Sequence record: MG655270.1
Direction: 5' to 3' (one strand)
DNA length: 64,000 nt
Shown: piece after piece, positions 1 through 64,000 of the stretch
Layout: every line of letters begins with the position of its first letter
Numbering within the stretch: position 1 is the stretch's first letter
Position numbers and translations under genes: made by a program
Notes under the pieces: generated by a model
What the model was told of the DNA's origin: nothing
The model's input: the letters and a program-made list of their open reading frames with translations, nothing else
The model's database searches: none

Positions 1-1
1 A

Positions 2-757
2 ATCCACGCGCTGTTCAAGTTCGACCTTTACACCCATGTCAAAAATAAACTGGTACTCTCGGCCACCCTTGAGGCGGATGACCAGTTTATTAACGACATG
101 TACTTTGTCATCTACCCGAATAAAATCAGGTTCCGTGGCGGCGAGTATGATAAGTACATCGAAGCGATTGCCTTGATGTATGGACTGGTGAGTAATAAGA
201 AGGTCAAGACCAAAGGCTTCGGCGGGACGTATAACCACGTCAAGTTTGAGCAAAGCATCATGAAAGACAAGCAGCTGTTGAAGACGTACCTTACGCTCAT
301 CAACAAAGTGTTCTCCTTCTTCTTTATTAAAGTGAAGGAACCCGAACAACGCTGCCTCATTTATTGTGCCACGGTCGAGATGTGTTTGTACGTGACGGAT
401 TATCTGAGCAGTATTCATGATACCCTGATCGTGCGTAAGTATACCCAGGAAGACCCGAAAGAATCGTTGTATGAATCTGACGTGAGTGTTTCGACACTGA
501 AGTCAGCCGGTACCGGTGTGGATATCCCAGGACTCCGCACTTGCATCATGACGATCGCGATTGGGTCACGGCAAGCCAGTGATCAGGCATTGGGACGACT
601 GCGGCGGTTGAAAGACTACCCGGACACCATCCCGACGTTTGTTTACTTCGCCTGCACGGGTATCGAAGCACACATGAAATACCACAGCAAGAAACTCGAA
701 CTCTTCCCAGTGAAGACGTTGAGTCTGCGTGAGGTGAACAGCGGCTTCTCGTTATAA
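2..757 (+). CDS. SF2 (UvsW-like) helicase, C-terminal part; 5' end lies outside the window
   Basis: Frame open from nt 2 (IHALFKF...LVLSATL = motif III SAT); STLKSAGTGVDIPGL (motif V) and QALGRLRR (motif VI); position upstream of RNAP and DNAP genes matches phiKZ gp75. Confidence 0.85.
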   Translation: MHALFKFDLYTHVKNKLVLSATLEADDQFINDMYFVIYPNKIRFRGGEYDKYIEAIALMYGLVSNKKVKTKGFGGTYNHVKFEQSIMKDKQLLKTYLTLINKVFSFFFIKVKEPEQRCLIYCATVEMCLYVTDYLSSIHDTLIVRKYTQEDPKESLYESDVSVSTLKSAGTGVDIPGLRTCIMTIAIGSRQASDQALGRLRRLKDYPDTIPTFVYFACTGIEAHMKYHSKKLELFPVKTLSLREVNSGFSL

Positions 758-768
758 ACTGACTGTGT

Positions 769-806
769 AAAAGACCAGGGGGCTTACTCCTTGGTCTTTT
801 ATGCTT
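769..806 (+). terminator. Stem-loop with TTTTATGC tail after helicase
   Basis: AAAAGACCAGGGG-GCTTA-CTCCTTGGTCTTTT then ATGC. Confidence 0.7.
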
Positions 807-841
807 TCTTTCCTTTTCTTTTTGTTAAGGATACACAGCTT

Positions 842-1168
842 ATGAATGGTAACCGGCCAGTAATGGTGATTGGCGGCATGGGGTTGAGTCCTGCATTGAT
901 TGAGCGCTTACGACAGTTAGACGACCTGGAGATCAAATTGGTGGCCGATGTGGCAATCAGCGATATCCTGGAGTTTGAACCGGGTTATGCTCGCGGATTG
1001 GTTCAGGCGATTCAGCATCAGCAACAACGTGAGTGGAATCCCTTCCGGGAAAGCTACTGGGATAACTTCATTACCCTGCGACGTAAAGAAGTCAACGGAC
1101 ATACCCGCATTCCTCCCAAGAAAGCCACCTGCAGCTCCCGTCGTAAGGGACGGAGGTTCAAGGGATGA
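842..1168 (+). CDS. Hypothetical protein with basic C-terminal tail
   Basis: AAGGA RBS before ATG 842 (track start 791 lies in the terminator); ends RRKGRRFKG; overlaps the next start (ATGA). Confidence 0.7.
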   Translation: MNGNRPVMVIGGMGLSPALIERLRQLDDLEIKLVADVAISDILEFEPGYARGLVQAIQHQQQREWNPFRESYWDNFITLRRKEVNGHTRIPPKKATCSSRRKGRRFKG

Positions 1169-1488
1169 GTGAGATCGATTATCGTGCATTGAAGTATTGT
1201 GTTACCAAGGTTAGTCGGCGTATCCGCGACGGGGATTCCCGTAACGCGTCACGTTGCCTCTTCCAGTATGTTGAGACGCACGCCGCATTACAAGACATGG
1301 CCGCCATTGATCGTCTTTTAGCACAGTGCCGAGAAAATAAGGTACCCCTAAAAGAGATCAACAAAGTCTCGTTACTGCGTGCATGCTCATGTTTACGCCC
1401 CCACCTTACAGAGTATCAGTCGTGCATGGACCTGTGGCGCCAGGACATTAAAGCGGCGGGTATGGAAAACTTATTAATAGGATTGTGA
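1165..1488 (+). CDS. Hypothetical protein
   Basis: 107-aa ORF tightly coupled to both neighbours. Confidence 0.7.
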   Translation: MSEIDYRALKYCVTKVSRRIRDGDSRNASRCLFQYVETHAALQDMAAIDRLLAQCRENKVPLKEINKVSLLRACSCLRPHLTEYQSCMDLWRQDIKAAGMENLLIGL

Positions 1489-1489
1489 T

Positions 1490-1852
1490 ATGTCTGATTA
1501 TTGTGCGGATATCTTTAAAGCGATCAGTTGCAAAACCCCCACCAAAGGCAGTGAACTCTACATCGATGATTTCGGTGATCTGTGGATGTTGATTCCCAAG
1601 CTTAACCGCTTCGGTGAGCAGTCAGTGTTTCGTCAGTATGCTGGTAACCTTGCGTTGATGGCTGACCGCGGGCAGATGTATCAGGGTCAGTTATATGTGT
1701 GTGAGTTGATCCCGGGATATCACTTGGTGTTAACCAACCAAGCCGTGATGGTCAACCAATACAGCCTGGTGCAGTATGTGAAGACCCGTGCTGCGAAAGT
1801 GGAAGCGCGCTACCGTAAGAAACCCAAGCCGATGAGCCGAGCTTACGCGTAA
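1490..1852 (+). CDS. Hypothetical protein
   Basis: 120 aa, AGGA RBS, basic C-terminus. Confidence 0.7.
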   Translation: MSDYCADIFKAISCKTPTKGSELYIDDFGDLWMLIPKLNRFGEQSVFRQYAGNLALMADRGQMYQGQLYVCELIPGYHLVLTNQAVMVNQYSLVQYVKTRAAKVEARYRKKPKPMSRAYA

Positions 1853-1882
1853 GCAACCTGACTGACAAGAAAGGATAGACCT

Positions 1883-2392
1883 ATGTTCGAATGGTTCTCT
1901 GTGTTATTGATGAAGTGGTTGACCCGAAAGGAAAAGAAACACAACAGGGCAGTGCGGGTAGAACCGGTGGTGTTTGAACCGCAACTCAAACCCACCCCGC
2001 AGCCGTTGAGTAACGCGTTAAAAGAAGAAGCGCAGCAGATTCGGGACACCCTGCTGTTTGAGTCGCCGTTGAATAAATCCCGACCGATCCCGACCAAACC
2101 CACCTTACGGGTAGTAAGACCCAGTACAAGCTCATCACGCCCACACGGTAAGGCGAACGATGACAGCATGCTAACACATGCCTTATTGATGCAGCAGGTG
2201 TTAGCAGACGATACAGCGCCGTCTGATCGTCATCATCGTACCCATGCCCCTCAGGATAACCACCGCCATGAAGACCGACCCTCGTACCATTCCACGCCCA
2301 CTCATCATAGCAGCCCTGGTAGTAGTCGCGATGATGATAACGGGAGTAATGATTACAGTAGCGGACCTAGTGACAGCGGTTCGTCTGATTAA
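1883..2392 (+). CDS. Hypothetical protein, hydrophobic N-terminus and His/Ser/Asp low-complexity tail
   Basis: AAGGA RBS; ends DDDNGSNDYSSGPSDSGSSD. Confidence 0.7.
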   Translation: MFEWFSVLLMKWLTRKEKKHNRAVRVEPVVFEPQLKPTPQPLSNALKEEAQQIRDTLLFESPLNKSRPIPTKPTLRVVRPSTSSSRPHGKANDDSMLTHALLMQQVLADDTAPSDRHHRTHAPQDNHRHEDRPSYHSTPTHHSSPGSSRDDDNGSNDYSSGPSDSGSSD

Positions 2393-2431
2393 CACCTTCG
2401 ATTAACCTTACGTAATAAGGAACGCCTCACC

Positions 2432-2671
2432 ATGACAGATCCCCACCCCATTCTCGCCGCAGCCATCGGAGAGCCCCAGGATGACGATTACTGGGACTTT
2501 CCGGGCGAGACTGTTGTTGGTCACGGTGATCTGATGTACACCAATATCCATAAACCCCAAGCATTATGGAACGGTGTTATTCGGTCACTGCAAAAACGTT
2601 TCCTTACCGAACCACCGAACACCCAAAAGGAACAGCATCATGTCGCACAAGAACCGCGCCCCTCAAATTAA
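2432..2671 (+). CDS. Hypothetical protein
   Basis: 79 aa, AAGGA RBS. Confidence 0.55.
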   Translation: MTDPHPILAAAIGEPQDDDYWDFPGETVVGHGDLMYTNIHKPQALWNGVIRSLQKRFLTEPPNTQKEQHHVAQEPRPSN

Positions 2672-3434
2672 GTTAACCGGCATCAGAGATGGCGAAAATG
2701 ACGTCTATATCCCCGTGGCTGGATTAGGTATTGCTAATGCCGCTGGAATTACGTACGACCCCACCGCAATTAGTAGTGCGCTGGATAAGCTTCGAACTGA
2801 CAGGCGTTATTTCGATAATTTGCAAAGCCATCCGTATTATCAGCAGAACCTGTTTACGAAATACATTGGTCTGATACCTGATGACGCTGATTATCGCGGC
2901 ACACCTGTTCAACGCCATCCGTTCATGCGTGAGATGGCATTGCGGTTTGGCATCGCGCTGGAATCAGTCAGACTCAACTCCCATCGTCAGACCGGTAAAT
3001 CGAATTTCATGTACTACCGCATGGTGCAGTTCCACAACCATTATCTGCAGGAAATGACCGATATAAAGGCAAGCAAGCCGATCCCTATTGACCTTACCCG
3101 TTACCTGAAATTAATAACCGGTAAGGATTTCTGGGAGAAGCCTGGCGTGGGTGCATGGGGTAGTGAGTTTACCGAACTCTATTTTCATAGACACCAGGCA
3201 GGTAGTGGTGGTAAGTCAATGTTCTACAACATGCTGCCGAGAATCAAACTGCATCTGGCTGGTATTCACGCAACTCTCGGTGGTCGACCGTGGATCTACC
3301 ACAATGTTGTCAGTCGTGGTCCTGCAGGTTTCTGGCCAGCCACAATAGAGTACGGTATGGCAAGCAACGGCCCGGCTATGACTGCTCAGCTTAACCGTGA
3401 GCGTATGATCAAACCTAAGAAAGGGAGAGCATAA
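2640..3434 (+). CDS. Hypothetical protein with P-loop-like strings (RQTGKS, GSGGKS)
   Basis: AAGGA RBS before ATG 2640, in frame with track ORF 2574..3434. Confidence 0.7.
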   Translation: MSHKNRAPQIKLTGIRDGENDVYIPVAGLGIANAAGITYDPTAISSALDKLRTDRRYFDNLQSHPYYQQNLFTKYIGLIPDDADYRGTPVQRHPFMREMALRFGIALESVRLNSHRQTGKSNFMYYRMVQFHNHYLQEMTDIKASKPIPIDLTRYLKLITGKDFWEKPGVGAWGSEFTELYFHRHQAGSGGKSMFYNMLPRIKLHLAGIHATLGGRPWIYHNVVSRGPAGFWPATIEYGMASNGPAMTAQLNRERMIKPKKGRA

Positions 3435-4336
3435 TGGCTTTAGATCAAGAGTATTACGAAAAGGCATTAGCGGTGCTCGCTTCCAAAGGTTTCCCTGATA
3501 AGGAAGCAGACGAAATTGCCACAACCCTTTCTGTCTATCTGCCTATGCGATTCATCAAGGCTGGTGAATGGGCGCTGTTGTCACAGGACGTGACACCCGT
3601 TAACTCGTTGGCGCTCAAGCACCTGGAGTTACTCGAAAGAATTCCTGAGTTAAAGAAGCCCATGATTCTTAAGATGCCGACCGATTTCACCTACACAACC
3701 TACGGTCAGGAGTATTGTCCAGGTGCCGATGCACCCGTATACAAAACTGGCCCTGATGGTTACACACATCACCCGGTAGGCTGGGAAAGTGGAATTACTG
3801 GTGTGACGGGTATTTCTGGCGAGGATGGTGTTGAAATTGGCGGTGTTAAACCTGTACGTCATGATTTCAAATACGCGTTACCACCCGAGCTCGGTTTACC
3901 GAAGGGTGTAACACCGGAACAAGCTAATTATCTGAAGCTTCATGACCTCAGTGATATCGAGGGGATCAAGCGGGCTTATCCAGATATAGATGAAGAGACT
4001 GCTCAAAGTCTGTCGGCTATGCAGCGTAAGATCGACCAACGTTTAGGGCGTGCACATCGTGAAACACGCAACTCTGAAATGCTTGGTCAGCGGGCTCAGC
4101 AGCAGTATCGTGGTAGCTTGTTTGAGAAGTTCTTGATTGACGAACCGATCGGTGAACCTAAAGGCATGACCGTCAAGATCATGACGCACTCCATTCGCAA
4201 CTTCGGCCACGGGTTACAAATCAGCACACCGTTGTTTGGCCAGAGTCATAAATCTCCAACGGGCCCACAAACTATGCCGGGTCTTGAAAAGGGACGTAAT
4301 GGCCACGGCAAGCGTAAAAAGAAAGGTAAACGATGA
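3434..4336 (+). CDS. Hypothetical protein with basic C-terminal tail
   Basis: 300 aa, GGAG RBS, TAATG coupling; ends GKRKKKGKR. Confidence 0.75.
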   Translation: MALDQEYYEKALAVLASKGFPDKEADEIATTLSVYLPMRFIKAGEWALLSQDVTPVNSLALKHLELLERIPELKKPMILKMPTDFTYTTYGQEYCPGADAPVYKTGPDGYTHHPVGWESGITGVTGISGEDGVEIGGVKPVRHDFKYALPPELGLPKGVTPEQANYLKLHDLSDIEGIKRAYPDIDEETAQSLSAMQRKIDQRLGRAHRETRNSEMLGQRAQQQYRGSLFEKFLIDEPIGEPKGMTVKIMTHSIRNFGHGLQISTPLFGQSHKSPTGPQTMPGLEKGRNGHGKRKKKGKR

Positions 4337-5115
4337 TTAACGGTAACACTGAGGGGTCATGGGAATCCCTCCTTAAATGGCATTGGTTTGAAGAGCGGTC
4401 AGCCCGACGGGAGCCAATGCATTTCGTGGTTGTCGATTACGATACGGGTAGTGAAGCCAAGGCGTTTCAGCAGCTGACTGAACTGGCAGAGAAATTGGAC
4501 TATGTCTCTGTTGAACGTATTGCGGCGGCTGACTTCACCCCTGCTCGTACCAGAGCGCTGAACGAGCGTGAAGGCGGGTGGCATTATTGTCATCTGATGG
4601 GGGAGTGTCGGTATGGCCGAGGTGGGATCATCATTGGTGAGGGTGGTGGTTGGACAGGCGCGCACGGTGGTGCCGGTGATGTCGGGATGGCTGCAACCCC
4701 TAATGATGGATCGATACTATACCAAACCGATTGCAATGATCCTGTGGTTGGCAGGCGTAAGTTTAAGACGGTGCGGGATGTCATGGAAAAGGCCAGTCCT
4801 TACGATTGGCCGGTAGAAATCTGTGTAGTGGGTAACCGGCGTGACCCAGAAGTCGTGGCATTATCCCAAGCTGTGTTCAAATCGGTGGGTAGTCGCAATA
4901 TCAAAGTCACTGCCAAAACCCATCAGGAAATGATGTTTAACCAGCGCACACACCAGGTGGTTAATATCACGCCGGCGAAGTATCAAGCGGAGTTTGAAGC
5001 GGCTTACCAGGAAGCTTACATCAACGCTAACACGGTCTCGACCATGCCGGTACGCCTTGGCCCACGTGGACCGTTGCATTCGGTCTTGGCAACCCAACGC
5101 AAGAAACACTTTTAA
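4333..5115 (+). CDS. Hypothetical protein with Gly-rich central segment
   Basis: 260 aa, ATGA overlap with previous gene. Confidence 0.7.
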   Translation: MINGNTEGSWESLLKWHWFEERSARREPMHFVVVDYDTGSEAKAFQQLTELAEKLDYVSVERIAAADFTPARTRALNEREGGWHYCHLMGECRYGRGGIIIGEGGGWTGAHGGAGDVGMAATPNDGSILYQTDCNDPVVGRRKFKTVRDVMEKASPYDWPVEICVVGNRRDPEVVALSQAVFKSVGSRNIKVTAKTHQEMMFNQRTHQVVNITPAKYQAEFEAAYQEAYINANTVSTMPVRLGPRGPLHSVLATQRKKHF

Positions 5116-5142
5116 TCAGTTCCCCTCAACAGGAGAGTAACC

Positions 5143-5448
5143 ATGTGTAACATGCGATCGGATTGGTTTGTAGAAGACGAACCATCCATGCAGGAAAGTG
5201 ATCCGCATTTCGATAACCACGCGATGGATGGCTTGATGGCAAAGATCCGTGACTTTGTTAAAGAGAGCGATGCAGCGACGTATGTGCCTCAGGCACTGTT
5301 TGGCGAAGCGGGTAAAGTCAACTTATCCAAAGTGGCAGCAGTAACCCGTCCGGTCGATCACCTCATTACCCTGAACCCAGTGGCCAATGACGGTGATGTG
5401 TATCTGGACTTCGCGCGAGGGAAGCGGCGTGGATACAAACCCCACTGA
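5143..5448 (+). CDS. Hypothetical protein
   Basis: 101 aa, AGGAG RBS. Confidence 0.65.
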   Translation: MCNMRSDWFVEDEPSMQESDPHFDNHAMDGLMAKIRDFVKESDAATYVPQALFGEAGKVNLSKVAAVTRPVDHLITLNPVANDGDVYLDFARGKRRGYKPH

Positions 5449-5659
5449 AGTTAACATCGAGCAGGCCAATCGTTATGAGGGGTCTACCGATGATTTGGTC
5501 CAGCAAGCTAATGATCGTGGTTTTCTCCAGGGGATTCGTATCACTTCTGGCGAGGACATCGATCCAAGCATTTGGACACCTGAGAAGATCGAAAAGTTGA
5601 AAGCTGCACTTCGACATATTCGTGACTCAGAACAACGCATCAAAGGTAGCCAGGGGTAA
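5429..5659 (+). CDS. Hypothetical protein (probable GTG start, MDTNPTE...)
   Basis: GAGGGA RBS 6 nt before GTG 5429, in frame with track ORF 5387..5659. Confidence 0.55.
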   Translation: MDTNPTEVNIEQANRYEGSTDDLVQQANDRGFLQGIRITSGEDIDPSIWTPEKIEKLKAALRHIRDSEQRIKGSQG

Positions 5660-5677
5660 CACCCTGGCTTTATGCCG
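5648..5677 (+). terminator. Stem-loop plus TTATGCCG element
   Basis: AGCCAGGG-GTAACA-CCCTGGCT-TTATGCCG at gene end. Confidence 0.7.
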
Positions 5678-5697
5678 GTTTAACGAGGACGTGTAAC

Positions 5698-6153
5698 ATG
5701 GAATCGAGCGGTTTGATTACGCTGGCAATGGTCTTTTTAACCTTCGTCATTGGGTTATGTTGTTGGCTGACGCGTTTCATACGCTATCACACCAACCGCT
5801 ACACCGTTGACACCAAGAAGGCGTTAAAGCAATTTGCCTGTAAGCTTGAAAGAGTACTGGATGTCCCGCAGCCGTATTCGCTGGCACAAAGCGAAATGAC
5901 AAGGCTGGATAATGAACTGAACGCTTCTCTCTTCCTCTTTGAAGAGATCACAGGGAAGATCCACGATGAAACCAGTCGACTGTACCTGGAGTCAAGTTTC
6001 ATGGTGGTGCGCGGCACTCAACACGATACCCCGATTCGTATCTGTGTGGCGAACACAATCTTCAGCCTGTCAACGACTAACCACAATCACCACAGCGTCA
6101 TGAAGGTCATCAACGACTTTAATAACCGCTTGGCTAAAATTGTAGAAAGTTAA
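5698..6153 (+). CDS. Hypothetical protein with one N-terminal TM helix
   Basis: GAGG RBS; LITLAMVFLTFVIGLCCWL. Confidence 0.7.
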   Translation: MESSGLITLAMVFLTFVIGLCCWLTRFIRYHTNRYTVDTKKALKQFACKLERVLDVPQPYSLAQSEMTRLDNELNASLFLFEEITGKIHDETSRLYLESSFMVVRGTQHDTPIRICVANTIFSLSTTNHNHHSVMKVINDFNNRLAKIVES

Positions 6154-6167
6154 GCACAGAAAAACTC

Positions 6168-6190
6168 AGACCTATATCACGCCCGTGATA
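6168..6190 (+). promoter_or_regulatory. Candidate phage promoter variant (AGACCTATATCA) overlapping a TATCAC/GTGATA hairpin
   Basis: Resembles the AGACCTACATTA motif found upstream of other genes. Confidence 0.35.
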
Positions 6191-6216
6191 GACCCCTCAA
6201 CCCCCATTAATCTTAA

Positions 6217-6669
6217 GTGAGTTCAATCATGAAATACGTTTACACTATTATCGCTGTTCTTGGTTTCTCTTTTGTGTCTGTTGCAGTTGCTGCAGATCAA
6301 ACCAAAGTGGTGAAAGGCTGGTACGCCGAATACAACACGGCTTCGGTCCTGTATTCTGCTGGGCCAAAGAAAGGACAAGAATTGACTATGGAATGTGTAT
6401 TAGGTGGTTGGACGTTTGCGTATGCAGACAAGATGGGCGAGGAAGTAAACTCGGTCGATGATGACATGACAATCCTGGTCGACGGTGCAGCGTTTGCTGT
6501 GCCGAAGACGCAGAGTCAACGTGAGAAGTTATACGCCGCCATTCAGCATGCTAAGAGTGGTATTCAATACAAAACCCACGCCTATGGTGCGTCGGTAGTA
6601 TTCCCAGTGGATGGCTTGGCCGAGATGTTTCGTGACCTGCCGTTTGAAGTCAGCCCGTGCATGAGCTAA
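6217..6669 (+). CDS. Secreted/periplasmic protein with signal peptide (start may be ATG 6229)
   Basis: MKYVYTIIAVLGFSFVSVAVAA-DQ: n/h regions and an A-x-A cleavage site. Confidence 0.7.
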   Translation: MSSIMKYVYTIIAVLGFSFVSVAVAADQTKVVKGWYAEYNTASVLYSAGPKKGQELTMECVLGGWTFAYADKMGEEVNSVDDDMTILVDGAAFAVPKTQSQREKLYAAIQHAKSGIQYKTHAYGASVVFPVDGLAEMFRDLPFEVSPCMS

Positions 6670-6682
6670 AAGGAAAACAATT

Positions 6683-7384
6683 GTGATGGCCCCTACCAAA
6701 CAAATTAAACGCAGCTACCGTCTGATCAAAGTGACTGCCGATGTAACACGGGATAACTGGGTCGGGAAAGATATCGACTTCATTGTTCAGCCCAATAAAG
6801 ACATGATCGATGACACCACACGTGGTGGGCCTAATCGCCTGCTCGCGACATACAGCGTGCTGGGCAACCGCATACCTGTAACCGTTAACAGCCATGCGAC
6901 CATTACCCGGGAAGAAGGCTTGCAGGATCTGCAGGTTAGTATCGTCGATGGTCAGTCAAACTACATTGACATCAGTAATGTGCGTTACGTTGTGTCGTGT
7001 GAGTTAGAAGAGCACTTCACCTACACCCCACCAAAAGAACCTTCGCTACTTGATCAGCTGGTTGGCGGACCAATGGGTGACCCAACCCATATGTTCATTA
7101 TCGATGAAAACTATAACGTCTTTGTCGGCACAACGAACGATTCACAGGAAGATTATACCTTGGCTGGTCGTCTGGTCAGTAACCTCGGTTCTCATGATGC
7201 TGAAGCTAATGATTTGGAGATTATCGGCAGTTATCCTGATGACCAAGGTGACCACTACTACGTCTCCATTGACTGGAACAAGTCATTTATTTCCGGGATT
7301 TCCAACAACGAGAAATGCGAATGGTTTAACCAACTCGATGCACTGGTAGCAATGTTGCTGGAAAAGATTAAAGTTACAGTGTAA
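6683..7384 (+). CDS. Hypothetical protein
   Basis: 233 aa, AAGGA RBS. Confidence 0.7.
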   Translation: MMAPTKQIKRSYRLIKVTADVTRDNWVGKDIDFIVQPNKDMIDDTTRGGPNRLLATYSVLGNRIPVTVNSHATITREEGLQDLQVSIVDGQSNYIDISNVRYVVSCELEEHFTYTPPKEPSLLDQLVGGPMGDPTHMFIIDENYNVFVGTTNDSQEDYTLAGRLVSNLGSHDAEANDLEIIGSYPDDQGDHYYVSIDWNKSFISGISNNEKCEWFNQLDALVAMLLEKIKVTV

Positions 7385-7392
7385 GTAATATC

Positions 7393-7425
7393 AGGCAGGG
7401 GGACTACTCTCTGCCTTTATTTTTT
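7393..7425 (+). terminator. Intrinsic terminator
   Basis: AGGCAGGG(GG)-loop-CTCTCTGCCT followed by TTATTTTTT. Confidence 0.75.
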
Positions 7426-7496
7426 GTGGTATTCTGCCACAGAAAACTACTGGCCATACTACCAGTGGTATTCACTCAATAGACTGCGAGGAATAA

Positions 7497-8057
7497 ATGA
7501 TGTTTGATAAAATTGAAGGATTGGCTGATGTGATCGAGCTGAAGTACGGCTTGCTTGATATCACCTATCACCGCGATAACGACAAAGACCTCTATGTCGA
7601 TGTCTTTTATAAAGACACACGCTTGTCAAGCCGGCGTGACCTGACCGATGCCCTGGACTACGCTTATATCGGTGTGCGGTTGTGTAACCCTCAGTTCGGT
7701 GCCTGGTGTTATGGTGCTGAGCGTGAGTTGGTCATGTCGCATTTAATGGACGCATTGAGAATGGTGGGTAAGCCTGCACCCAGGGCGGTTGAAGACTCAC
7801 GGTTAAAGACAGGGATTCATCGTACCATTCAGCTGCTTGCCGAGAACGGTAACCTGCATCCGAAAGAGGATGATATCCGCATCACGATCCATCGTGCAGC
7901 ACGAGTGGACTACGGTTCAACAGATACCATCGAAACAACCATCAGCATGACCAACCACGATATTACTATTAGTAAGCGACGGATTGAGTGTGTCAGTGGT
8001 GAGATGCGGGATTTACAAGCATGGGCGCGTAAGTTATATGCGAGACACTTTGAATAA
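7497..8057 (+). CDS. Hypothetical protein
   Basis: 186 aa, GAGGA RBS. Confidence 0.7.
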   Translation: MMFDKIEGLADVIELKYGLLDITYHRDNDKDLYVDVFYKDTRLSSRRDLTDALDYAYIGVRLCNPQFGAWCYGAERELVMSHLMDALRMVGKPAPRAVEDSRLKTGIHRTIQLLAENGNLHPKEDDIRITIHRAARVDYGSTDTIETTISMTNHDITISKRRIECVSGEMRDLQAWARKLYARHFE

Positions 8058-8067
8058 CGAGGTAGCT

Positions 8068-8469
8068 ATGGGTAGTGCGTACTGTAAGGTTGTGGCAATC
8101 CACAGCATCTATGTACACAGTGCAGCGATGGAAGCGGTATCCGCTAAATACAGGAGCTGTTTTCGTTTGGCGTATAACTTCGTGAATGCTACGCAGTTAG
8201 CCCAACAGCTACGGCTTGCCGTGAAGAACAGCGAAATCCTGATTGTCGATACCAGTGACTTTACTCGCCGGGCACTTAACAATCTTAATGAGCAGTTCTA
8301 CTGCATCTATCCGGGTGAGGAACAACATTCCGATATGTCAGTCAAGCATCAGCGTAACTGTCGCATGACGCCTGACTGTATTCATATCGAAATTCAAAAC
8401 CTCAGCGACTTTGAGCGCTTAAACTGGGAAGTTCGACCCGATGCAGGGTTAAGGATATCACGCCGTTAG
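8068..8469 (+). CDS. Hypothetical protein
   Basis: GAGGT RBS before ATG 8068, in frame with track ORF 7984..8469. Confidence 0.65.
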   Translation: MGSAYCKVVAIHSIYVHSAAMEAVSAKYRSCFRLAYNFVNATQLAQQLRLAVKNSEILIVDTSDFTRRALNNLNEQFYCIYPGEEQHSDMSVKHQRNCRMTPDCIHIEIQNLSDFERLNWEVRPDAGLRISRR

Positions 8470-8471
8470 AA

Positions 8472-8522
8472 CGGCATATAGGCCCTCCATTACGGAGGGC
8501 CTTTTATGACATCTTTTTTTTT
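8472..8522. terminator. Bidirectional stem-loop at a convergent junction
   Basis: CGGCATA-T-AGGCCCTCC-ATTAC-GGAGGGCCT-TTTATGAC, then T9. Confidence 0.75.
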
Positions 8523-8533
8523 GGTTTACAGCG

Positions 8534-8980
8534 TTATACCAGGCGCTGAGTTAGCTGCGAACTATATTGAATAGCGTGATAGGTCGCAGGTTTCTCAAGC
8601 TGCTCGGTGCAGCGGTAGACCGGGGTCTTCATAAAAGGACAACCGGCATTCATTAATGCCTCACGGTTGCTGGGCGACTCATCAACGCGAATCACCACAT
8701 CCGTGGACTGGAAGCCAAAGACTTCCCGCTTCGTTGCAGTATATTCTGCATCCAGCACCACGATCTTACGGTTGATCACCAGCTTCACGGCCACCGGGTA
8801 TTTGATTACCAGGTCTGACCCTAAGCCCGCCAAGACAAACTTAATGACAAACTTCTTAAGTCCATTTAGCAACTGACTCTCACTGGCCCAACTTTTAACA
8901 ATCTGCAGCATGTGTGTATTTCCACTCATATAAGGGGAAGTTAAGAAAAGCAACCTGAGGGCCCGTCCGTGATCCCTCAT
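8534..8980 (-). CDS. Hypothetical protein (true start may be 8929 or 8911)
   Basis: ORF follows the frameshift gene and ends at the convergent terminator. Confidence 0.55.
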   Translation of the reverse strand: MRDHGRALRLLFLTSPYMSGNTHMLQIVKSWASESQLLNGLKKFVIKFVLAGLGSDLVIKYPVAVKLVINRKIVVLDAEYTATKREVFGFQSTDVVIRVDESPSNREALMNAGCPFMKTPVYRCTEQLEKPATYHAIQYSSQLTQRLV

Positions 8981-8986
8981 AATGTA

Positions 8987-9451
8987 TTACTTCATACCGT
9001 CCAACTGCTTTTGAAGTTCCTTTAACTGACGGCTTGCATCCGGCGTCTCGGCGTCATGATCTCTGATCGCTTCAATAAACGACTTCCGTTTGCAATAAGG
9101 ATACTTCATCCATTTATCAAATGACAAACCAAATTTGCCCAAGATATCCGCACGCAGATATTCGAGCTCATACTTTCGATACCCAACTAACGCCAGCGAG
9201 TCTTCCTGCTCGACCTGTAAGATTAACGAGAGCGGCGAGGTTTCCACGTTATGGTCAATAATCCCAAACGTGTCATCGTAAAGCTCTGTTAATCGAATTA
9301 GTGGATACTCCCAGTTCTCGGTAAGAAACGTGGGGTTTTCTAACGCGACATCCCAGGCATCGGACCGATCACTTTCGGACAGACCGAAATCCCAATGGAT
9401 TAGATGTCGGCTTGATCGAACGTCTGATTCAGTGTATTCGTCATTAGGGTA
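8987..9451 (-). CDS. Probable -1 frameshift extension of ORF 9400..11019 (fusion about 677 aa)
   Basis: Frame open from 9499 to 8987 with no ATG/GTG/TTG before 9247; slippery T TTT TTT at 9457-9451 is in register with the upstream ORF. Confidence 0.6.
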   Translation of the reverse strand, partial: YPNDEYTESDVRSSRHLIHWDFGLSESDRSDAWDVALENPTFLTENWEYPLIRLTELYDDTFGIIDHNVETSPLSLILQVEQEDSLALVGYRKYELEYLRADILGKFGLSFDKWMKYPYCKRKSFIEAIRDHDAETPDASRQLKELQKQLDGMK

Positions 9452-11019
9452 AAAAAAACCCGTGCTACGTTCAGCGGGGTGTACGCAGGGAAGGTGTTGC
9501 TAACTAGCGGTTGACGCGCCTGGCAGTTCGGGCATTTCCAACGCGGTACTGCGACTACACCGACCGTTACCCGGTTGATGAACTTGTTCAGCTCTTCAAA
9601 GAACGGTTTACGCATATCCGGGGTTGCACTGAATTGCTTCAGCAGCAATGCCACGTCATCGGCCGACTCAACATAGTTGCCATCGTTGAACTCGATCTTA
9701 GTCACCCAGTGGGCGTAACCGCGCATGGAGGACAGCGCTGCCTGTTTGTTGATGTGCTGCTCACGCTGCTCGCGCGTCATGCTGTCGTTGAAGCTGTCGG
9801 TGATCGCTTGTTGAATGCCGTTGATCCAGGCATAACCCGCTGCATTCTTATCTTCGAGTGATGGCACCCGCAGATAGAACTTCACATCTTTCACAGTGAT
9901 GACATTGTCTTTCATCACTTCAAAGCCGGTCTGATAGGCAACGACCTGCTCAACGGTACGGCCGCTGAAGTGAGACATGTGCGCACGCTGGGTTGGTGAC
10001 AGACGATTGTTGTCAATGATCGACAGACGAGAGACGTTAACTTTCGCTGCTTCAACATGCACACACTTCTTCGGATCGGCGGCACAGGCAGTAACCATGT
10101 GGTAGCCAGACTTAAAGCGTGCGCCCAGGTAGGCGTTAGCGATCAGATCAAGATCCTGCTCTTTGATTAACGGCAGCAGGGTTTTCTTATCGGAGACACC
10201 GATGCTGCTGTCAGTGACCATACCCAGCAGGAAGTCAGTCATGTGCTTACGCACCACGACATCCAGGTTGTTAAACACCAGACCGTTGGTACGACGACCG
10301 AGGATCGCTTTCTCAGCCATGATGGCGGTTTGCATATCCACAAACTCATCATCACCGGCAATCAGCAACGTAACCCAGATACCAGAATGTGGCAGCGGCA
10401 GATGGACATAGTCGCCCATGTTCATCACGCCACGAGCACGCATCACTGCCTGTGGACCGGTCAGCAGTTTAGTGCCTTCGGTACTGCGCTTCACTGGCGG
10501 GCGAGAAACACCCTGCACTTTGTTATTGTCGAGCAGAATACCCTGCAGCCACTGCGCACCATCTTGACGAATGGTCAGGTTCAGACCAGAACGGTACGAC
10601 AGGTTGGTGATGGCGTTACTGGCCAGGGATAGCCAGATCATCGCTTTATCAGCACCGTACAGACTGACGATCTCTTTTAAGATCTTCTTGTCTTCGGTGT
10701 TGGTGTCGATCTCATTGATCAACGCCGTCGCTGCATCGTAATCCTGATGCATGATAGACAGCACACCTTCCGTGCCGACATCCTCCATGGAGTTCAGCTT
10801 TTCAATGATCGGGTTCTGATAGAGCGGATCGAACGCCTGCTCAACGGCTTCAGCTTCAGGTGCTTCAGCTTCGCCCTGTTGGCCGGTTTCTGCTGGCTCG
10901 GGATCGGTGCCAATAGTACCAGTAGTCGCCGGACGGCCTGGATCAACTTCAGGAATACCAGAGTGGTTTTCTTCAACAGGCTCTTGCTGTGACAGAATGG
11001 ATGGGTTATCACCGGACAT
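9400..11019 (-). CDS. Putative tail/baseplate-hub assembly chaperone (T4 gp26/gp51-like C-terminus)
   Basis: Acidic N-terminal linker; Cys pairs CAADPKKC and WKCPNC; ends ...RVFFTL at the slippery site. Confidence 0.5.
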   Translation of the reverse strand: MSGDNPSILSQQEPVEENHSGIPEVDPGRPATTGTIGTDPEPAETGQQGEAEAPEAEAVEQAFDPLYQNPIIEKLNSMEDVGTEGVLSIMHQDYDAATALINEIDTNTEDKKILKEIVSLYGADKAMIWLSLASNAITNLSYRSGLNLTIRQDGAQWLQGILLDNNKVQGVSRPPVKRSTEGTKLLTGPQAVMRARGVMNMGDYVHLPLPHSGIWVTLLIAGDDEFVDMQTAIMAEKAILGRRTNGLVFNNLDVVVRKHMTDFLLGMVTDSSIGVSDKKTLLPLIKEQDLDLIANAYLGARFKSGYHMVTACAADPKKCVHVEAAKVNVSRLSIIDNNRLSPTQRAHMSHFSGRTVEQVVAYQTGFEVMKDNVITVKDVKFYLRVPSLEDKNAAGYAWINGIQQAITDSFNDSMTREQREQHINKQAALSSMRGYAHWVTKIEFNDGNYVESADDVALLLKQFSATPDMRKPFFEELNKFINRVTVGVVAVPRWKCPNCQARQPLVSNTFPAYTPLNVARVFFTLMTNTLNQTFDQADI

Positions 11020-11036
11020 TATGCTTATCCTTACCT

Positions 11037-11504
11037 TTACTTTTTAGTGGGGTCGACCTGAACCGGGTCATTGAGTTTGCTTGCTGCGCCAGCGGCAACC
11101 GCGTTAGCATGGGCGCTGTCTGACATGGTCAGAATGGCAGCACCGTGACGTTGCATCGCATCCAGCAATTTACTCTGCAGGACGATGTATTGTTCGTGCA
11201 CACTGAGGAAGTCAGCGATGGTGCTGTCATGCAAGGCATAACCGGTTTTGCCTTGATGCTGCTGCTTGATCATCGGCAGTGTTTCATCGATCTCTTTGAC
11301 TACAGCCAGCGCCGCTTCGATGTGCGAGCTTAACGCAGAGGGGTTTGGCTGAAAGCGAATGATGTTGGTGTTGACGGCCATGAGGCAAGTGTTGCTCAGC
11401 TCATTGCGCAAATTAATCGTATAAGTTGCCGCAGAATCCAGGTACTCCCAGAACTGATCGGGCTGATGGACCTCTGGTGCGAGAGGCGGTTCATTGGTTG
11501 ACAT
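11037..11504 (-). CDS. Hypothetical protein
   Basis: 155 aa, AAGGA RBS, co-oriented with the chaperone-like gene. Confidence 0.7.
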   Translation of the reverse strand: MSTNEPPLAPEVHQPDQFWEYLDSAATYTINLRNELSNTCLMAVNTNIIRFQPNPSALSSHIEAALAVVKEIDETLPMIKQQHQGKTGYALHDSTIADFLSVHEQYIVLQSKLLDAMQRHGAAILTMSDSAHANAVAAGAASKLNDPVQVDPTKK

Positions 11505-11596
11505 AACGGGTCCTTGAGGTGATTTATCTTGTGGCTTACATATATTGACACTACTAATGTCAACAATTACAACGTTTATACGGAAAAGGCACGGTC

Positions 11597-12508
11597 ATGA
11601 GTGATTTTACTGACTTAACGAAATTGAAGACCGAATTACCACAAAACATCCAAAAGATTGATGAGCAGGATGATGTGGGTGACTTCAGCGATCTTAACGA
11701 CTACCTCATGACCATCATTCCGGATGAACGGCGTGAGCGCTTGATCGCGATCTGTCAAAACTTGAGCACCCTGCAATATCATCAAGTCCAGCCCGATGTG
11801 GATCGGTTACTGATGATGGCCAACGACGGTGAAGCGCCGTCGGTACTCGATGACTTGACCCGGTTGTTATTTGAACACGCTTATGACTTAACGAAAAACA
11901 TGGGCTTTAACTGGGCTGATGAGATTGAGTTTGATCAGCTGTTCCTGCTCGGTGATGTAATCGAAGGTGCCATGTTGATTGATGGCATGGAAGACTACGG
12001 CGACCTCTCAGCGATCCTGGATGGGGATGACTCAGTTGAAGAGAAGGTGGTGGATATCTGGGGCCTGGTGCTCGACAAAGACATGCACCATCTCTTTGAA
12101 CAGATCCAGTCCATCGAACCGGCGGTGATCAGCGGGATCAAGCAAGTCACGACCCGACCGTATGCCGAAGACGATTATGCAGATGTGCAGCGCCCACTTG
12201 AGTTCGTGGTTGAGCGGTTGGTGAAAGTCCGTGAAATGATGAAGACCGATGGCATTGCTTACCAGCATGTGGCCAAGGGCGGGGCATTAGGCGTTGAGCT
12301 CGATTCACTGATCACGCTCTACACCCCTGAGTTGAATGCCGTGACCGATCCGATCGAACTGACCGACCTGCTGGTTGCCTTTACCCTGATCAGCAACACC
12401 CCGGATGGGTTGGTGAAATCCACCGCATCCCGGTTGGCAGAAAAATGGATTGATGATATCGAAGTCATCAATGTGGTAGGTAAACATATCGACAGGTATC
12501 CCGTGTGA
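11597..12508 (+). CDS. Acidic hypothetical protein (probably virion-associated)
   Basis: 303 aa, D/E-rich, coupled (GTGA overlap) to the RNAP gene. Confidence 0.7.
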   Translation: MSDFTDLTKLKTELPQNIQKIDEQDDVGDFSDLNDYLMTIIPDERRERLIAICQNLSTLQYHQVQPDVDRLLMMANDGEAPSVLDDLTRLLFEHAYDLTKNMGFNWADEIEFDQLFLLGDVIEGAMLIDGMEDYGDLSAILDGDDSVEEKVVDIWGLVLDKDMHHLFEQIQSIEPAVISGIKQVTTRPYAEDDYADVQRPLEFVVERLVKVREMMKTDGIAYQHVAKGGALGVELDSLITLYTPELNAVTDPIELTDLLVAFTLISNTPDGLVKSTASRLAEKWIDDIEVINVVGKHIDRYPV

Positions 12509-13815
12509 ATATTCGCGACTATTTAATCATGGCCTTTCGGGCAGGGGCTTACAAGCAACGCCAGTGGGTGTTGAGTGTCATGAGTATCACCCAGACCCCG
12601 GATGGTAAATCCGTAGCAGACAGTATGATCCCGTATCAGGCACACCGCATCAACATCGGTGCGACACTCGATTGGGCTTACTGGGACGACTTCAACAAAA
12701 CCTTTGTGCCGATCGAGGGAGTGGATGTTAACTTCCCGTTGTTTCGACCCGAGGATCAATACACACTACAACCTGGGGATTTCGCCAATGTCACTGAAGA
12801 AGTTACTACTACTTTCGGCCGTATTCTGGCTAACCATTATTATTTTATCGATGTGGTCGGTGAACGTGTCCCCTTTCAGAACGTAGAATTCAACCGCGGG
12901 ATGCTGGAGAAGATCTACAAGGCCCGGGTATTAGAAGACGCCCAGGACTTGCGGCGTTCTGATCCGTTCTACCTGACCGTCGATGAATTCAAACGCTCAG
13001 TGGATAATGGTTTTGCCTTGGGTGGGTTGTCGAAACTTTGTGTACCGACTGCTTGTCCGGAAACCATGTATCCGCCGAAGTTCATCATCGAGATGCGTGA
13101 CCGTCTGTTTGAAGAACACAAGGATGAGCTCAACAATCCGGTCGTCATGGGACGTATTCAGGATGAGCTGTTAAAGCACTACCGTGAGTTCCTAATGTCC
13201 ACCCCGTCAGCCAAGTTCTTTGTGATCAAGAAGACCATCGACCAGGCCTTCAACAACATGTTCTTGACCGGTGGTATTGCGGGGGCTTTTGGCGGTAACA
13301 CTGTTATTACCAACTCGCTGTACGAAGGCTGGAACCTGAAGAACTTCCCGGCGTTAGTGAATGGCTCTATCGAAGCTTCCTTTGACCGTGGTGCAGCTAC
13401 AGCTGATGGCGGCGAGAAAGTGAAGATGTTGATCCGTGCCACGCAGAACATCCGTATCACCGATGATGATTGTGGAACTCAGCTTGGGGTGCCGTGGGTG
13501 ATTGAAGATGCCGGCAAGGCACGCTTCATTAACTCTTACATACTGGATAAGGGTGTGACGATTCTGTTAACTCCGGAGAACATTGATAAGTTCGTCGGTA
13601 AACCAGTCATGACCCGTTCACCCAGCTTCTGTAAGAAATCCCATGGCGACTCCTGTAAGTTCTGCGTCGGTGCGCATAACGCCACCAACCCACGCGGGAT
13701 GTCTTCTGGTACCTCGAAGATCGGTTCTACCCTGATGTTGTTATCGATGAAAGCGATGCATAAAGGCAGTAAGATCGATCTGATCGAGTATAACCTTGAT
13801 GAGGTCTTTAACTGA
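12505..13815 (+). CDS. Multisubunit RNA polymerase beta-prime fragment (bridge helix to trigger loop), probably virion RNAP, phiKZ gp80-like
   Basis: ATADGGEKVKMLIRATQNIRITDDDCGT (cf. RpoC region F ...EDDCGT), RSPSFC...CKFCVG Zn site, IGSTLMLLSMKAMHKG (trigger loop); synteny. Confidence 0.88.
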   Translation: MNIRDYLIMAFRAGAYKQRQWVLSVMSITQTPDGKSVADSMIPYQAHRINIGATLDWAYWDDFNKTFVPIEGVDVNFPLFRPEDQYTLQPGDFANVTEEVTTTFGRILANHYYFIDVVGERVPFQNVEFNRGMLEKIYKARVLEDAQDLRRSDPFYLTVDEFKRSVDNGFALGGLSKLCVPTACPETMYPPKFIIEMRDRLFEEHKDELNNPVVMGRIQDELLKHYREFLMSTPSAKFFVIKKTIDQAFNNMFLTGGIAGAFGGNTVITNSLYEGWNLKNFPALVNGSIEASFDRGAATADGGEKVKMLIRATQNIRITDDDCGTQLGVPWVIEDAGKARFINSYILDKGVTILLTPENIDKFVGKPVMTRSPSFCKKSHGDSCKFCVGAHNATNPRGMSSGTSKIGSTLMLLSMKAMHKGSKIDLIEYNLDEVFN

Positions 13816-13826
13816 GGATATCTGAA

Positions 13827-13836
13827 ACCTACATTA
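13827..13836 (+). promoter_or_regulatory. Candidate phage promoter ACCTACATTA
   Basis: Identical 10-mer upstream of genes at 54045 and 63924; CTACATT core at 18105 and 24694. Confidence 0.5.
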
Positions 13837-13870
13837 TAAAAAGGATATGATTTAATAAAAGGAGTTCCCG

Positions 13871-14578
13871 ATGTATGGTCTATTGATCTTAGCACTACCC
13901 CGGTCACCGTACGTCCACATGAGTGCGATGACTGCGGACAGGTTTACTGAACTGCTCCCACAACTCCAGAAAGAGCTCGATGCAGATATCTTTCCCAACG
14001 TCTGCTTCCAAGGTGCGTTTAACGTCAGCAACACGCGTACTGTAACACCCTTGTTCATTCCGTGTAATGGTTTGGTGTCAGCACGGGAACTGGGGTATGA
14101 GCAGATTCGTAACATTCTCGCTAACCCGGAGAAAGAGATCCAACATCTCACCAACATCGGTGACTGGTTAGGTCGTCCTGGCAGGCTGATGTTTGGTGAT
14201 GATGATCAAGGTGTGTTGGTCACTGATATGTATAAGTGGCTACTGCAGGCAGGAAAGGTTCGTCTGTCATTTCGTTTCCAGCCGATCTATCTGGCCGACG
14301 TAGCAGGCGAAGTAATTCCTACCCACACCTATCCGCGTGATCATTTCTACGACCAGGTCTACCTCGATAAAGACGGTGAGCGTGCTTTCCTGTCTTACGG
14401 CTCGTGTGGTGAAGAAGGCTGTGTCATAGAACCCAGAGAAGAGAAACCCGTGCAAGTGTACGGCGTTACCTACTCGTCACTGGATGAAGTGGCCCGATGC
14501 TATAACCTGCCTGAACAGTACGTGAAAGAACGCGTTGAGTCTGACAGCCTTGAATGGCTGGAGTGGTCATATTTGTAA
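13871..14578 (+). CDS. Hypothetical protein with C-terminal NUMOD1-like HTH; paralogue of 18127..18909
   Basis: LTNIGDWL shared with 18127 ORF; C-terminal VYGVTYSSLDEVARCYNL...WLEWSYL. Confidence 0.65.
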   Translation: MYGLLILALPRSPYVHMSAMTADRFTELLPQLQKELDADIFPNVCFQGAFNVSNTRTVTPLFIPCNGLVSARELGYEQIRNILANPEKEIQHLTNIGDWLGRPGRLMFGDDDQGVLVTDMYKWLLQAGKVRLSFRFQPIYLADVAGEVIPTHTYPRDHFYDQVYLDKDGERAFLSYGSCGEEGCVIEPREEKPVQVYGVTYSSLDEVARCYNLPEQYVKERVESDSLEWLEWSYL

Positions 14579-14706
14579 AAGTATTTGGGGATGAGACGCA
14601 GAGCTGATTCCCATCTACGGTAAGTTGTTCAAGGAAGCAGCAAACCGGTTATAAAAAATGAAAGGGTTTTCGTAAGATAGTCAGTGCTCCGTACCCGAGA
14701 CAATAC

Positions 14707-14904
14707 ATGACCACAAACCCGCAGTTTATTTTCGTGGCTCAGAATTCTGATGCTACACACAGCGTAGAGAAACTGGAAGTAGGACGCGATACCGATACCC
14801 AGAAGAACCTCACGGAACTTCGTAAAGGTTTGCCGTTCGACTTCTCGTTTATCATGTCTGAAGAGGCGATCTATCAACTTCGACAGGCAGGGCACATCAA
14901 CTAA
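14707..14904 (+). CDS. Small hypothetical protein
   Basis: 65 aa, fills the gap before the Tad2-like gene. Confidence 0.5.
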   Translation: MTTNPQFIFVAQNSDATHSVEKLEVGRDTDTQKNLTELRKGLPFDFSFIMSEEAIYQLRQAGHIN

Positions 14905-14919
14905 ACTGCTGAGGTAGTC

Positions 14920-15372
14920 ATGACGAACAAATCGGAGATCTCACACGGTGGTGGTGATCAGCCTATGGAAAAAGAGCAAAGCAACTTATCCGTATTGGTG
15001 AACTACTCCACAGGTGTGATGGAAGGTGACCGTTTTAATTACTCGGTTGCATTGGCGCTGTTGAAAGACGGTATCAAAGTGAAACGCGAAGACTGGAAGA
15101 ACGCTTTCCTGGTGTTCGTCCCGGGTAGTCAGAATGTTGAACTGCCAAAAGGGTCGCCGTATGAAGTCGCACTCCACGGTAAGAAGTCCGTTGCCAATAT
15201 TCGTCCGCACATCGATCTGTACACGGAGTACGGTGAATTCGAAGTCGGTTGGACCGCCAACCAGGAAGACACCAACGCCGATGACTGGATGATTGTCTTA
15301 GACAAGAACACCAATCAAGACGACAGTGCCGACGAAGAGAAAGAGTCCTCAAACGACGACTCGAAGTCATAA
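14920..15372 (+). CDS. tad2: DUF2829/Tad2-family anti-defence sponge protein
   Basis: FNYSVALALLKDGIKVKREDWKNAFLVF...PHIDLYTEYGEFEVGWTANQEDTNADDWMIV fits the Tad2 pattern F.EAL..LK.G..V.R..W...W.PSQ.D..A.DW. Confidence 0.8.
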   Translation: MTNKSEISHGGGDQPMEKEQSNLSVLVNYSTGVMEGDRFNYSVALALLKDGIKVKREDWKNAFLVFVPGSQNVELPKGSPYEVALHGKKSVANIRPHIDLYTEYGEFEVGWTANQEDTNADDWMIVLDKNTNQDDSADEEKESSNDDSKS

Positions 15373-15377
15373 ACCCC

Positions 15378-15406
15378 AGGAGAGCTTCGGCTCTCCTTTT
15401 ATGCCC
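15378..15406 (+). terminator. cUUCGg stem-loop plus TTTATGCCC
   Basis: AGGAGAGC-TTCG-GCTCTCCT-TTTATGCCC. Confidence 0.75.
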
Positions 15407-15421
15407 ATTAAGGAACATGTC

Positions 15422-15781
15422 ATGAGTGAAAAGAAAGCGTTTGAAGTGGTATTGGATAGCCGTCATGAACCGTACGAGGCTTACCAGTTATTAGTGGCTC
15501 GCATCAATACCTTATTGCGCACCGGTCAAGGCTACCATGAAGTGAAACTCACGAAGTGGCAGCTTTACGATAACGGTCTTCTTATCAAGGGAGATGATGA
15601 TGTGCATATCTCCTTGTTGCGTCATTTCTATTACGATAAGCAACGCAATACGTTTGGTGGTGGCTTCATGGCCTTTGAGATCCTGGAAGATTTGGGTCGT
15701 TACTACAAGGTGCCCGATATCACAGAAGGGATGAGCGAGAACGTTGGCCTCGTCTTCACGGTCACGGTAACCACACCATAA
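15422..15781 (+). CDS. Hypothetical protein, tandem paralogue 1 (VKLTKW)
   Basis: AAGGA RBS before ATG 15422. Confidence 0.65.
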   Translation: MSEKKAFEVVLDSRHEPYEAYQLLVARINTLLRTGQGYHEVKLTKWQLYDNGLLIKGDDDVHISLLRHFYYDKQRNTFGGGFMAFEILEDLGRYYKVPDITEGMSENVGLVFTVTVTTP

Positions 15782-15787
15782 GAGGTT

Positions 15788-16156
15788 GTGATGAAACCAC
15801 TCTTCGCCATGAAGTTCGATACCCGGGATGCGGGATTAGGGGATCAGCTCGATCTGCTGCAATCACGGGTGAAGGCTTACTCTAAACACGGCACCATGAT
15901 CAAGGACGTGGCGGTGACGGCCTGGTTGGTCTGTTCGGATAACATGCCAGTTGCCGGTGATGACCCTGCTTATGCCAGCATTATCCACCGTTACCGTTAC
16001 GACATCGAACAGCAGTGTGTGGTCGGTGGGGTCAGTGCCATGGATGCTCTGCGTGAGATCTGGTCGGCGTATGGTCCTGACTCTACCCTCCCACCGTTCA
16101 GCCGGATACCCGGTGCTGTCGATATGCAATTTACCTTAACTGTGTTCACTATTTAA
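15788..16156 (+). CDS. Hypothetical protein, tandem paralogue 2 (VAVTAW)
   Basis: GAGG RBS, 122 aa. Confidence 0.65.
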   Translation: MMKPLFAMKFDTRDAGLGDQLDLLQSRVKAYSKHGTMIKDVAVTAWLVCSDNMPVAGDDPAYASIIHRYRYDIEQQCVVGGVSAMDALREIWSAYGPDSTLPPFSRIPGAVDMQFTLTVFTI

Positions 16157-16169
16157 AGGAGATGCCCTC

Positions 16170-16562
16170 ATGGGAGTTTCTACTGCTGCTGCTCGTCGTT
16201 CTAAAGAAGGGGTGTTTACCCGGAGTATTGAAGTGCGTCACGATCACTGGAAACGGGATATCACTGATTTAGGACTGGATGTCCATAACCTGGTGTTGTG
16301 CAAGCAGGAGATCGTGTCCGTTACCCTCACCGCCTGGCGGGCGTATGATGAGTGCGGTGTATTGCGTGGCAGTGCCAAAGAGTTGAAGTTAGACATTACG
16401 GAATGGTTCCTCGGTGACAAAGGCCCGGTCATTAATGATGCGATCAAACCTCTCACGTTTGCCTTCATCATTAATCAACAACGCAGCCAACGCACGCCCT
16501 GGGTAAAAGATGTCCGCTTAGGGCTTAACCTGTCCATTGTCTACAAGAGGATTCAGCAATAA
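16170..16562 (+). CDS. Hypothetical protein, tandem paralogue 3 (VTLTAW)
   Basis: AAGGAG RBS, 130 aa. Confidence 0.65.
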   Translation: MGVSTAAARRSKEGVFTRSIEVRHDHWKRDITDLGLDVHNLVLCKQEIVSVTLTAWRAYDECGVLRGSAKELKLDITEWFLGDKGPVINDAIKPLTFAFIINQQRSQRTPWVKDVRLGLNLSIVYKRIQQ

Positions 16563-16906
16563 TGGAAATTGTCCACCAACTCGATCTTAGCCACGGCTGG
16601 GAACCCTTCAACCGCCTGAAAGCCGCCTTTGCCAAGAAACCCCCGGAGGCGATCTACATCACTGCCTGGGTAGCTCATGGTTATAAAGGAAACCTCATCG
16701 GTGATGAGCAAGTGGTGAAAGGGTCGTGTCAGGAGTGCCGGATTGATGTGACCCACATCTTCTTTCCCAGTCGACCTGAGATCTTGATTGGTTTGTCGAG
16801 CTTCATTAACACCATTAATCGTGACGGGCCGGTGAAGATCCCGGCCTGGACCGGATCGATTACTCTTTGTCTTGAATTAGCGATAAGTTATACGGATAGA
16901 ATTTAA
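16562..16906 (+). CDS. Hypothetical protein, tandem paralogue 4 (IYITAW)
   Basis: GAGGA RBS, TAATG coupling, 114 aa. Confidence 0.65.
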   Translation: MEIVHQLDLSHGWEPFNRLKAAFAKKPPEAIYITAWVAHGYKGNLIGDEQVVKGSCQECRIDVTHIFFPSRPEILIGLSSFINTINRDGPVKIPAWTGSITLCLELAISYTDRI

Positions 16907-17013
16907 TCGGCATATATTCTGTCTCGTTAGCGTAAGCTCGCTAAAAACCCTTTTAAAGTTTTGTATAACAAACTATCAACTTTGTAGAAAGAAACAAATA
17001 GGAAATTAATCTC

Positions 17014-17724
17014 ATGTTGCATGAAAACTTTGAAGCCTTAGTGGCGAACATCGCCAACCAAATCAATCAGCTGGAGCCAGAGGATCTGTCGTCACTGATC
17101 CTGACCAAGAGCGGGGTCTACATCAACGACAAGCGACACGATCGCACGCGTCTGCTGCTGAACCTGTTTACCCCACAACCCGGGCACACGCATGACGTGA
17201 CCTTCGATCAAGAGCTGCAGGATGCTTTCGCTCACAACAACCTAGAGTTTATCAAAGTCGGTGAAGGGATCGCCTACGGACTACTGCGTACCAGTATCGT
17301 TAACAACGAACCCGCGGTGTTCTGGATTCACGCCGATGTCTCCGATGATGCATCATTACTGAAGCAAGCCTGGGATATCATCACCGACCTGAAGAAGAAT
17401 GCGGGTTACCCCCAGGCGTTTAACATTGACGTGCTCGACGTAAGCTGGCATGCGTTAAGCTGGGCACAACTGCTGGGGACTTTGCTTGACCGCACTGACC
17501 CGACCCGCCGGTTCCGCTTGGCAACTAACGCCGACTACGATTTTGTGTTATCCCAGAAAGCCATCACGTACTACCAGGAGACGTTGAGTAAACGTCCGAT
17601 GGCACCGGTTGCTTACCTCGATGACACTAACTTGTTTAACGGTGGCGACTTTAACGACAGTGATCGCAACTGGGCAATCGCCCCGAACGACAGCACCCGC
17701 CCTATCGTGAAGGTGTATGTTTAA
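17014..17724 (+). CDS. Hypothetical protein
   Basis: 236 aa after an AT-rich intergenic region, AGGA RBS. Confidence 0.7.
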   Translation: MLHENFEALVANIANQINQLEPEDLSSLILTKSGVYINDKRHDRTRLLLNLFTPQPGHTHDVTFDQELQDAFAHNNLEFIKVGEGIAYGLLRTSIVNNEPAVFWIHADVSDDASLLKQAWDIITDLKKNAGYPQAFNIDVLDVSWHALSWAQLLGTLLDRTDPTRRFRLATNADYDFVLSQKAITYYQETLSKRPMAPVAYLDDTNLFNGGDFNDSDRNWAIAPNDSTRPIVKVYV

Positions 17725-17782
17725 ATAAACACAAGCTCCAGATGGTATACTTGGAAACATTTATTGATCTGGAGCCCCAGCC

Positions 17783-18082
17783 ATGCAAAACAATGACGAT
17801 GTGGTGCCGATGCACTATAACCACAACGTGGACATGAATAATCCGCTCGACGTGGATGAAGAGGCGTTAAAGGTTCGCTTCGCTGCGCGCCTGTGCAGCT
17901 TCCTTGATCTTGCCGAGCAACTGAATAAGGATGACTTAACCCAAAACGATATCAGTCAGTTCACCGTCGGTATCGTAAACTTAGTGTGTGACTCAATGGG
18001 CAGTAGTCCCAAACGAGACCTTTACAGGAGACAGATGGTTGACAAACTTGAACCTGTTCTGTCGAGGCATCTGATTAAATAG
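17783..18082 (+). CDS. Hypothetical protein
   Basis: 99 aa; GGAG RBS lies inside a hairpin. Confidence 0.65.
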   Translation: MQNNDDVVPMHYNHNVDMNNPLDVDEEALKVRFAARLCSFLDLAEQLNKDDLTQNDISQFTVGIVNLVCDSMGSSPKRDLYRRQMVDKLEPVLSRHLIK

Positions 18083-18126
18083 TCGGAGGCGTGACGGAAC
18101 GCGACTACATTGCAGTATAAAAGGAT

Positions 18127-18909
18127 ATGGCTATGACGTTCGAAAAAGAAGGGGACACGTTGCACATTGTGCGACTGAGAACCAAAGGCTGGTACCACAT
18201 GACGGTAACCAGCGATCCTGATGCGAGTATGGATATCGTTAACACGAACTTACGTCAGGGCACTTTTACTGATCCACTTTTACAACACCAGTACGACATC
18301 TGTAAAAAAGAGATGGGACAAGATCCCAATCCAAATGACATCGTTTTCCACCAGTTCGTGACCACGCCAGACCAGACCGGGTATCAGTCTGGCCACTGGA
18401 TGATTCGTGATCACATTCGCCACGGCTATTCACTGAAGTGCCTGACTAACATCGGTGACTGGCTTTCGACCGCAGCCTATCTTTATATCCCAGACCCTGA
18501 TGATAAAGAGGGCGGTGAGAGAAAATACAAAGTAACTGACTTAGGTAAGTATCTCGACAAGGAAGAGTTATTGGGTCATTCTGACCACCTGCCGATGTAT
18601 TTCTTGCCTGATGAGGAACCGGGTGACAGCTATGATGAGTTGATTGAAACCCATCGTCTCCCGCAACCTGACAAAGGTTACTCTTGTGTGGCCATCAAGA
18701 ACGGTATGTCGTTTAGTTTGCTGACGTACAACAACTCCAAGCGGGTGCTTTCAGAAGAGGAAGAACTGCAAACCACAACCGTCCCAGTCAGGGCAGATGG
18801 TTTGCTGTACAGCTCCGTCTTAGAGTTGGCTATGGCTAAGAACGCCCCAGTCTGGTTTGTCTTGGAGATGTTAACCTCCGAAACGGACCCGAACTGGCAT
18901 TTCGTCTAA
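18127..18909 (+). CDS. Hypothetical protein with C-terminal NUMOD1-like HTH; paralogue of 13871..14578
   Basis: LTNIGDWL; C-terminal VRADGLLYSSVLELAMAKNAP...NWHFV. Confidence 0.65.
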   Translation: MAMTFEKEGDTLHIVRLRTKGWYHMTVTSDPDASMDIVNTNLRQGTFTDPLLQHQYDICKKEMGQDPNPNDIVFHQFVTTPDQTGYQSGHWMIRDHIRHGYSLKCLTNIGDWLSTAAYLYIPDPDDKEGGERKYKVTDLGKYLDKEELLGHSDHLPMYFLPDEEPGDSYDELIETHRLPQPDKGYSCVAIKNGMSFSLLTYNNSKRVLSEEEELQTTTVPVRADGLLYSSVLELAMAKNAPVWFVLEMLTSETDPNWHFV

Positions 18910-18997
18910 CCGAGATTGGCTGTGGGGAATCCTATGCAATTGCAAAGTGTAGAGAGAACCACGGCCAATCGTAAGCTGTATCATAAGGAGAGAGATT

Positions 18998-20578
18998 GTG
19001 AGTGAAGCTAACCAGAACATCGTAGAAAGCTACGACGACCTGCCGAAGAACGCGCAGAAAGGTGATCGCTATACCGTGCGTGAAGACGCGATCGTTTACG
19101 AACTCCAGGAAGATGGTTCTTGGAAAGACGTAGACATCAACGAACAGGTTGATCAGGAAAACGAAGAGCAGGCGCAGACCGAAGATGGTCAGCAGTCTGA
19201 CACCGGTGCAACTGATCAACCAGCCTCTGATGAAGAGGGCGATGCTGATTCGTCTAAAACGGCAGCTACCGATGAAGAAAACCAGGTAGATGACAACGGC
19301 AATGACAAGCAGACTCCGGCTGAAGAGAAGCAGGAAGAAGCAGCGCAGGCGGTTGATGAAACCCAGCCACGTGATGACCCTTACGTACGAGGAGCGAACA
19401 GCGATGCCAATCCGGCACAACCTGAAGATGCGAATCAAACGCAAGATCAGACTGACGAAGCAGGACAAACTCCTGATTCTTCTGACGATGCCAACGCGCA
19501 GCAGGAAAGCACTGATGGCGTTGCGACGCAGGATGCGAAAGAGCAGGCTAACATCCCGGAAGGGGTAGATCCTGAAGAAGCGCAACCTGACAACCAGCCA
19601 CTGGCGGTAGCGCCGGTTGAACAACCCCCTGTCCAGCACGAAGCGGTCGCGGTTGATCCTAACGCCGACCAACCATCACCTGAAGCGCGTCCAGACAGCA
19701 AGATCGAAGAAGCAGCTGAACTGAACGCACAGAAAGAAGATGCGGCTCGTGATGAGATCGCTGAAGCCGGTGCCGATGCACAAGCTGCGACCTCTGCTGA
19801 GCAGACTGACGCTGGCAAAGCCAAAGAAGACGCACAGGCTGAAGGCCAGTTGCCGAACGATGGTGCTGCTGATGATGTCGCCGCTGGTAAACCACGTAAT
19901 GACCAGACCTACACCGAAGATCAGAAAGCGGCGAACACGCCAGCGCCTGAAATCGTGCAGGCTCAGGAAAACCATACGTCAGAGCCAGACCCGGTAGTCA
20001 GCCAGGAAGAGACCCATGTGCAGAACGCCACGGACCCTGACCAGCCGACTATCATCCCGCAGGAAGCGAAGTCTGAATCACTGGCGCATCAAGCGGCTGA
20101 TCCAACGCAGGAAACTGTGTTTGTTAAGCAGGATGAAAACCTGGACCCGGAAGTGCGCGTGCTGCAACAGCGCATTGAAGAGTACATCGGCAACATGGGT
20201 GTGAACGGTAAGCACGATCGCCGTGACGGTCCGAAGTATCAGGCTCGCCTGTACAAAGACCTGCACTCCATCATGGCGCTGGAGCCAGTGAAGTTCAAGC
20301 AAGTGATGGACTACCTGCTGAACCGTGTGTATGAAGAACGTGCCGGTGCTTTCTCCGACACCTATACGCGCCGTTACTTCGATCAGCTGTCACCGATGCA
20401 CATGCAGACCGATCGCGTGCGTGAGTTTGACAACATCCTGTCGCTGGTAACCACTGTGGGTCATTCCAAAAACCGCAGTCGTGCCCTGCAGCAGGTTGAT
20501 CTGCAACGCGCCCTGAAGAACATTCAGGATGCCGGTAAGCAGCAGCGTATGGCAGCGTACTTTGATGCTCTGCGTTAA
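18998..20578 (+). CDS. Protein with N-terminal fibre-like module, long acidic disordered linker and C-terminal helical domain
   Basis: GTG start with AAGGAG RBS; E/D/Q/A/P-rich centre; ordered-looking C-terminal ~150 aa. Confidence 0.75.
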   Translation: MSEANQNIVESYDDLPKNAQKGDRYTVREDAIVYELQEDGSWKDVDINEQVDQENEEQAQTEDGQQSDTGATDQPASDEEGDADSSKTAATDEENQVDDNGNDKQTPAEEKQEEAAQAVDETQPRDDPYVRGANSDANPAQPEDANQTQDQTDEAGQTPDSSDDANAQQESTDGVATQDAKEQANIPEGVDPEEAQPDNQPLAVAPVEQPPVQHEAVAVDPNADQPSPEARPDSKIEEAAELNAQKEDAARDEIAEAGADAQAATSAEQTDAGKAKEDAQAEGQLPNDGAADDVAAGKPRNDQTYTEDQKAANTPAPEIVQAQENHTSEPDPVVSQEETHVQNATDPDQPTIIPQEAKSESLAHQAADPTQETVFVKQDENLDPEVRVLQQRIEEYIGNMGVNGKHDRRDGPKYQARLYKDLHSIMALEPVKFKQVMDYLLNRVYEERAGAFSDTYTRRYFDQLSPMHMQTDRVREFDNILSLVTTVGHSKNRSRALQQVDLQRALKNIQDAGKQQRMAAYFDALR

Positions 20579-20593
20579 TTGATCATTTGATCA

Positions 20594-20642
20594 GCATAAG
20601 GAGAGGCCTCGCGCCTCTCCTGTTTATGCCGTCTTTTTTTTT
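20594..20642. terminator. Bidirectional GCATAA-stem-loop-TTATGCCG element
   Basis: GCATAAGGAGAGGC-CTCGC-GCCTCTCCTGTTTATGCCG, then a T run; convergent genes. Confidence 0.8.
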
Positions 20643-21145
20643 TACACTAAAATACCGTTAAAAGCCACCGGGTCATTACCCAGGAATGGGTTGTACCGAA
20701 CCACAGACCCTAATGTGTAATCGTAGTAGATAAAGTCCAAGCATTGCGCACCCTGGTAGGTAGTCCATGACTTTGATAGATAACCATTGCGGTCTAACGC
20801 AACGTAAGCTGGGCGGCTTGACAACGGAGTAAACTTCATCAACACTTGTGGTTGGTTGTTGAGGTTGTTTGTAAATACAGGCAAGGAAGGATGCGCATGC
20901 CTTGCAATCGAACACAACCAAGAGTCGTAGGTAAACCACTCTTTATACGACGTACCGTACATGTTGTTGGATGTGTTCAATGTAGTATTAACATATTTAC
21001 CGGCAGTAGCAGACATACTGGTACTTGCGTTCGCTACCTTTGTATATTTAGCGGTATTAGCTGCAAGCCACTCCTGGAATTGCGCATAGGTCATTTTGGT
21101 ACCTATCTGCGGCTGTGACTTACTACCCATTAACATCTCTAACAT
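20642..21145 (-). CDS. Putative virion accessory protein, MLEMLM family; paralogue of 21158..21667
   Basis: Shared IARHA.P, L.RNGY and LDFIYYD motifs and a FNG(I/V)L(V/I) C-terminus. Confidence 0.7.
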   Translation of the reverse strand: MLEMLMGSKSQPQIGTKMTYAQFQEWLAANTAKYTKVANASTSMSATAGKYVNTTLNTSNNMYGTSYKEWFTYDSWLCSIARHAHPSLPVFTNNLNNQPQVLMKFTPLSSRPAYVALDRNGYLSKSWTTYQGAQCLDFIYYDYTLGSVVRYNPFLGNDPVAFNGILV

Positions 21146-21157
21146 GGTAACTCCTGA

Positions 21158-21667
21158 TTAGATCAACACCCCGTTAAACGGTACCGGTGTGCCGCCATTT
21201 AACGGAGTCCACCGCATCACAACACCCTGGGTATTGTCGTAGTAAATAAAGTCAAGCACAGTACGACCGTTAAATGATCCGTAAGACAAGCTGGTGTAAC
21301 CGTTACGATTGAGGCCTGAATAGGCACTTTTGGTAACATAAGGTCCAAGCTTCATTAAACAAAACTGTTTATTCGCCAACATGTAATCAAACATCGTTTG
21401 TGCCGGACACGCATGTCGTGCGATCCTGGCCCAGGTTGAATCGTGAGTACAGGAGTTTAAATAGGGCGTACCCCACATGTTACCGCCATCACCCGTCATG
21501 GAGATCCTGGCATAGCCGTTCGTAAACGTGGTGGACGAAGGGGTGCCTGTATTCGACGCTGCACTGACCGCACTGTACTTAGTGGTATTGGTATTTAACC
21601 AAGTAACAAAATCCGCATAGCTCATCTTTACAGTTTTCTTGCCAGCGTACATTAATAACTCGAGCAT
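21158..21667 (-). CDS. Putative virion accessory protein, MLELLM family
   Basis: Clear paralogue of the neighbour; GAGG/GGAG RBS. Confidence 0.7.
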   Translation of the reverse strand: MLELLMYAGKKTVKMSYADFVTWLNTNTTKYSAVSAASNTGTPSSTTFTNGYARISMTGDGGNMWGTPYLNSCTHDSTWARIARHACPAQTMFDYMLANKQFCLMKLGPYVTKSAYSGLNRNGYTSLSYGSFNGRTVLDFIYYDNTQGVVMRWTPLNGGTPVPFNGVLI

Positions 21668-21808
21668 AACTCCACCTCAAAATAAAATCCCGTTAGCAAG
21701 GGTTCTGGTTCTCTAATACATGACTTATAGGATTTAGCCGGCATAACGGAGCAGGCAACGCCTACTCCTGAATCCTGGTGTGAATAACGGTTGGTCGATT
21801 GGGGTATT

Positions 21809-22786
21809 TTAACCCGCTGTAGTTTGATCTGGGTAACCTCGACCTGTCCCCCAGACAATACGAACAATACCATCAGCACCACTACCTAACAAACTGGTGC
21901 CGTCACTCTTGTACTGACTTGCCCCGCCGCCTCCTGCGCCCCCGCCTGGAATCGCGGTAGGTATCCCCGCCCCTGATCCTGGCATATCCTTGATACGTCC
22001 TGTCGATTTAATTCCCCCACCACCTCGACCAGTATAGATCTTGGTAGTGCCTTGGGTCGTCAGGGTAACATTCCCACCATAACCCGCTCCCGTATCCGCA
22101 GGGTTAGTGGGGGTTGCGCCATAAGCACATCCTGCGCCGCCATCGCCCATGTAACCGCCTGCACCGCCACCGCCGACCGCACGTGTCGTTAATGACCCGG
22201 TGCCACCCTTTCCACCTGTACCACCCCCAACAATAGGTTTGGTAGCAGGGTTCTGGATAGGGTTGTTCGCGATCCCGGCTAACACACCGCCGACGACATT
22301 TAACAGCCCGCCGACCAAACCGCCTACTAATCCCCCTACTATATCCACCAATACCAGATCCAGGAGATTACCGGAAAGTCCATTCGACTGCGGCATGACG
22401 GTAACTGCCGTGTTACCGGATGCGTCCTCCCCGCCACCCACTGCTTTTAACAGATAGGTGCCATTACGCGCTATCCCGGAGAAAGACCCTTTATTCGCCG
22501 TGAAGGCGGTTTTAACGGGTGTTGGTGTACCAATCCCACCTTGCCCTACCACAACCGTCATCTTCTCACCAGGAGTCACAGGGATCGCATTACGATAACG
22601 TAACGTCCCGCCATTCCCGCCGGTGTGTACAAGGGTAGTGCTACTGGCTGATTGCCCACCCCCTACTGCGACGGCACTCATGCTCGTTGCCCCTTCTGGC
22701 ACAATCAGTTCATACACCCCCGCCTTTGTGAAGAGCGTCTCTAGGGGTAACTTAATGTGTGTCTTGTTTAACAATAACCCAATCAT
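21809..22786 (-). CDS. Glycine-rich-domain virion/tail-associated protein
   Basis: FTKAGVYELIVPEGATSMSAVAVGGG...GGGAGG...GADGIVRIVWG, typical of phage glycine-rich domains. Confidence 0.7.
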   Translation of the reverse strand: MIGLLLNKTHIKLPLETLFTKAGVYELIVPEGATSMSAVAVGGGQSASSTTLVHTGGNGGTLRYRNAIPVTPGEKMTVVVGQGGIGTPTPVKTAFTANKGSFSGIARNGTYLLKAVGGGEDASGNTAVTVMPQSNGLSGNLLDLVLVDIVGGLVGGLVGGLLNVVGGVLAGIANNPIQNPATKPIVGGGTGGKGGTGSLTTRAVGGGGAGGYMGDGGAGCAYGATPTNPADTGAGYGGNVTLTTQGTTKIYTGRGGGGIKSTGRIKDMPGSGAGIPTAIPGGGAGGGGASQYKSDGTSLLGSGADGIVRIVWGTGRGYPDQTTAG

Positions 22787-22843
22787 GCATCATCCTTCTA
22801 GAATGAGTACCTTGACGACCTACTCGCGTCATAGCATTCCAGC

Positions 22844-22887
22844 CGGCATAAGGGAGTGGATACCCTGACCGTAGCCAAGGTATCCAC
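22844..22887 (-). terminator. Stem-loop plus TTATGCCG after DNA polymerase (minus strand)
   Basis: GTGGATACC...GGTATCCAC arms; CGGCATAA at 22844-22851 on the plus strand. Confidence 0.65.
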
Positions 22888-22895
22888 GTGGTGCG

Positions 22896-24617
22896 TCAAG
22901 CCGCAGCCATGAAATCGATCTCGATATGTTTTTCTACCATGAAGTCTTTCAGTAACGTAATGGTCTCAGGTGCTTTGTACAACTTACGCGCAAGTTCACC
23001 GGCATTGTTCATACCACCGGCTGCCAGGTTAACTGCTACCTGACGATACTCCGTATCATCCAATCCTTCGATCTGGGTCATCTCAATCCAGGTGGTTTGT
23101 TTCCCCACATTCATGATGACCGTACCGGTCGGATATGCCCCTTCTACGTCGATGTCGTTCGTACCTGTACGGACATAGGACTTGACGTTCGGCAGTTCTT
23201 TAAACATCGCTTTGCCGTTTAAGGCAACCAGCTCTGTTGGGAGCATAACGATCCAGCCACCGAGACCCTGAATGTGATCATCCAGTTCGGTACGCATCTG
23301 ATCCGATGTGGTACCCCAGATATACCCTTCTTTCATCACATCGTAATGCATCGCCTCAGCGATACGTGTCGGCTGCGATATAAAGTTACGGTAGTCTGAC
23401 ACCCCGCAGAACGTTGGAACCGCTACAGAGAGATCTGAGGTCTTCTCGTCCATCATTTCAACCACGATACAGTCGAAGATGTTATACATCACATATTCGT
23501 ACTTGTAGTTGCTCTGCATGAACTCATGCCAGTCCGCCCCGTGGTACCCTTCGGCTTCACTGAACTTCATCTTGGTCACACCGAGTATTTTCTCAGCGAT
23601 GTTATCCAGTTTGTAGTTCAGCTCTTTACCGTTCATGGTGCGCAGGTAGTAATAGGCTGACATCGATTCAGCCCAACGGAACGACGCAGGGGCATTGACG
23701 TAAGGCCACTTCTCATAGTTAGCTAATGATGTCTTGGTGACTTCTTTGCCATCATTTTTTACTTTGTGGGTTTTGCCCTCGTAGTAATAAACGTTACGGT
23801 ACTCTTGTGGTACCGAGGGATCGCAAATAACGTCAGCAGGGTTGATGCCGGCATTAGTTAATGTTTGGGTAAGGACCTTGTAGTCGAACTCGAGTACGTT
23901 CCAACCAGTGATAAAATCAGGCATCCACTCATGGGCGCGTTCAAACAGTTTGACAAAGCCATCCGCCGCACTGTCAACCAACACGAACTCTGGGTTGGTG
24001 ATGCTGCGTTTGGTTGCCCAGTCACCCAGGTATTTATCCCAGGCCAGTTTCAGCTTCTGATGAATACGCTCATCCGCTTCCCCGCCAAAGTAGCGACGGA
24101 TCACAAAGGTAAAGGTGCGTTCTTTAAAGGTTAAGGATGCCATGATCGGCTCACCCTTATACCGCTCGTCTACCATTTCGGTTTCGATATCGAACACACT
24201 GATTTTGTACGGTGTAAAGGTATCAGGAAACTTCGCTTCATACATCGCTTTGACAATCGAAGAGGGTTCGATGTCAGCGCCATACACGTACGGACTGCGA
24301 CACACCCGACGCAACTGCTGATCAGTAGCGCCTTTTCCCAGCATCTTTGAGATGTGGTTAGGAAGATCCCACTGCGGGCAACTGAACTTCTGCAGCTTGG
24401 ATAGCTCTTCGTAATCTTTCTTATCCTGGTGATTGCGGTACGCCGGTTTGGTGAGGTAGTAATCACGCTTCATGTCTTTGATGATGCGGGTGTGGGGTTT
24501 GCTGTTCCCGTTCTCGTCAATGACATTCTCTTTCACGAAGATGATGTCTGATTTGCCGCGCAGAGAAAGGGTATAGATCGCGTGCTTGCATTCGAAACGA
24601 AGGTTATTGCTGCTCAT
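22896..24617 (-). CDS. Split B-family DNA polymerase: 3'-5' exonuclease plus motif A subunit (phiKZ gp82-like)
   Basis: ExoI SVFDIETE, ExoII TGWNVLEFDY, ExoIII YNIFDC, motif A DIDVEGAYPT; no motif B or C. Confidence 0.88.
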   Translation of the reverse strand: MSSNNLRFECKHAIYTLSLRGKSDIIFVKENVIDENGNSKPHTRIIKDMKRDYYLTKPAYRNHQDKKDYEELSKLQKFSCPQWDLPNHISKMLGKGATDQQLRRVCRSPYVYGADIEPSSIVKAMYEAKFPDTFTPYKISVFDIETEMVDERYKGEPIMASLTFKERTFTFVIRRYFGGEADERIHQKLKLAWDKYLGDWATKRSITNPEFVLVDSAADGFVKLFERAHEWMPDFITGWNVLEFDYKVLTQTLTNAGINPADVICDPSVPQEYRNVYYYEGKTHKVKNDGKEVTKTSLANYEKWPYVNAPASFRWAESMSAYYYLRTMNGKELNYKLDNIAEKILGVTKMKFSEAEGYHGADWHEFMQSNYKYEYVMYNIFDCIVVEMMDEKTSDLSVAVPTFCGVSDYRNFISQPTRIAEAMHYDVMKEGYIWGTTSDQMRTELDDHIQGLGGWIVMLPTELVALNGKAMFKELPNVKSYVRTGTNDIDVEGAYPTGTVIMNVGKQTTWIEMTQIEGLDDTEYRQVAVNLAAGGMNNAGELARKLYKAPETITLLKDFMVEKHIEIDFMAAA

Positions 24618-24717
24618 GATGAATGATAATCCTATGTCAAAACACTACAAAGTGCACCAGTGTTTAATACGCGTTATAACATCAGGCGTGCAACTACATT
24701 TATACAAAGGAGATCAC

Positions 24718-25980
24718 ATGATCCTATCTAGCGGTCTGGAAGCGATTAGCTTTCAAAAGAATCCGCTCTTTTACAAACAGCTGGTTGTCGAATTCGGCCG
24801 TCTGATGGAACTTGCTAAAGCCAACGGTAAGAAGCGCCTGACCGAAGAGATGATGGCGCAATCTAATCTGGCGAAGATCACCATGGCGAACACCGGTATC
24901 AAAGTCTCGCCTGGGGTGGATACCCGCATGCAGTGTAATGCGTACGTTATGATCCCAAGTATCAACTCCTATCACGTCTTCAATGACCGCATGCGTCAGA
25001 TCTTCTCAGGTTATGCCGAATCGTTTGAGCAGTTTCGTAAAGCCAACGACGTGCTGATTGGGTTGGTTGATCTGCAGAACTCCAAAGTGGGCGGGGTCTT
25101 CTCGACTATTGATCACCGCATCTGTCTGTCGTACGACATGATGACCGACTACGACATGACTCCGGGTGAAGTCGCCGCCATCTACATGCATGAAGTCGGC
25201 CATGCTTTTACCTTCCTGGAGATGCTGCATTATACCGCTACCACTAACCTGGTGCTGACGGCCGGCATTGAAGCGATCATCAAATCAGAAACTTCTCGTA
25301 AGCATGTCATCTTAAGTGATATCGAAAACTCCTTAGGGATTAAGATCGATAATAAAGATGAACTGGTCGCTTACGACAAGTATGAAGATTATGCTGTCAC
25401 GATCCTGTCGAAGTACAACCGCACCCTAGCGGCAGCCCTGGGTTCACCGGCACACGATGAATCGATGTCTGAGCAGATGGCGGATATGTTTGCCACCCGA
25501 CATGGCGCGGGATTGGATCTGGCGCGCGGATTGTCCCGTATTCACAAATATTACAATTCACCGAAGTTTAAGTTTGCCCGCTATCTGGAGATCTTTGTTG
25601 GCATCCTGCAGACCATGGGTTTGTCCCTGGTGTTCGATGTGCTGGGAGTGATCGTTGTCCTGACTGTCGGTAACTTCTTTGGTGGGACGTATGACCGGGC
25701 GAAAGACCGTTTCATCCGCATGCGTAATGAGATCGTGGTCGGCCTGAAAGATGAAGAGATCAGTGCAGCTGACCGCAAACTCTTGATCAGTCATATCGCC
25801 GAGCTGGACAAGATCATTGCCCAGGCCAAAAACGAAAGCTCCTTTGTCGAGCAGCTGTCCCTGGTGGTGCGCGCCAGCCAGCGTGAGCGTTATGCCAGCA
25901 AGTACCTGCAAAAGGATCTTGAAGCCCTTCTTAATAATCCGCTCTATGTCAGTGCGGCCAAACTGAAAACATTGCAATAA
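24718..25980 (+). CDS. Head/ejection protein with zinc-metalloprotease-like motifs (M48-like)
   Basis: AAGGAG RBS; SGLE cleavage site; HEVGH; EQMADMFA; hydrophobic C-terminal segment. Confidence 0.65.
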   Translation: MILSSGLEAISFQKNPLFYKQLVVEFGRLMELAKANGKKRLTEEMMAQSNLAKITMANTGIKVSPGVDTRMQCNAYVMIPSINSYHVFNDRMRQIFSGYAESFEQFRKANDVLIGLVDLQNSKVGGVFSTIDHRICLSYDMMTDYDMTPGEVAAIYMHEVGHAFTFLEMLHYTATTNLVLTAGIEAIIKSETSRKHVILSDIENSLGIKIDNKDELVAYDKYEDYAVTILSKYNRTLAAALGSPAHDESMSEQMADMFATRHGAGLDLARGLSRIHKYYNSPKFKFARYLEIFVGILQTMGLSLVFDVLGVIVVLTVGNFFGGTYDRAKDRFIRMRNEIVVGLKDEEISAADRKLLISHIAELDKIIAQAKNESSFVEQLSLVVRASQRERYASKYLQKDLEALLNNPLYVSAAKLKTLQ

Positions 25981-25993
25981 GGATTCATCAGAA

Positions 25994-26500
25994 ATGATTA
26001 TTGACGTAGCAGAATTAAAGAAACAGATCGTGTCGGTGCGTTCTATTGCAGAGATCCCAACTACCCTGCGTACTAAACTGATTGAAACCGGTCTGGCCCG
26101 TGCGGTAGCGTATGGTGTTGATCTGCCAAAAGAGCTGGTCGGTAACCCGGTCTCCTATTTCGCCAGCAACGCCACTGATGCTAAGCAGGCACTGGCGGTG
26201 ATCAACGAAACTAACGTGATCAACATCTCCCGTATCCTGTCACTCGCCACCATCATCTGGCAGGCACGCTACAACATGGTTTATCTGCCGGCCACTCGCG
26301 AGTCCATGGAGTTGACTCATCAGGTATTGTCCGATCAACGCGAATGGTTGTTCGATGCAGAGCAGCAGGATTTCCTGTCAGCGACCATTGGCGACGGTAC
26401 TGTGCAAGACAGCCTGAAGCTGGCCCTGTTAAACTTCACCTGCCCGGCTGTGATCAACCCTAACCAGGTAGCACCAGTCACCACCGCTGACGAGGAGTAA
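25994..26500 (+). CDS. Putative virion protein
   Basis: 168 aa within the head-protein operon. Confidence 0.6.
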   Translation: MIIDVAELKKQIVSVRSIAEIPTTLRTKLIETGLARAVAYGVDLPKELVGNPVSYFASNATDAKQALAVINETNVINISRILSLATIIWQARYNMVYLPATRESMELTHQVLSDQREWLFDAEQQDFLSATIGDGTVQDSLKLALLNFTCPAVINPNQVAPVTTADEE

Positions 26501-26502
26501 TC

Positions 26503-27969
26503 ATGTCTATTGATCTGATCGCTTCCTTTATCGACGATTCGGGCAATGTCCCGATGACGGCGCTGACCGTGGTAAAGAAAGAGAACGACGAAGCCAACGC
26601 ACAACTGCCGAAACAGGTAGCGATGCTGAAAGCCTCTAACGAACGTATCGTTGAACTTCAGTCTGTGATTGAACGTGTGCGCCGTGAAGGCATGAGCCGT
26701 GAAGTCGCCGCGATCGTTGCCTCGATTGCACCCGAAGCGTTGCCGGTTGGCTACGGTGCTGAAGGTTTCACTGAGCAACCCTCAAAGCTTGGGATGGCTG
26801 CTGGTCTGGAATCGATCACCGCCTACGTGATTGATGGTATCAAACGTCTGATTGCGTTCCTGATCGATAAGGCCAAGAAAGCCGCTGCCTTTATTGTGGA
26901 TCAGTATCGTCGTCTGACGGGCATTGCTCCCACTGCGTACAAGATCGATCGTCGTGCTGCGTACCTTACGGCGATGTCTGCCCGGTTTGCTCAGCACTTC
27001 GGTACGGATCTGGCGACCCTGTTAGAGCAGGATATCAATGCCGGCTTTACCAGTATCGAAAGCACCCGCATGGTATTGAGCGGTATGTTTGCTGATGCGG
27101 AAGTGCTGCAGGCGGATCTGTCTAAATATGGCAAGCACATCAATGTCATGTCCAAACAGATCGAAGCGTTACTGGCAGATGCGCCAGCACGTGTGGTGCG
27201 GGTCAATGCGATTGTTAATGATGTCACGGTATCGCGCAATGGCAGCAACGATCGCAGTGCAGAGATCCTGCGTCTGATCGACACCCGTAACCTCGATGCC
27301 CTGGTCAGTACGTTGCGCAGCGTCAGTAAGTTACTGGTCAGCAGCCCGATGTACAAATCCACTGGCACCGGTAAAGACGGCAAAATCAAACAGACTATCC
27401 TTGAGCAGTTAAACAGCGATGGTTTCCGTGAGATGATGTCCGGCCTTTCCATGGCGGCTAATGCTGGCATGACCCACACCATGGACATGACCGATGCCTC
27501 GGCGATCATTCGTTCACGTAATCTGGCTGAGGCTGTTAAAGAGCTCACCAATTACGAAGAAGTGAAGAAGCGTTCACTGGACGACCTCAAGTCTGCTACT
27601 GGTTCGATCAACAGCAACAAATATGTGCAGGCCGCTGAACAGTCACCGGGTGATGACCCGACCATGGCAGCTGTGGTGCAGTTTAACCAATACTGGGATG
27701 ATGTCACGACCGCCGTAAAAGTGGCACAGGACATCACCACCGCCTACGCGGAGACGGTATTCAAACTGCAGCTGTTCTCGGTGCGTTGTCAAGACCTGGC
27801 GCTGGTACAGTGGTCCGCTAACCCAGCCAATGCCGGTCTGGCAGAAGCCAATGCCGCGACTGAACGTCTGCAGGCGGTGGTCAAGCAGTATCTGGATAAG
27901 GTCGTGAAGAACACCACGGGCTTGAAAGGTGCGCTGGATGACCTCGGCAAACTGGTCAATCAACTGTAA
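26503..27969 (+). CDS. Internal head/ejection protein
   Basis: Propeptide-like N-terminus with GAE and AGLE sites, then KRLIAFLIDKAKK amphipathic helix typical of this family. Confidence 0.7.
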   Translation: MSIDLIASFIDDSGNVPMTALTVVKKENDEANAQLPKQVAMLKASNERIVELQSVIERVRREGMSREVAAIVASIAPEALPVGYGAEGFTEQPSKLGMAAGLESITAYVIDGIKRLIAFLIDKAKKAAAFIVDQYRRLTGIAPTAYKIDRRAAYLTAMSARFAQHFGTDLATLLEQDINAGFTSIESTRMVLSGMFADAEVLQADLSKYGKHINVMSKQIEALLADAPARVVRVNAIVNDVTVSRNGSNDRSAEILRLIDTRNLDALVSTLRSVSKLLVSSPMYKSTGTGKDGKIKQTILEQLNSDGFREMMSGLSMAANAGMTHTMDMTDASAIIRSRNLAEAVKELTNYEEVKKRSLDDLKSATGSINSNKYVQAAEQSPGDDPTMAAVVQFNQYWDDVTTAVKVAQDITTAYAETVFKLQLFSVRCQDLALVQWSANPANAGLAEANAATERLQAVVKQYLDKVVKNTTGLKGALDDLGKLVNQL

Positions 27970-27978
27970 GGAAATCGC

Positions 27979-29235
27979 ATGGAATCCACATTACTTCAAA
28001 CGATCAATGAAACCACGGAGTTGTGTGACTCTTTGATTTCGTTGTCACAACGTCTTGAGATGTTGGGTCCCATTGCTGCTGAGTCTGTTAACTTCGCAAA
28101 GATCCATGAATCGATTAACCTGAAGGTGGCGAAGATTGCCGCTTCGATGGAGTCGATTGAAGCTAACGGCATCAACCAGGAGGCAGTGTTAGAAATCAAT
28201 ACTGCCATGCCTGGTATCATTCCCAACACCATCCCTCTTAATGGATACACCAAAGCCCGCAGTCAGATGAATGTGGGGTTTGCCTTAGAGTCGTTGGAGT
28301 CAGGTAAAGCAGCAATGATCTCCGGTTCAGTAACAGGGATCGTGGCCGTGATCGTCAAACTGTTTCGTTGGGTTGTCATGACCATCAAGCAGTATGTCAA
28401 ATCACGCCGTGATGCGAATCGTCTCGGTGTCTCTGTGACACAAGCGCTGCAACGTGCGGGAACGATCAACGAATACCTGTTAGAGCAGTTGGCGAAAACC
28501 CCTGAAGCCAAAGCCGCCCGTCCGGGCTTTGAATGGTTGGTATCGATCTGGCGTCCGCAGGCTGGGATCTTTAAGTTCAATGAAGATGCACTGGTGCAGT
28601 GGTGGCCAGAACTCGTCAATGAACTGGAGTACGAATACAACCAGATCAGCAAGGCGTTTGAAACACTGCGTAGCGGTGGGTCGTTTGTCCCGAACATTGC
28701 GAAAGCACATCAGTCGCCCTCCATGAAGCGTTTCTTTGAAGCCTTACCGCAAGGGACGGATCGTCAAGGGAACATCGTTGAGGTAGAGCTGGCTAAGAAG
28801 CAGTTCCAGGAGAACCCACAGCGTGCGTTGTTCCAACTGGCTGAGCGTCTGCGCTACATGATCATGCGCGAGCCTAAATCAAAAGGTACTGACTTTGGGC
28901 AAGAGCTGATTTCAGTAGGTCGCAGTATTGAAGCCTACACCAATGTGGATCGTCTGGTGTTTGATCAGCTGAATACCTACGATACCAACAATCGATTAGG
29001 GAAACTGGAAGAGGCGTTTGGTGCGTTGTATAAGCAAGTACAAGCCACACGCTACACTGCAGACAAAGCCCTGGTTGATGAGTTCGTGGGTTACCTGAAC
29101 CGTTATTCAGAAAAGCTTAACTGTTTCGTGCAACTGATCACCATTGTGAGTTACCTGGATAGCTGTAGTTTCCAGATCCTTGACAATGTCTCCAAAGCCA
29201 CCATGAAGTACGTTGATATTGCTGCCAGTAATTAA
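27979..29235 (+). CDS. Internal head/ejection protein
   Basis: SME, ALE and SLE sites followed by a hydrophobic helix (GIVAVIVKLFRWVV). Confidence 0.7.
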   Translation: MESTLLQTINETTELCDSLISLSQRLEMLGPIAAESVNFAKIHESINLKVAKIAASMESIEANGINQEAVLEINTAMPGIIPNTIPLNGYTKARSQMNVGFALESLESGKAAMISGSVTGIVAVIVKLFRWVVMTIKQYVKSRRDANRLGVSVTQALQRAGTINEYLLEQLAKTPEAKAARPGFEWLVSIWRPQAGIFKFNEDALVQWWPELVNELEYEYNQISKAFETLRSGGSFVPNIAKAHQSPSMKRFFEALPQGTDRQGNIVEVELAKKQFQENPQRALFQLAERLRYMIMREPKSKGTDFGQELISVGRSIEAYTNVDRLVFDQLNTYDTNNRLGKLEEAFGALYKQVQATRYTADKALVDEFVGYLNRYSEKLNCFVQLITIVSYLDSCSFQILDNVSKATMKYVDIAASN

Positions 29236-29237
29236 AT

Positions 29238-29289
29238 CGGCATAAAGGCCTGGCCTTCCTTGCGGAGGGCCAGAGCCTTGCTTATGCCG
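29238..29289. terminator. Bidirectional CGGCATAA-stem-loop-TTATGCCG element
   Basis: Perfect 8-bp outer inverted repeat around a GC-rich stem at a convergent junction. Confidence 0.8.
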
Positions 29290-32239
29290 TTAAGCTTGAC
29301 TTCGCTGAGGTATGTTTCAGGAAGGTAATGGAGATGTCTTCTTTCACCGTTAAGGTTTCATCCGACGCCACATCTACCCGTTTCTTGATGGCACACCGCA
29401 TGGTGTCATCTAATGCGGTCATGACTTTGATGTCACCGTTCACCCCGAGTGCTTTAAACTCGATATCAACCACATCAGACGTTCGATACGGTTTCAGCGC
29501 ATCAACCAGATCTGTTAGACCAAAGGTTGCCCGGGCAATCACTGCGGCAATAGCTGGACTCACTTTCGCTGACAGGTTGTCACGCAATGAGGTGTTCTTG
29601 TAACCGTTGTCGGTCATGTAGAAGGTTACGTCAAAACCAATCGCGGCGGAGATCTGACGAGACTCTCGTGCATTGGCAATCACATCGATCAAGCCCAGGG
29701 TTTGTTTCGGTCGTAACGACACCGTGGTCTTCTCAAGCAACTGCCGCTTCACCGTGACCATGTCTTGCGTCACCCAGTCAACCAGATCAGAGATCACATC
29801 AGTGATGTATGTCTTATCCAGCGGGTTACCGGTAAAGTAGTAGACACCATCCAGACCCACCACATCGATCTCACGCACCACCACACGTTCATTAAGCGGG
29901 ATAGGGTTACCTTGCTCATCCGACTTAATGTCACCCACCCGATAACGATAGATGATGTTGTTATCAGCGTCATACATGATGTCGCCTTTGGCATGCAGGA
30001 TGATCGGTTGGTTGTTGCTGTCAAACACCAATTGGTTAGTGACCGCATCACGTTGATACACCGTCTCTGCATAACGCCACGGCACATCGACATCATACTT
30101 CTGATACTCGATGTCAGACACCACTGAACGTGACCGCTGATACAGATAGGTCAGGGCTTTGCCCATCACCACATCGTAGGACTGCTCCGTCACCACCACG
30201 AACTGCTGATCCAGGTAGAAACTCCCCAGCTTCTTATCACTGTCGCTGTACACCACGTCGTTCGGTGATTTGGCCACAGCAATACAGTTTAGCAGGATGA
30301 AGTTCTTTTCCAGTACCGAGCGCAACTTAGACGGCGCATTACCAAACTGACCAAAGGAGGTCAGGATGATCTCGTCCTCATTGGTGATGTCGAGATTACT
30401 GTCAATATCAAACTGCCAGACACGTTCGCGGGTTGCTGTCCGACCGATCATCACGCCATTGAGGTAGCCATAGTTGCTTTCCCCTTCCGGCATGAACAGT
30501 AACTGACACGCCACATCGCTGTCTGCCAGGTCTTTGTAGTAATCACCTGAACTCGTTACCACGGTTGCTCTAAAGCCATTGGTGGTTTTGGTAAAGGTAA
30601 AACTGTCCGCCACAAGTTCAACACCGATGGAGTTGTTCTCATAGCTGAATACCCGACCTGCTACAGAAGGACGATCCAGATCATAGACCCGAGTGGTAAA
30701 CGCATCGTTATTCGCATCCAGCACCATGTAGAAAGGTGAGAACATGAACACGTTGTTGTTGACCGTCAAGGCACGACTGTCTAATCCCGCGCCGTTGATC
30801 GTGGCCAGTTCCGCATCTGATACCATGTTGTAGATACCGTTGACCAAGCGGTATAAGGCTGTCGGAGTGATGGTGATGCGATTGCCGTTATCACGCACTG
30901 CGGTATTACTGACTAACTGCAACATCGATGACTGCAGGGTAATAATCCCGGTACCGGCCGGTGTATTGATGCCAGACTTGTTGGTCTGCGGATTCAGTGA
31001 CCGGGTCGCATGGTAAATACGTTGCGTCACTGTGTCTTCTGATTTCAATGCCCCGTAGCCTAAATCAACCAGGGTTTGTGAGACCTGCGCTTCAGTAATC
31101 GGTAAGACCGTTTTGTTGGCCGAATAGATCACCGCTTCACGCAACGCTTCAACACTGAGGCCGTTCACCCCACCGCTGACACCGCTGCTGATCGACATGG
31201 TCTTTTCATTAAAGACGGTCAATGGGGTAGAGTACTTATCCAACACCCGATCTTCGTAATTGAAGTCACGGTAGACCGCACTGATCGAAGAAGACTGCAG
31301 CGCCAGCGTTTCGATAACCAGGTTACCTTTACTGGTGTAGACATCTGCCCGCACCTGACGACCCACTGCCAGATTGTTGGAGATGTAGATTTCCGGTAGC
31401 ACAACCTTCACTGAGTCTTCTAACACCTGGGCGACGAAGGTCAGCTTGGTGTTGTCATAGACCAGGTCATCATGGGTGACGTACGCCTCTTCCCACTCAT
31501 CAGTCACATTCGCCCGTGTAAAGACACGCAGGTAATAGAACTGGTCACCTTTTAATGGATAGGTATTGCGATACCCACTCATGCTGGTAATCTGACCGTA
31601 ATAAGGCTGGGCTTTGAACTGACGTAAAGGTACCGTGATGTAGAGCAGTTCAACCCCGTTGAAGATCGCAGTCCGCCAGGTTAACTGGTTGGTTTCAACC
31701 GTCAGTAACGGGCTGGGTTGCGACACATCGTACACCACCACAAAGCCGCCATGTTTCATCACCCGGATTTCAATCGGATACTCCAGACTGAAGGTGACAT
31801 CCATCACCGTGATTTCCGTGTTGCGCGGAATCACCATCTTCGAGTAGATGCTGTCGATGTCATCGCTACCACTGCTGTCGAGTTGCACCGCTCGTGCCCG
31901 AATCTCATCGGCATTGAAAATGAAGTTGGTGGTGATACGTGACGGAGTACAGAAACGGTTCTTGTAATCCTCATCACTCATGTTGCGATACAGATCTTCA
32001 TACGTCCGCGCCATCTTCGGGTAGTACGCCGTATAAAGGTCTTCATGGTTTTGCATCACCGCTGAACCGGTCAGGGCAACCAGCTCAAAAGCAAACATCG
32101 CAGGGTTGGTGGCATTCATGATATCAATCGTGCCGTCCATGTTTTGGTCTAACAGATCGAGTGTGTAGTCCATCATCAACGATGGATCATTACGCAGGTC
32201 GATCATTTTCTGTTTACGTACGTCGATGCTGTCGCTCAT
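29282..32239 (-). CDS. Putative baseplate wedge protein (T4 gp6/baseplate-J-like)
   Basis: 985 aa, beta-rich; SGGVNGLSVEALRE resembles the GG..ES.E.LR motif; synteny with the phiKZ structural block. Confidence 0.5.
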   Translation of the reverse strand: MSDSIDVRKQKMIDLRNDPSLMMDYTLDLLDQNMDGTIDIMNATNPAMFAFELVALTGSAVMQNHEDLYTAYYPKMARTYEDLYRNMSDEDYKNRFCTPSRITTNFIFNADEIRARAVQLDSSGSDDIDSIYSKMVIPRNTEITVMDVTFSLEYPIEIRVMKHGGFVVVYDVSQPSPLLTVETNQLTWRTAIFNGVELLYITVPLRQFKAQPYYGQITSMSGYRNTYPLKGDQFYYLRVFTRANVTDEWEEAYVTHDDLVYDNTKLTFVAQVLEDSVKVVLPEIYISNNLAVGRQVRADVYTSKGNLVIETLALQSSSISAVYRDFNYEDRVLDKYSTPLTVFNEKTMSISSGVSGGVNGLSVEALREAVIYSANKTVLPITEAQVSQTLVDLGYGALKSEDTVTQRIYHATRSLNPQTNKSGINTPAGTGIITLQSSMLQLVSNTAVRDNGNRITITPTALYRLVNGIYNMVSDAELATINGAGLDSRALTVNNNVFMFSPFYMVLDANNDAFTTRVYDLDRPSVAGRVFSYENNSIGVELVADSFTFTKTTNGFRATVVTSSGDYYKDLADSDVACQLLFMPEGESNYGYLNGVMIGRTATRERVWQFDIDSNLDITNEDEIILTSFGQFGNAPSKLRSVLEKNFILLNCIAVAKSPNDVVYSDSDKKLGSFYLDQQFVVVTEQSYDVVMGKALTYLYQRSRSVVSDIEYQKYDVDVPWRYAETVYQRDAVTNQLVFDSNNQPIILHAKGDIMYDADNNIIYRYRVGDIKSDEQGNPIPLNERVVVREIDVVGLDGVYYFTGNPLDKTYITDVISDLVDWVTQDMVTVKRQLLEKTTVSLRPKQTLGLIDVIANARESRQISAAIGFDVTFYMTDNGYKNTSLRDNLSAKVSPAIAAVIARATFGLTDLVDALKPYRTSDVVDIEFKALGVNGDIKVMTALDDTMRCAIKKRVDVASDETLTVKEDISITFLKHTSAKSSLTA

Positions 32240-32248
32240 CGTAGCCTC

Positions 32249-33274
32249 TTATTTTTGATCCTTCGGAACCCACCACTGGAATTCGTTCGTCATCACGTCG
32301 ATATAAGGATAACCAATAAAGTTGTAGCGCTGCATTTCACCCGGGGAGATTTTGCGGAAGAACGTGTTACGGTTTGCGGCTTTCATCTGCGGGTTAAATA
32401 ACTCGACACAACTGTTGAAATCCAGGATCAGGGATTGCGTGTTATAGCGCCAGCCCACACACTGCCAGTTACAGCTGATTTGGTTATTGTTCTTGATCAG
32501 TGGGGTGTCTTTGGTGGTGCCAAAGTCAAACGCATTACCAATCGGGTTGGTGGTGCAGATTGCTGCGTAGGGTGCACCGATCTTCGTCACATAGCGTGAA
32601 GTCTGATCCAGGATGATGCGATAGAAGCGCATGGTGTAATCAATATAGTTGTTAACAATGGCGTCCCAATAGGGAACCATGTCGCCAAGGTATACCGATG
32701 AGCTGTACGTTTGCAGCAGATCCAGGATCATGGTGATCGGGTCACCTGAGATGTTGGTGTGCGTTGATGTCACCTGATAGGCTTCATTAAACTCCGACTG
32801 ACCATCAACCATCGACCAGGTTTCTTTACGTGAGCCTGGTGGTGCAGTAAAGGTATCGATCACGATATCGGGAAAACCGGTCATCGATTCCAGGGTGTTT
32901 GATAAAATGGACACGAAGGCCTGTTGGTTATCAAACAGTCTGGAGTAGCTTTTTCGATCAATTGTGCCGGTCGCATCAAACATCGAACGGATCGCACCTG
33001 GGATCGTATCGGCGTTGTTTGAAGCAAGCGAAAGCAGCTTTTCTTGTCGATTCAGATTATCGTATGACAGGTTAAGGATTGGGCGTGTGAAAAAGGTATA
33101 CCCCATGACGTCTTTGTTGATGGGTAGAAAGGCGCTACGGTTACTGAATTTGTTCAAACCCCAATAGTTATGCGCAAGCGATGAGGTTACACTACCATAC
33201 CCGGACTCCCTTGCAGCCGAGTCAATACTCTCGGTCCACAACCCAGGATTGTAGTCGTCATTGTCATTGGCCAT
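32249..33274 (-). CDS. Putative baseplate/tail-tube-like structural protein
   Basis: 341 aa, coupled to the wedge-like gene, GAGG RBS. Confidence 0.45.
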   Translation of the reverse strand: MANDNDDYNPGLWTESIDSAARESGYGSVTSSLAHNYWGLNKFSNRSAFLPINKDVMGYTFFTRPILNLSYDNLNRQEKLLSLASNNADTIPGAIRSMFDATGTIDRKSYSRLFDNQQAFVSILSNTLESMTGFPDIVIDTFTAPPGSRKETWSMVDGQSEFNEAYQVTSTHTNISGDPITMILDLLQTYSSSVYLGDMVPYWDAIVNNYIDYTMRFYRIILDQTSRYVTKIGAPYAAICTTNPIGNAFDFGTTKDTPLIKNNNQISCNWQCVGWRYNTQSLILDFNSCVELFNPQMKAANRNTFFRKISPGEMQRYNFIGYPYIDVMTNEFQWWVPKDQK

Positions 33275-33327
33275 TACTCATCACCTCTTTGAAATAGAAT
33301 ATCCGTTGAATCCATAGGAGTACTTTT

Positions 33328-34494
33328 ATGTTACCATTAGTTACGGGGGCGATTACACTGGCCAGTTCGCTTGCGCTTGTCGCCGAACGTATTCTGGCAG
33401 CCAAGAAAGCTGCTGGTGAAGTCGCTGGTACTGTTGACAATACGTTGGCCACGTTAGGCCAGATGGGCACACGTGATTTGGTAACCTTTACCAAAGTGAC
33501 CCGCATGGAGCCTCTGGTGTTGTTAGATGATCGTTTGAAGTTTGATCCTTCGACCCCGGAGATCCTGCAAGTACTGACCAGTTTGATTGCCGGCTACTAT
33601 ACCCAGGCGTTTGCCCTGCTGGGCCAGGTCGACGGTATTGACGTCATTGGCACCCTGGATAAGCTGAACCCGTCACGTACTGGTATTGGCCTGAACAACT
33701 TTGAAGGTGATCTTGAGAAAGACGGCCTCCATAAATTTAGTAACCAGTCAAATACCCCTCTCTATAGTATCGGGCTGGAAGCACTGACTGAAGTGCAGAG
33801 CGCCGAGAACAAGCCGGTTAAAATCCAGACCGATAAAAATGTCGTGGCTGATATTTCGGCACCGACTAACCTGGCGCTGGGTAAGATGATCAAGGTGACC
33901 TTGTCAGCTAATGGCAACACCATTGAGATCCCAATCACCATCCGTGTGAAACCTGTCACTACCGGTAGCGATGCCGTTACGGCGATTCTGGCTATTGGTA
34001 CCACGAAGAACACCGTGGCTGAGCGCTGGAACCGTTTCAAAGCCGGTGAGCTGACCTTCACTAACCTGGCTACTGGTGATGACGTGATTCGTCAACACAA
34101 GAAGATCCTGGTGCAGGATACCTCGGGCTTCTATGCCGAGATCACCCGTCGTGCCCGTGGTAATGCGAAGAAAGGTGCCCTGTCCGGTAACCTGTCGCTG
34201 GCTACGGATTCTAACGTGGTAATGATCTCTTCAGCCACGGCGCTGGATGTGGGTCGCGAGCTCGGTGGTGAACTGTCCAACTTCCGTATCCGTGAAGCGA
34301 TGTTCGCCAAGGTGTACTCTAACATGCTGATCATCGTGGATGACCTGCGTGGCATGGTCTCCTTCTACTACCGCGGTGAGTCATTACCAAACGTGCTGTC
34401 GCTGCAGGATATCAAACTGTATAACAAAGGCAGCGGTCCAGACATCATGTCGATCTTCAGTGCGTTTGCTGAAAACAAAATCCCTTCCCTTTAA
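33328..34494 (+). CDS. Head protein (phiKZ gp89-like by synteny)
   Basis: AGGAG RBS; GLE site; first gene of the head operon. Confidence 0.6.
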   Translation: MLPLVTGAITLASSLALVAERILAAKKAAGEVAGTVDNTLATLGQMGTRDLVTFTKVTRMEPLVLLDDRLKFDPSTPEILQVLTSLIAGYYTQAFALLGQVDGIDVIGTLDKLNPSRTGIGLNNFEGDLEKDGLHKFSNQSNTPLYSIGLEALTEVQSAENKPVKIQTDKNVVADISAPTNLALGKMIKVTLSANGNTIEIPITIRVKPVTTGSDAVTAILAIGTTKNTVAERWNRFKAGELTFTNLATGDDVIRQHKKILVQDTSGFYAEITRRARGNAKKGALSGNLSLATDSNVVMISSATALDVGRELGGELSNFRIREAMFAKVYSNMLIIVDDLRGMVSFYYRGESLPNVLSLQDIKLYNKGSGPDIMSIFSAFAENKIPSL

Positions 34495-34506
34495 GGATCT
34501 CGTTCG

Positions 34507-35400
34507 ATGAACATTTTTAACTACGTCAAAGGCCTGATTGGTACGGTTGACAAACGCGATGTCCTAAGCGAGATCGATGCCCTGCGTGATGAGCTCACCC
34601 GGTTCACCATTAACAACTATGCGAAAGCCATGGATGTTAATGTCAACACCGACGGCAGTAATTACTACGTAAAACAGATCAGCCGTGAATTCGCGAAAGT
34701 GAAACAGGTTGAAGGTTTACGTGGTCAGAACCTGATCGCTCAAACGTACATCTCCTTAAAGCAGCTGACCCTGACCCTGGAGTGGATGCGCAAACAGGTT
34801 GAGCGTGAGTACGGCGGTCGTATTGCCCGTGAAGCCGTTGACTTTAAACAAGCCAACTTCCTGCGCTATATCGACTCGATCGACTTCTACCTGCGTTACG
34901 CTCGCTCCATGCTGCTCGTGGTGACGTCCCTGAATGCTAACCCATCAGCGGATATCACTAAAGGCTTCACGGTGCATGAGATCCGTTTCCTGACCGATAC
35001 TGCTGTGCACTTCATCTACCTGACCTCGCTGTTCTCACAGCCGGTGAGTGTGACTGAGAAAGTGTTCGATGCGGTGCCATCGGTTGTGGTCTCCGATGCG
35101 GATCAGCAAGCGATCGAAGCAGTACTGGGTAACAAGACTGATGTGGCGAGGTCTAACTTCATCCCATTGGGTTACAACCCGTTCTTCCTGATTGGTCGTC
35201 TGCGTGCTGAACGTCGTGTGAAACGCCTGCGGGCAGCTGAAGCGGCAGCCATTGCCACTGAGCTGACCTTGAGCAAGCTCATGGACAAACAAGCAGGCGG
35301 GTCAGAAGACCCCACCATTCAGAAACAAATTGATCATTATCAGAATCAGTTGAACCGACTGAACTTTGAGATCGATCAGATCAAATCCGAAGTCGAGTAA
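34507..35400 (+). CDS. Head protein (phiKZ gp90-like by synteny)
   Basis: 297 aa, helical with a C-terminal coiled coil. Confidence 0.6.
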   Translation: MNIFNYVKGLIGTVDKRDVLSEIDALRDELTRFTINNYAKAMDVNVNTDGSNYYVKQISREFAKVKQVEGLRGQNLIAQTYISLKQLTLTLEWMRKQVEREYGGRIAREAVDFKQANFLRYIDSIDFYLRYARSMLLVVTSLNANPSADITKGFTVHEIRFLTDTAVHFIYLTSLFSQPVSVTEKVFDAVPSVVVSDADQQAIEAVLGNKTDVARSNFIPLGYNPFFLIGRLRAERRVKRLRAAEAAAIATELTLSKLMDKQAGGSEDPTIQKQIDHYQNQLNRLNFEIDQIKSEVE

Positions 35401-35410
35401 GGAGTCCGTC

Positions 35411-35950
35411 ATGGCAGATCGTGTTAGTACTGGTGCAGAGATTATCTACGGCACCGGCTTTACCTCCCATGGCGGCCCAGGACAGCAAGGCGTAAAGATC
35501 AACGTCGACAACAACGTCATTGATCTTTACCAGCGTTTGGCAGGCAACATCACGCTCGCCGGTAACTTTAACTTCCGAAAAGAAGTGTGTGTTACTGCTG
35601 CACGACTGTTACTGCCATTGCCAAACTGGCTCCTGGCCACCCGTAGTAATTACCTGCACTCCAAACACGCGCTGTTGTTCGCCCGTGACCTGGGGTTGAT
35701 TGCGATGGGTAAGAGTCCGGACATGAGTGTGATGACGCGCATGCGTCTGTTTTCACCCAGTTCTGTGAAGTCCAACCCGGGTGAGCTGAATGCGTCGAAT
35801 TACGATGCACTCTCGTTGATCCCTAATAAGTTCATTGATGAGCTGCGCACCTATTCCAATGGTGCACAGCTGGCTAACCTGACCCGCGACGCACAGCATG
35901 TGAAAGACCTGGTCACGTCATTATATGTCATGTTTGGTTCTGTTGAATAA
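35411..35950 (+). CDS. Putative virion protein
   Basis: AAGGAG RBS before ATG 35411. Confidence 0.6.
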   Translation: MADRVSTGAEIIYGTGFTSHGGPGQQGVKINVDNNVIDLYQRLAGNITLAGNFNFRKEVCVTAARLLLPLPNWLLATRSNYLHSKHALLFARDLGLIAMGKSPDMSVMTRMRLFSPSSVKSNPGELNASNYDALSLIPNKFIDELRTYSNGAQLANLTRDAQHVKDLVTSLYVMFGSVE

Positions 35951-35987
35951 CAGGCCTCAAAATCGGAATGTAGAGGATACGTAAAAA

Positions 35988-37577
35988 ATGAGTAAAGCAT
36001 ACCTCCATACCCTGCTGACTGCAGGTAATGAAGCGTTTGATGCAGCCGGCGAACCAGTGGGTGTGACTGTGGTTGATGCCCCGATCGAAGTGCCTGTTGT
36101 TGCAGACCCAGCAGTTGAGCCAGAAGCCCCAGCGGTAACTGATGCGCCAGTGGTTACGCAGGACCCGGTTGAGCCTGATCCAGAACCAGCAGCGGTCGTC
36201 GTTGCCATCAACGAAGATGAGAAAGAGCTGGTCATTGCGTCTACTGAAGCGGCTGCGGCCGAAGTGGTTGTGATCGAATCTGATTGCGCGCTGGAAGAAG
36301 TCGAAGACCTGCTGGACGACCAGATCCAGGTTGTGGCGGAAACTGAAAACATCGTCGCCTCTATGGAATCGTTCGTCGGTTCTGCGATGACCATGCAGGA
36401 TGCGCAAGCCCTGCAGCAGTGGGTGCATAACGCCACCCGTGGTCAGTATGATCAAGCTAAAGTTGTCGGCTCTCTGGAAGCGTTCGGTAACGACGTCTCT
36501 ACCGATGATGCGCTGAACGCTGGCCTGGAAGGGATCGGCGAGTTCCTGAAAGCTGCCCGTAATAAAGCAGCTGATCTGCGTAAAGTCATGGTTGCGCGCT
36601 GGAACGCTTTCTTCAAAGATGTGTTCGTGGGCTTTGATAAAGTTGCACGTCGTGCTGATGCGCTGGGTAAACTGGCGAAAGGTACTTCAGGCGAATCCAA
36701 CTCCTCTACTATTCAGCTGCCGCTGGATACGGCCTGGCGTCTGGTGAAAGATGGTAAGGTTTCTCAGAACCTGCCGAAAGATCTGGGTGACCTGGGTAAA
36801 TTTGCCAAGGCGGTCTTTAAAGACAACCCGGAAGCGCTGCTGGTGCATCGTAAGAAACTGGTTGACATCGCTGTTCGTCTGTCTACTGCTGACTATGACG
36901 ACGCACTGAAGATCGGCAAAGAGCTGGTGAACTTCGAACTGCCAAGCGTTGGCGTGTGCAAAACCAAAGTGGTCAACAACTCCAACACGGTTGATGTGTA
37001 TCGCTCTGATGAGTTCCTGGGTGCGCTGTCTATTTTCTATTGCAAGCCTGTTGACAAAATCAATGCGCAGTTACCACTGCCGCGTCAGCTGTCTGACAAG
37101 TTCAACTCCATCATCGCGATCGATGTGAGCGTGTCTGAAACCGGTAAGAAAACACCGAAGCTGGATGTCTCTATTGATACCCTGCAACCGGCTGAAATCG
37201 CCAAAGTGGCTGATGATGTCAACGCTATCCTGGGCGACATCCGTCAGTACCGCACCAACTACGGTGAGTGGTATGCGGCGAACAGCGATCTGGATCGTGT
37301 GATCGGTATCCTGGCGAACGTACCGTGGTCTGGCGATGCTGGCACCACTACTGTCGACAGCACCACTGATGCCGAGGGTAATACCTCAACCATCGTGAAC
37401 ATCATCGGTCTGAACCGCGACCTGGCGGATGTGATTGAAGGCATGCATGACATGTATAGCTACCTGTCTGTAAGCCCGATCCGTGTCCTGTCTGCCGAAC
37501 TACTGCCAATCCTGAACCGTGCACTGGAAGTGGGTGAGCGTTCTCTGGCAACCTACAGCGACAACAACCTGGCGTAA
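35988..37577 (+). CDS. Inner-body/ejection protein paralogue 1 (phiKZ gp93 / SPN3US gp53-54 family)
   Basis: AGNEAF leader, acidic Pro-rich propeptide, SME/SLE/AGLE sites. Confidence 0.72.
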   Translation: MSKAYLHTLLTAGNEAFDAAGEPVGVTVVDAPIEVPVVADPAVEPEAPAVTDAPVVTQDPVEPDPEPAAVVVAINEDEKELVIASTEAAAAEVVVIESDCALEEVEDLLDDQIQVVAETENIVASMESFVGSAMTMQDAQALQQWVHNATRGQYDQAKVVGSLEAFGNDVSTDDALNAGLEGIGEFLKAARNKAADLRKVMVARWNAFFKDVFVGFDKVARRADALGKLAKGTSGESNSSTIQLPLDTAWRLVKDGKVSQNLPKDLGDLGKFAKAVFKDNPEALLVHRKKLVDIAVRLSTADYDDALKIGKELVNFELPSVGVCKTKVVNNSNTVDVYRSDEFLGALSIFYCKPVDKINAQLPLPRQLSDKFNSIIAIDVSVSETGKKTPKLDVSIDTLQPAEIAKVADDVNAILGDIRQYRTNYGEWYAANSDLDRVIGILANVPWSGDAGTTTVDSTTDAEGNTSTIVNIIGLNRDLADVIEGMHDMYSYLSVSPIRVLSAELLPILNRALEVGERSLATYSDNNLA

Positions 37578-37595
37578 CCGTCATAAGGCAAAGAG

Positions 37596-38981
37596 ATGTC
37601 TTTACACCAAAAGCTCCTCTCTGCCGGGCTGGAGGCGTTTGATGCGCCTCCGGCTGCTCCGGTAGTAGCGGCAGTAGTACCTGCTCCATTTGATAACAAC
37701 GCCCCGGTTAGCGAAGACCCGGAACTGATTCGTGAAGAGACTGCCGCTCGTTTAGCGCTCGTGTCGATCATCGAAGCGGAACGTGACGAAGAAGACTCGC
37801 GGTCAGCGGTTTACGAACTGCGTCGTCTGTCTGATGGTTTGGAAGGGTTGATGGTTGAGATTCAAAACGTCAACAACCCAGAAGAACCGACTGAAGACGA
37901 AATGGCGATGTTGAAAGCCACCGCCCAGCAAGTACGTAAAGAGCTGCTGGAAGATGGTGAGCAAGAACTCGTCATCAATGTCGAAAACGGCATTCTGGTT
38001 GGTTCACAGGAAGGTCTGGCTGATGCCCTCAGTAATGTGGCGAAGAAGATCGGTTTTGCATTAGGTAATGCAGCGAAAGGTTTACTGAGCAAAGGCGAGC
38101 AGGCGAAAGCGCCGTTGTCTTATAACCGTAAACTGGCAGCTGAACTGAAAGCGAAAATCGATAAGCTCGGCACGACAGAATTTGACTTTACCATGCCAGC
38201 TGATCTGGTCCGTCAGATTCGTGTGAGCGATACCGGTCCGGTTGATGCACTCAAAGCAGTAGCAGACTTCCCGGCAGCACTTGATGCCTGGTATCTGACC
38301 CCTGCTGATGCAGCAATGAACCTGTTTGAAAAACACGCCAACATCGTGCAGGCGATTGCCGGTAGCAAGACTCTCGAAGAGTTCAACACGAACTATGCGA
38401 AACTGAGCTCACTGGCACCACCGCTGCCTGCAGGCGCTAAACGCCTTGATCCGATTAACACGCGGGATTATATCTTCGATGTTAATGAACATCACCCAAG
38501 TATGGGTCGTGTGGCTCGCTACTATTATGTTGCGCGTCCGGATGTGGGTAAAACGCCTGAAGATAAAGCGCTGGATAATGTCATTGCTTTGGCGCAGTAT
38601 TCGACCGGGATCTATCCGTTCGATAAGATCTCTAAACGCAAAGCAACTGATGAGCAGGTGAAGTTCAGCGCGGCTGAAGTCAAAGGCTTGCTGGATGACA
38701 TGCTGAAAGCGTGTGACGTGGTTGATAAGTACCTTTCACGTCTTGCAGTCGCCAGCACAATGGATAAGCGCTACAACGCTCTGGTTGATTTACTCAACAG
38801 CGACTTGCGTAAACAAGAGTGGTGTTCCACAGAAGTCAACCGCATGGCACGCGTTGCGTTGATCTCAATGGATGCGTATTATTCATACGGGTTTGCTTAT
38901 ACCAGTCGTGCTTACGAGCTGATGGACGTGATCGTCAAGTTGGTGAAGAAAGCCGTGTATAAATCTGACCTCAGTAAGTAA
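37596..38981 (+). CDS. Inner-body/ejection protein paralogue 2
   Basis: AGLEAF leader, acidic propeptide, GLE/SQE sites. Confidence 0.72.
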   Translation: MSLHQKLLSAGLEAFDAPPAAPVVAAVVPAPFDNNAPVSEDPELIREETAARLALVSIIEAERDEEDSRSAVYELRRLSDGLEGLMVEIQNVNNPEEPTEDEMAMLKATAQQVRKELLEDGEQELVINVENGILVGSQEGLADALSNVAKKIGFALGNAAKGLLSKGEQAKAPLSYNRKLAAELKAKIDKLGTTEFDFTMPADLVRQIRVSDTGPVDALKAVADFPAALDAWYLTPADAAMNLFEKHANIVQAIAGSKTLEEFNTNYAKLSSLAPPLPAGAKRLDPINTRDYIFDVNEHHPSMGRVARYYYVARPDVGKTPEDKALDNVIALAQYSTGIYPFDKISKRKATDEQVKFSAAEVKGLLDDMLKACDVVDKYLSRLAVASTMDKRYNALVDLLNSDLRKQEWCSTEVNRMARVALISMDAYYSYGFAYTSRAYELMDVIVKLVKKAVYKSDLSK

Positions 38982-38992
38982 ACGGAGAAAAC

Positions 38993-40363
38993 ATGTCCGC
39001 GATTAATGACTTTCTATTTACTGCGGGCATGGAGGGGTTTAACGACCCCTCCTCTATACCGCCCGTTGGTATAGTTGTGCCCTTTTTTGGTGTTGAAGAG
39101 TTCGCCGAAGCGGATGCTGAACAATCTGTACGTATGACAGAGATGAACCAGCAAGCCGAAGCAATTCAACGCCTGCAACAAACGCTGGTCTACATCAACG
39201 CTCACCGTCCGACCTTTGACCGTGAGAATGCTGCCGTCGTGCAGCAAGCACTGGGTGAAGTGCAGGTACTGATGCCCGACATGGAAGACCCGGTCACCAT
39301 CATGGGGTCGCTGGAGCATTATACGCCGGCTTACACCAACCACCTGCTTGCGCACGGTATTGAAGGCATTGGTGATAAGATCCTGAGCGTGGTCAAGAAG
39401 ATCATCGAACTCTTGAAGAAAGGTTATACCTTCTTGAGTAAAGCCATCCAGGCAAAGGGTGTGGTCTTCGGTAAACAGAAGCGCGAACTCGATGACCTCA
39501 ATGCGTGGTTTAAAGAGCAACGCAAAAGCAACGATAAGCCCGCTACCACCACCGGCAATGAACCTAAGGTTGTTACGGTCACTGCCCCGACCTATCTGTA
39601 CACCGTCGACAGTAACAAACCGTTAGCGGCAGATCGTCTAGCAAGCGAAGTGGCAAAGTACAACAAATTCCTGCAGGCCTTCTCGGTTGATTTCATCCGG
39701 GCGCATATTACCCTGGGTGATCTCTATATTCGTGCACTGGGTAGTCTGGATATTGCCAGTACCAGTAACGAAGAGTTGTTCACCAAGATGTTTAAGGGTC
39801 AGTTTAAATACCAGGCCTCGGGTGCATCGCTGTACACCAAACGCAATGGCGAAATGTGTGATATCGAAACAGTTGGGTTGATTGGCGGGATTGGCTTTAA
39901 AGCCTCCATCGCGAATATCCTGGTCGCACCGCTTGAGATGACTGCAGACGGTTCTAACCAGCGTAAGTTCTTCAAGCAGATGAACGGGTTATACAACTAC
40001 AGTTTTGTCTCCAAAATAAAAATGGATGGCAGTACGGTGGGCAATACCCCAATCTATGCTTGCAGTCTCGCTGACGCTGAGCGGTTGGTGAATCAACTTG
40101 ATATGTTGACCAACTGGATGATTAACAGTCAACACGACGAAGAGATCCGTGACTTTAATAAGCGGGTGACTGAGTGTGTGGATAAGCTGGCTGATCGTGC
40201 CGGTCGTCTGGGTAATGACCGCAGTGATTTTATCACTACTGTGATCAACGCCTTGTCTGGTATCTCCAGTGGTCTGGAAAATGTGTCCCGTGGTATGAAT
40301 CAGCAAACGAACACATTGATCAACAACTTGCGTGAGTACGTTACCAAATCCACGAAAGCGTAA
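38993..40363 (+). CDS. Inner-body/ejection protein paralogue 3
   Basis: AGMEGF leader, SLE/GIE sites. Confidence 0.72.
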   Translation: MSAINDFLFTAGMEGFNDPSSIPPVGIVVPFFGVEEFAEADAEQSVRMTEMNQQAEAIQRLQQTLVYINAHRPTFDRENAAVVQQALGEVQVLMPDMEDPVTIMGSLEHYTPAYTNHLLAHGIEGIGDKILSVVKKIIELLKKGYTFLSKAIQAKGVVFGKQKRELDDLNAWFKEQRKSNDKPATTTGNEPKVVTVTAPTYLYTVDSNKPLAADRLASEVAKYNKFLQAFSVDFIRAHITLGDLYIRALGSLDIASTSNEELFTKMFKGQFKYQASGASLYTKRNGEMCDIETVGLIGGIGFKASIANILVAPLEMTADGSNQRKFFKQMNGLYNYSFVSKIKMDGSTVGNTPIYACSLADAERLVNQLDMLTNWMINSQHDEEIRDFNKRVTECVDKLADRAGRLGNDRSDFITTVINALSGISSGLENVSRGMNQQTNTLINNLREYVTKSTKA

Positions 40364-40374
40364 ATTATTATATG
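40362..40374 (+). promoter_or_regulatory. Candidate late promoter AAATTATTATATG (TATG core)
   Basis: Identical 13-mer on the minus strand at 49099-49087; TATG is the phiKZ late-promoter consensus. Confidence 0.55.
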
Positions 40375-40456
40375 TGTTAACGGCCCTGCAGGAAACGCGG
40401 GGCCTTATCACAATACGATCGTATTTAATTTCATGAAATTAAGGTAGAGACTCACT

Positions 40457-41812
40457 ATGTCTATTCAAGCATTTTTAAACCTCGGCGCCGAGGCTTTCGA
40501 AGACGCACCGGTAGTTGAAGAAGCACCGGTTGTGGTTGTTGCACCAGTACCAGAAGAAGTGATCGAGCTGATTGCTGAGCGTGATGATTCGAACATCGCC
40601 CTGGCTATTGCTCAGGATGCGGCGGCAATGTCTGCTGCTGAGCGTCAGGTGGAAGAGTTTGCTTCCGCAATCGAGCGCGTTGAAAATGTCCAGGCATCAA
40701 TGGAGCACTTCATCGAAGCGGGCCTGTCGCAGAAATCAGCAATGATGCTGCATCGCCAGATCTCAACAGTTATGGCATCTGTCGGCAAGGATGGCAGCGC
40801 CATCGGTGGCGGTCTGGAAAACTTCGACAACGAAGAAGCCAGCATTGCACTGCTGACCGCTGGTCTGGAAGCACTGGATGCCGAGAAAGCCGATCTGTCC
40901 TCCCGTGCCGGTGCATCTATTGCCGGTATCGCCGGTAACATTAAAAGCTTTCTGGGCAACATCAGTACTCAGGCCGGTCGTTATAAACTGCGTGCTGAAG
41001 CGATCGTTAAATCTGCTGACGGCGCTGAAGCCAAGTCCGGCACTGTTGAAGTAAAAGATAAACACCTGGTTGTAAAAGGCGGCAATCCATCAACTAACCT
41101 GAAAGGCGATCTGGGTAACTTCAGCAAGCTGGTTGGTGCGGCAATCGCCACCTTCATCGAAGGCGATATCGTTAAAGAAGGCAGCGCTCTGGCAAAAGCT
41201 GGCGAGACCATCATTAAAGCGACTACCGCTGATGTGGCAGTGAAAGCCGCAATGGGTGTGAAACACAATCCATTCCCGGGCGCAACCATCGCAGTGCAGG
41301 ACAAAGACACCTTCAGTATCAAACGTACTGAAGTGGTTCTCGGCGGCTATGCGGTATTCGATCTGCAATATAAAGCCACCGGCGGCGAAGGTGCTGAAGC
41401 AGCTGTTGCGCATCTGAATGCACTGAGCAAAAACCGCGTTACTCTTCGTCAGGCTCCAGTTGAAGCTGGTAGCGAGAAAGTATTCTCTGCCACTATGTCT
41501 CCGGCCGATGGCGCAGCACTGGCGAAAGATGTTATCGCAATGCTGGACAACATCACAGCGGTCAATAACCGTAGCCTGGGTGCGGTAAGTGGCGCACTGG
41601 CCCGTCTGGGTACCAGCGTTGTGTTGAAAGGTGCTGTGGCGAAAGACGCAGACAAAGACGTGAAGAAAATTGCTGGCGCCATGGGTAAAACCCTGGTTGG
41701 TTCTATCCAGGCTGTTAACAGTCTGCCACGCGATGCCCTGAGCGCTGCGCTGAAAGTGTCTGATGCTGTACTGAAAGTTGCTAAGAAAGCTGCTGCAGGT
41801 CAAGTAGACTAA
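40457..41812 (+). CDS. Inner-body/ejection protein paralogue 4 (strong codon bias, probably abundant)
   Basis: GAEAF leader, SME/GLE/AGLE sites. Confidence 0.72.
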   Translation: MSIQAFLNLGAEAFEDAPVVEEAPVVVVAPVPEEVIELIAERDDSNIALAIAQDAAAMSAAERQVEEFASAIERVENVQASMEHFIEAGLSQKSAMMLHRQISTVMASVGKDGSAIGGGLENFDNEEASIALLTAGLEALDAEKADLSSRAGASIAGIAGNIKSFLGNISTQAGRYKLRAEAIVKSADGAEAKSGTVEVKDKHLVVKGGNPSTNLKGDLGNFSKLVGAAIATFIEGDIVKEGSALAKAGETIIKATTADVAVKAAMGVKHNPFPGATIAVQDKDTFSIKRTEVVLGGYAVFDLQYKATGGEGAEAAVAHLNALSKNRVTLRQAPVEAGSEKVFSATMSPADGAALAKDVIAMLDNITAVNNRSLGAVSGALARLGTSVVLKGAVAKDADKDVKKIAGAMGKTLVGSIQAVNSLPRDALSAALKVSDAVLKVAKKAAAGQVD

Positions 41813-41832
41813 TCGAGTAACTTGACAACCTT

Positions 41833-41866
41833 AGGGGGAGAGGGGTTTCCCTCTCCTCTTATACCG
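41833..41866 (+). terminator. Stem-loop plus TTATACCG variant
   Basis: GGGGGAGAGGG-GTTT-CCCTCTCCTC-TTATACCG. Confidence 0.7.
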
Positions 41867-41883
41867 ACCAAGAAGGTGAATGC

Positions 41884-44226
41884 ATGTCAACCATGACAGA
41901 ACTGGGTCCGTCACAAGGCACACTCCTTGCGGATGAGAAAGCAGTACACGATGACGCGGCCACCGAAGCCACCGAAGTTGCACTCCACGTATTAAAGAAG
42001 ATTGGTAAGAAGAAAGAGAAAGATGACGAGGATGAAGAGGCCGTGCTCTCCTTTGGTAGCGAAGGCTATGCCATGCTCACCAGTATGTCATTTGATCTGA
42101 CTGAGAACTCCGATCTGGCAGTACAGGAACTCCTGGATAAGATCACCACCATCGTCATTGAAGCAAATGGCAATCTCACGCAGAAAGATCTGGAGAAGAT
42201 CAAGAGTGTGGGGAATGAGTCGTTGTTAGGCGATGGGAATGAAGACTATAAAGAAGTCGTCACCATGGTCATGAAACGGATCATGCAATTCATTCGCTGG
42301 GCGATCAACCAGGGTAAGGAAGGGATCAAACGGGTTGCTGACCGCTTGAGTCGTCTGAGCGTGAAGACGATGTATGTTGAGCGTAAGATCGATATCTCCA
42401 CTGACAACTCATTGCCGACTGACAAGTTTGTATTACCGCGCAGCTACCCGATACTGATGATGGTGAACAAACCACCGGCCAATGCCATGGAAGTGATCAA
42501 TGCCGTCAACCGCACCAAGTATCTCTTCACCACGTTACATAACGACTACCAAGGTTTCCAGGCGTTGTTTAAGGCAGCGGTAGCCACTGGCTCTCGAGCT
42601 GACACCTTAGAGATGATCAACAACTATCTCAACGGATTGATCAGTAAGCTCTCAGCACGCCCTAACCCACTGTTCGATAACCGCAATACCTTTAACCAGT
42701 TACCAGGCGGGTATCGTCTGGTGTTCTCAGAAGGTCAGTCGTTTGCGGATTGTGGGGCAACGATCCTGCGTACGCCGGAGAAATATGAAGCCGCACCGGC
42801 GGTTCAGCGTCCAGATAAAGCGAGTCTGGTACGGTTGGTCAGTGAGATCAAAACCTACCTGCGGGTGATTAACGAAGTCTACGGTAAAGTCTCCAGTCGG
42901 TTGGAGGTTGATTTCCGTAACATCGTGAAAGCCGCTGAGAAAGAAGTGAAGGGGTTTGATTCAACAGCAGATATCCGCACTGCCTCGACCACCATCGAAT
43001 GGTTCACCGAACAGCAGTCACGCCTGTATACCCGCTCAATGATGCTCTCTTGTACGGTATTGAATGCCGCGCTTGATTACTGTCTGGGTGCCATTGGGGC
43101 GAAACCGGCTGTCGGGACCGAAAGCTTTGATATCCTTGATACCTCATCAATGGGTTATGCGATCGAGTCGCTGGGCGAGCAAATGGAACGGCTTGACGCT
43201 GGCTTGTGTGAACTGGAGATCGATGCCCGTACTATGCAGTCGATTACCGATGTCAAAGAGATGGTAGATGTCGATAACGATCACGTCATCCAGCTTCTGA
43301 TGCAACAGCGCCCAAGCAGCTATTTCAATCCACCGGATGGACTGTCAGAGTACTCGCTGGGTGATGCCTTTAACGGCAGTGCTACGGCACGTTATATTGG
43401 CAGGCGTTTAACCAGTATCGTTAACCTCACGAATCAGCTCTCAGGCACCACGGATTTGATGAAAGGGTTATTGGCCGAAATGCCAACGGGTGAGATCAGG
43501 CCAGGCAGTGATGCGGATGTAATCGAGCGTAACTCGTTGCTTGACCGGGAGATGTTTGAAGGACATCCCCTGTGTGCGTTCCTGCATCGGGTAGACCGGG
43601 AAGGTATCTACGCCACCGATGTGATTCGCTATGTTACTGACACCTATGAGAAACTGCGTCAAGTGCGCACGACTCTGGCGGTTCAGGCTGAGCAGATGAC
43701 ACTAACAGTGGCTGATGGTGAGATGAACGTGAGCTTGTTGAAAGAGTTCCTGTTTAACGCCCCTCAGGAGCCCTTCACGGACAGCGTACTCTGTGGTGGA
43801 TTCAGACTACAACCTGTAGCAGAAAAGCTCGGAGAACTCGTTATACACGGTGCTGTGATGGATTCCCCTCCACCACTGAAACCGATGACGACTATCCATC
43901 GCCCAAGCTACGACGAGTATAATGGTGTCAACCAGCTGGCAAGCCTGTTCGGTAATGAACTGCGGGAACTGGCTAAGATCGCAGAGCGGCTACAAATCGG
44001 CACAGGGTATTTGCGCTACATCACAACCTCAGTAGCGGACAACCTCAATGAGGATGGCTTGAAAGGGGGTGGTGATGGTTGGTTCAATACTGCACTTGAG
44101 TACTTGGCGGTGTCAGCACGCCAGTATCGCTGGATGTATCGCCTAACTGTTCAGTTGGCGGTGTATGAACACACCATGATCAATGCCCTGCGTCACTACA
44201 ACAACTCAGGAGGCTGGCATGACTGA
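41884..44226 (+). CDS. Large head protein, apparently two tandem ejection-protein modules
   Basis: GSE/GNE sites near the N-terminus and internal GTE/AIE sites near residues 410-430. Confidence 0.65.
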   Translation: MSTMTELGPSQGTLLADEKAVHDDAATEATEVALHVLKKIGKKKEKDDEDEEAVLSFGSEGYAMLTSMSFDLTENSDLAVQELLDKITTIVIEANGNLTQKDLEKIKSVGNESLLGDGNEDYKEVVTMVMKRIMQFIRWAINQGKEGIKRVADRLSRLSVKTMYVERKIDISTDNSLPTDKFVLPRSYPILMMVNKPPANAMEVINAVNRTKYLFTTLHNDYQGFQALFKAAVATGSRADTLEMINNYLNGLISKLSARPNPLFDNRNTFNQLPGGYRLVFSEGQSFADCGATILRTPEKYEAAPAVQRPDKASLVRLVSEIKTYLRVINEVYGKVSSRLEVDFRNIVKAAEKEVKGFDSTADIRTASTTIEWFTEQQSRLYTRSMMLSCTVLNAALDYCLGAIGAKPAVGTESFDILDTSSMGYAIESLGEQMERLDAGLCELEIDARTMQSITDVKEMVDVDNDHVIQLLMQQRPSSYFNPPDGLSEYSLGDAFNGSATARYIGRRLTSIVNLTNQLSGTTDLMKGLLAEMPTGEIRPGSDADVIERNSLLDREMFEGHPLCAFLHRVDREGIYATDVIRYVTDTYEKLRQVRTTLAVQAEQMTLTVADGEMNVSLLKEFLFNAPQEPFTDSVLCGGFRLQPVAEKLGELVIHGAVMDSPPPLKPMTTIHRPSYDEYNGVNQLASLFGNELRELAKIAERLQIGTGYLRYITTSVADNLNEDGLKGGGDGWFNTALEYLAVSARQYRWMYRLTVQLAVYEHTMINALRHYNNSGGWHD

Positions 44227-44566
44227 TAACAGTAACAAGGCGTTGTATAATGCAGCGCGCTTGCCTGTTCTTTACGAGTACCCGCATGACTTCACCCCGT
44301 ATGCCCGTTTACTGGCTAACGAGAAGCAAGGCGCACAACCTTCGCAGGCGTTTGCTGAGATGCTGGCTAAGGTAACGGGTGATCCCTGGACACTGACCCC
44401 TAAGCAACCGTATACCCTGTACGGTGCCAAGGTGACGTTGATTGGTGAGAACCAGCCCAACTTCCCAACCAGTAAACGGTTTCCTTACGTCCTGGTGTTG
44501 CAGTTGAGTACCCGGTATCAAGAACGCAAGTTATACCTGAGCTTTAAGATCTTGAAATCGAGCTGA
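44219..44566 (+). CDS. Putative virion structural protein
   Basis: GGAGG RBS before ATG 44219; overlaps the previous stop. Confidence 0.6.
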   Translation: MTDNSNKALYNAARLPVLYEYPHDFTPYARLLANEKQGAQPSQAFAEMLAKVTGDPWTLTPKQPYTLYGAKVTLIGENQPNFPTSKRFPYVLVLQLSTRYQERKLYLSFKILKSS

Positions 44567-44603
44567 GCATAAGGAGAGGGCAAACGCCCTCTCCTCTATG
44601 CCG
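44567..44603. terminator. Bidirectional GCATAA-stem-loop-CTATGCCG element
   Basis: GCATAAGGAGAGGGC-AAAC-GCCCTCTCCTCTATGCCG; convergent genes. Confidence 0.8.
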
Positions 44604-45305
44604 TTATGCTTGTGGTGCTTCGCCACTGCCATCAGCTGGCGTGGTTTCATCTTCACTGAACGTATTGGGAATACGAGGCAGATCACCAATCACGGTTGCA
44701 GAGGTTACCGCGTTCTTGAAAGTCCAGTAACGCTCAAGGTACGCATTATAAGACTCCAGCAGACGCTCAACCACGTCGATCACTTCAACCGGTAAGAGTT
44801 CAACCATTTGACCGTCAACAGTACGCAGACGGAATTTGGTTTCATCGGAGGCCCCGACGCGTTTCTCACCGACCACACGCATGCCCATCAGGTTAGCGCG
44901 TTCTTCAGCAGTCATCACCACTTTGTAGTCTGTGCTGTCGTGGGTAAATGCGATGCCGTTGTTAAGATCATTACTGATGATCTCTTTGGCACTTTGCAGC
45001 GACATGTCTTTACCCATTGCCAGGTTGGCTGCGAGCTCTTCTTCATTATAAGCCCGCACATCCCAGAACTGGTAATAAAGACCGTCATCACCTTTAACCG
45101 GTGTGCCTTCGGTCACCACATCACCATCCGGCCGATCAACCATGTTGACCATGGCGTAAGGACGAGGAAGGTTCAGCAGCTTCTCAGACTCGATGGTGCT
45201 ACCCCAGCTGGTTTGCATGTTGTCCTGACGGGCATCATACATGTACTTCGGGTAAGCCATATCCTCGATACGGACGAGGGGTGTAGAATTCGTTACTGTA
45301 GTCAT
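44604..45305 (-). CDS. Tail-fibre assembly/chaperone-like protein (DUF4376-like C-terminus)
   Basis: YPKYMYD...GTPVKGDDGLYYQFWDVR N-terminal part; ERANLMG...FRLRTVDGQMVEL; directly downstream of the fibre gene. Confidence 0.6.
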   Translation of the reverse strand: MTTVTNSTPLVRIEDMAYPKYMYDARQDNMQTSWGSTIESEKLLNLPRPYAMVNMVDRPDGDVVTEGTPVKGDDGLYYQFWDVRAYNEEELAANLAMGKDMSLQSAKEIISNDLNNGIAFTHDSTDYKVVMTAEERANLMGMRVVGEKRVGASDETKFRLRTVDGQMVELLPVEVIDVVERLLESYNAYLERYWTFKNAVTSATVIGDLPRIPNTFSEDETTPADGSGEAPQA

Positions 45306-45322
45306 TACGACTCCTTGAAGAA

Positions 45323-45344
45323 TGCTGGGGCTTTCACCCCAGCA
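45323..45344 (-). terminator. Perfect 8-bp hairpin between fibre and chaperone genes
   Basis: TGCTGGGG-CTTTCA-CCCCAGCA followed on the minus strand by TTCTTC. Confidence 0.45.
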
Positions 45345-45353
45345 CAGACGCCG

Positions 45354-48461
<3,108 letters not shown>

Positions 48462-48520
48462 TACAAACCTCTTTTAGTAACTATATTGCTGTTTAGTGTA
48501 AACGGGTTCACACTCGTGTG

Positions 48521-49054
48521 TTATGCCACGCTTTCAAGCTTCAGTGGCTGGCCGTCTTCAGTTGTGAGCCATTGACCACTTTCAGTCAGCAGGACAGGCT
48601 GCTGCGTCGCACCGGTGTTAATCAGTACCGCAAGGGTACCTTCATAGACGAGGCTACCTTGGAAGACGATGTCGTGCATGATACGACCTTCGCTGTCCGT
48701 GTTGTTCGCGTCAATGGTGCGATCTGAAATGTCATTGGCTGTGACCTGCAAGCCGTAACGACCGTTTAACGTCGCCAGCAGATCTTTAGTTGTGGATGGA
48801 GTACTAACAGTGAGTTCTGGAACAATGCCAAAAAACAACGTCGATACCTTGAGTCGGTCGAGGTTGACGATATTGCTCCCAACGTACCCTTTGTCAGCTA
48901 CAGCAATAACAGGGATGTCGGTATCGCGTTTACCCGCTCCTGTCACTGGCGTAGGGACACCAAAGTTAATTTGATCAGCCCGGATAGTAAGATTATTATC
49001 CTGGTTAATTTGATCAACGATGATTTGGGCCGATGGCTGATTCAGGATGGTCAT
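48521..49054 (-). CDS. Putative virion structural/fibre-anchor protein
   Basis: GYVGSNIVNLDRLKVSTLF segment; C-terminal LLTESGQWLTTEDGQPLKLE. Confidence 0.6.
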   Translation of the reverse strand: MTILNQPSAQIIVDQINQDNNLTIRADQINFGVPTPVTGAGKRDTDIPVIAVADKGYVGSNIVNLDRLKVSTLFFGIVPELTVSTPSTTKDLLATLNGRYGLQVTANDISDRTIDANNTDSEGRIMHDIVFQGSLVYEGTLAVLINTGATQQPVLLTESGQWLTTEDGQPLKLESVA

Positions 49055-49086
49055 ACTTTTCTCCCGTAAGCGCCGTTTCTGATGAT

Positions 49087-49099
49087 CATATAATAATTT
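49087..49099 (-). promoter_or_regulatory. Candidate late promoter AAATTATTATATG
   Basis: Exact copy of 40362-40374, 33 nt upstream of the fibre operon. Confidence 0.55.
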
Positions 49100-49185
49100 C
49101 TTTTCTACAAAACTAACCTAATCAAATAGGTATTCTGTGGTGAAATCGTATAGACATTAAAAGAAAGGGGATTGAGGATTACATC

Positions 49186-50742
49186 ATGCCCATTGTGACT
49201 GAAGCTACACCTGAGCAACACAAGTCGATTATTCGCCCGGTGGTCATTGAAGTCGTCAACCAGATTCTGCCTGTCATGCGCTTAAGTAATGACGACGAAT
49301 TGATCTTCAATGGTTTTGCGGATATTGCCATGTTGTCAAATTCCATGATCGGTGTGAACCGTAACCCTGACTCGCCCATTCGTCCACCGGGTCCAAGTCA
49401 GATCATGGTTAATATCGAGGAGAGTGCAACCAGCACCACCTCACCTGAGATGGCGGTACTTTATCCTGAGAACCGGTTTATCATGCGTGATGCTCGCCTG
49501 GGGATTGGTGTCCGTCCGGTTCGTAAACGCACCTTACTCAACATCACCTTTAATAAACGTTTCCGCTCCAAAGCCGCCGCTGACCGCTGGCATTCCAACA
49601 TGGAACAGCTGATGGCCCGTTATGTGCAGGATTATATCCACACCCTGGATTATCACTACAACATCCCTGACGGTATGCTGGTGATGCTCAGTGAGTTCTG
49701 GAAGCTGCGTGAAGCACAAGCGCCGTATAACCAGAACTTCGGTGAATGGCTCTCCTCGTGCATGGCGCCGTACCAGACGGTCACCACTAACCAGGCGGGT
49801 AAACAAGCACAGTTGTCATTTGCTGAATCGTTAGATAACGTGCAGGGGTGGTGGGATTTCGATGTGGTGCCCTACCCGGTCCGTGAGAACACCCGTGGGA
49901 ACTGGCAAGTCACCTTCGATTACAAAGTCGAATTTGATAAGGTAATTGAATTGGTGATGAACTACCCGATCATCATTCATAACCAGATGCTTCCCCCGGA
50001 GATGATCCCTCAGCCACGCCTACCGAGCTATCGCAACAAGGTATATCAGAAGAACGCGATGATGTATCGGGCCGAAGCCGTACAGCAGGAAGTAGAGCCA
50101 GCAAACTACAGCTTGCGTGATTACCTGTGCTACCCGGTGTACGATGACTGGATACCGGAATACATCCCGCCGTATCAGATCGTGCAATACACTGCCCAGC
50201 TTGCTGTTGATCCGGCTGACCTGCGGTTGGTGGTTAACTTAAAAGAGTTGGGGGATTATGAGTTCACGGGAGCGGCACTGGAGTACTTGCGCTATGTGAA
50301 GAACCGGGCTTTCGTCAATACCCGTTCGGTGATTCAGCTGAAGGTGTATGAAGAGGATGTGCTGATCGATTCGGAGAAGCTCACCTTGGACAGTAACCTG
50401 GATGTGCACTGTGCCTTTGATCTGAACCTGCGTAAATCTTACCACATCATGGTCACCATCGACTCCGACCTGGCAAAACTGTCTGAACAGACCGTCAGTG
50501 AGTTAAAAGAAGATGGCTGGTTTACTGAGAATGTCTTGCAGGTGATCTACCCGCAGTATCTCAATACCCCGGTTTGGCCAAAACCCAATGACCGGGGGAC
50601 GATCTCTGATCTTGCCTGGGATCGGTTTGTGGCGGCACTCTACCCGACCAACCAATGGTACCGCAAGCCGGACATCGCCCAGCTAACGATTGGACAGTTT
50701 ACCATTCTTGCTAAGAAGAGAAACGATCATGGCTATCGCTAA
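49186..50742 (+). CDS. Putative virion structural protein (baseplate/neck)
   Basis: 518 aa, GAGGA RBS, first gene of a 4-gene structural operon. Confidence 0.55.
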   Translation: MPIVTEATPEQHKSIIRPVVIEVVNQILPVMRLSNDDELIFNGFADIAMLSNSMIGVNRNPDSPIRPPGPSQIMVNIEESATSTTSPEMAVLYPENRFIMRDARLGIGVRPVRKRTLLNITFNKRFRSKAAADRWHSNMEQLMARYVQDYIHTLDYHYNIPDGMLVMLSEFWKLREAQAPYNQNFGEWLSSCMAPYQTVTTNQAGKQAQLSFAESLDNVQGWWDFDVVPYPVRENTRGNWQVTFDYKVEFDKVIELVMNYPIIIHNQMLPPEMIPQPRLPSYRNKVYQKNAMMYRAEAVQQEVEPANYSLRDYLCYPVYDDWIPEYIPPYQIVQYTAQLAVDPADLRLVVNLKELGDYEFTGAALEYLRYVKNRAFVNTRSVIQLKVYEEDVLIDSEKLTLDSNLDVHCAFDLNLRKSYHIMVTIDSDLAKLSEQTVSELKEDGWFTENVLQVIYPQYLNTPVWPKPNDRGTISDLAWDRFVAALYPTNQWYRKPDIAQLTIGQFTILAKKRNDHGYR

Positions 50743-52000
50743 GACACCCGCATCGAAGGTTCCAAACCCGGTGCAGAACCCGGTGATCAAATCACCGGAG
50801 GTTAGAAACGAAGTGGTCGATTCCACTTATAACCCCCGTAAGTCGTTAATGACCTTTGTCGGGGGTTCGTCTTGGGTCATCACCTATTACAGTCAGGTCT
50901 TGGGCGAAGGCAGTGAGCCCATGGCCTTGCAGCATGACGAGCAAGGGACCACACAGCAGTACCTGCGTATTCGTCGCAATGTCATGAAAGTCTCCACCCC
51001 GCTGAACCACAACCCCGAGAAAGACCAGGGGCAAATGGAAATCACCGGGGCCGGTTATCTGATGCCAGGGATTGTGCCGAACCAAGGTGACATGTTTGTC
51101 GCCGATGTGGGTGATGGTCGTGCTGGACTCTTTACCATCAACGATATCGAGATCATGTCCATCTACAACGACACTGCGTATCAGGTGACGTATGAGATGA
51201 CGGACTTCTGGGATGCTGCTATCCAGAAGCTGCTTGATGACAAGACGGTGCAAGACACGGTCTACGACATGGACTTTGCCCGTACGGGTAAGAACCCGAT
51301 CATCGCCTCGGAAGACTTCTTTAACCGTGAGCGCATGATGGGACTGGAGGCCTCGTTAATCCATCACTTCTTCATGACGTTTTACGATAACGAGTTCAAC
51401 ACCTTCTTACTCCCGGGGCAATTGCGCACTACTTACGACCCGTACCATGCCCGGTTTGTGGATAAGTTGATTGACTACGATTCACGCCCAGGTCATGCCC
51501 GGGTTAACATCTACGACGAGTCACTCAAGGGTAATGCAAAACCCACGACGATCTGGGACCTGTTAGTTGCACAAGACCCGCTGATGTTTAAGTACATCAC
51601 CAAACAGATGCAAGTCTTGCCCGCGACGTACTTTCGCAGTGCCACCGCGCTGTACGGGGCAATTGCGTATGCAGGTATCTACGGGGTGGTCTATCCGGTC
51701 AGTACCGATATCTTCATTAATACCGATATCGCCATTCCAGTCACCCCCATCAACCCCTTGCTGTTCAGTGGGATTGGGATCAACAAAACCTACGTGTTAA
51801 GTGAGGCCTTCTATCTGCAGCAACCGCATCTGATGAGCGAGCTGGAGCGGCAGGTGTACAACCTCATTACCGGCTTACCCATCAACGTGGAGAAGCTGAT
51901 CGATTTGGTGGATGCCTACTTCGAGGCAGCGCCATTGGTACAATACTACGCATTTCCTCTATTAGTGTGTTTGTGCCGAACCGCACGTTATCGTTTATAG
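50729..52000 (+). CDS. Putative virion structural protein
   Basis: ATG 50729 overlaps the previous stop; beta-rich N-terminus (PNQGDMFVADVGDGRAGLF). Confidence 0.55.
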   Translation: MAIAKTPASKVPNPVQNPVIKSPEVRNEVVDSTYNPRKSLMTFVGGSSWVITYYSQVLGEGSEPMALQHDEQGTTQQYLRIRRNVMKVSTPLNHNPEKDQGQMEITGAGYLMPGIVPNQGDMFVADVGDGRAGLFTINDIEIMSIYNDTAYQVTYEMTDFWDAAIQKLLDDKTVQDTVYDMDFARTGKNPIIASEDFFNRERMMGLEASLIHHFFMTFYDNEFNTFLLPGQLRTTYDPYHARFVDKLIDYDSRPGHARVNIYDESLKGNAKPTTIWDLLVAQDPLMFKYITKQMQVLPATYFRSATALYGAIAYAGIYGVVYPVSTDIFINTDIAIPVTPINPLLFSGIGINKTYVLSEAFYLQQPHLMSELERQVYNLITGLPINVEKLIDLVDAYFEAAPLVQYYAFPLLVCLCRTARYRL

Positions 52001-52007
52001 GTGTTCT

Positions 52008-52637
52008 ATGACCCAGGTGATACATAGCACGGAATTTCTAAAGAGTGAACTGGAGCGTTTACAAGTGGTGCTGTTCGAGTGCCGCTATGAATGCCGTATC
52101 CGCCAACGCGATCTCTACGATGTTGACTATCTGCAAAACGTGGGACTGCCATCATCTGGGATAGCTTGGCTCGATCAGGAGATGGACAACCAGTTAGTGG
52201 ATATGTTCCTTACCATTAACAAGATGACCGAGTGTGTGAAGAATGGGTATAACTTCTACATCAACTACCCGGAGACCTACGCCGGGATCATCTACAAAGC
52301 GATCACCGACTACATCCGCTATTACGGCGAGCTCTCGGACCGTTTCCCGAACTTACCGTTACCGGATCAGGACGACTTTGAAATCCTGGATCAGACCGCC
52401 AGTAAGATCTATACAGTTTATCGCTGCTACGAGAAACCGGAAGAACTCTCGGGGATTGTCGGTCGTCTGCGTCGACGTCGTCGCTCCTTCGATCTGCAGA
52501 ACCCGGTGGCCGAAGTTGAGCTGCAGCGTGATGAAGACGGTAACGTGATTGCGAAGGAACATAACTCGATGCTGGATATGTTTGCTGATCGCATGACCGT
52601 GAAGAGGATTCCAAAGCATGAATTTGGAGAAGAGTAG
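52008..52637 (+). CDS. Hypothetical/structural protein
   Basis: 209 aa, AGGT RBS. Confidence 0.6.
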   Translation: MTQVIHSTEFLKSELERLQVVLFECRYECRIRQRDLYDVDYLQNVGLPSSGIAWLDQEMDNQLVDMFLTINKMTECVKNGYNFYINYPETYAGIIYKAITDYIRYYGELSDRFPNLPLPDQDDFEILDQTASKIYTVYRCYEKPEELSGIVGRLRRRRRSFDLQNPVAEVELQRDEDGNVIAKEHNSMLDMFADRMTVKRIPKHEFGEE

Positions 52638-53979
52638 TCTTTATAATGAAATCATCGCGATCGGGACCAAAGGCGGGCGCAGTGTCTACCGAATAAAGGC
52701 GGAGATCTTTTTTGATACCACCGTCTGTTCAGTATTCCGGGTACGCAGCCTCAATCGCTTTGATGACTTCATGAACCGCTATAGTGAAGAGCTGAACATT
52801 GAAGTGGCAATGTCGGAGGGGGTGTACAACCAACAGATTATCCCCAATGCCACGCGACTTAAGATGCACCTGGTGATTAACAAGTACGAACCGGGACAAG
52901 AACCCGTCAGTACGCGCTACACACTTCGGGTGTTTCCTAAAACGGGATATGACCCGCAGCTGACACAACAACGGGCCGCGGATATCAACCAGGCTGCGAT
53001 TGCTGCAACCTCCTTGCAGTTCTATCAGTTCCAGTTGTTTACCTCTGCGATTGAACAACTCAGTGCAACACCGTGTGCCGGGATCTTTCCTACTACCTCA
53101 CCGGCGGCGTTAATTCGGGTGTTACTGGGCGGGGTGTCGGAAGGGCTGGAGTTACCGTTAGAGGAAAAGCCGCTGGGGATGGAGATGTACCCGGTGGATG
53201 CGGTGACGCCAGATGGCAAGGAGATCATCAAGAACCATGTGGTGGTCAAGCCGATCCAGTTGTGTGACTTACCGGGCTTTCTACAGCACGAGTATGGGTT
53301 GTACAAGACAGCGATTGGGTCGTATTACCATAAGCAGTACTGGCACATCTGGCCGCTCTACAACACCAAACGGTTTGAACTGGTGCGCAAGAACCTGATT
53401 GTAGTCAACGTTCCTAAGGATAAGTTCCCTAACATGGAACACACCTATGAGATGCGTGGCTCGAGTCTGTGTGTCTTGGCGACCGGTGATACTGCAGTGC
53501 ACGACACGTCGAACCTGGCGCAATACCAGGAAGGCAATGGCGTCAGAGCAACCCGGTCCTCTGCGATGAGTGGTGATGAGGGGATGGAGGTGAAGCAGGG
53601 GCAGGTGGTGCTGCAGCGTGGTGCGACTAACTCTGAGTTCATTACCAATACCCGTCAAGGTGCAGTTAACTTCGCCCCCATGGCCGGTGAGATCACGGAC
53701 AACAGTTATCGCATTGTGTCAAAGACCGCAGTTAATAACGGAGCTACCATTCAGGTGACCTGGCAGAACGCCGACCCTGAGCTGATCTTTCCTGGCATGC
53801 CGGTGAAGTACCTCTACATGAAGTCGACGGGTGTTGAACAACGCTACGGGACGCTGGTGATGGCAGAGGCGCATTATCGACTCGCACAGGACGGGTTAGC
53901 TGATGAGGTGATGTTGTGTGATATAGCCTTAACCTTGTTCATTGATACCGCCGACGAAACCGCCAACAGTTCATTGTAA
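52618..53979 (+). CDS. Putative baseplate hub-like structural protein
   Basis: 453 aa; beta-rich C-terminus (VTWQNADPELIFPGMPVKYLY). Confidence 0.45.
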   Translation: MNLEKSSLYNEIIAIGTKGGRSVYRIKAEIFFDTTVCSVFRVRSLNRFDDFMNRYSEELNIEVAMSEGVYNQQIIPNATRLKMHLVINKYEPGQEPVSTRYTLRVFPKTGYDPQLTQQRAADINQAAIAATSLQFYQFQLFTSAIEQLSATPCAGIFPTTSPAALIRVLLGGVSEGLELPLEEKPLGMEMYPVDAVTPDGKEIIKNHVVVKPIQLCDLPGFLQHEYGLYKTAIGSYYHKQYWHIWPLYNTKRFELVRKNLIVVNVPKDKFPNMEHTYEMRGSSLCVLATGDTAVHDTSNLAQYQEGNGVRATRSSAMSGDEGMEVKQGQVVLQRGATNSEFITNTRQGAVNFAPMAGEITDNSYRIVSKTAVNNGATIQVTWQNADPELIFPGMPVKYLYMKSTGVEQRYGTLVMAEAHYRLAQDGLADEVMLCDIALTLFIDTADETANSSL

Positions 53980-53991
53980 TTAGTGACATTC

Positions 53992-54030
53992 ATCCCTAGT
54001 CTTATGAGCTCCTGGCTCATAGGCTAGGAT
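53992..54030 (+). terminator. Long stem-loop after the structural operon
   Basis: CCTAGTCTTATGAGC-TCCTG-GCTCATAGGCTAGG. Confidence 0.55.
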
Positions 54031-54044
54031 GGATTTATTCTTAG

Positions 54045-54054
54045 ACCTACATTA
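54045..54054 (+). promoter_or_regulatory. Candidate phage promoter ACCTACATTA
   Basis: Third identical copy, about 35 nt upstream of ATG 54089. Confidence 0.5.
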
Positions 54055-54088
54055 TCGAGATGATCCAATAAAATATAAGGACTTCACC

Positions 54089-55567
54089 ATGAGTCGCAAT
54101 TTCTCGTTGACCACCCTCATCAATCTCCTTCAAGCTGAGCTCGATTGGTACTCTACCCAGTTTCCTGAGTTTGAAGCCGATGTGCTGGACATTGTTAATA
54201 ACACCATCAGCGGTAAATTAACCGCCAGTGACTTTGGCTGGACTTATAATCGTCTGATCTCTAAATTTGGTCTGGTGATGCAGGATACCGGCAACCCGCG
54301 GGCAAGGTTCTTGCGTTGCATCGTACCGAACTGCACCCATGGCGTTGTCCCGCTGCTGCAGAGCATTCGTAATTACGGTGATCAACACATCGATCGTGAT
54401 CACATCATGGCCAGCGCCGTAGAGATCTTGCTGGGAAATTCCGTCGCCCCGATTATCAGCAGTTTTTATAAAAGCATCAAGCAGGGTGGCGATACTGCAC
54501 CGTGGGAGCGTGAGGGTTATTATGAATTGTTGTATATGCGCTTGCGCAACAACCGCCATCAATTCCCTTCAGGCTTTCAGGTGCTGCAACCCCAACCGCG
54601 CTTGACGGATGAACTCTCCACTGAGATCTATCGTCGCTTTGATGAGATTGTCGGTGCCCTGGAGAAGTTTAACAGCGACCCACAATACGCGTCAGAGAAC
54701 TACACCCTGCACGGCCTGCAAGATCCGTGGACTCATGCCGGGACTCGGGGCGATACCATGGCAGCGAAGTTGTGCCGTGCAATTGATGGTGAACGCCCCC
54801 ACCACTATGACGAAGATGAAGACGAGGAGCTTTCGTTTAACCTCACGCCCTATAACCCGGAAGCGGATTTAGTGAGCACGCTGAATAACGTGCATCATCT
54901 TCAGCCAATTGTGAAAGCCATCGTCAGTGCGGCAGCCACCAAAGAGTCTATTGATGAACGTTACCCGTTTCGTCAACCTCACGGTGTGCTTCAGTTGGTG
55001 CAGAAAGGTTACTTCGATGGCCTGACCCCAAAACACCTCAACGAGATCTACAGCACCGATCTCACTATCCCTGCGATCCACAACGTATTAAGTAAGGTAA
55101 CTTACTATAGTCGCGATGACCATGCGCAGCTTGAACTCGACCAGAACGGCAACATTCCTGATCGTCAAATCAACCCGGTGATCACTAACTTTAACCAAGC
55201 TCTAAACCGTACATACCCAACCAATATCCCGTTACTGACCATTCCGATGCCGGTGGCCATGAACGAAGAGCTCGACTTTGCAGCCCTCGCGAAAACCGAG
55301 ATCAGAAACTATAACCGGGATGGGTATCTGTGGTTGTTGCTCGGTATCGTCTTTGACATCAGTAAAATGACCGTGACGTATCGCCGTCAGCTGAACCGCA
55401 TCAAAGGCGTGCCGTTACGGAAGGTGTGGGAACTGCCTCTGATCGTCACACCACATCGCACCATCGAAGAGATCTTTGCTGATCTTGGTTATGAAATCTT
55501 AGAGGTAACTGATCCAAATGCCAAAACAGAAGCTCCAGTTCGAAAACCTGGTGGCAAGCGTAAATGA
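54089..55567 (+). CDS. Hypothetical protein with basic C-terminal tail
   Basis: AAGGA RBS before ATG 54089; ends RKPGGKRK. Confidence 0.75.
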   Translation: MSRNFSLTTLINLLQAELDWYSTQFPEFEADVLDIVNNTISGKLTASDFGWTYNRLISKFGLVMQDTGNPRARFLRCIVPNCTHGVVPLLQSIRNYGDQHIDRDHIMASAVEILLGNSVAPIISSFYKSIKQGGDTAPWEREGYYELLYMRLRNNRHQFPSGFQVLQPQPRLTDELSTEIYRRFDEIVGALEKFNSDPQYASENYTLHGLQDPWTHAGTRGDTMAAKLCRAIDGERPHHYDEDEDEELSFNLTPYNPEADLVSTLNNVHHLQPIVKAIVSAAATKESIDERYPFRQPHGVLQLVQKGYFDGLTPKHLNEIYSTDLTIPAIHNVLSKVTYYSRDDHAQLELDQNGNIPDRQINPVITNFNQALNRTYPTNIPLLTIPMPVAMNEELDFAALAKTEIRNYNRDGYLWLLLGIVFDISKMTVTYRRQLNRIKGVPLRKVWELPLIVTPHRTIEEIFADLGYEILEVTDPNAKTEAPVRKPGGKRK

Positions 55568-55913
55568 TTTCGCTGGTCAACTGGGTCAGGTAGCTGTGCT
55601 GATCGAAGGCTTTGATGGGGGCGCTAAGCGCCCCTACTTAGCGTTTGCTCTCCATATGCTCCTTTCATCAGACGCGTCCGAGCGACTGGGTGCCGGTTGG
55701 TACCTGTTACTCATTCGGGCTATGTACAACGAACTCGGCCATGAGTTCACTGCCGTTGATGAGTTAGACGACTTCATCGATACTTTTTATGACTTGTTTG
55801 ATGCACACAACATCGAACTGAACGACGCCGTCGTGAACGAATTGAATATCGCTTTCGACATGTTTGAAGAGTCACTCGACCTGGGTGATGCCACCGACGA
55901 GTATGACGACTAA
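55518..55913 (+). CDS. Small, strongly acidic protein
   Basis: 131 aa; D/E- and aromatic-rich C-terminal half. Confidence 0.65.
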   Translation: MPKQKLQFENLVASVNDFAGQLGQVAVLIEGFDGGAKRPYLAFALHMLLSSDASERLGAGWYLLLIRAMYNELGHEFTAVDELDDFIDTFYDLFDAHNIELNDAVVNELNIAFDMFEESLDLGDATDEYDD

Positions 55914-55942
55914 TTCCCATCCTTAATTAACCGAGACGTAAA

Positions 55943-56164
55943 ATGAAAAAGAACATCCTACTGGCTGTGGTCCTGCTGTCTGCATTTCCTTCTGTAAAGG
56001 CATCCATGGATGTCCCGCCAGACCCGTACACCATTCAGTGTTTATCGGAGACTGAATGCTTTTATGCTAATGGACGTAAAGTGACTGAGCAGGAACTTCA
56101 GAAACTGGCGCTCCTGATTCAACAAGAGGAACAAAATGAGTCAAGTCAAAACAATGACGGCTGA
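55943..56164 (+). CDS. Small secreted protein
   Basis: MKKNILLAVVLLSAFPSVKA signal peptide; Cys pair. Confidence 0.6.
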   Translation: MKKNILLAVVLLSAFPSVKASMDVPPDPYTIQCLSETECFYANGRKVTEQELQKLALLIQQEEQNESSQNNDG

Positions 56165-56918
56165 AGAGATCAGAAAGGCGATGTGGGTTTATGATGCATT
56201 GTCTAACAGCCACCGTGGTCTGTATGTCAAAGCAGAAGGTCCGGATGGTTCGGGTAAGTCAACCTTTGTGAAACTGTTAACGGAATGGTTACAGACACAG
56301 TTAGGTAACAGCCGGGCGGTGATGACCCGTGAAATGGGCGGCACTGCACAAGGTCGTGTCTTTCGTGAAATGGTGCTCTTCCCTAAAGAGACCCAAGAGC
56401 TGGATCTGCAAACTGAAACGCTGCTGTGCTGGGCTGATCGGGTTGAAGGCCAGAAGCAAGTTAAAGCCTGGTTAAACGCCGGGATCGCTGTGGTTCAGGA
56501 TCGTACCTACTTCTCCACCTACGCTTATCAAGGCATGCTGTACGGACAGTCACCGTTGGTAAGCAAGATTCATTCCGGCCTGGACATCATGAACGCGGAT
56601 ATCGTGTTTGTGTTGGACGTTGACCCAGAAGACATTCTGGCACGCGTAGGTCGTCGTGAAGCAAAGGGTAATGAAGATCCAACGGGTAATGACCGGATGG
56701 ATGTGATGACCGATCGGCAGCTAAAAGACCTCTGCTACTTTTACCGGGGTATTGAGCACCAGATGCCCGCCTGTGCCAATATCAAACAATCTAAAGTCAT
56801 CCACCTGGATGGCCGGCAAACGCAGGAGCAATTGCTGCAGGATGCCATTGTTCACTTAACCCGTTTTCTGGATGAGAAGGAACGCGAAGCAAATGACCTC
56901 TGCCGTGCTATTTGCTAA
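56136..56918 (+). CDS. tmk: Thymidylate (dTMP) kinase
   Basis: EGPDGSGKST P-loop, TREMGGT, DRVEGQ, DRTYFSTYAYQG. Confidence 0.92.
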   Translation: MSQVKTMTAEEIRKAMWVYDALSNSHRGLYVKAEGPDGSGKSTFVKLLTEWLQTQLGNSRAVMTREMGGTAQGRVFREMVLFPKETQELDLQTETLLCWADRVEGQKQVKAWLNAGIAVVQDRTYFSTYAYQGMLYGQSPLVSKIHSGLDIMNADIVFVLDVDPEDILARVGRREAKGNEDPTGNDRMDVMTDRQLKDLCYFYRGIEHQMPACANIKQSKVIHLDGRQTQEQLLQDAIVHLTRFLDEKEREANDLCRAIC

Positions 56919-57204
56919 TGTGACCGAACCGCTGTTGCTGAAACTCAAAGAGGTGAATGAAGCGGTTGACCTCGAGTGGCTGATTGAACAGGGTAAGATG
57001 GTCAGTCTTATTCGTAAGAACGTCGTGCGTGCTGAACGTGACGACGGCGCGCATGTGCATGTGATGGTGTTTCCCCGCGAGTATCTTCTGAACCTCGCTG
57101 ACCGCCATGACGATGCGCAATATCAGGCCTGGTTAATCGAAAGCAAGATCAAGCCTTTTAAAGAGCATTACGCTCACGGTAGTCTCAGTATGTACGTGTA
57201 CTAA
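56872..57204 (+). CDS. Hypothetical protein (start may be 56893)
   Basis: Overlaps the end of tmk. Confidence 0.6.
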   Translation: MRRNAKQMTSAVLFANVTEPLLLKLKEVNEAVDLEWLIEQGKMVSLIRKNVVRAERDDGAHVHVMVFPREYLLNLADRHDDAQYQAWLIESKIKPFKEHYAHGSLSMYVY

Positions 57205-57207
57205 CTT

Positions 57208-57242
57208 TAAGCAGGAGTAAGGAAACTTACTCCGCTTATGCC
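57208..57242 (+). terminator. GAAA-tetraloop hairpin plus TTATGCC
   Basis: GGAGTAAG-GAAA-CTTACTCC-GCTTATGCC. Confidence 0.75.
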
Positions 57243-57267
57243 AATTTAATTTAACCGGACGTGTATC

Positions 57268-57678
57268 ATGAAATTAGGCTTTTATTACGCATTAGTAAAG
57301 AACCATGTGTCAGGTAAACGTGAGATCTTATCCATCCAACGTGAGAGTGTCGCAGAACTCTTCCCAGTGTGTTATACGCGACTCTGTAAAGAGATCGAGG
57401 AAAACCACAGTGGTAAGTACGAAACCTCAGCATTGGCCTTTGGTGCGCTTAAAATCGAGTATCATGCAGCCAGTCAATTGGGAACGGTATGGATTGGCCA
57501 TACCAAGGTCGGAATCATTACCCCGAAAGCCACGTTGATCTCGGTAGGTGTGGAGTATCCGATTGGGACTTTCTATCTATCCCCACCGCCAAGTCTGCAG
57601 CTTGGTGACCCGGAATTGATTCAGTTACGGGATGTGGTGGCCAGTGTTATTGGCGATGCAACATGGGTGATGAACTAA
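57268..57678 (+). CDS. Hypothetical protein
   Basis: 136 aa. Confidence 0.65.
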   Translation: MKLGFYYALVKNHVSGKREILSIQRESVAELFPVCYTRLCKEIEENHSGKYETSALAFGALKIEYHAASQLGTVWIGHTKVGIITPKATLISVGVEYPIGTFYLSPPPSLQLGDPELIQLRDVVASVIGDATWVMN

Positions 57679-58175
57679 TGGCGAAGATCAATGTCTCGAA
57701 TGCCACGACTTATAAGTTCTTTAAAGAACGTGCAAACCATACACTGCGTCATTTTGCCCAAGATCTTGATCCGGGTATTCTGCCGGTCGTAAGGGAACTT
57801 AACGCAATAGAAGGGATCGCCCCCGTCTGGAGTTGTGAGTCACACCCTAAAGGTAATGCACATCTTCTTCGCGAGGCATACGTTATCTGTGTGGTCACTG
57901 GGCGGGGGATGGATAAGTTAGAAGAGATCTATAAAGAATGGATGCGGTTGCTAGACCAAGATCGATCATCCTGGCGTAAAGACGATACCGCCCATTCTCG
58001 TAGAAAACGAGTATTTGCTCATCATGTGGTAATCACAACACGTCGCTTGACTTGGCCTAATGACTTCAGTCGCCACTATACCTCTGTCTGTTTAGGGTAT
58101 GAGCGCCTTAATGCCGTCAACAAGCGCTTGGTGCTTCTGTCGTTTGAACAAGCTATCCGTAACGTAACCTTTTAA
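57678..58175 (+). CDS. Hypothetical protein with TYW3-like N-terminal motif
   Basis: TAATG coupling; DLDPGILPVVRELN...VWSCESH. Confidence 0.55.
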   Translation: MAKINVSNATTYKFFKERANHTLRHFAQDLDPGILPVVRELNAIEGIAPVWSCESHPKGNAHLLREAYVICVVTGRGMDKLEEIYKEWMRLLDQDRSSWRKDDTAHSRRKRVFAHHVVITTRRLTWPNDFSRHYTSVCLGYERLNAVNKRLVLLSFEQAIRNVTF

Positions 58176-58182
58176 ACTTAAT

Positions 58183-58250
58183 CGGCATAACCCCCTGAGA
58201 GAGAAGCGCAATGCTTCTCTCTCAGGGATGCCTGAATCTCTTTTTTTTTT
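58183..58250 (+). terminator. 15-bp stem flanked by CGGCATAA/ATGCC, followed by T10
   Basis: CCCTGAGAGAGAAGC-GCAAT-GCTTCTCTCTCAGGG. Confidence 0.8.
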
Positions 58251-58370
58251 AGTCTGGTTAAATATAGTGGATAGAGAATTAACTTGAATAACAAAAAATA
58301 AAGCAAAGTAATATCAACGCCGGTAAGGGCTACAACAGTTGTTCTAATTTTCAGGCACGTAGCCTAGGAG

Positions 58371-58409
58371 AAAAAAAAAGGAGGAAGCAGCTTATCCAGT
58401 TACTTCCTC
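58371..58409 (-). terminator. Intrinsic terminator for the DnaB gene
   Basis: Minus strand GAGGAAG...CTTCCTC followed by CTTTTTTTT. Confidence 0.6.
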
Positions 58410-58450
58410 AAAAACGTTATTTCTCGTCGTCCCCATTCTGGGACATAGTA

Positions 58451-59983
58451 TTACCCAAACCACGGAGCTCCACCGCCATCAGAGTTTGTCTCTCCGGCAA
58501 CGTGCTTACGGGATTTGTCCTTTCCATTCACATCATCAAGAATACCGACTCCAGGTTCGAACTTGTAAACGCAATATTTATCACGCTCAGGTGTAATCGA
58601 AATGGTGCGATGCTTACCGCGCTGAATGCACAGATAAGACTCTTCACCAACACGGACAATATGGATAATCATTTCCACATCGACTTCTTGGTCGATCTTG
58701 GTACAGTTATCCCAATAACCTTTATTCGCTGTTTCACGTGGAAGGTCTTCTTCGAGACCGTTACGGACCAGCATCTTCGCAGCAGGACTCAACTGATGCG
58801 GAGTAATGACACAGATACCACGAGCTGAAGTAAAGTTACGGACACGACGGAAAAGATCACGGTACTCTTGTCCCGCAACACCTTTCTCGCAACCTTCTTT
58901 ACTGAACATCCCCAGGTAGTCGATGGTTAATAGATGAATCTCATAGCCCATGTTCTCAAAGTGCTTGATACGCTCAAAGAGATTACGGTAACCAAACTGC
59001 GATGGGTTAACACGACAGAAGTTGACTTCATAACCGTTAACAGATAAGGCGGCTAAGACTTCACGGGCTGCTTCCGCTTCATCTACTGTCTGATGGTTAT
59101 GATCCAGGCCATCGATGTTTGCTTTGATCTTCTTCCACCACAGAACCATGTTGTCGGTCATGTTGTTTTCAGAAGAGATGTGCATGATCATCGGTTTTTT
59201 CTTCGGATCACGCATGTACGGTTTGTTAAAGGTGGCGATCTGACGTGTCAGATCCATGGTGAAGCCGGTCTTGTTGTTGTGCTGCAAGGCACCAATCAAG
59301 ACGAACTCACTGCGACGGAACCCGCCCACTTCACCCAGCATGCGGTTGATACCGGTGTAACCTGTCTTTAATACCCCAAGCGTAGAAGACTCTTCTTTCG
59401 CTTGCTTAAAGATCTTACCCACTTCTTCCAGGTTACTGACTGTAATGTCAGAGATCACCGCTGGGTCAAACTGTTCAGAGACACCGATGTTAACCGTTTC
59501 AATCTCTTCTAAGAGCTTGACCACCGCAGAATCCATGTCGATGTCTTCACCGCCAAAGATGATAGGTGCTGCAAACCGCTTGATGATGGCCTTCGCCCGA
59601 CGGTGCTGATCCCACTTACGCAGTTCACGTCCAATGGCGACCACAGACTGTTTGGCTTTGTAAGGATCATCCTCGGTGCTGCTGACACCCATTTCTAAGG
59701 CTTGGTAAGTTGCCGCGTCATGGCCGCAGTCAGTTAACAAGCGTTGAAGCAGATCAGTTTTATCCAGTGGTTGATTCTTAGGACGACTAATCATCCAGCG
59801 AATAGTGCGGCGTAAGGCTAGCTGTACATTGCGGGATTCGTCATCACCTGTACCTTCAACAGGGGTCGGAATGTTATCCAGGAGTTCATCAACGAACTCA
59901 CTGCTGTCATCGCTGTCAGTGCCAACAATGGACTCTTGATAAAATAACGTAATAATCTTTATGAGTAATAGAACGGTTTCCAT
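58451..59983 (-). CDS. dnaB: DnaB-like replicative helicase (phiKZ gp118-like)
   Basis: GAGGGG RBS before ATG 59983; Walker A variant GALQHNNKT, Walker B LLTIDYLG, ITPHQLS, IQRGKHR. Confidence 0.88.
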   Translation of the reverse strand: METVLLLIKIITLFYQESIVGTDSDDSSEFVDELLDNIPTPVEGTGDDESRNVQLALRRTIRWMISRPKNQPLDKTDLLQRLLTDCGHDAATYQALEMGVSSTEDDPYKAKQSVVAIGRELRKWDQHRRAKAIIKRFAAPIIFGGEDIDMDSAVVKLLEEIETVNIGVSEQFDPAVISDITVSNLEEVGKIFKQAKEESSTLGVLKTGYTGINRMLGEVGGFRRSEFVLIGALQHNNKTGFTMDLTRQIATFNKPYMRDPKKKPMIMHISSENNMTDNMVLWWKKIKANIDGLDHNHQTVDEAEAAREVLAALSVNGYEVNFCRVNPSQFGYRNLFERIKHFENMGYEIHLLTIDYLGMFSKEGCEKGVAGQEYRDLFRRVRNFTSARGICVITPHQLSPAAKMLVRNGLEEDLPRETANKGYWDNCTKIDQEVDVEMIIHIVRVGEESYLCIQRGKHRTISITPERDKYCVYKFEPGVGILDDVNGKDKSRKHVAGETNSDGGGAPWFG

Positions 59984-60011
59984 TATGCCCCTCGTTATAA
60001 GGTAATTAACC

Positions 60012-60641
60012 ATGTACAATGAAAAGTTGGTAATTGTGCCAGCGCCAATCCTTCGGGCTATTCACAATGCAAAAGAAAGTGAAGCAATTTTAACGTGTCC
60101 GAAAAGAATGCTTTCCATATTATCCAGACGTGATGTCATTTTCTACTACGTGGTGAATACTCTTCTTTGTGACTATTCCTATAAAGCAGACCCAGCCAAC
60201 CCAGAACCACCATTGGTGTCGGCGCTGCGGGATCTGTTGTCACACACTAACGGCGTAATGAATGCCTTTACCTCGCCGGCGTGGGTTGCGTTTGTTGATG
60301 AGAACGACGCCGATATCCAAAGTGAGCGTCGACTGAAAGCGCGTAGTATCTATGAGTACCTGACTGGTGAACCGTATGCATGGAATTCAACAGAAGGTGA
60401 CGATTCTTTAAGCTATATCTATGACACCCAGGCGAAAGTCGTGGGAGGTGAAGCCGTTGCAGTGTTGATTAATGCTGTGAAGGAGAACGATAGTTACAAT
60501 ATCATCAGTCATCAACGTTTATTCGAACAAACCATTCTGGCGTTCACTACACTGACAGCAGACACCAAAAGCTTTGCTTCCCTTTATAAAGGCTTTTGTG
60601 AACTGGTTTACCAAGACTCGCTAATCCGACGTTTTGTGTAA
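60012..60641 (+). CDS. Hypothetical protein between DnaB and capsid (phiKZ gp119 position)
   Basis: 209 aa, AAGGT RBS. Confidence 0.7.
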   Translation: MYNEKLVIVPAPILRAIHNAKESEAILTCPKRMLSILSRRDVIFYYVVNTLLCDYSYKADPANPEPPLVSALRDLLSHTNGVMNAFTSPAWVAFVDENDADIQSERRLKARSIYEYLTGEPYAWNSTEGDDSLSYIYDTQAKVVGGEAVAVLINAVKENDSYNIISHQRLFEQTILAFTTLTADTKSFASLYKGFCELVYQDSLIRRFV

Positions 60642-60783
60642 GAATCTATGTAATAGTATGTAAATTGCCATTTCGATGGCGGCGTACTGTTATGACCGTG
60701 TGTTAGCGCGACACAACCCCCTGTTTATGTACATAGACAGGTAATATCGAAAACTTATATAAGTTATTGAAGGAAACAACGAA

Positions 60784-63051
60784 ATGGCATTGAAACTTCT
60801 GCATGTAGCTAAAACCGCCGACATGCTGTCACGCATCCAATCTCAGATCAATGGCGGCCATGCATCAGGCGACGCTACCGCGGTTAAAAGCTACGGTATG
60901 GAGTCGCTTGACGGCAACACTCTGGGCGCGCAGGAAACCGCCATCAAAAATGGTATCTCTGTCATTACCGACGTGATCGCTCAGGGCACCGCATCTCAGG
61001 GCCAGAGCTACGCCGGTAACGGTCTGGAAGGTTTCTCTGATGCACAGATCCAAGCGGCATCAATCGCACTGACTATCGGTGGTGACTTCCAGGGTTACAT
61101 CGGTGCACTGAAAAACAACTCTAACCGTGCCATGTCTGCATCTGACCTGAGCCTGGTTTCCGGTAGCCGTTACGGCTCTGCTAACATGAAGCAGGGTTAC
61201 GGTACCGAAGCTTTCGAACAGGCGCAGAGCTTTGTTCCTCAGCAGAACGCAACGGTTGAATACAACCTGAAAGCGGCTAAGCAGGATGCCGTTGGTGAAG
61301 CCTTCTTCCCAACTACTACCCTGACGCCAAACGACATCGGCCTGAGCGTAACTGTGCCGGTTGACATCGTTGAACCTTTCATCAAGCACAAAGCAAATGG
61401 CGAAGTGACGGATTGGCAGCGTAAGAAGCTCATCAACGCAATGCGTGACCCGACCATTCTGCGTAACGACGCGATCAAGCTGATTCCTTATCGTCCACTG
61501 GACGGCAGCAACGACGCACAGTTCGCAGTAGGCGTGCCGAAGTTCAACGAAATTCAGGGCGGCGAAGAAGTACCAACTGGTGCACTGAAGCCTGGTACCA
61601 AAATCGGTTTCATGGGTCTGTGCTCTACTCCGTCTCTGGTTCAGGCCGGCGCGCTGGAAGCATCTGATCAGATCGACACCGGTGCTCGTCTGCAGTACAT
61701 CTGGATCGAAGTAGCTAACGCCTCTGGTACCAAAGAGCTGTTCAAGCTGCGTACTGATCACCTGGATCGTTCTACTTTCCAGAAATCTCAGGAAGGCGAT
61801 AAGTTCGAGACGTCTCTGGACTTCTCTAACATCACCATCGCGCTGAACGACCTGAACAAAACCACCGACAACACCGATTCAGCTCTGCTGGCTCCGTTGG
61901 TGACTTCTGGTCAGCAAGCGATCCTGGCGCTGGATATCAAAGGCACCATGAACCACGAGAAAGGCAGCCTGGTAGTTAACTCGCTGACTAACCCGTCTAT
62001 CATCCGTGTTTACGATACCGTGGCTAAAGAAGATGCGAACACCAAGTCTGGTGCTCTGCGTGACGCAATCGACGCTCTGACGATCACCTTCAAAGGTTAC
62101 TTCGTCCGCGCTAACCTGCGTAACAGCAACTTCCGTACCCGCGAGCAGCGTGTTGACCGCCAGACTTCCGTGTACAAGTACATGGTACAGCTGGGCGCAC
62201 CAATCACTGCTATCGCTCCAGTAACTGACGCATGGGGCCCGAAAGAGTCTATCGCAGTTGAAACCCTGAGCAACGCAACGTATGCACGTAACTCCGCAAT
62301 GGCTATCAGCCGTCTGCTGGACTACGTTGAAACCATCCGTGATGCTGGCGTGACCAACAACGGTCTGTGGCAGCGTTACGATGAGAACAGCATCGAAGGC
62401 GTTGGTAAAGCTGTAGTTGATCCATGGTACGGCGAAGGTAGCTTTGACATCTCTAAAGTTGTCAACGGTGTTAAATCTTCTCAGACCCGCGACGACGTTT
62501 CTGAAAAGATCCTGAACATCCTGCGTACCTACGCATACCGCATGAACGCCGAGTCTGGCTACAACGTTGCACTGCAGATGCTGTACAACGAAGTTCAGCC
62601 AACGCTGGTTATCGCAACCGACAACATCATCGCGCAGTACCTGATGGAAGTTGGTGACCTCCGCACAGCTGGTATCAGCTTCAAAGTGCACGTGGCCACC
62701 ACCAACAACATCGAGATGCGCGGCAAGATCATCATGACCCTGTCTCGTATGAAGTCAGGTGGTCTGGATCTGCTGACGTTCGGTATGCACCTGTGGGTAC
62801 CTGAGATCGTAGCAACTGTTAACGTAATGCGTAACGGTACCTACATCGAAGAAACCATGGTGCAGCCGCGTAACCTGCACGTAGTGGTTTGCCCAATCGT
62901 GGCGAACATCACCATCACCGGTCTGGAAGAAGCGTACACCGGCAAGATCACTGTCCCTGTTGACATCGTGAGCGAGCCTGAGTCTGCTGGTACCCAGGAC
63001 CTGGGTGGTCTGAACACTACTCCGGCAACTACTACCAACCCTGCTGCGTAA
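60784..63051 (+). CDS. Major capsid protein precursor (phiKZ gp120-like)
   Basis: 755 aa, strongest codon bias in the window; GME/GLE/GTE cleavage sites in the N-terminal ~145 aa; DAVGEAFFPTTTLTP; TMVQPRNLH; synteny. Confidence 0.9.
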   Translation: MALKLLHVAKTADMLSRIQSQINGGHASGDATAVKSYGMESLDGNTLGAQETAIKNGISVITDVIAQGTASQGQSYAGNGLEGFSDAQIQAASIALTIGGDFQGYIGALKNNSNRAMSASDLSLVSGSRYGSANMKQGYGTEAFEQAQSFVPQQNATVEYNLKAAKQDAVGEAFFPTTTLTPNDIGLSVTVPVDIVEPFIKHKANGEVTDWQRKKLINAMRDPTILRNDAIKLIPYRPLDGSNDAQFAVGVPKFNEIQGGEEVPTGALKPGTKIGFMGLCSTPSLVQAGALEASDQIDTGARLQYIWIEVANASGTKELFKLRTDHLDRSTFQKSQEGDKFETSLDFSNITIALNDLNKTTDNTDSALLAPLVTSGQQAILALDIKGTMNHEKGSLVVNSLTNPSIIRVYDTVAKEDANTKSGALRDAIDALTITFKGYFVRANLRNSNFRTREQRVDRQTSVYKYMVQLGAPITAIAPVTDAWGPKESIAVETLSNATYARNSAMAISRLLDYVETIRDAGVTNNGLWQRYDENSIEGVGKAVVDPWYGEGSFDISKVVNGVKSSQTRDDVSEKILNILRTYAYRMNAESGYNVALQMLYNEVQPTLVIATDNIIAQYLMEVGDLRTAGISFKVHVATTNNIEMRGKIIMTLSRMKSGGLDLLTFGMHLWVPEIVATVNVMRNGTYIEETMVQPRNLHVVVCPIVANITITGLEEAYTGKITVPVDIVSEPESAGTQDLGGLNTTPATTTNPAA

Positions 63052-63078
63052 GCACCAGGCGCGAGAGTAATCCGTAGC

Positions 63079-63118
63079 GCATAAACAGAGGAGGAGCAAT
63101 GCTCCTCCTCTTATGCCG
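63079..63118 (+). terminator. GCATAA-stem-loop-TTATGCCG after the capsid gene
   Basis: AGAGGAGGAGC-AAT-GCTCCTCCTCT-TATGCCG. Confidence 0.8.
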
Positions 63119-63156
63119 TGTGATTTTATAGAGGCACACACCAGGGGCGGATAGTA

Positions 63157-63870
63157 ATGCTTGAATTACTAATGATAGGAAGGAAGAAAGTAACAGGGAG
63201 TGGGATACCTGCAGATCTTGGACCAGGACCTGCCTCCATGCTTGGGTATTACGAACGACCGGATGGCGGTAACTCAGGGTACTTCGGTACCTTTACTAAT
63301 TTTGTTTCAACAGCTGGGTTATGTCAATCTATCGGGTTAACTGCAGGCTATCAACAAACTGAGAATGCCACTTGGCATAAGTTTCTGTTAGATGGTAAGA
63401 TCCTCTTTATACCAACCAACTATATAGTGCGTAACCTCCATTGGAACTACATTTATAATGCCGGGGCAGTATACGGAGATGACAGTTTTGGTCTTTATCA
63501 AAGCCCAACGCCAACAGCACAGAGTGCCATGCATGTGACGGTGGATGGTCGGGTTTATCGCGTGCGGTTAGTATCTATCTCAAATGGTGATCCGGCTCTG
63601 ACAGGCCAAATCGATAAAACCACCGAATGGGGTCGGTTGATGTATCCGATTGATCCAACGGTAGACGCTAGCAATACTGAGGCGGGTAAGAAATGGGGTA
63701 ACGTGGGACTGCTTTTGAGTTCAACGCAGATTCTGGCAAAGGAGACCTACGCCAGCACACCTGCTAGTAGCCTGGTTGTGGTTACGAATTCTACGACACG
63801 CTCCGCTCAATCTAAATCATCCGCACCCAGTAACTGCACCTGGCGTCCGATTCTTGAACTTGTGCAGTAA
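63157..63870 (+). CDS. Putative virion accessory protein, MLELLM family
   Basis: MLELLMIGRKK start; GYFG...GLTAG...WHKFLLDGKILFIP...WRPILELV pattern of expanded jumbo-phage virion paralogues. Confidence 0.65.
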   Translation: MLELLMIGRKKVTGSGIPADLGPGPASMLGYYERPDGGNSGYFGTFTNFVSTAGLCQSIGLTAGYQQTENATWHKFLLDGKILFIPTNYIVRNLHWNYIYNAGAVYGDDSFGLYQSPTPTAQSAMHVTVDGRVYRVRLVSISNGDPALTGQIDKTTEWGRLMYPIDPTVDASNTEAGKKWGNVGLLLSSTQILAKETYASTPASSLVVVTNSTTRSAQSKSSAPSNCTWRPILELVQ

Positions 63871-63875
63871 GCTCT

Positions 63876-63906
63876 AAGAGGAAGGCTCCGGCCTCCTCTT
63901 ATGCCG
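63876..63906 (+). terminator. Stem-loop plus TTATGCCG
   Basis: AAGAGGAAGGC-TCCG-GCCTCCTCTT-ATGCCG. Confidence 0.75.
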
Positions 63907-63923
63907 ATCTGAAAGAATTACAG

Positions 63924-63933
63924 ACCTACATTA
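63924..63933 (+). promoter_or_regulatory. Candidate phage promoter ACCTACATTA
   Basis: AGACCTACATTA, 12/12 identical to 54043-54054, just after a terminator. Confidence 0.5.
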
Positions 63934-64000
63934 CTAACTAGATGTAACAGCGACGCTAGTGTTTAGTTGAAGCCTTACATCTATGTGGAGTTAGGCGCGT

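Follow-up and report, generated by a model that had tools for sequence, protein, structure and literature searches.

Probable phiKZ-type transcription terminators with a conserved TTATGYYG tail box in the Erwinia jumbo phage vB_EamM_Mortimer

Transcription terminators of phage phiKZ consist of a stem-loop followed by TTATKYYGT and were described for 61 terminator regions (Putzeys et al. 2024, Microlife, PMC10914365). For phage 201phi2-1, terminator motifs A and B were described, and eight validated elements act as terminators in uninfected Pseudomonas chlororaphis, where transcription is by the host RNA polymerase (RNAP) (Microb Biotechnol 2024, PMC11512511). The tetranucleotide TATG is also the core of the phiKZ late promoter, where its G is position +1; nvRNAP requires it for initiation and binds it through a GP123 pocket (Yakunina et al. 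2015, PMC4666361; IUCrJ 2026, PMC12809450). Motif searches were carried out in the original genome paper of Erwinia phage vB_EamM_Mortimer, and their results were then dismissed (PMC6690015).

Mortimer is a phiKZ-like jumbo phage of the genus Agricanvirus. Its annotation contains seven RNAP beta-like genes, and the homologue of the phiKZ nvRNAP subunit GP123 is gp2 (tblastn, E 1e-48). The window analyzed here is the final 64 kb of the genome (record MG655270.1). An earlier note on this DNA had reported GC-rich hairpins at gene ends followed by TTATGCC(G) or a near variant, mirrored on the other side at some junctions. All sites named there were recovered within 1-2 nt of the positions given, including the five mirrored, two-sided sites; one minus-strand site, between gp291 and gp290, had been missed (Table 1). 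Very probably, the elements are phiKZ-type transcription terminators that depend on a hairpin and serve the multisubunit RNA polymerases encoded by the phage. Their anatomy, enrichment, placement relative to genes and conservation were established on Mortimer itself; RNA 3' ends and termination activity are taken from relatives, by analogy with which Mortimer transcripts would end at the elements. They represent the Erwinia-phage version of a stop signal known from RNA-end sequencing of phiKZ and 201phi2-1, which makes the finding a largely ordinary one.

Gene junctions were counted using a final gene caller that followed the strand blocks annotated in GenBank. Annotated stop codons were matched across the window, except that of the short gene gp261, which was missed; as a few start codons were off and approximately 10 surplus short ORFs were called, junction counts are approximate. 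For genome-wide analysis, a hairpin was scored as strong when the 40 nt upstream of the box folded at −12 kcal/mol or below. An Rfam scan of the window matched no family. Among sequencing runs searched for the phage, two DNA runs contained it and no RNA run did. When the literature was searched for TTATGCCG and TATGCCGT as exact words, the single match was a PCR primer in a paper on a Klebsiella jumbo phage.

TATGCCG occurred 16 times in the window, compared with 6.8±2.6 times after shuffling (0 of 100 shuffles reached 16), and TTATGCC 19 times, compared with 6.3±2.5. Eleven of the 16 TATGCCG copies were located directly 3' of a strong hairpin, and the hairpin-less copies (eight of TTATGCC, five of TATGCCG) equalled chance expectation. 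Unlike this GCC form, the fully degenerate pattern TTATKYYGT was not enriched by itself in the window (17 vs. 14.3 expected). The genome-wide search that the earlier note had proposed confirmed enrichment after hairpins: a strong upstream fold accompanied 57 of 131 TATGCC copies, compared with 6% of random positions. Among one-letter variants this fraction was 3-14%, and it reached 25% for TATGCT, a genuine tail variant. Following hairpins, the top-enriched 5-mers were TATGC and TTATG (52-53 observed, 1.7-1.8 expected), and RNA folding of ten window sites yielded z-scores of −2.8 to −7.5. The coupling of hairpin and tail is real and far from chance. Genome-wide, 65 hairpin loci with 77 oriented elements were found. 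Canonical sites, in which a hairpin is followed by a T run, were not enriched in positions 1-20000 of the window (24 found, 18.9 expected).

The logo of the post-hairpin tail in Mortimer reads T (76%), TATG, C (79%), C/T (89%) and G (66%). Within the first 8 nt past the stem, two T residues were counted in 22 elements, three in 37, four in 16 and five in two (n = 77). Hence 59 elements carry at most three and 75 fewer than five, in line with the earlier remark that many copies lack a U tract; five or more consecutive T within 18 nt past TATG occur in only 15 of the 77. The hairpins had also been described as unrelated in sequence. Stems do differ between loci, but the bases of their 5' arms are 80% purine (AGGAGAGG-like), and identical hairpins of 24-26 nt are shared by two to three loci each; the one between gp307 and gp308 (44572-44595) has the same sequence as those at genome positions 27537 and 156863. 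Since stem lengths vary, an alignment of 45 Mortimer elements was in poor register. UUCG or GNRA loops at co-directional sites were found 14 times in the sense and once in the antisense orientation.

With the approximate gene calls, an element was present genome-wide at 17 of 18 convergent junctions, at none of 18 divergent junctions and in 34 of the 122 co-directional gaps that measured 40 nt or more. Hairpins start at a median distance of 8 nt from the stop codon (IQR 5-19), whereas TATG lies at widely varying distances from the next start codon (median 52 nt, IQR 31-94). TATGC is found on both strands at 12 loci, and flanks form inverted repeats at 14 junctions. Half-sites are 18 to 44 nt apart. 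At most co-directional sites the downstream half stands alone, an upstream CATA being present at 6 of 33. The window sites are listed in Table 1.

Table 1. Probable terminators in the window, with positions in window coordinates
Location	Position	Strand	Hairpin	Tail	Remarks
3' of gp256 (helicase, stop 757)	770..807	+	770-799, −18.5 kcal/mol	variant TATGCTTT, then T-rich stretch	
overlapping gp266 stop codon	5648..5678	+	5648-5669	T-TATGCCGG	z −2.8; next gene from 5698
convergent gp271/gp272	8471..8512	both	8480-8502	− TATGCCGT; + TATGACAT, then T run	two-sided
3' of gp280	15378..15407	+	15378-15397, UUCG loop	TT-TATGCCCA	z −3.6
convergent gp288/gp289	20591..20632	both	20599-20621	+ TATGCCGT, then T10; − TATGCTGA	two-sided; stem lengthened by pairing flanks; z −5.1 and −6.2
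between gp291 and gp290	21738..21768	−	21748-21768	GT-TATGCCGG	
3' of gp292 (DNA polymerase)	22843..22887	−	22856-22887	5-nt gap, then TATGCCGG	
convergent gp296/gp297	29237..29290	both	29245-29279, −37.7 kcal/mol	TATGCCG on each strand	two-sided; stem extended by CGGCATAA/TTATGCCG flanks; z −6.0
3' of gp305	41834..41867	+	41834-41859	variant TATACCGA (TATACCG)	z −3.5; next gene from 41884
convergent gp307/gp308	44564..44604	both	44572-44595	+ C-TATGCCGT; − TATGCTCA	two-sided; z −6.3
3' of gp319	57210..57244	+	57210-57236, GAAA loop	TATGCCAA	z −5.8
convergent gp321/gp322 (DnaB)	58182..58234	both	58194-58226	− TATGCCGA; + degenerate GATGCCTG, T run further on	
3' of gp324 (major capsid)	63076..63119	+	63087-63111	TATGCCGT	weak − strand mirror TATGCGCT; z −7.5
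3' of gp325	63877..63907	+	63877-63899	TATGCCGA	

The tail logo T-TATG-Y-Y-G is common to Mortimer, Erwinia phage AH06, Proteus phage 10, 201phi2-1 and phiKZ. With the phiKZ motif the elements share a GC-rich stem-loop followed by T-TATG-Y-Y-G-(T), location at gene ends, bidirectionality between convergent genes and a high copy number per genome; in phiKZ and 201phi2-1, a like terminator follows the major capsid gene, at the position matching that of the gp324 terminator. They differ from it in that the degenerate positions are fixed as GCC (TTATGCCG) in Mortimer, resulting in fewer U residues, and in that the polarity of the stem is reversed, the 5' arm being 80% purine in Mortimer and 29% in phiKZ. 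Despite this reversal, the tail box is the same in Pseudomonas phages of 37% GC and in Erwinia and Proteus phages of 50% GC. Between Mortimer and AH06, identity at tail positions +5 to +7 amounts to 98%, 86% and 93%, compared with 51-72% further downstream. AH06 retains the positions of the sites at gene ends, with some palindrome centres flipped relative to Mortimer. Compensated stem changes were identified as single examples (such as genome positions 145737, 84294 and 218392) rather than by a position-by-position count, covariation being noisy because several hairpins were replaced and not mutated. Within the same phage group, SPN3US and Vibrio phage pVa-21 have plain T runs after their hairpins and no tail box. 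The major capsid proteins of Mortimer and of the relatives with mapped 3' ends are only approximately 27% identical.

Motifs A and B of 201phi2-1 likewise combine a hairpin with TTTATGYY, and an upstream CATA box lengthens the stem. All eight validated termination sites of that phage lie directly after a hairpin with (T)TATGYY or a close variant of it (TATACC; in one case the site is a base further 5'), seven of them immediately 5' of the conserved G. Their activity was demonstrated in the uninfected host. The earlier suggestion of a phage-RNAP-specific terminator is upheld as regards the terminator, by the architecture shared with phiKZ and 201phi2-1 and by the genomic distribution, but not as regards specificity: because the eight 201phi2-1 sites terminate in uninfected cells, the Mortimer signal, by analogy, need not be specific to phage polymerases. 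The first 8 nt of the validated 201phi2-1 tails contain four T, compared with two to three in Mortimer, whose elements, being poorer in U, may therefore differ in efficiency and in the polymerase that responds.

Canonical intrinsic terminators resemble the elements in their GC-rich hairpin, in RNA release a few nucleotides past the stem and in function residing in the RNA strand. They differ in the U tract, in place of which Mortimer has fixed A, G and YYG; these bases fall outside the standard model of intrinsic termination and are not explained by it. The class II termination or pause signal of T7 RNA polymerase is a fixed short sequence that acts without a hairpin on a single-subunit enzyme. 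There too a short fixed sequence and not a U run helps to halt a phage polymerase; the Mortimer elements, however, always include a hairpin, and the polymerases are multisubunit.

As to mechanism, we infer the following roles for the individual tail bases and the responding polymerase. The nascent RNA would fold into a GC-rich stem-loop a few bases past the stop codon, and (T)TATGC(C/T)G would stand in for the usual U tract. The proximal UUAU may provide a weak RNA:DNA hybrid beside the hairpin, while the step from pyrimidine to G could act as a pause-like release point. Judging from the mapped ends of 201phi2-1, transcripts would end approximately 7-8 nt past the stem, after TATGYY and right before the conserved G. 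Between convergent genes, the reverse complement (C)GGCATA(A) 5' of the hairpin would yield one palindrome able to halt transcription from either side, and the paired flanks at such sites may also lengthen the stem.

The earlier note correctly equated the TATG core with the phiKZ late-promoter consensus and raised the possibility of dual use, in which the hairpin ends the upstream unit and the tail serves as an nvRNAP late promoter, so that the next gene is transcribed anew from the G. The tetranucleotide, on the non-template strand, is indeed that of the promoter, and gp2 retains the residues F151, K158, H331, S334 and Q466. Several co-directional sites, moreover, lie 17-31 nt ahead of the next start codon (19-31 nt for TATGCC or TATGCT tails) with no other promoter candidate; such gaps leave no room for a separate promoter, which implies that transcription either reads through or starts within the tail. 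Dual use is nevertheless unlikely. Divergent junctions, which require promoters, have no element, and nearly all convergent ones, where a promoter would yield only antisense RNA, have one; the spacing of the elements is locked to the stop codon and not to the next start codon. At divergent junctions TATG is followed by A/T-rich sequence and not by CCG, and promoter copies in phiKZ need no hairpin, its model late promoter P119L having none upstream. Mortimer also has a distinct promoter-like motif, CTAYATTAY, which is often found 3' of a terminator, as is CTACATTAC at 63926, 19 nt past the gp325 terminator. A promoter role for the elements is not supported. Use of the tail ATG as a start codon was rejected as well: in Mortimer it is preceded by a pyrimidine-rich 3' arm and hence by no ribosome-binding site.

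The same TATG might instead be read during elongation by the promoter-recognizing non-template-strand pocket (GP123; gp2 in Mortimer), acting in place of the U tract as a sensor for pausing or release. The mapped 3' ends of 201phi2-1, two bases beyond the G of TATG, fit this, as does a difference in residues K158 and S334 of the pocket in the T-run users SPN3US and pVa-21, a tiny and phylogenetically confounded sample. The published structure, in which the pocket is incomplete in the transcribing complex, counts against it, and we consider it improbable. A 3'-terminal RNA tag, whereby transcripts ending in hairpin-UUAUGCC are read by a phage protein for stability or export from the phage nucleus, would accommodate the non-U bases A3, G5 and G8, which intrinsic termination does not require, and the retention of the tail between phages of 37% and 50% GC while stem polarity flips. 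It is nonetheless highly unlikely: it has no known protein partner, the 201phi2-1 elements terminate without any phage protein, and the plain T runs of SPN3US and pVa-21 mean that the tag would not be general. No support was found for 3' processing or for a tag read in RNA binding or export. The identical hairpins, the inverted-repeat flanks and the flipped palindrome centres might also suggest an element acting as DNA, either a dispersed REP-like palindrome or the site of a dimeric DNA-binding protein (GGCATAA...TTATGCC). The variable half-site spacing, the single downstream half at most co-directional sites, the sense-strand bias of UUCG and GNRA loops, which points to RNA, and the conserved gene-end positions in AH06 make this exceedingly improbable.

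Across distant jumbo phages, conservation resides in the tail box and not in the stem. The question is thereby sharpened to why transcription stops at a hairpin with TTATGYYG and not at a U tract, and whether the shared TATG ties termination to promoter recognition; if the pocket did read the tail, the promoter-recognition module would have a second role, sensing a specific sequence at which to pause or release. As probable terminators, the elements show where transcription units end and provide a ready terminator map for Agricanvirus, with approximately 65 loci in Mortimer, 14 of them within the window, which is useful for annotating and engineering these phages.

The window makes up the final 64 kb, positions 209,915-273,914, of the linear record MG655270.1 (273,914 bp) of Erwinia phage vB_EamM_Mortimer (genus Agricanvirus), to which window 36000-44000 was matched by megablast at 100% identity. 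It was analyzed together with the whole annotated Mortimer genome to allow a genome-wide assessment of the motif. Genes were re-called genome-wide from the strand blocks of the annotation; the annotated stop codons of the window were reproduced except that of the short gene gp261, and approximately 10 extra short ORFs were obtained genome-wide. Counted over the genome, 77 oriented elements, consisting of a GC-rich hairpin and a (T)TATGCC(G)-type tail, were present at 65 hairpin loci. Each position listed in the earlier note carried a GC-rich stem-loop with (T)TATGCC(G), or a tail close to it, 0-5 nt further on, and the five sites described there as mirrored were all as reported. The features located in this analysis are collected in the table.

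Features of the terminator family and associated sequences in Mortimer (L003 and L005, Mortimer sequence)
Feature	Position	Strand	Remark
Element absent from the earlier list	window 21738-21768	minus	
Identical 24-nt hairpin, AGGAGAGGGC-AAAC-GCCCTCTCCT	window 44572-44595, identical to genome 27537-27560 and 156863-156886		three convergent junctions
Palindrome centre flipped relative to AH06	window 29245-29279; L005:4933-4966		outer stem and tail unchanged
T run of 7-10 after the tail (TATGCYGC-T8)	window 8513-8521, 20633-20642; genome 97654, 112036, 145774, 173608	+	many convergent junctions
Hairpin (AGGCAGGGGG...CTCTGCCT), then TTATTTTTTG	window 7393-7426		
Hairpin (GGAGGGGTTTAACGACCCCTCC), then TC-TATACCG	window 39031-39062		within 5′ part of gp304, away from gene end
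Good TTATGCCGG tail on antisense strand only	L003:11331-11372 (genome 11338)	minus	after gp7; similar at a few co-directional + junctions
CTAYATTAY copies	window 13829-13838, 54047-54056, 63926-63935; 20 more in genome	+	
gp2, GP123 homologue	L003:1001-2689		E 1e-48

The window contains 19 copies of TTATGCC (dinucleotide shuffles, 6.3±2.5) and 16 of TATGCCG (shuffles, 6.8±2.6). Copies without a hairpin (8 and 5, respectively) were at chance level, so the entire excess of the motif belongs to hairpins. Enrichment after hairpins, on which the earlier note had made its proposal depend, was also present genome-wide: the 40 nt upstream folded at −12 kcal/mol or below for 57/131 copies of TATGCC and 20/79 of TATGCT. 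A fold of this strength lay upstream of 6% of random positions, and of 3-14% of copies of the remaining hexamers that differ from TATGCC by one letter. Downstream of perfect hairpins with 7 or more base pairs, TATGC and TTATG were the most enriched 5-mers (52-53 observed, 1.7-1.8 expected). For ten window sites folded using ViennaRNA, z-scores ranged from −2.8 to −7.5.

Hairpins started at a median of 8 nt past the stop codon (IQR 5-19), while the interval separating TATG from the following start codon varied widely (median 52 nt, IQR 31-94). An element was present at 17 of the 18 convergent junctions, the sole empty one being an abutting gene pair, at none of the 18 divergent junctions and in 34 of the 122 co-directional gaps that were 40 nt or longer. 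At convergent sites, (C)GGCATA(A) lies upstream of the stem, so that hairpin plus TATGC can be read on both strands, and the two flanks base-pair, making the stem longer. At co-directional sites, upstream CATA was found in 6 of 33 cases, with approximately 0.8 expected. The antisense-only tails suggest either that antisense transcripts are stopped there or that an originally two-sided site has left a remnant.

That many copies lack a U tract was borne out, as 59 of the 77 elements had at most three T within 8 nt after the stem, and a standard scan for a hairpin plus T run in window positions 1-20000 gave no excess (24 versus 18.9). In 15 of the 77 elements a U run occurs approximately 8-10 nt past the stem. 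The tail at window 7393-7426 is a T-rich, phiKZ-like form of the box (K = T) and resembles a canonical terminator. The hairpin internal to gp304 could be due to chance or be an internal attenuator. The earlier description of the hairpins as unrelated in sequence holds in part only: 5′ stem arms in Mortimer are AGGAGAGG-like and 80% purine, and identical hairpins recur at two to three loci, pointing to copying or gene conversion among the terminators. A second repeated hairpin (AGAGGAGGAGC...) was seen at two to three convergent junctions. UUCG and GNRA loops at co-directional sites were found 14 times on the sense strand and once on the antisense strand; this bias points to sense-strand RNA as the level at which the element works.

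Related and more distant phages were compared. The tail logo T-TATG-Y-Y-G was the top signal after hairpins in Mortimer, Erwinia phage AH06, Proteus phage 10, 201phi2-1 and phiKZ. TATG was also the top signal in Ralstonia phage RSF1 and Serratia phage 2050HW, with looser flanks and no dominant G at +7, 2050HW preferring CTATG. Plain T runs followed the hairpins in SPN3US and Vibrio phage pVa-21, and no TATG signal after hairpins was found in Bacillus phage AgentSmith or T4. Purines made up 80% of the 5′ arm in Mortimer; the value was 61% for Proteus phage 10 and 29% for phiKZ and 201phi2-1, and all of them share the same tail box. Stem polarity is genus-specific and, since it is reversed between Mortimer and phiKZ/201phi2-1, the conserved part is the tail and not the stem. 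Between AH06 and Mortimer, the element was retained at 46 of 53 anchored sites, with flanks 73-90% identical; tail identity was 98% at +5, 86% at +6 and 93% at +7, versus 51-72% further downstream. Several stems showed compensatory changes or outright replacement with an unchanged tail. Palindrome flips between the two phages were also seen, for example loop TTGC versus GCAA, or an inverted inner arm; the palindrome core appears to have been inverted.

In phiKZ, 133 terminator regions were mapped by ONT-cappable-seq (Putzeys et al. 2024, PMC10914365). In 201phi2-1, 59 terminators carry motif A, the same as the phiKZ motif, frequently accompanied by a motif B that extends the hairpin, and eight terminators were validated by reporter assay in uninfected P. 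chlororaphis (PMC11512511). Inspection of the 201phi2-1 genome placed 8/8 published termination coordinates, all on the + strand, directly 3′ of a GC hairpin and (T)TATGYY or a near variant, with TATACC at one site and the end one base earlier at another. The conserved G was the next base at 7/8 of these sites, and CATA preceded the stem at most of them. Such an element lies 3′ of the major capsid gene in phiKZ, 201phi2-1 and Mortimer (gp324; window 63087-63119).

The earlier note rightly equated TATG with the core of the phiKZ late promoter, in which G is +1 and the nvRNAP subunit GP123 binds on the non-template strand, and proposed dual use as terminator and promoter. Dual use is not supported by the distribution, which is terminator-like in its near-complete occupancy of convergent junctions, its absence from divergent ones and its anchoring to stop codons. 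Transcription initiation at the tail is possible for a few sites located 17-31 nt upstream of a start codon. Against a promoter role of the elements in general, what follows TATG at divergent junctions is A/T-rich sequence and not CCG, P119L, the model late promoter of phiKZ, has no hairpin, and another motif, CTAYATTAY, often just 3′ of the terminator, as at window 63926, looks like the promoter of those units. Preceded by an A/T-rich stretch, it occurs in 23 copies in the genome (approximately 8 expected), all on the + strand, mostly intergenic and mostly with a start codon 42-105 nt further downstream. CTAYATTAY is probably a promoter class of Mortimer, and possibly an early virion-RNAP promoter.

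Structure, strand-specific RNA features, placement and conservation of the element were observed directly. In relatives, 3′ ends 7-8 nt past the stem and termination by host RNAP have been shown; by analogy, transcripts of Mortimer would end at the same distance. UUAU next to the stem would provide a weak proximal hybrid, and the release point would be a pyrimidine followed by G, similar to the step at which multisubunit RNAPs prefer to enter the elemental pause. Of the proposed phage-RNAP-specific terminator, the terminator part was upheld; specificity for the phage enzyme is not required, because the 201phi2-1 elements are active without phage proteins. In Mortimer, with its less U-rich tails, termination may depend on the phage enzymes. 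In an alignment of ten GP123 homologues, pocket residues F151, H331 and Q466 were nearly universal, and K158 and S334 were kept in 6/6 lineages with TATG tails and changed in the T-run users SPN3US and pVa-21. With identities of 22-29%, a small sample and phylogeny as a confounder, this gives a weak hint that the GP123 pocket residues are tied to the TATG-tail type. A published structure describes the TATG pocket of GP123 as incomplete in the transcribing complex.

In the Agricanvirus genome paper, MEME was run and the resulting motifs were dismissed (PMC6690015); the elements are therefore undescribed for Agricanvirus. They are the Agricanvirus form, with a GCC box, of a known, published kind of terminator.

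What the first reader, a model, noticed from the sequence alone, without database searches (positions are those of the whole stretch)
14920..15372. Tad2/DUF2829 immune-signal sponge in a nucleus-forming jumbo phage
Seen: Tad2 motifs ALALLKDGIKVKREDW and WTANQEDTNADDW, plus N- and C-terminal extensions including an acidic tail. Established: Tad2 sequesters Thoeris gcADPR, and some homologues also bind cyclic dinucleotides; the phage nucleus blocks DNA-targeting defences but not nucleotide-signalling abortive systems. Inference: this gene complements the nucleus against signalling immunity. The W-T-A-N-Q variant of the usual W.PSQ may change ligand specificity.
Basis: partly seen in the sequence, partly recalled or inferred. 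Interest (0 to 1): 0.7.

Follow-up and report, generated by a model that had tools for sequence, protein, structure and literature searches.

The report
Tad2-like sponge gene, Erwinia jumbo phage
This gene of a nucleus-forming Erwinia jumbo phage encodes a genuine, expressed member of the Tad2 family of phage proteins that soak up bacterial alarm molecules, but its ligand pocket differs from the well-studied ones, so which signal it captures is open.

Summary
The ORF at 14920-15372 (+) is real. It is gp280 of Erwinia phage vB_EamM_Mortimer, 150 aa, deposited as "hypothetical protein". It matches Pfam PF11195 (Tad2-like/DUF2829) at 53 bits against a cut-off of 25. Its predicted core (residues ~38-128, pLDDT >=90) matches only solved Tad2 structures. 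The phage carries chimallin 99.3% identical to that of RAY, a proven nucleus-former. The identical RAY protein was detected by mass spectrometry.

Both Trp and the Asp of the canonical pocket are kept. The Asn after the first Trp is Lys (Asn in 114 of 149 family representatives), the loop is two residues shorter, and the Ser and Thr contacts are Asn and Glu.

Among eight orthologues, amino-acid changes concentrate in the pocket elements: 8 of 17 positions against 13 of 110 elsewhere (p=0.0014). The clade-specific N-terminal extension and the rest of the domain are under strong purifying selection (dN/dS 0.02-0.09).

A survey of 317 E. amylovora genomes does not mention Thoeris.

Verdict: a new, divergent-pocket member of a known sponge family, ligand unassigned, moderately interesting.

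The parts
14920..15372 (+). CDS gp280 (MORTIMER_280, AUG87028.1), 150 aa, Tad2-like protein
   Evidence: ORF. Record annotation. PF11195 at 53.2 bits. The identical RAY gp273 was detected by LC-MS/MS.
14911..14914 (+). Shine-Dalgarno GAGG, 5 nt before the ATG
   Evidence: Read directly from the sequence.
14920..15027 (+). Clade-specific N-terminal extension, residues 1-36
   Evidence: Predicted disordered, with pLDDT <50 for residues 1-31. Under strong purifying selection, dN/dS 0.02-0.09. Not homologous to the N-terminal extensions of other long family members.
15037..15297 (+). Tad2-like (DUF2829) domain, residues 40-126
   Evidence: Pfam envelope 40-126. pLDDT >=90. All 24 Foldseek PDB hits with E<=1e-3 are Tad2 structures.
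15094..15105 (+). Pocket element 1, residues W59-K60-N61-A62 (beta1-beta2 loop)
   Evidence: Equivalent to SPO1 W25/N26 and HgmTad2 W21/N22/G23. Family counts: W in 148 of 149, Asn at position 60 in 114 of 149 (Lys in 7), Gly at position 61 in 114 of 149. A further two-residue stretch present in about 130 of 149 is absent here.
15250..15288 (+). Pocket element 2, residues 111-123 (loop plus helix alpha3), with W111, N114, E116, D117, D122, W123
   Evidence: Equivalent to SPO1 W73/S76/T78/D79 and HgmTad2 W87/L88/S90/T92/D93. Family counts: Ser at position 114 in 120 of 149 (Asn in 8); Thr/Ala/Ser at position 116 in 112 of 149 (Glu in 13); D117 in 149 of 149. Seven of the 13 positions vary among orthologues.
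15301..15369 (+). Acidic low-complexity tail, residues 128-150
   Evidence: 9 Asp/Glu against 3 Lys. pLDDT <50. Variable in length and sequence among orthologues, whose proteins are 139-150 aa in total.
15378..15402 (+). Intrinsic-terminator-like hairpin (8-bp stem, UUCG loop) plus U-tract
   Evidence: -16.3 kcal/mol, z -4.86. The consensus scan missed it.
14707..14904 (+). gp279, a 65-aa ORF 15 nt upstream; usual but not obligatory neighbour
   Evidence: phrog_11788; no Pfam or NCBIfam match. It lies 15 nt upstream of the Tad2-like gene in Mortimer, AH06 and five metagenomic contigs. One related lineage has it without a Tad2-like gene.

Best explanation
gp280 is a member of the Tad2-like (DUF2829) family of phage 'sponge' proteins. 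Like its solved relatives, it most likely assembles into a homo-oligomer. It is most likely made in quantity in the infected cell's cytoplasm. There it would bind and sequester a small nucleotide-derived alarm molecule made by a host signalling defence, so the defence's effector is never switched on. That would cover a class of immunity which the chimallin shell does not address.

Shown: family membership, predicted fold, retention of all family-wide near-invariant residues, expression at protein level, purifying selection, and the nucleus-forming genome background.

Inferred: oligomerisation, sequestration, cytoplasmic site, and anti-defence role.

The canonical inter-protomer pocket is remodelled in this lineage: Lys for the phosphate-contacting Asn, a shorter loop, Asn for Ser and Glu for Thr. 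It is also the fastest-evolving part of the protein among orthologues. The ligand is therefore probably not bound in the way SPO1 Tad2 binds 3'cADPR. It may be a different ADPR-derived or cyclic-nucleotide signal, or the site may have been tuned to the signals of Erwinia or Pantoea hosts.
For: Family and fold:
- PF11195 at 53.2 bits against a cut-off of 25.
- Sequence hits to solved SptTad2, ModTad2, SPO1 Tad2 and HgmTad2.
- AF2 core with pLDDT >=90.
- Foldseek finds only Tad2 structures at E<=1e-3, with target-normalised TM up to 0.88, then a jump to E 0.4.
- All ten near-invariant family columns are kept: A44, G51, R56, W59, H97, D99, W111, D117, D122, W123.

Expression and selection:
- The identical protein was detected by LC-MS/MS in a RAY lysate, among about 44 detected proteins.
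- There are 0 amino-acid changes against 2-6 synonymous ones in 7 of 8 genus comparisons. Against AH06, gp280 is the best-conserved gene of the block together with gp279.
- dN/dS is 0.02-0.09 outside the pocket elements.

Pocket:
- Pocket-element dN is about 10-fold higher than in the rest of the domain.
- Variable sites cluster there: 8 of 17 against 13 of 110, p=0.0014.
- Five of six Mortimer-lineage-specific changes fall there, P=1.3e-4.

Literature:
- The family has a proven wide ligand range: 3'cADPR, His-ADPR, N7-cADPR, cyclic dinucleotides, cUMP/cCMP.
- phiKZ Tad1 is a precedent in a nucleus-forming phage.

Distribution:
- Presence/absence polymorphism at a syntenic locus, as expected of an accessory counter-defence gene.
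Against: - No binding or activity data exist for this protein or any close relative.
- About a quarter of the sponge homologues tested (19 of 84) inhibited none of seven signalling systems.
- Two of the five polar contacts defined in solved complexes are replaced, plus the Gly next to the Asn.
- The oligomeric state could not be modelled with the tools available.
- The published E. amylovora defence survey does not mention Thoeris. It names CBASS_I and Pycsar only in correlation lists, apparently as rare systems.
- The elevated dN in the pocket is also what relaxed constraint on a disused site would give.
- dS over 17 codons is not estimable, so positive selection is not demonstrated.
Confidence: 0.55

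Rival explanations
1. One reading: a canonical anti-Thoeris sponge that sequesters 1''-3' gcADPR (3'cADPR) in the same pocket and manner as SPO1 Tad2.
For: W59, W111 and D117 supply the stacking contacts and the key Asp in SPO1 and HgmTad2, and all three are conserved. Li et al. estimate that only about 1% of short Tad2 proteins are predicted non-functional for gcADPR binding. Some orthologues keep the Asn after the first Trp and the Ser. Lys60 could still contact phosphates (inference).
Against: K60 replaces the Asn; the double mutant that includes this Asn abolishes binding in HgmTad2. The loop is two residues shorter, and N114 and E116 replace the Ser and Thr contacts. ModTad2 shows that a Tad2 with an even more canonical pocket can fail against type I Thoeris. 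Thoeris is not mentioned among the defence systems of 317 E. amylovora genomes.
Confidence: 0.2
2. The Tad2 fold has been re-used for something other than small-molecule sequestration. For example, it could bind a host or phage protein through the strictly conserved, disordered N-terminal extension and the acidic tail, while the old pocket decays.
For: The N-terminal extension is clade-specific, predicted disordered, yet nearly invariant with dN/dS 0.02-0.09. That pattern is typical of a linear interaction motif. The pocket elements are the least constrained part of the domain. A DUF2829 protein was once reported as the anti-CRISPR AcrIIA7.
Against: All family-wide near-invariant residues that frame the pocket are retained in every orthologue: W59, W111, D117, D122, W123. 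The AcrIIA7 activity could not be reproduced. No non-sponge function is documented for the family.
Confidence: 0.15
3. A decaying or functionless remnant of a Tad2 gene.
For: Non-canonical pocket residues. The gene is absent from one related lineage.
Against: The reading frame is intact in all 8 orthologue DNAs, with low dN/dS. The protein is detected by mass spectrometry. The gene has its own Shine-Dalgarno and terminator.
Confidence: 0.03

Closest known systems
ModTad2 / MoTad2 (Myoviroides odoratus is not meant: Myroides odoratus prophage Tad2; PDB 8V3E, 9EIB)
   Same: Best structural superposition: target-normalised TM 0.79-0.88, rmsd 1.3-3.0 A, 30-33% identity. Sequence E 3e-5. Similar domain length. 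It is a family member that does not inhibit type I Thoeris, showing that specificity shifts within the fold.
   Different: ModTad2 keeps the Asn-Gly after the first Trp and the Ser in the second motif (alignment). It has no N-terminal extension or acidic tail. Its ligands, His-ADPR and cUMP/cCMP, are known. Here the ligand is unknown.
SptTad2 (PDB 8WJD) and HgmTad2/AcrIIA7 (PDB 8KBI-8KBM, 8WJC)
   Same: Best sequence hit (1.1e-5) and best Foldseek E-values (2e-7 to 4e-7). Same two-Trp/Asp framework.
   Different: These proteins have a longer beta2-beta5 insertion: 41 residues in HgmTad2 against about 29 here and 24 in SPO1. That insertion builds the second, cyclic-dinucleotide pocket. They have the canonical Asn-Gly and Ser/Thr contacts. 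They are bare domains of about 100 aa.
SPO1 Tad2 (gp34.65; PDB 8SME/8SMF/8SMG, 8WJE)
   Same: Founding member of the family with the same fold (Foldseek E 4e-6 to 4e-5). W25, W73 and D79 have equivalents at W59, W111 and D117.
   Different: Only a weak direct sequence match, E 0.35. SPO1's N26, S76 and T78 correspond to K60, N114 and E116 here. SPO1 Tad2 is 89 aa with no extensions, comes from a Bacillus phage, and has 3'cADPR binding demonstrated.
phiKZ Tad1
   Same: Functional analogue by context: a signal-sequestering protein encoded by a nucleus-forming jumbo phage. A 2026 review called it the only anti-defence protein described in jumbo phages.
   Different: An unrelated fold and family. 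It is reported to be injected with the virion. Here there is only detection in a crude lysate, which says nothing about packaging.

Membership tests
Tad2-like / DUF2829 (Pfam PF11195) | Profile match above the curated gathering score | tested here: met
   53.2 bits against 25, E 4.6e-14, residues 40-126 covering profile positions 2-73 of 73.
Tad2-like / DUF2829 (Pfam PF11195) | Fold: N-terminal helix, antiparallel beta-sheet, short C-terminal helix, superposable on solved Tad2 structures | tested here: met
   AF2 model with pLDDT >=90 over ~38-128, with elements H41-49, five strands and H115-119. All 24 PDB matches with E<=1e-3 are Tad2 structures. This is a prediction, not a solved structure.
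Tad2-like / DUF2829 (Pfam PF11195) | Family-wide near-invariant residues (>=90% of 150 aligned sequences) | tested here: met
   A44, G51, R56, W59, H97, D99, W111, D117, D122 and W123 are all present.
Tad2-like / DUF2829 (Pfam PF11195) | Homotetramer made of two V-shaped dimers | not testable with these tools
   Only monomer prediction was available. The architecture is described.
gcADPR-sequestering Tad2 (SPO1 type, anti-type I Thoeris) | Two stacking Trp plus the Asp that contacts the ribose hydroxyls | tested here: met
   W59, W111 and D117 are present.
gcADPR-sequestering Tad2 (SPO1 type, anti-type I Thoeris) | Asn (and Gly) directly after the first Trp, contacting the diphosphate from both protomers | tested here: not met
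   K60 and N61 are found here. Asn is present at position 60 in 114 of 149 representatives and Gly at position 61 in 114 of 149. The loop is two residues shorter than in about 130 of 149. The contacts are described.
gcADPR-sequestering Tad2 (SPO1 type, anti-type I Thoeris) | Ser and Thr in the second motif (SPO1 S76/T78; HgmTad2 S90/T92) | tested here: not met
   N114 is found here (Ser in 120 of 149, Asn in 8). E116 is found here (Thr/Ala/Ser in 112 of 149, Glu in 13).
gcADPR-sequestering Tad2 (SPO1 type, anti-type I Thoeris) | Binds 3'cADPR and a cognate Thoeris system exists in the host range | tested here: inconclusive
   Binding is not testable here. The text of a DefenseFinder survey of 317 E. 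amylovora genomes does not mention Thoeris. Its tables were not available, and Pantoea hosts were not surveyed.
Cyclic-nucleotide-binding Tad2 (second pocket: HgmTad2, SptTad2, MoTad2) | Extended insertion after beta2 that forms a cavity within the V-shaped dimer | tested here: inconclusive
   The insertion is about 29 residues (68-96). That lies between SPO1 (24) and HgmTad2 (41). It is nearly invariant among orthologues, with 4 variable positions in residues 64-110. The cavity itself cannot be assessed without a multimer model.
AcrIIA7-type anti-CRISPR | Inhibition of Cas9 | not testable with these tools
   Same Pfam domain, with a weak hit to 8KBI and 9KZR. The activity was not reproducible.
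Chimalliviridae (nucleus-forming jumbo phages), genome context | Encodes chimallin; close relative shown to build a nuclear shell | tested here: met
   Mortimer record 184182-186314 is 99.3% identical to RAY gp222. RAY ChmA forms a ring enclosing DNA. Both are the same species, Agricanvirus ray. The gene lies outside the window.

The most novel reading that the evidence does not exclude
The Agricanvirus Tad2-like protein has a new ligand specificity. In this reading, its canonical pocket has been re-shaped lineage by lineage to capture an immune signal of Erwinia or Pantoea that is not among those assigned to Tad2 proteins so far. Three pocket types were seen: one each for the E. amylovora phages and the E. 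billingiae phage AH06, and a third on contigs of unknown host. The conserved disordered N-terminal extension would then add a second function, such as closing the pocket or directing the protein to a place or partner. As with ModTad2 and His-ADPR, the protein could then serve as a handle to identify an unknown signalling molecule.
Probability: 0.25. Interest if true: 0.65.

Novelty: new member of a known kind. Interest (0 to 1): 0.4.

Why it matters
Nucleus-forming phages are shielded from DNA-targeting defences, but not from defences that sense infection and signal with small molecules. A 2026 review names only Tad1 of phiKZ as a described jumbo-phage counter-defence protein. A Tad2-family protein that is expressed, tightly conserved and restricted to one chimallivirus genus extends that picture to a second sponge family and to a plant-pathogen host. 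Its pocket differs between host lineages. That makes it a natural series for learning how sponge specificity evolves, and possibly for finding the signal used by an Erwinia or Pantoea defence. It also bears on choosing and interpreting phages for fire-blight biocontrol. The domain hit itself is routine: the 2014 Ea35-70 record already notes DUF2829.

Tried and rejected
1. Upstream-ORF fusion. phrog_1048 aligns the protein to profile positions 66-210 of 211, and the upstream ORF is 65 aa. I suspected a split or fused gene. Rejected: the upstream ORF is its own family, phrog_11788, full length.

2. '100% protein identity despite 91-94% DNA identity'. This was wrong. The gene's own DNA is 98.7-99.6% identical in the genus, and the regional divergence comes from gp278 and gp282.

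3. gp279-gp280 as an obligatory pair. Rejected: one related lineage has gp279 without a Tad2-like gene.

4. Fold of gp279. The AF2 model was too poor (pLDDT 61.8, pTM 0.30), so no fold search was run.

5. Neighbouring genes. Pfam found nothing for ten neighbours. NCBIfam found nothing for gp279 or gp280.

6. Promoters. The sigma-70 scan gave no more sites than shuffles did, and these phages use their own RNA polymerases.

7. Prior catalogue entries. The supplementary tables of the sponge-diversity preprint hold no Erwinia or accession match. The supplements of the AntiDefenseFinder and E. amylovora pangenome papers are not held.

8. N-terminal extension shared with other long Tad2-like proteins. 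It is not alignable.

9. Cyclic-dinucleotide contacts. I could not map HgmTad2's contacts residue by residue. The direct alignment covers only residues 75-126 at E 0.38.

I left that sequence out and sent it nowhere else.

Full report
OBSERVATION

The window is the last 64 kb of Erwinia phage vB_EamM_Mortimer (MG655270.1, 273,914 bp; species Agricanvirus ray). The 2.8 kb around the finding match that record at 100% identity. Window position 1 corresponds to record position 209915.

The ORF at 14920-15372 (+) exists and encodes 150 aa. It is MORTIMER_280 (gp280), deposited as "hypothetical protein".
- A GAGG Shine-Dalgarno lies 5 nt upstream of the ATG.
- An 8-bp UUCG-loop hairpin followed by a U-tract lies directly downstream (-16.3 kcal/mol, z -4.9). 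The consensus terminator scan missed it.
- The N-terminal extension (1-36) and an acidic tail (128-150; 9 Asp/Glu against 3 Lys) are also present.

FAMILY AND FOLD

- Pfam PF11195 (Tad2-like, formerly DUF2829) matches residues 40-126 over the whole profile, at 53.2 bits against a gathering score of 25.
- PHROGs places the protein in phrog_1048, function unknown.
- A sequence search of the PDB returns named Tad2 proteins: SptTad2 (1e-5), ModTad2 (3e-5), and weakly SPO1 gp34.65 and HgmTad2/AcrIIA7.
- An exhaustive HMMER search of 1.84 billion representatives finds 324 relatives at E<=0.001. Only one of them is above 50% identity, so the Agricanvirus protein sits in an isolated clade.
- An AlphaFold2 model built on 150 aligned sequences is confident for residues ~38-128 (pLDDT >=90). 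It is disordered at residues 1-31 and 130-150.
- Foldseek against the PDB returns 24 hits at E<=1e-3, and all of them are Tad2 structures. The best superposition is on ModTad2 (target-normalised TM 0.79-0.88). The next hit has E 0.4.

Membership of the Tad2-like family is therefore established by profile and by predicted fold.

GENOME BACKGROUND

RAY belongs to the same species. It was shown experimentally to enclose its DNA in a chimallin ring, with gp222 as ChmA. Mortimer carries that gene at 99.3% nucleotide identity, outside the window. The gene next but two upstream of the finding is one of the split RNA polymerase subunits. "Nucleus-forming jumbo phage" is therefore supported by close homology.

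IS THE GENE USED?

- The RAY orthologue gp273 is identical in amino-acid sequence. It was detected by LC-MS/MS in a crude RAY lysate at 18.7% coverage, among about 44 detected proteins out of roughly 320 predicted (PMC6690015 Table 3). A crude lysate does not tell whether the protein is in the virion.
- Within the genus, the gene has 0 amino-acid changes against 2-6 synonymous changes in seven of eight comparisons. The eighth has one change, in the tail.
- Against phage AH06 (host E. billingiae), gp279 and gp280 are the best-conserved genes of the block. They are 85% and 84% identical in nucleotides, against 42-70% for gp278, gp281, gp282 and gp283. Whole-gene dN/dS is 0.15.

THE POCKET

Published complexes define the canonical inter-protomer site.
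- In SPO1 Tad2: W25, N26, W73, S76, T78, D79.
- In HgmTad2: W21, N22, G23, W87, L88, S90, T92, D93. The W21A/N22A and S90A/T92A/D93A mutants lose binding.

By motif spacing these residues map to W59, K60, N61 and to W111, T112, N114, E116, D117. The table gives the counts among 149 family representatives, none of which is a close orthologue.

| Position in gp280 | Residue here | Counts among 149 representatives |
|---|---|---|
| 59 | W | W 148 |
| 60 | K | N 114, K 7 |
| 61 | N | G 114, N 8 |
| after 62 | absent | a two-residue stretch present in about 130 |
| 111 | W | W 148 |
| 113 | A | A 105, P 38 |
| 114 | N | S 120, N 8 |
| 116 | E | T, A or S 112 in total, E 13 |
| 117 | D | D 149 |

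The aromatic and Asp framework is therefore intact, but the polar contacts to the phosphates and the adenine side are replaced. About 70% of representatives have the canonical combination. This protein belongs to a heterogeneous minority.

Asn for Ser is rare, but Ala at position 113 is the majority state. The larger change, in the first loop, was missed.

EVOLUTION OF THE POCKET

I collected eight orthologue DNAs:
- Mortimer
- AH06
- an IMG/VR 287-kb contig
- a JGI contig
- four Logan contigs

Residues 1-127 align without gaps. Of these, 21 positions vary. Eight of the 21 fall in the 17 positions of the two pocket elements (59-62 and 111-123), against 13 of 110 elsewhere (Fisher one-sided p=0.0014). 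Of the eight contact positions fixed in advance, four vary (p=0.025).

Five of the six substitutions unique to the E. amylovora-phage lineage lie in the pocket elements (P=1.3e-4). So do four of the eight unique to AH06 (P=0.011).

dN in the pocket elements is 0.24-0.35 in comparisons with Mortimer, against 0.024-0.036 in the rest of the domain. dS cannot be estimated on 17 codons, so this shows a roughly ten-fold local excess of replacement. It does not prove positive selection.

Three pocket types are seen. Some orthologues keep the Asn after the first Trp and the Ser. The Mortimer type differs from the family's commonest states at the most positions.

By contrast, the N-terminal extension has dN/dS 0.02-0.09. 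It is not alignable to the extensions of other long family members. The tail varies in length and sequence.

LOCUS

The order is the same in all Tad2-bearing relatives: RNA polymerase subunit, a variable gene, the 65-aa gp279, a 15-nt spacer, then the Tad2-like gene.

One related lineage is different (a 225-kb contig and four others). It has gp279 followed directly by the next gene, with no Tad2-like gene, and it has an HD_4-domain gene in place of gp278. The Tad2-like gene is thus an accessory gene at a variable locus, which is typical of counter-defence genes.

At E<=1e-5, no other Erwinia phage in the 50,697-record collection has a homologue. The only other record above 200 kb is a Vibrio phage. 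AntiDefenseFinder is reported to find only Tad1 in phiKZ.

WHAT IT MOST LIKELY DOES

The family's documented activity is stoichiometric sequestration of immune signals by a homotetramer.
- One interface binds 3'cADPR, 2'cADPR, His-ADPR or N7-cADPR.
- A second interface, built by the insertion, binds cyclic dinucleotides or cUMP/cCMP.

Specificity shifts within the fold, and 19 of 84 tested sponge homologues hit none of seven systems.

I commit to the following reading, at about 0.55. gp280 is an abundant sponge for a nucleotide-derived host signal, and it complements the nuclear shell as phiKZ Tad1 does. Its canonical site is remodelled, so the ligand is unassigned.

The rivals are:
- a re-used fold acting through the conserved N-terminal extension (about 0.15);
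- a functionless remnant, contradicted by selection and proteomics (about 0.03).

The DefenseFinder survey of 317 E. amylovora genomes does not mention Thoeris in its text. It names CBASS_I and Pycsar only in correlation lists. Its tables were not available. These phages also plate on Pantoea.

NOVELTY

The DUF2829 hit is already noted in the 2014 Ea35-70 record. Any current Pfam-based pipeline would call the domain Tad2-like. I found no paper that discusses a Tad2-family protein in a nucleus-forming phage. This is a new member of a known kind. It has a divergent, fast-evolving pocket and a clade-specific constrained extension.

PROCEDURAL NOTES

- While judging the insertion, I looked at the consensus line that align_proteins printed by itself. 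Nothing in this report rests on that line. All conservation statements come from per-column counts or from the tool's list of near-invariant columns.
That sequence was dropped and was not sent anywhere else.

Noticed in passing
window 14707-14904 (+): gp279 is a 65-aa ORF (phrog_11788, no Pfam or NCBIfam match). It lies exactly 15 nt upstream of the Tad2-like gene in all Tad2-bearing relatives, and it is as strongly conserved as gp280 (0-1 aa changes in the genus). One related lineage has it without the Tad2-like gene. Its function is unknown, and the AF2 model is too poor to search with (pLDDT 61.8).
   Followed up: partly
window ~14685-14706 (+): A roughly 20-nt element directly upstream of the gp279 start codon is invariant or nearly so in Mortimer, AH06 and two Logan contigs. 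The rest of the spacer is unalignable, and in AH06 the spacer is only 26 nt. It could be a ribosome-binding or regulatory element, or a phage-polymerase promoter.
   Followed up: no
window 13871-14578 (+): Mortimer's gp278 is a divergent allele: 235 aa against 238 aa, and about 82% nt identity to every other genus member (dS 0.5-0.7). The adjacent gp279 and gp280 are 99-100% identical. This is a mosaic or recombination boundary next to the Tad2-like gene.
   Followed up: partly
window 15422-15781 and 15791-16156 (+): gp281 and gp282 are tandem paralogues, both phrog_6658. gp282 exists as two very different alleles within the genus: 74% nt identity to Mortimer in MadMel, Ea35-70 and Desertfox, against 96-97% in the others.
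   Followed up: no
L022:850-1470 (+), also L023: In the related phage lineage that lacks the Tad2-like gene, the gp278 position is occupied by a 206-aa protein with a Pfam HD_4 (PF13328) hit. This phosphohydrolase-type domain might itself act on nucleotide signals.
   Followed up: no
window 12505-13815 (+): gp277 is annotated as an RNA polymerase beta/beta' fragment in the records, but it has no Pfam hit at E<=0.01. This illustrates how divergent the split chimallivirus polymerases are.
   Followed up: no
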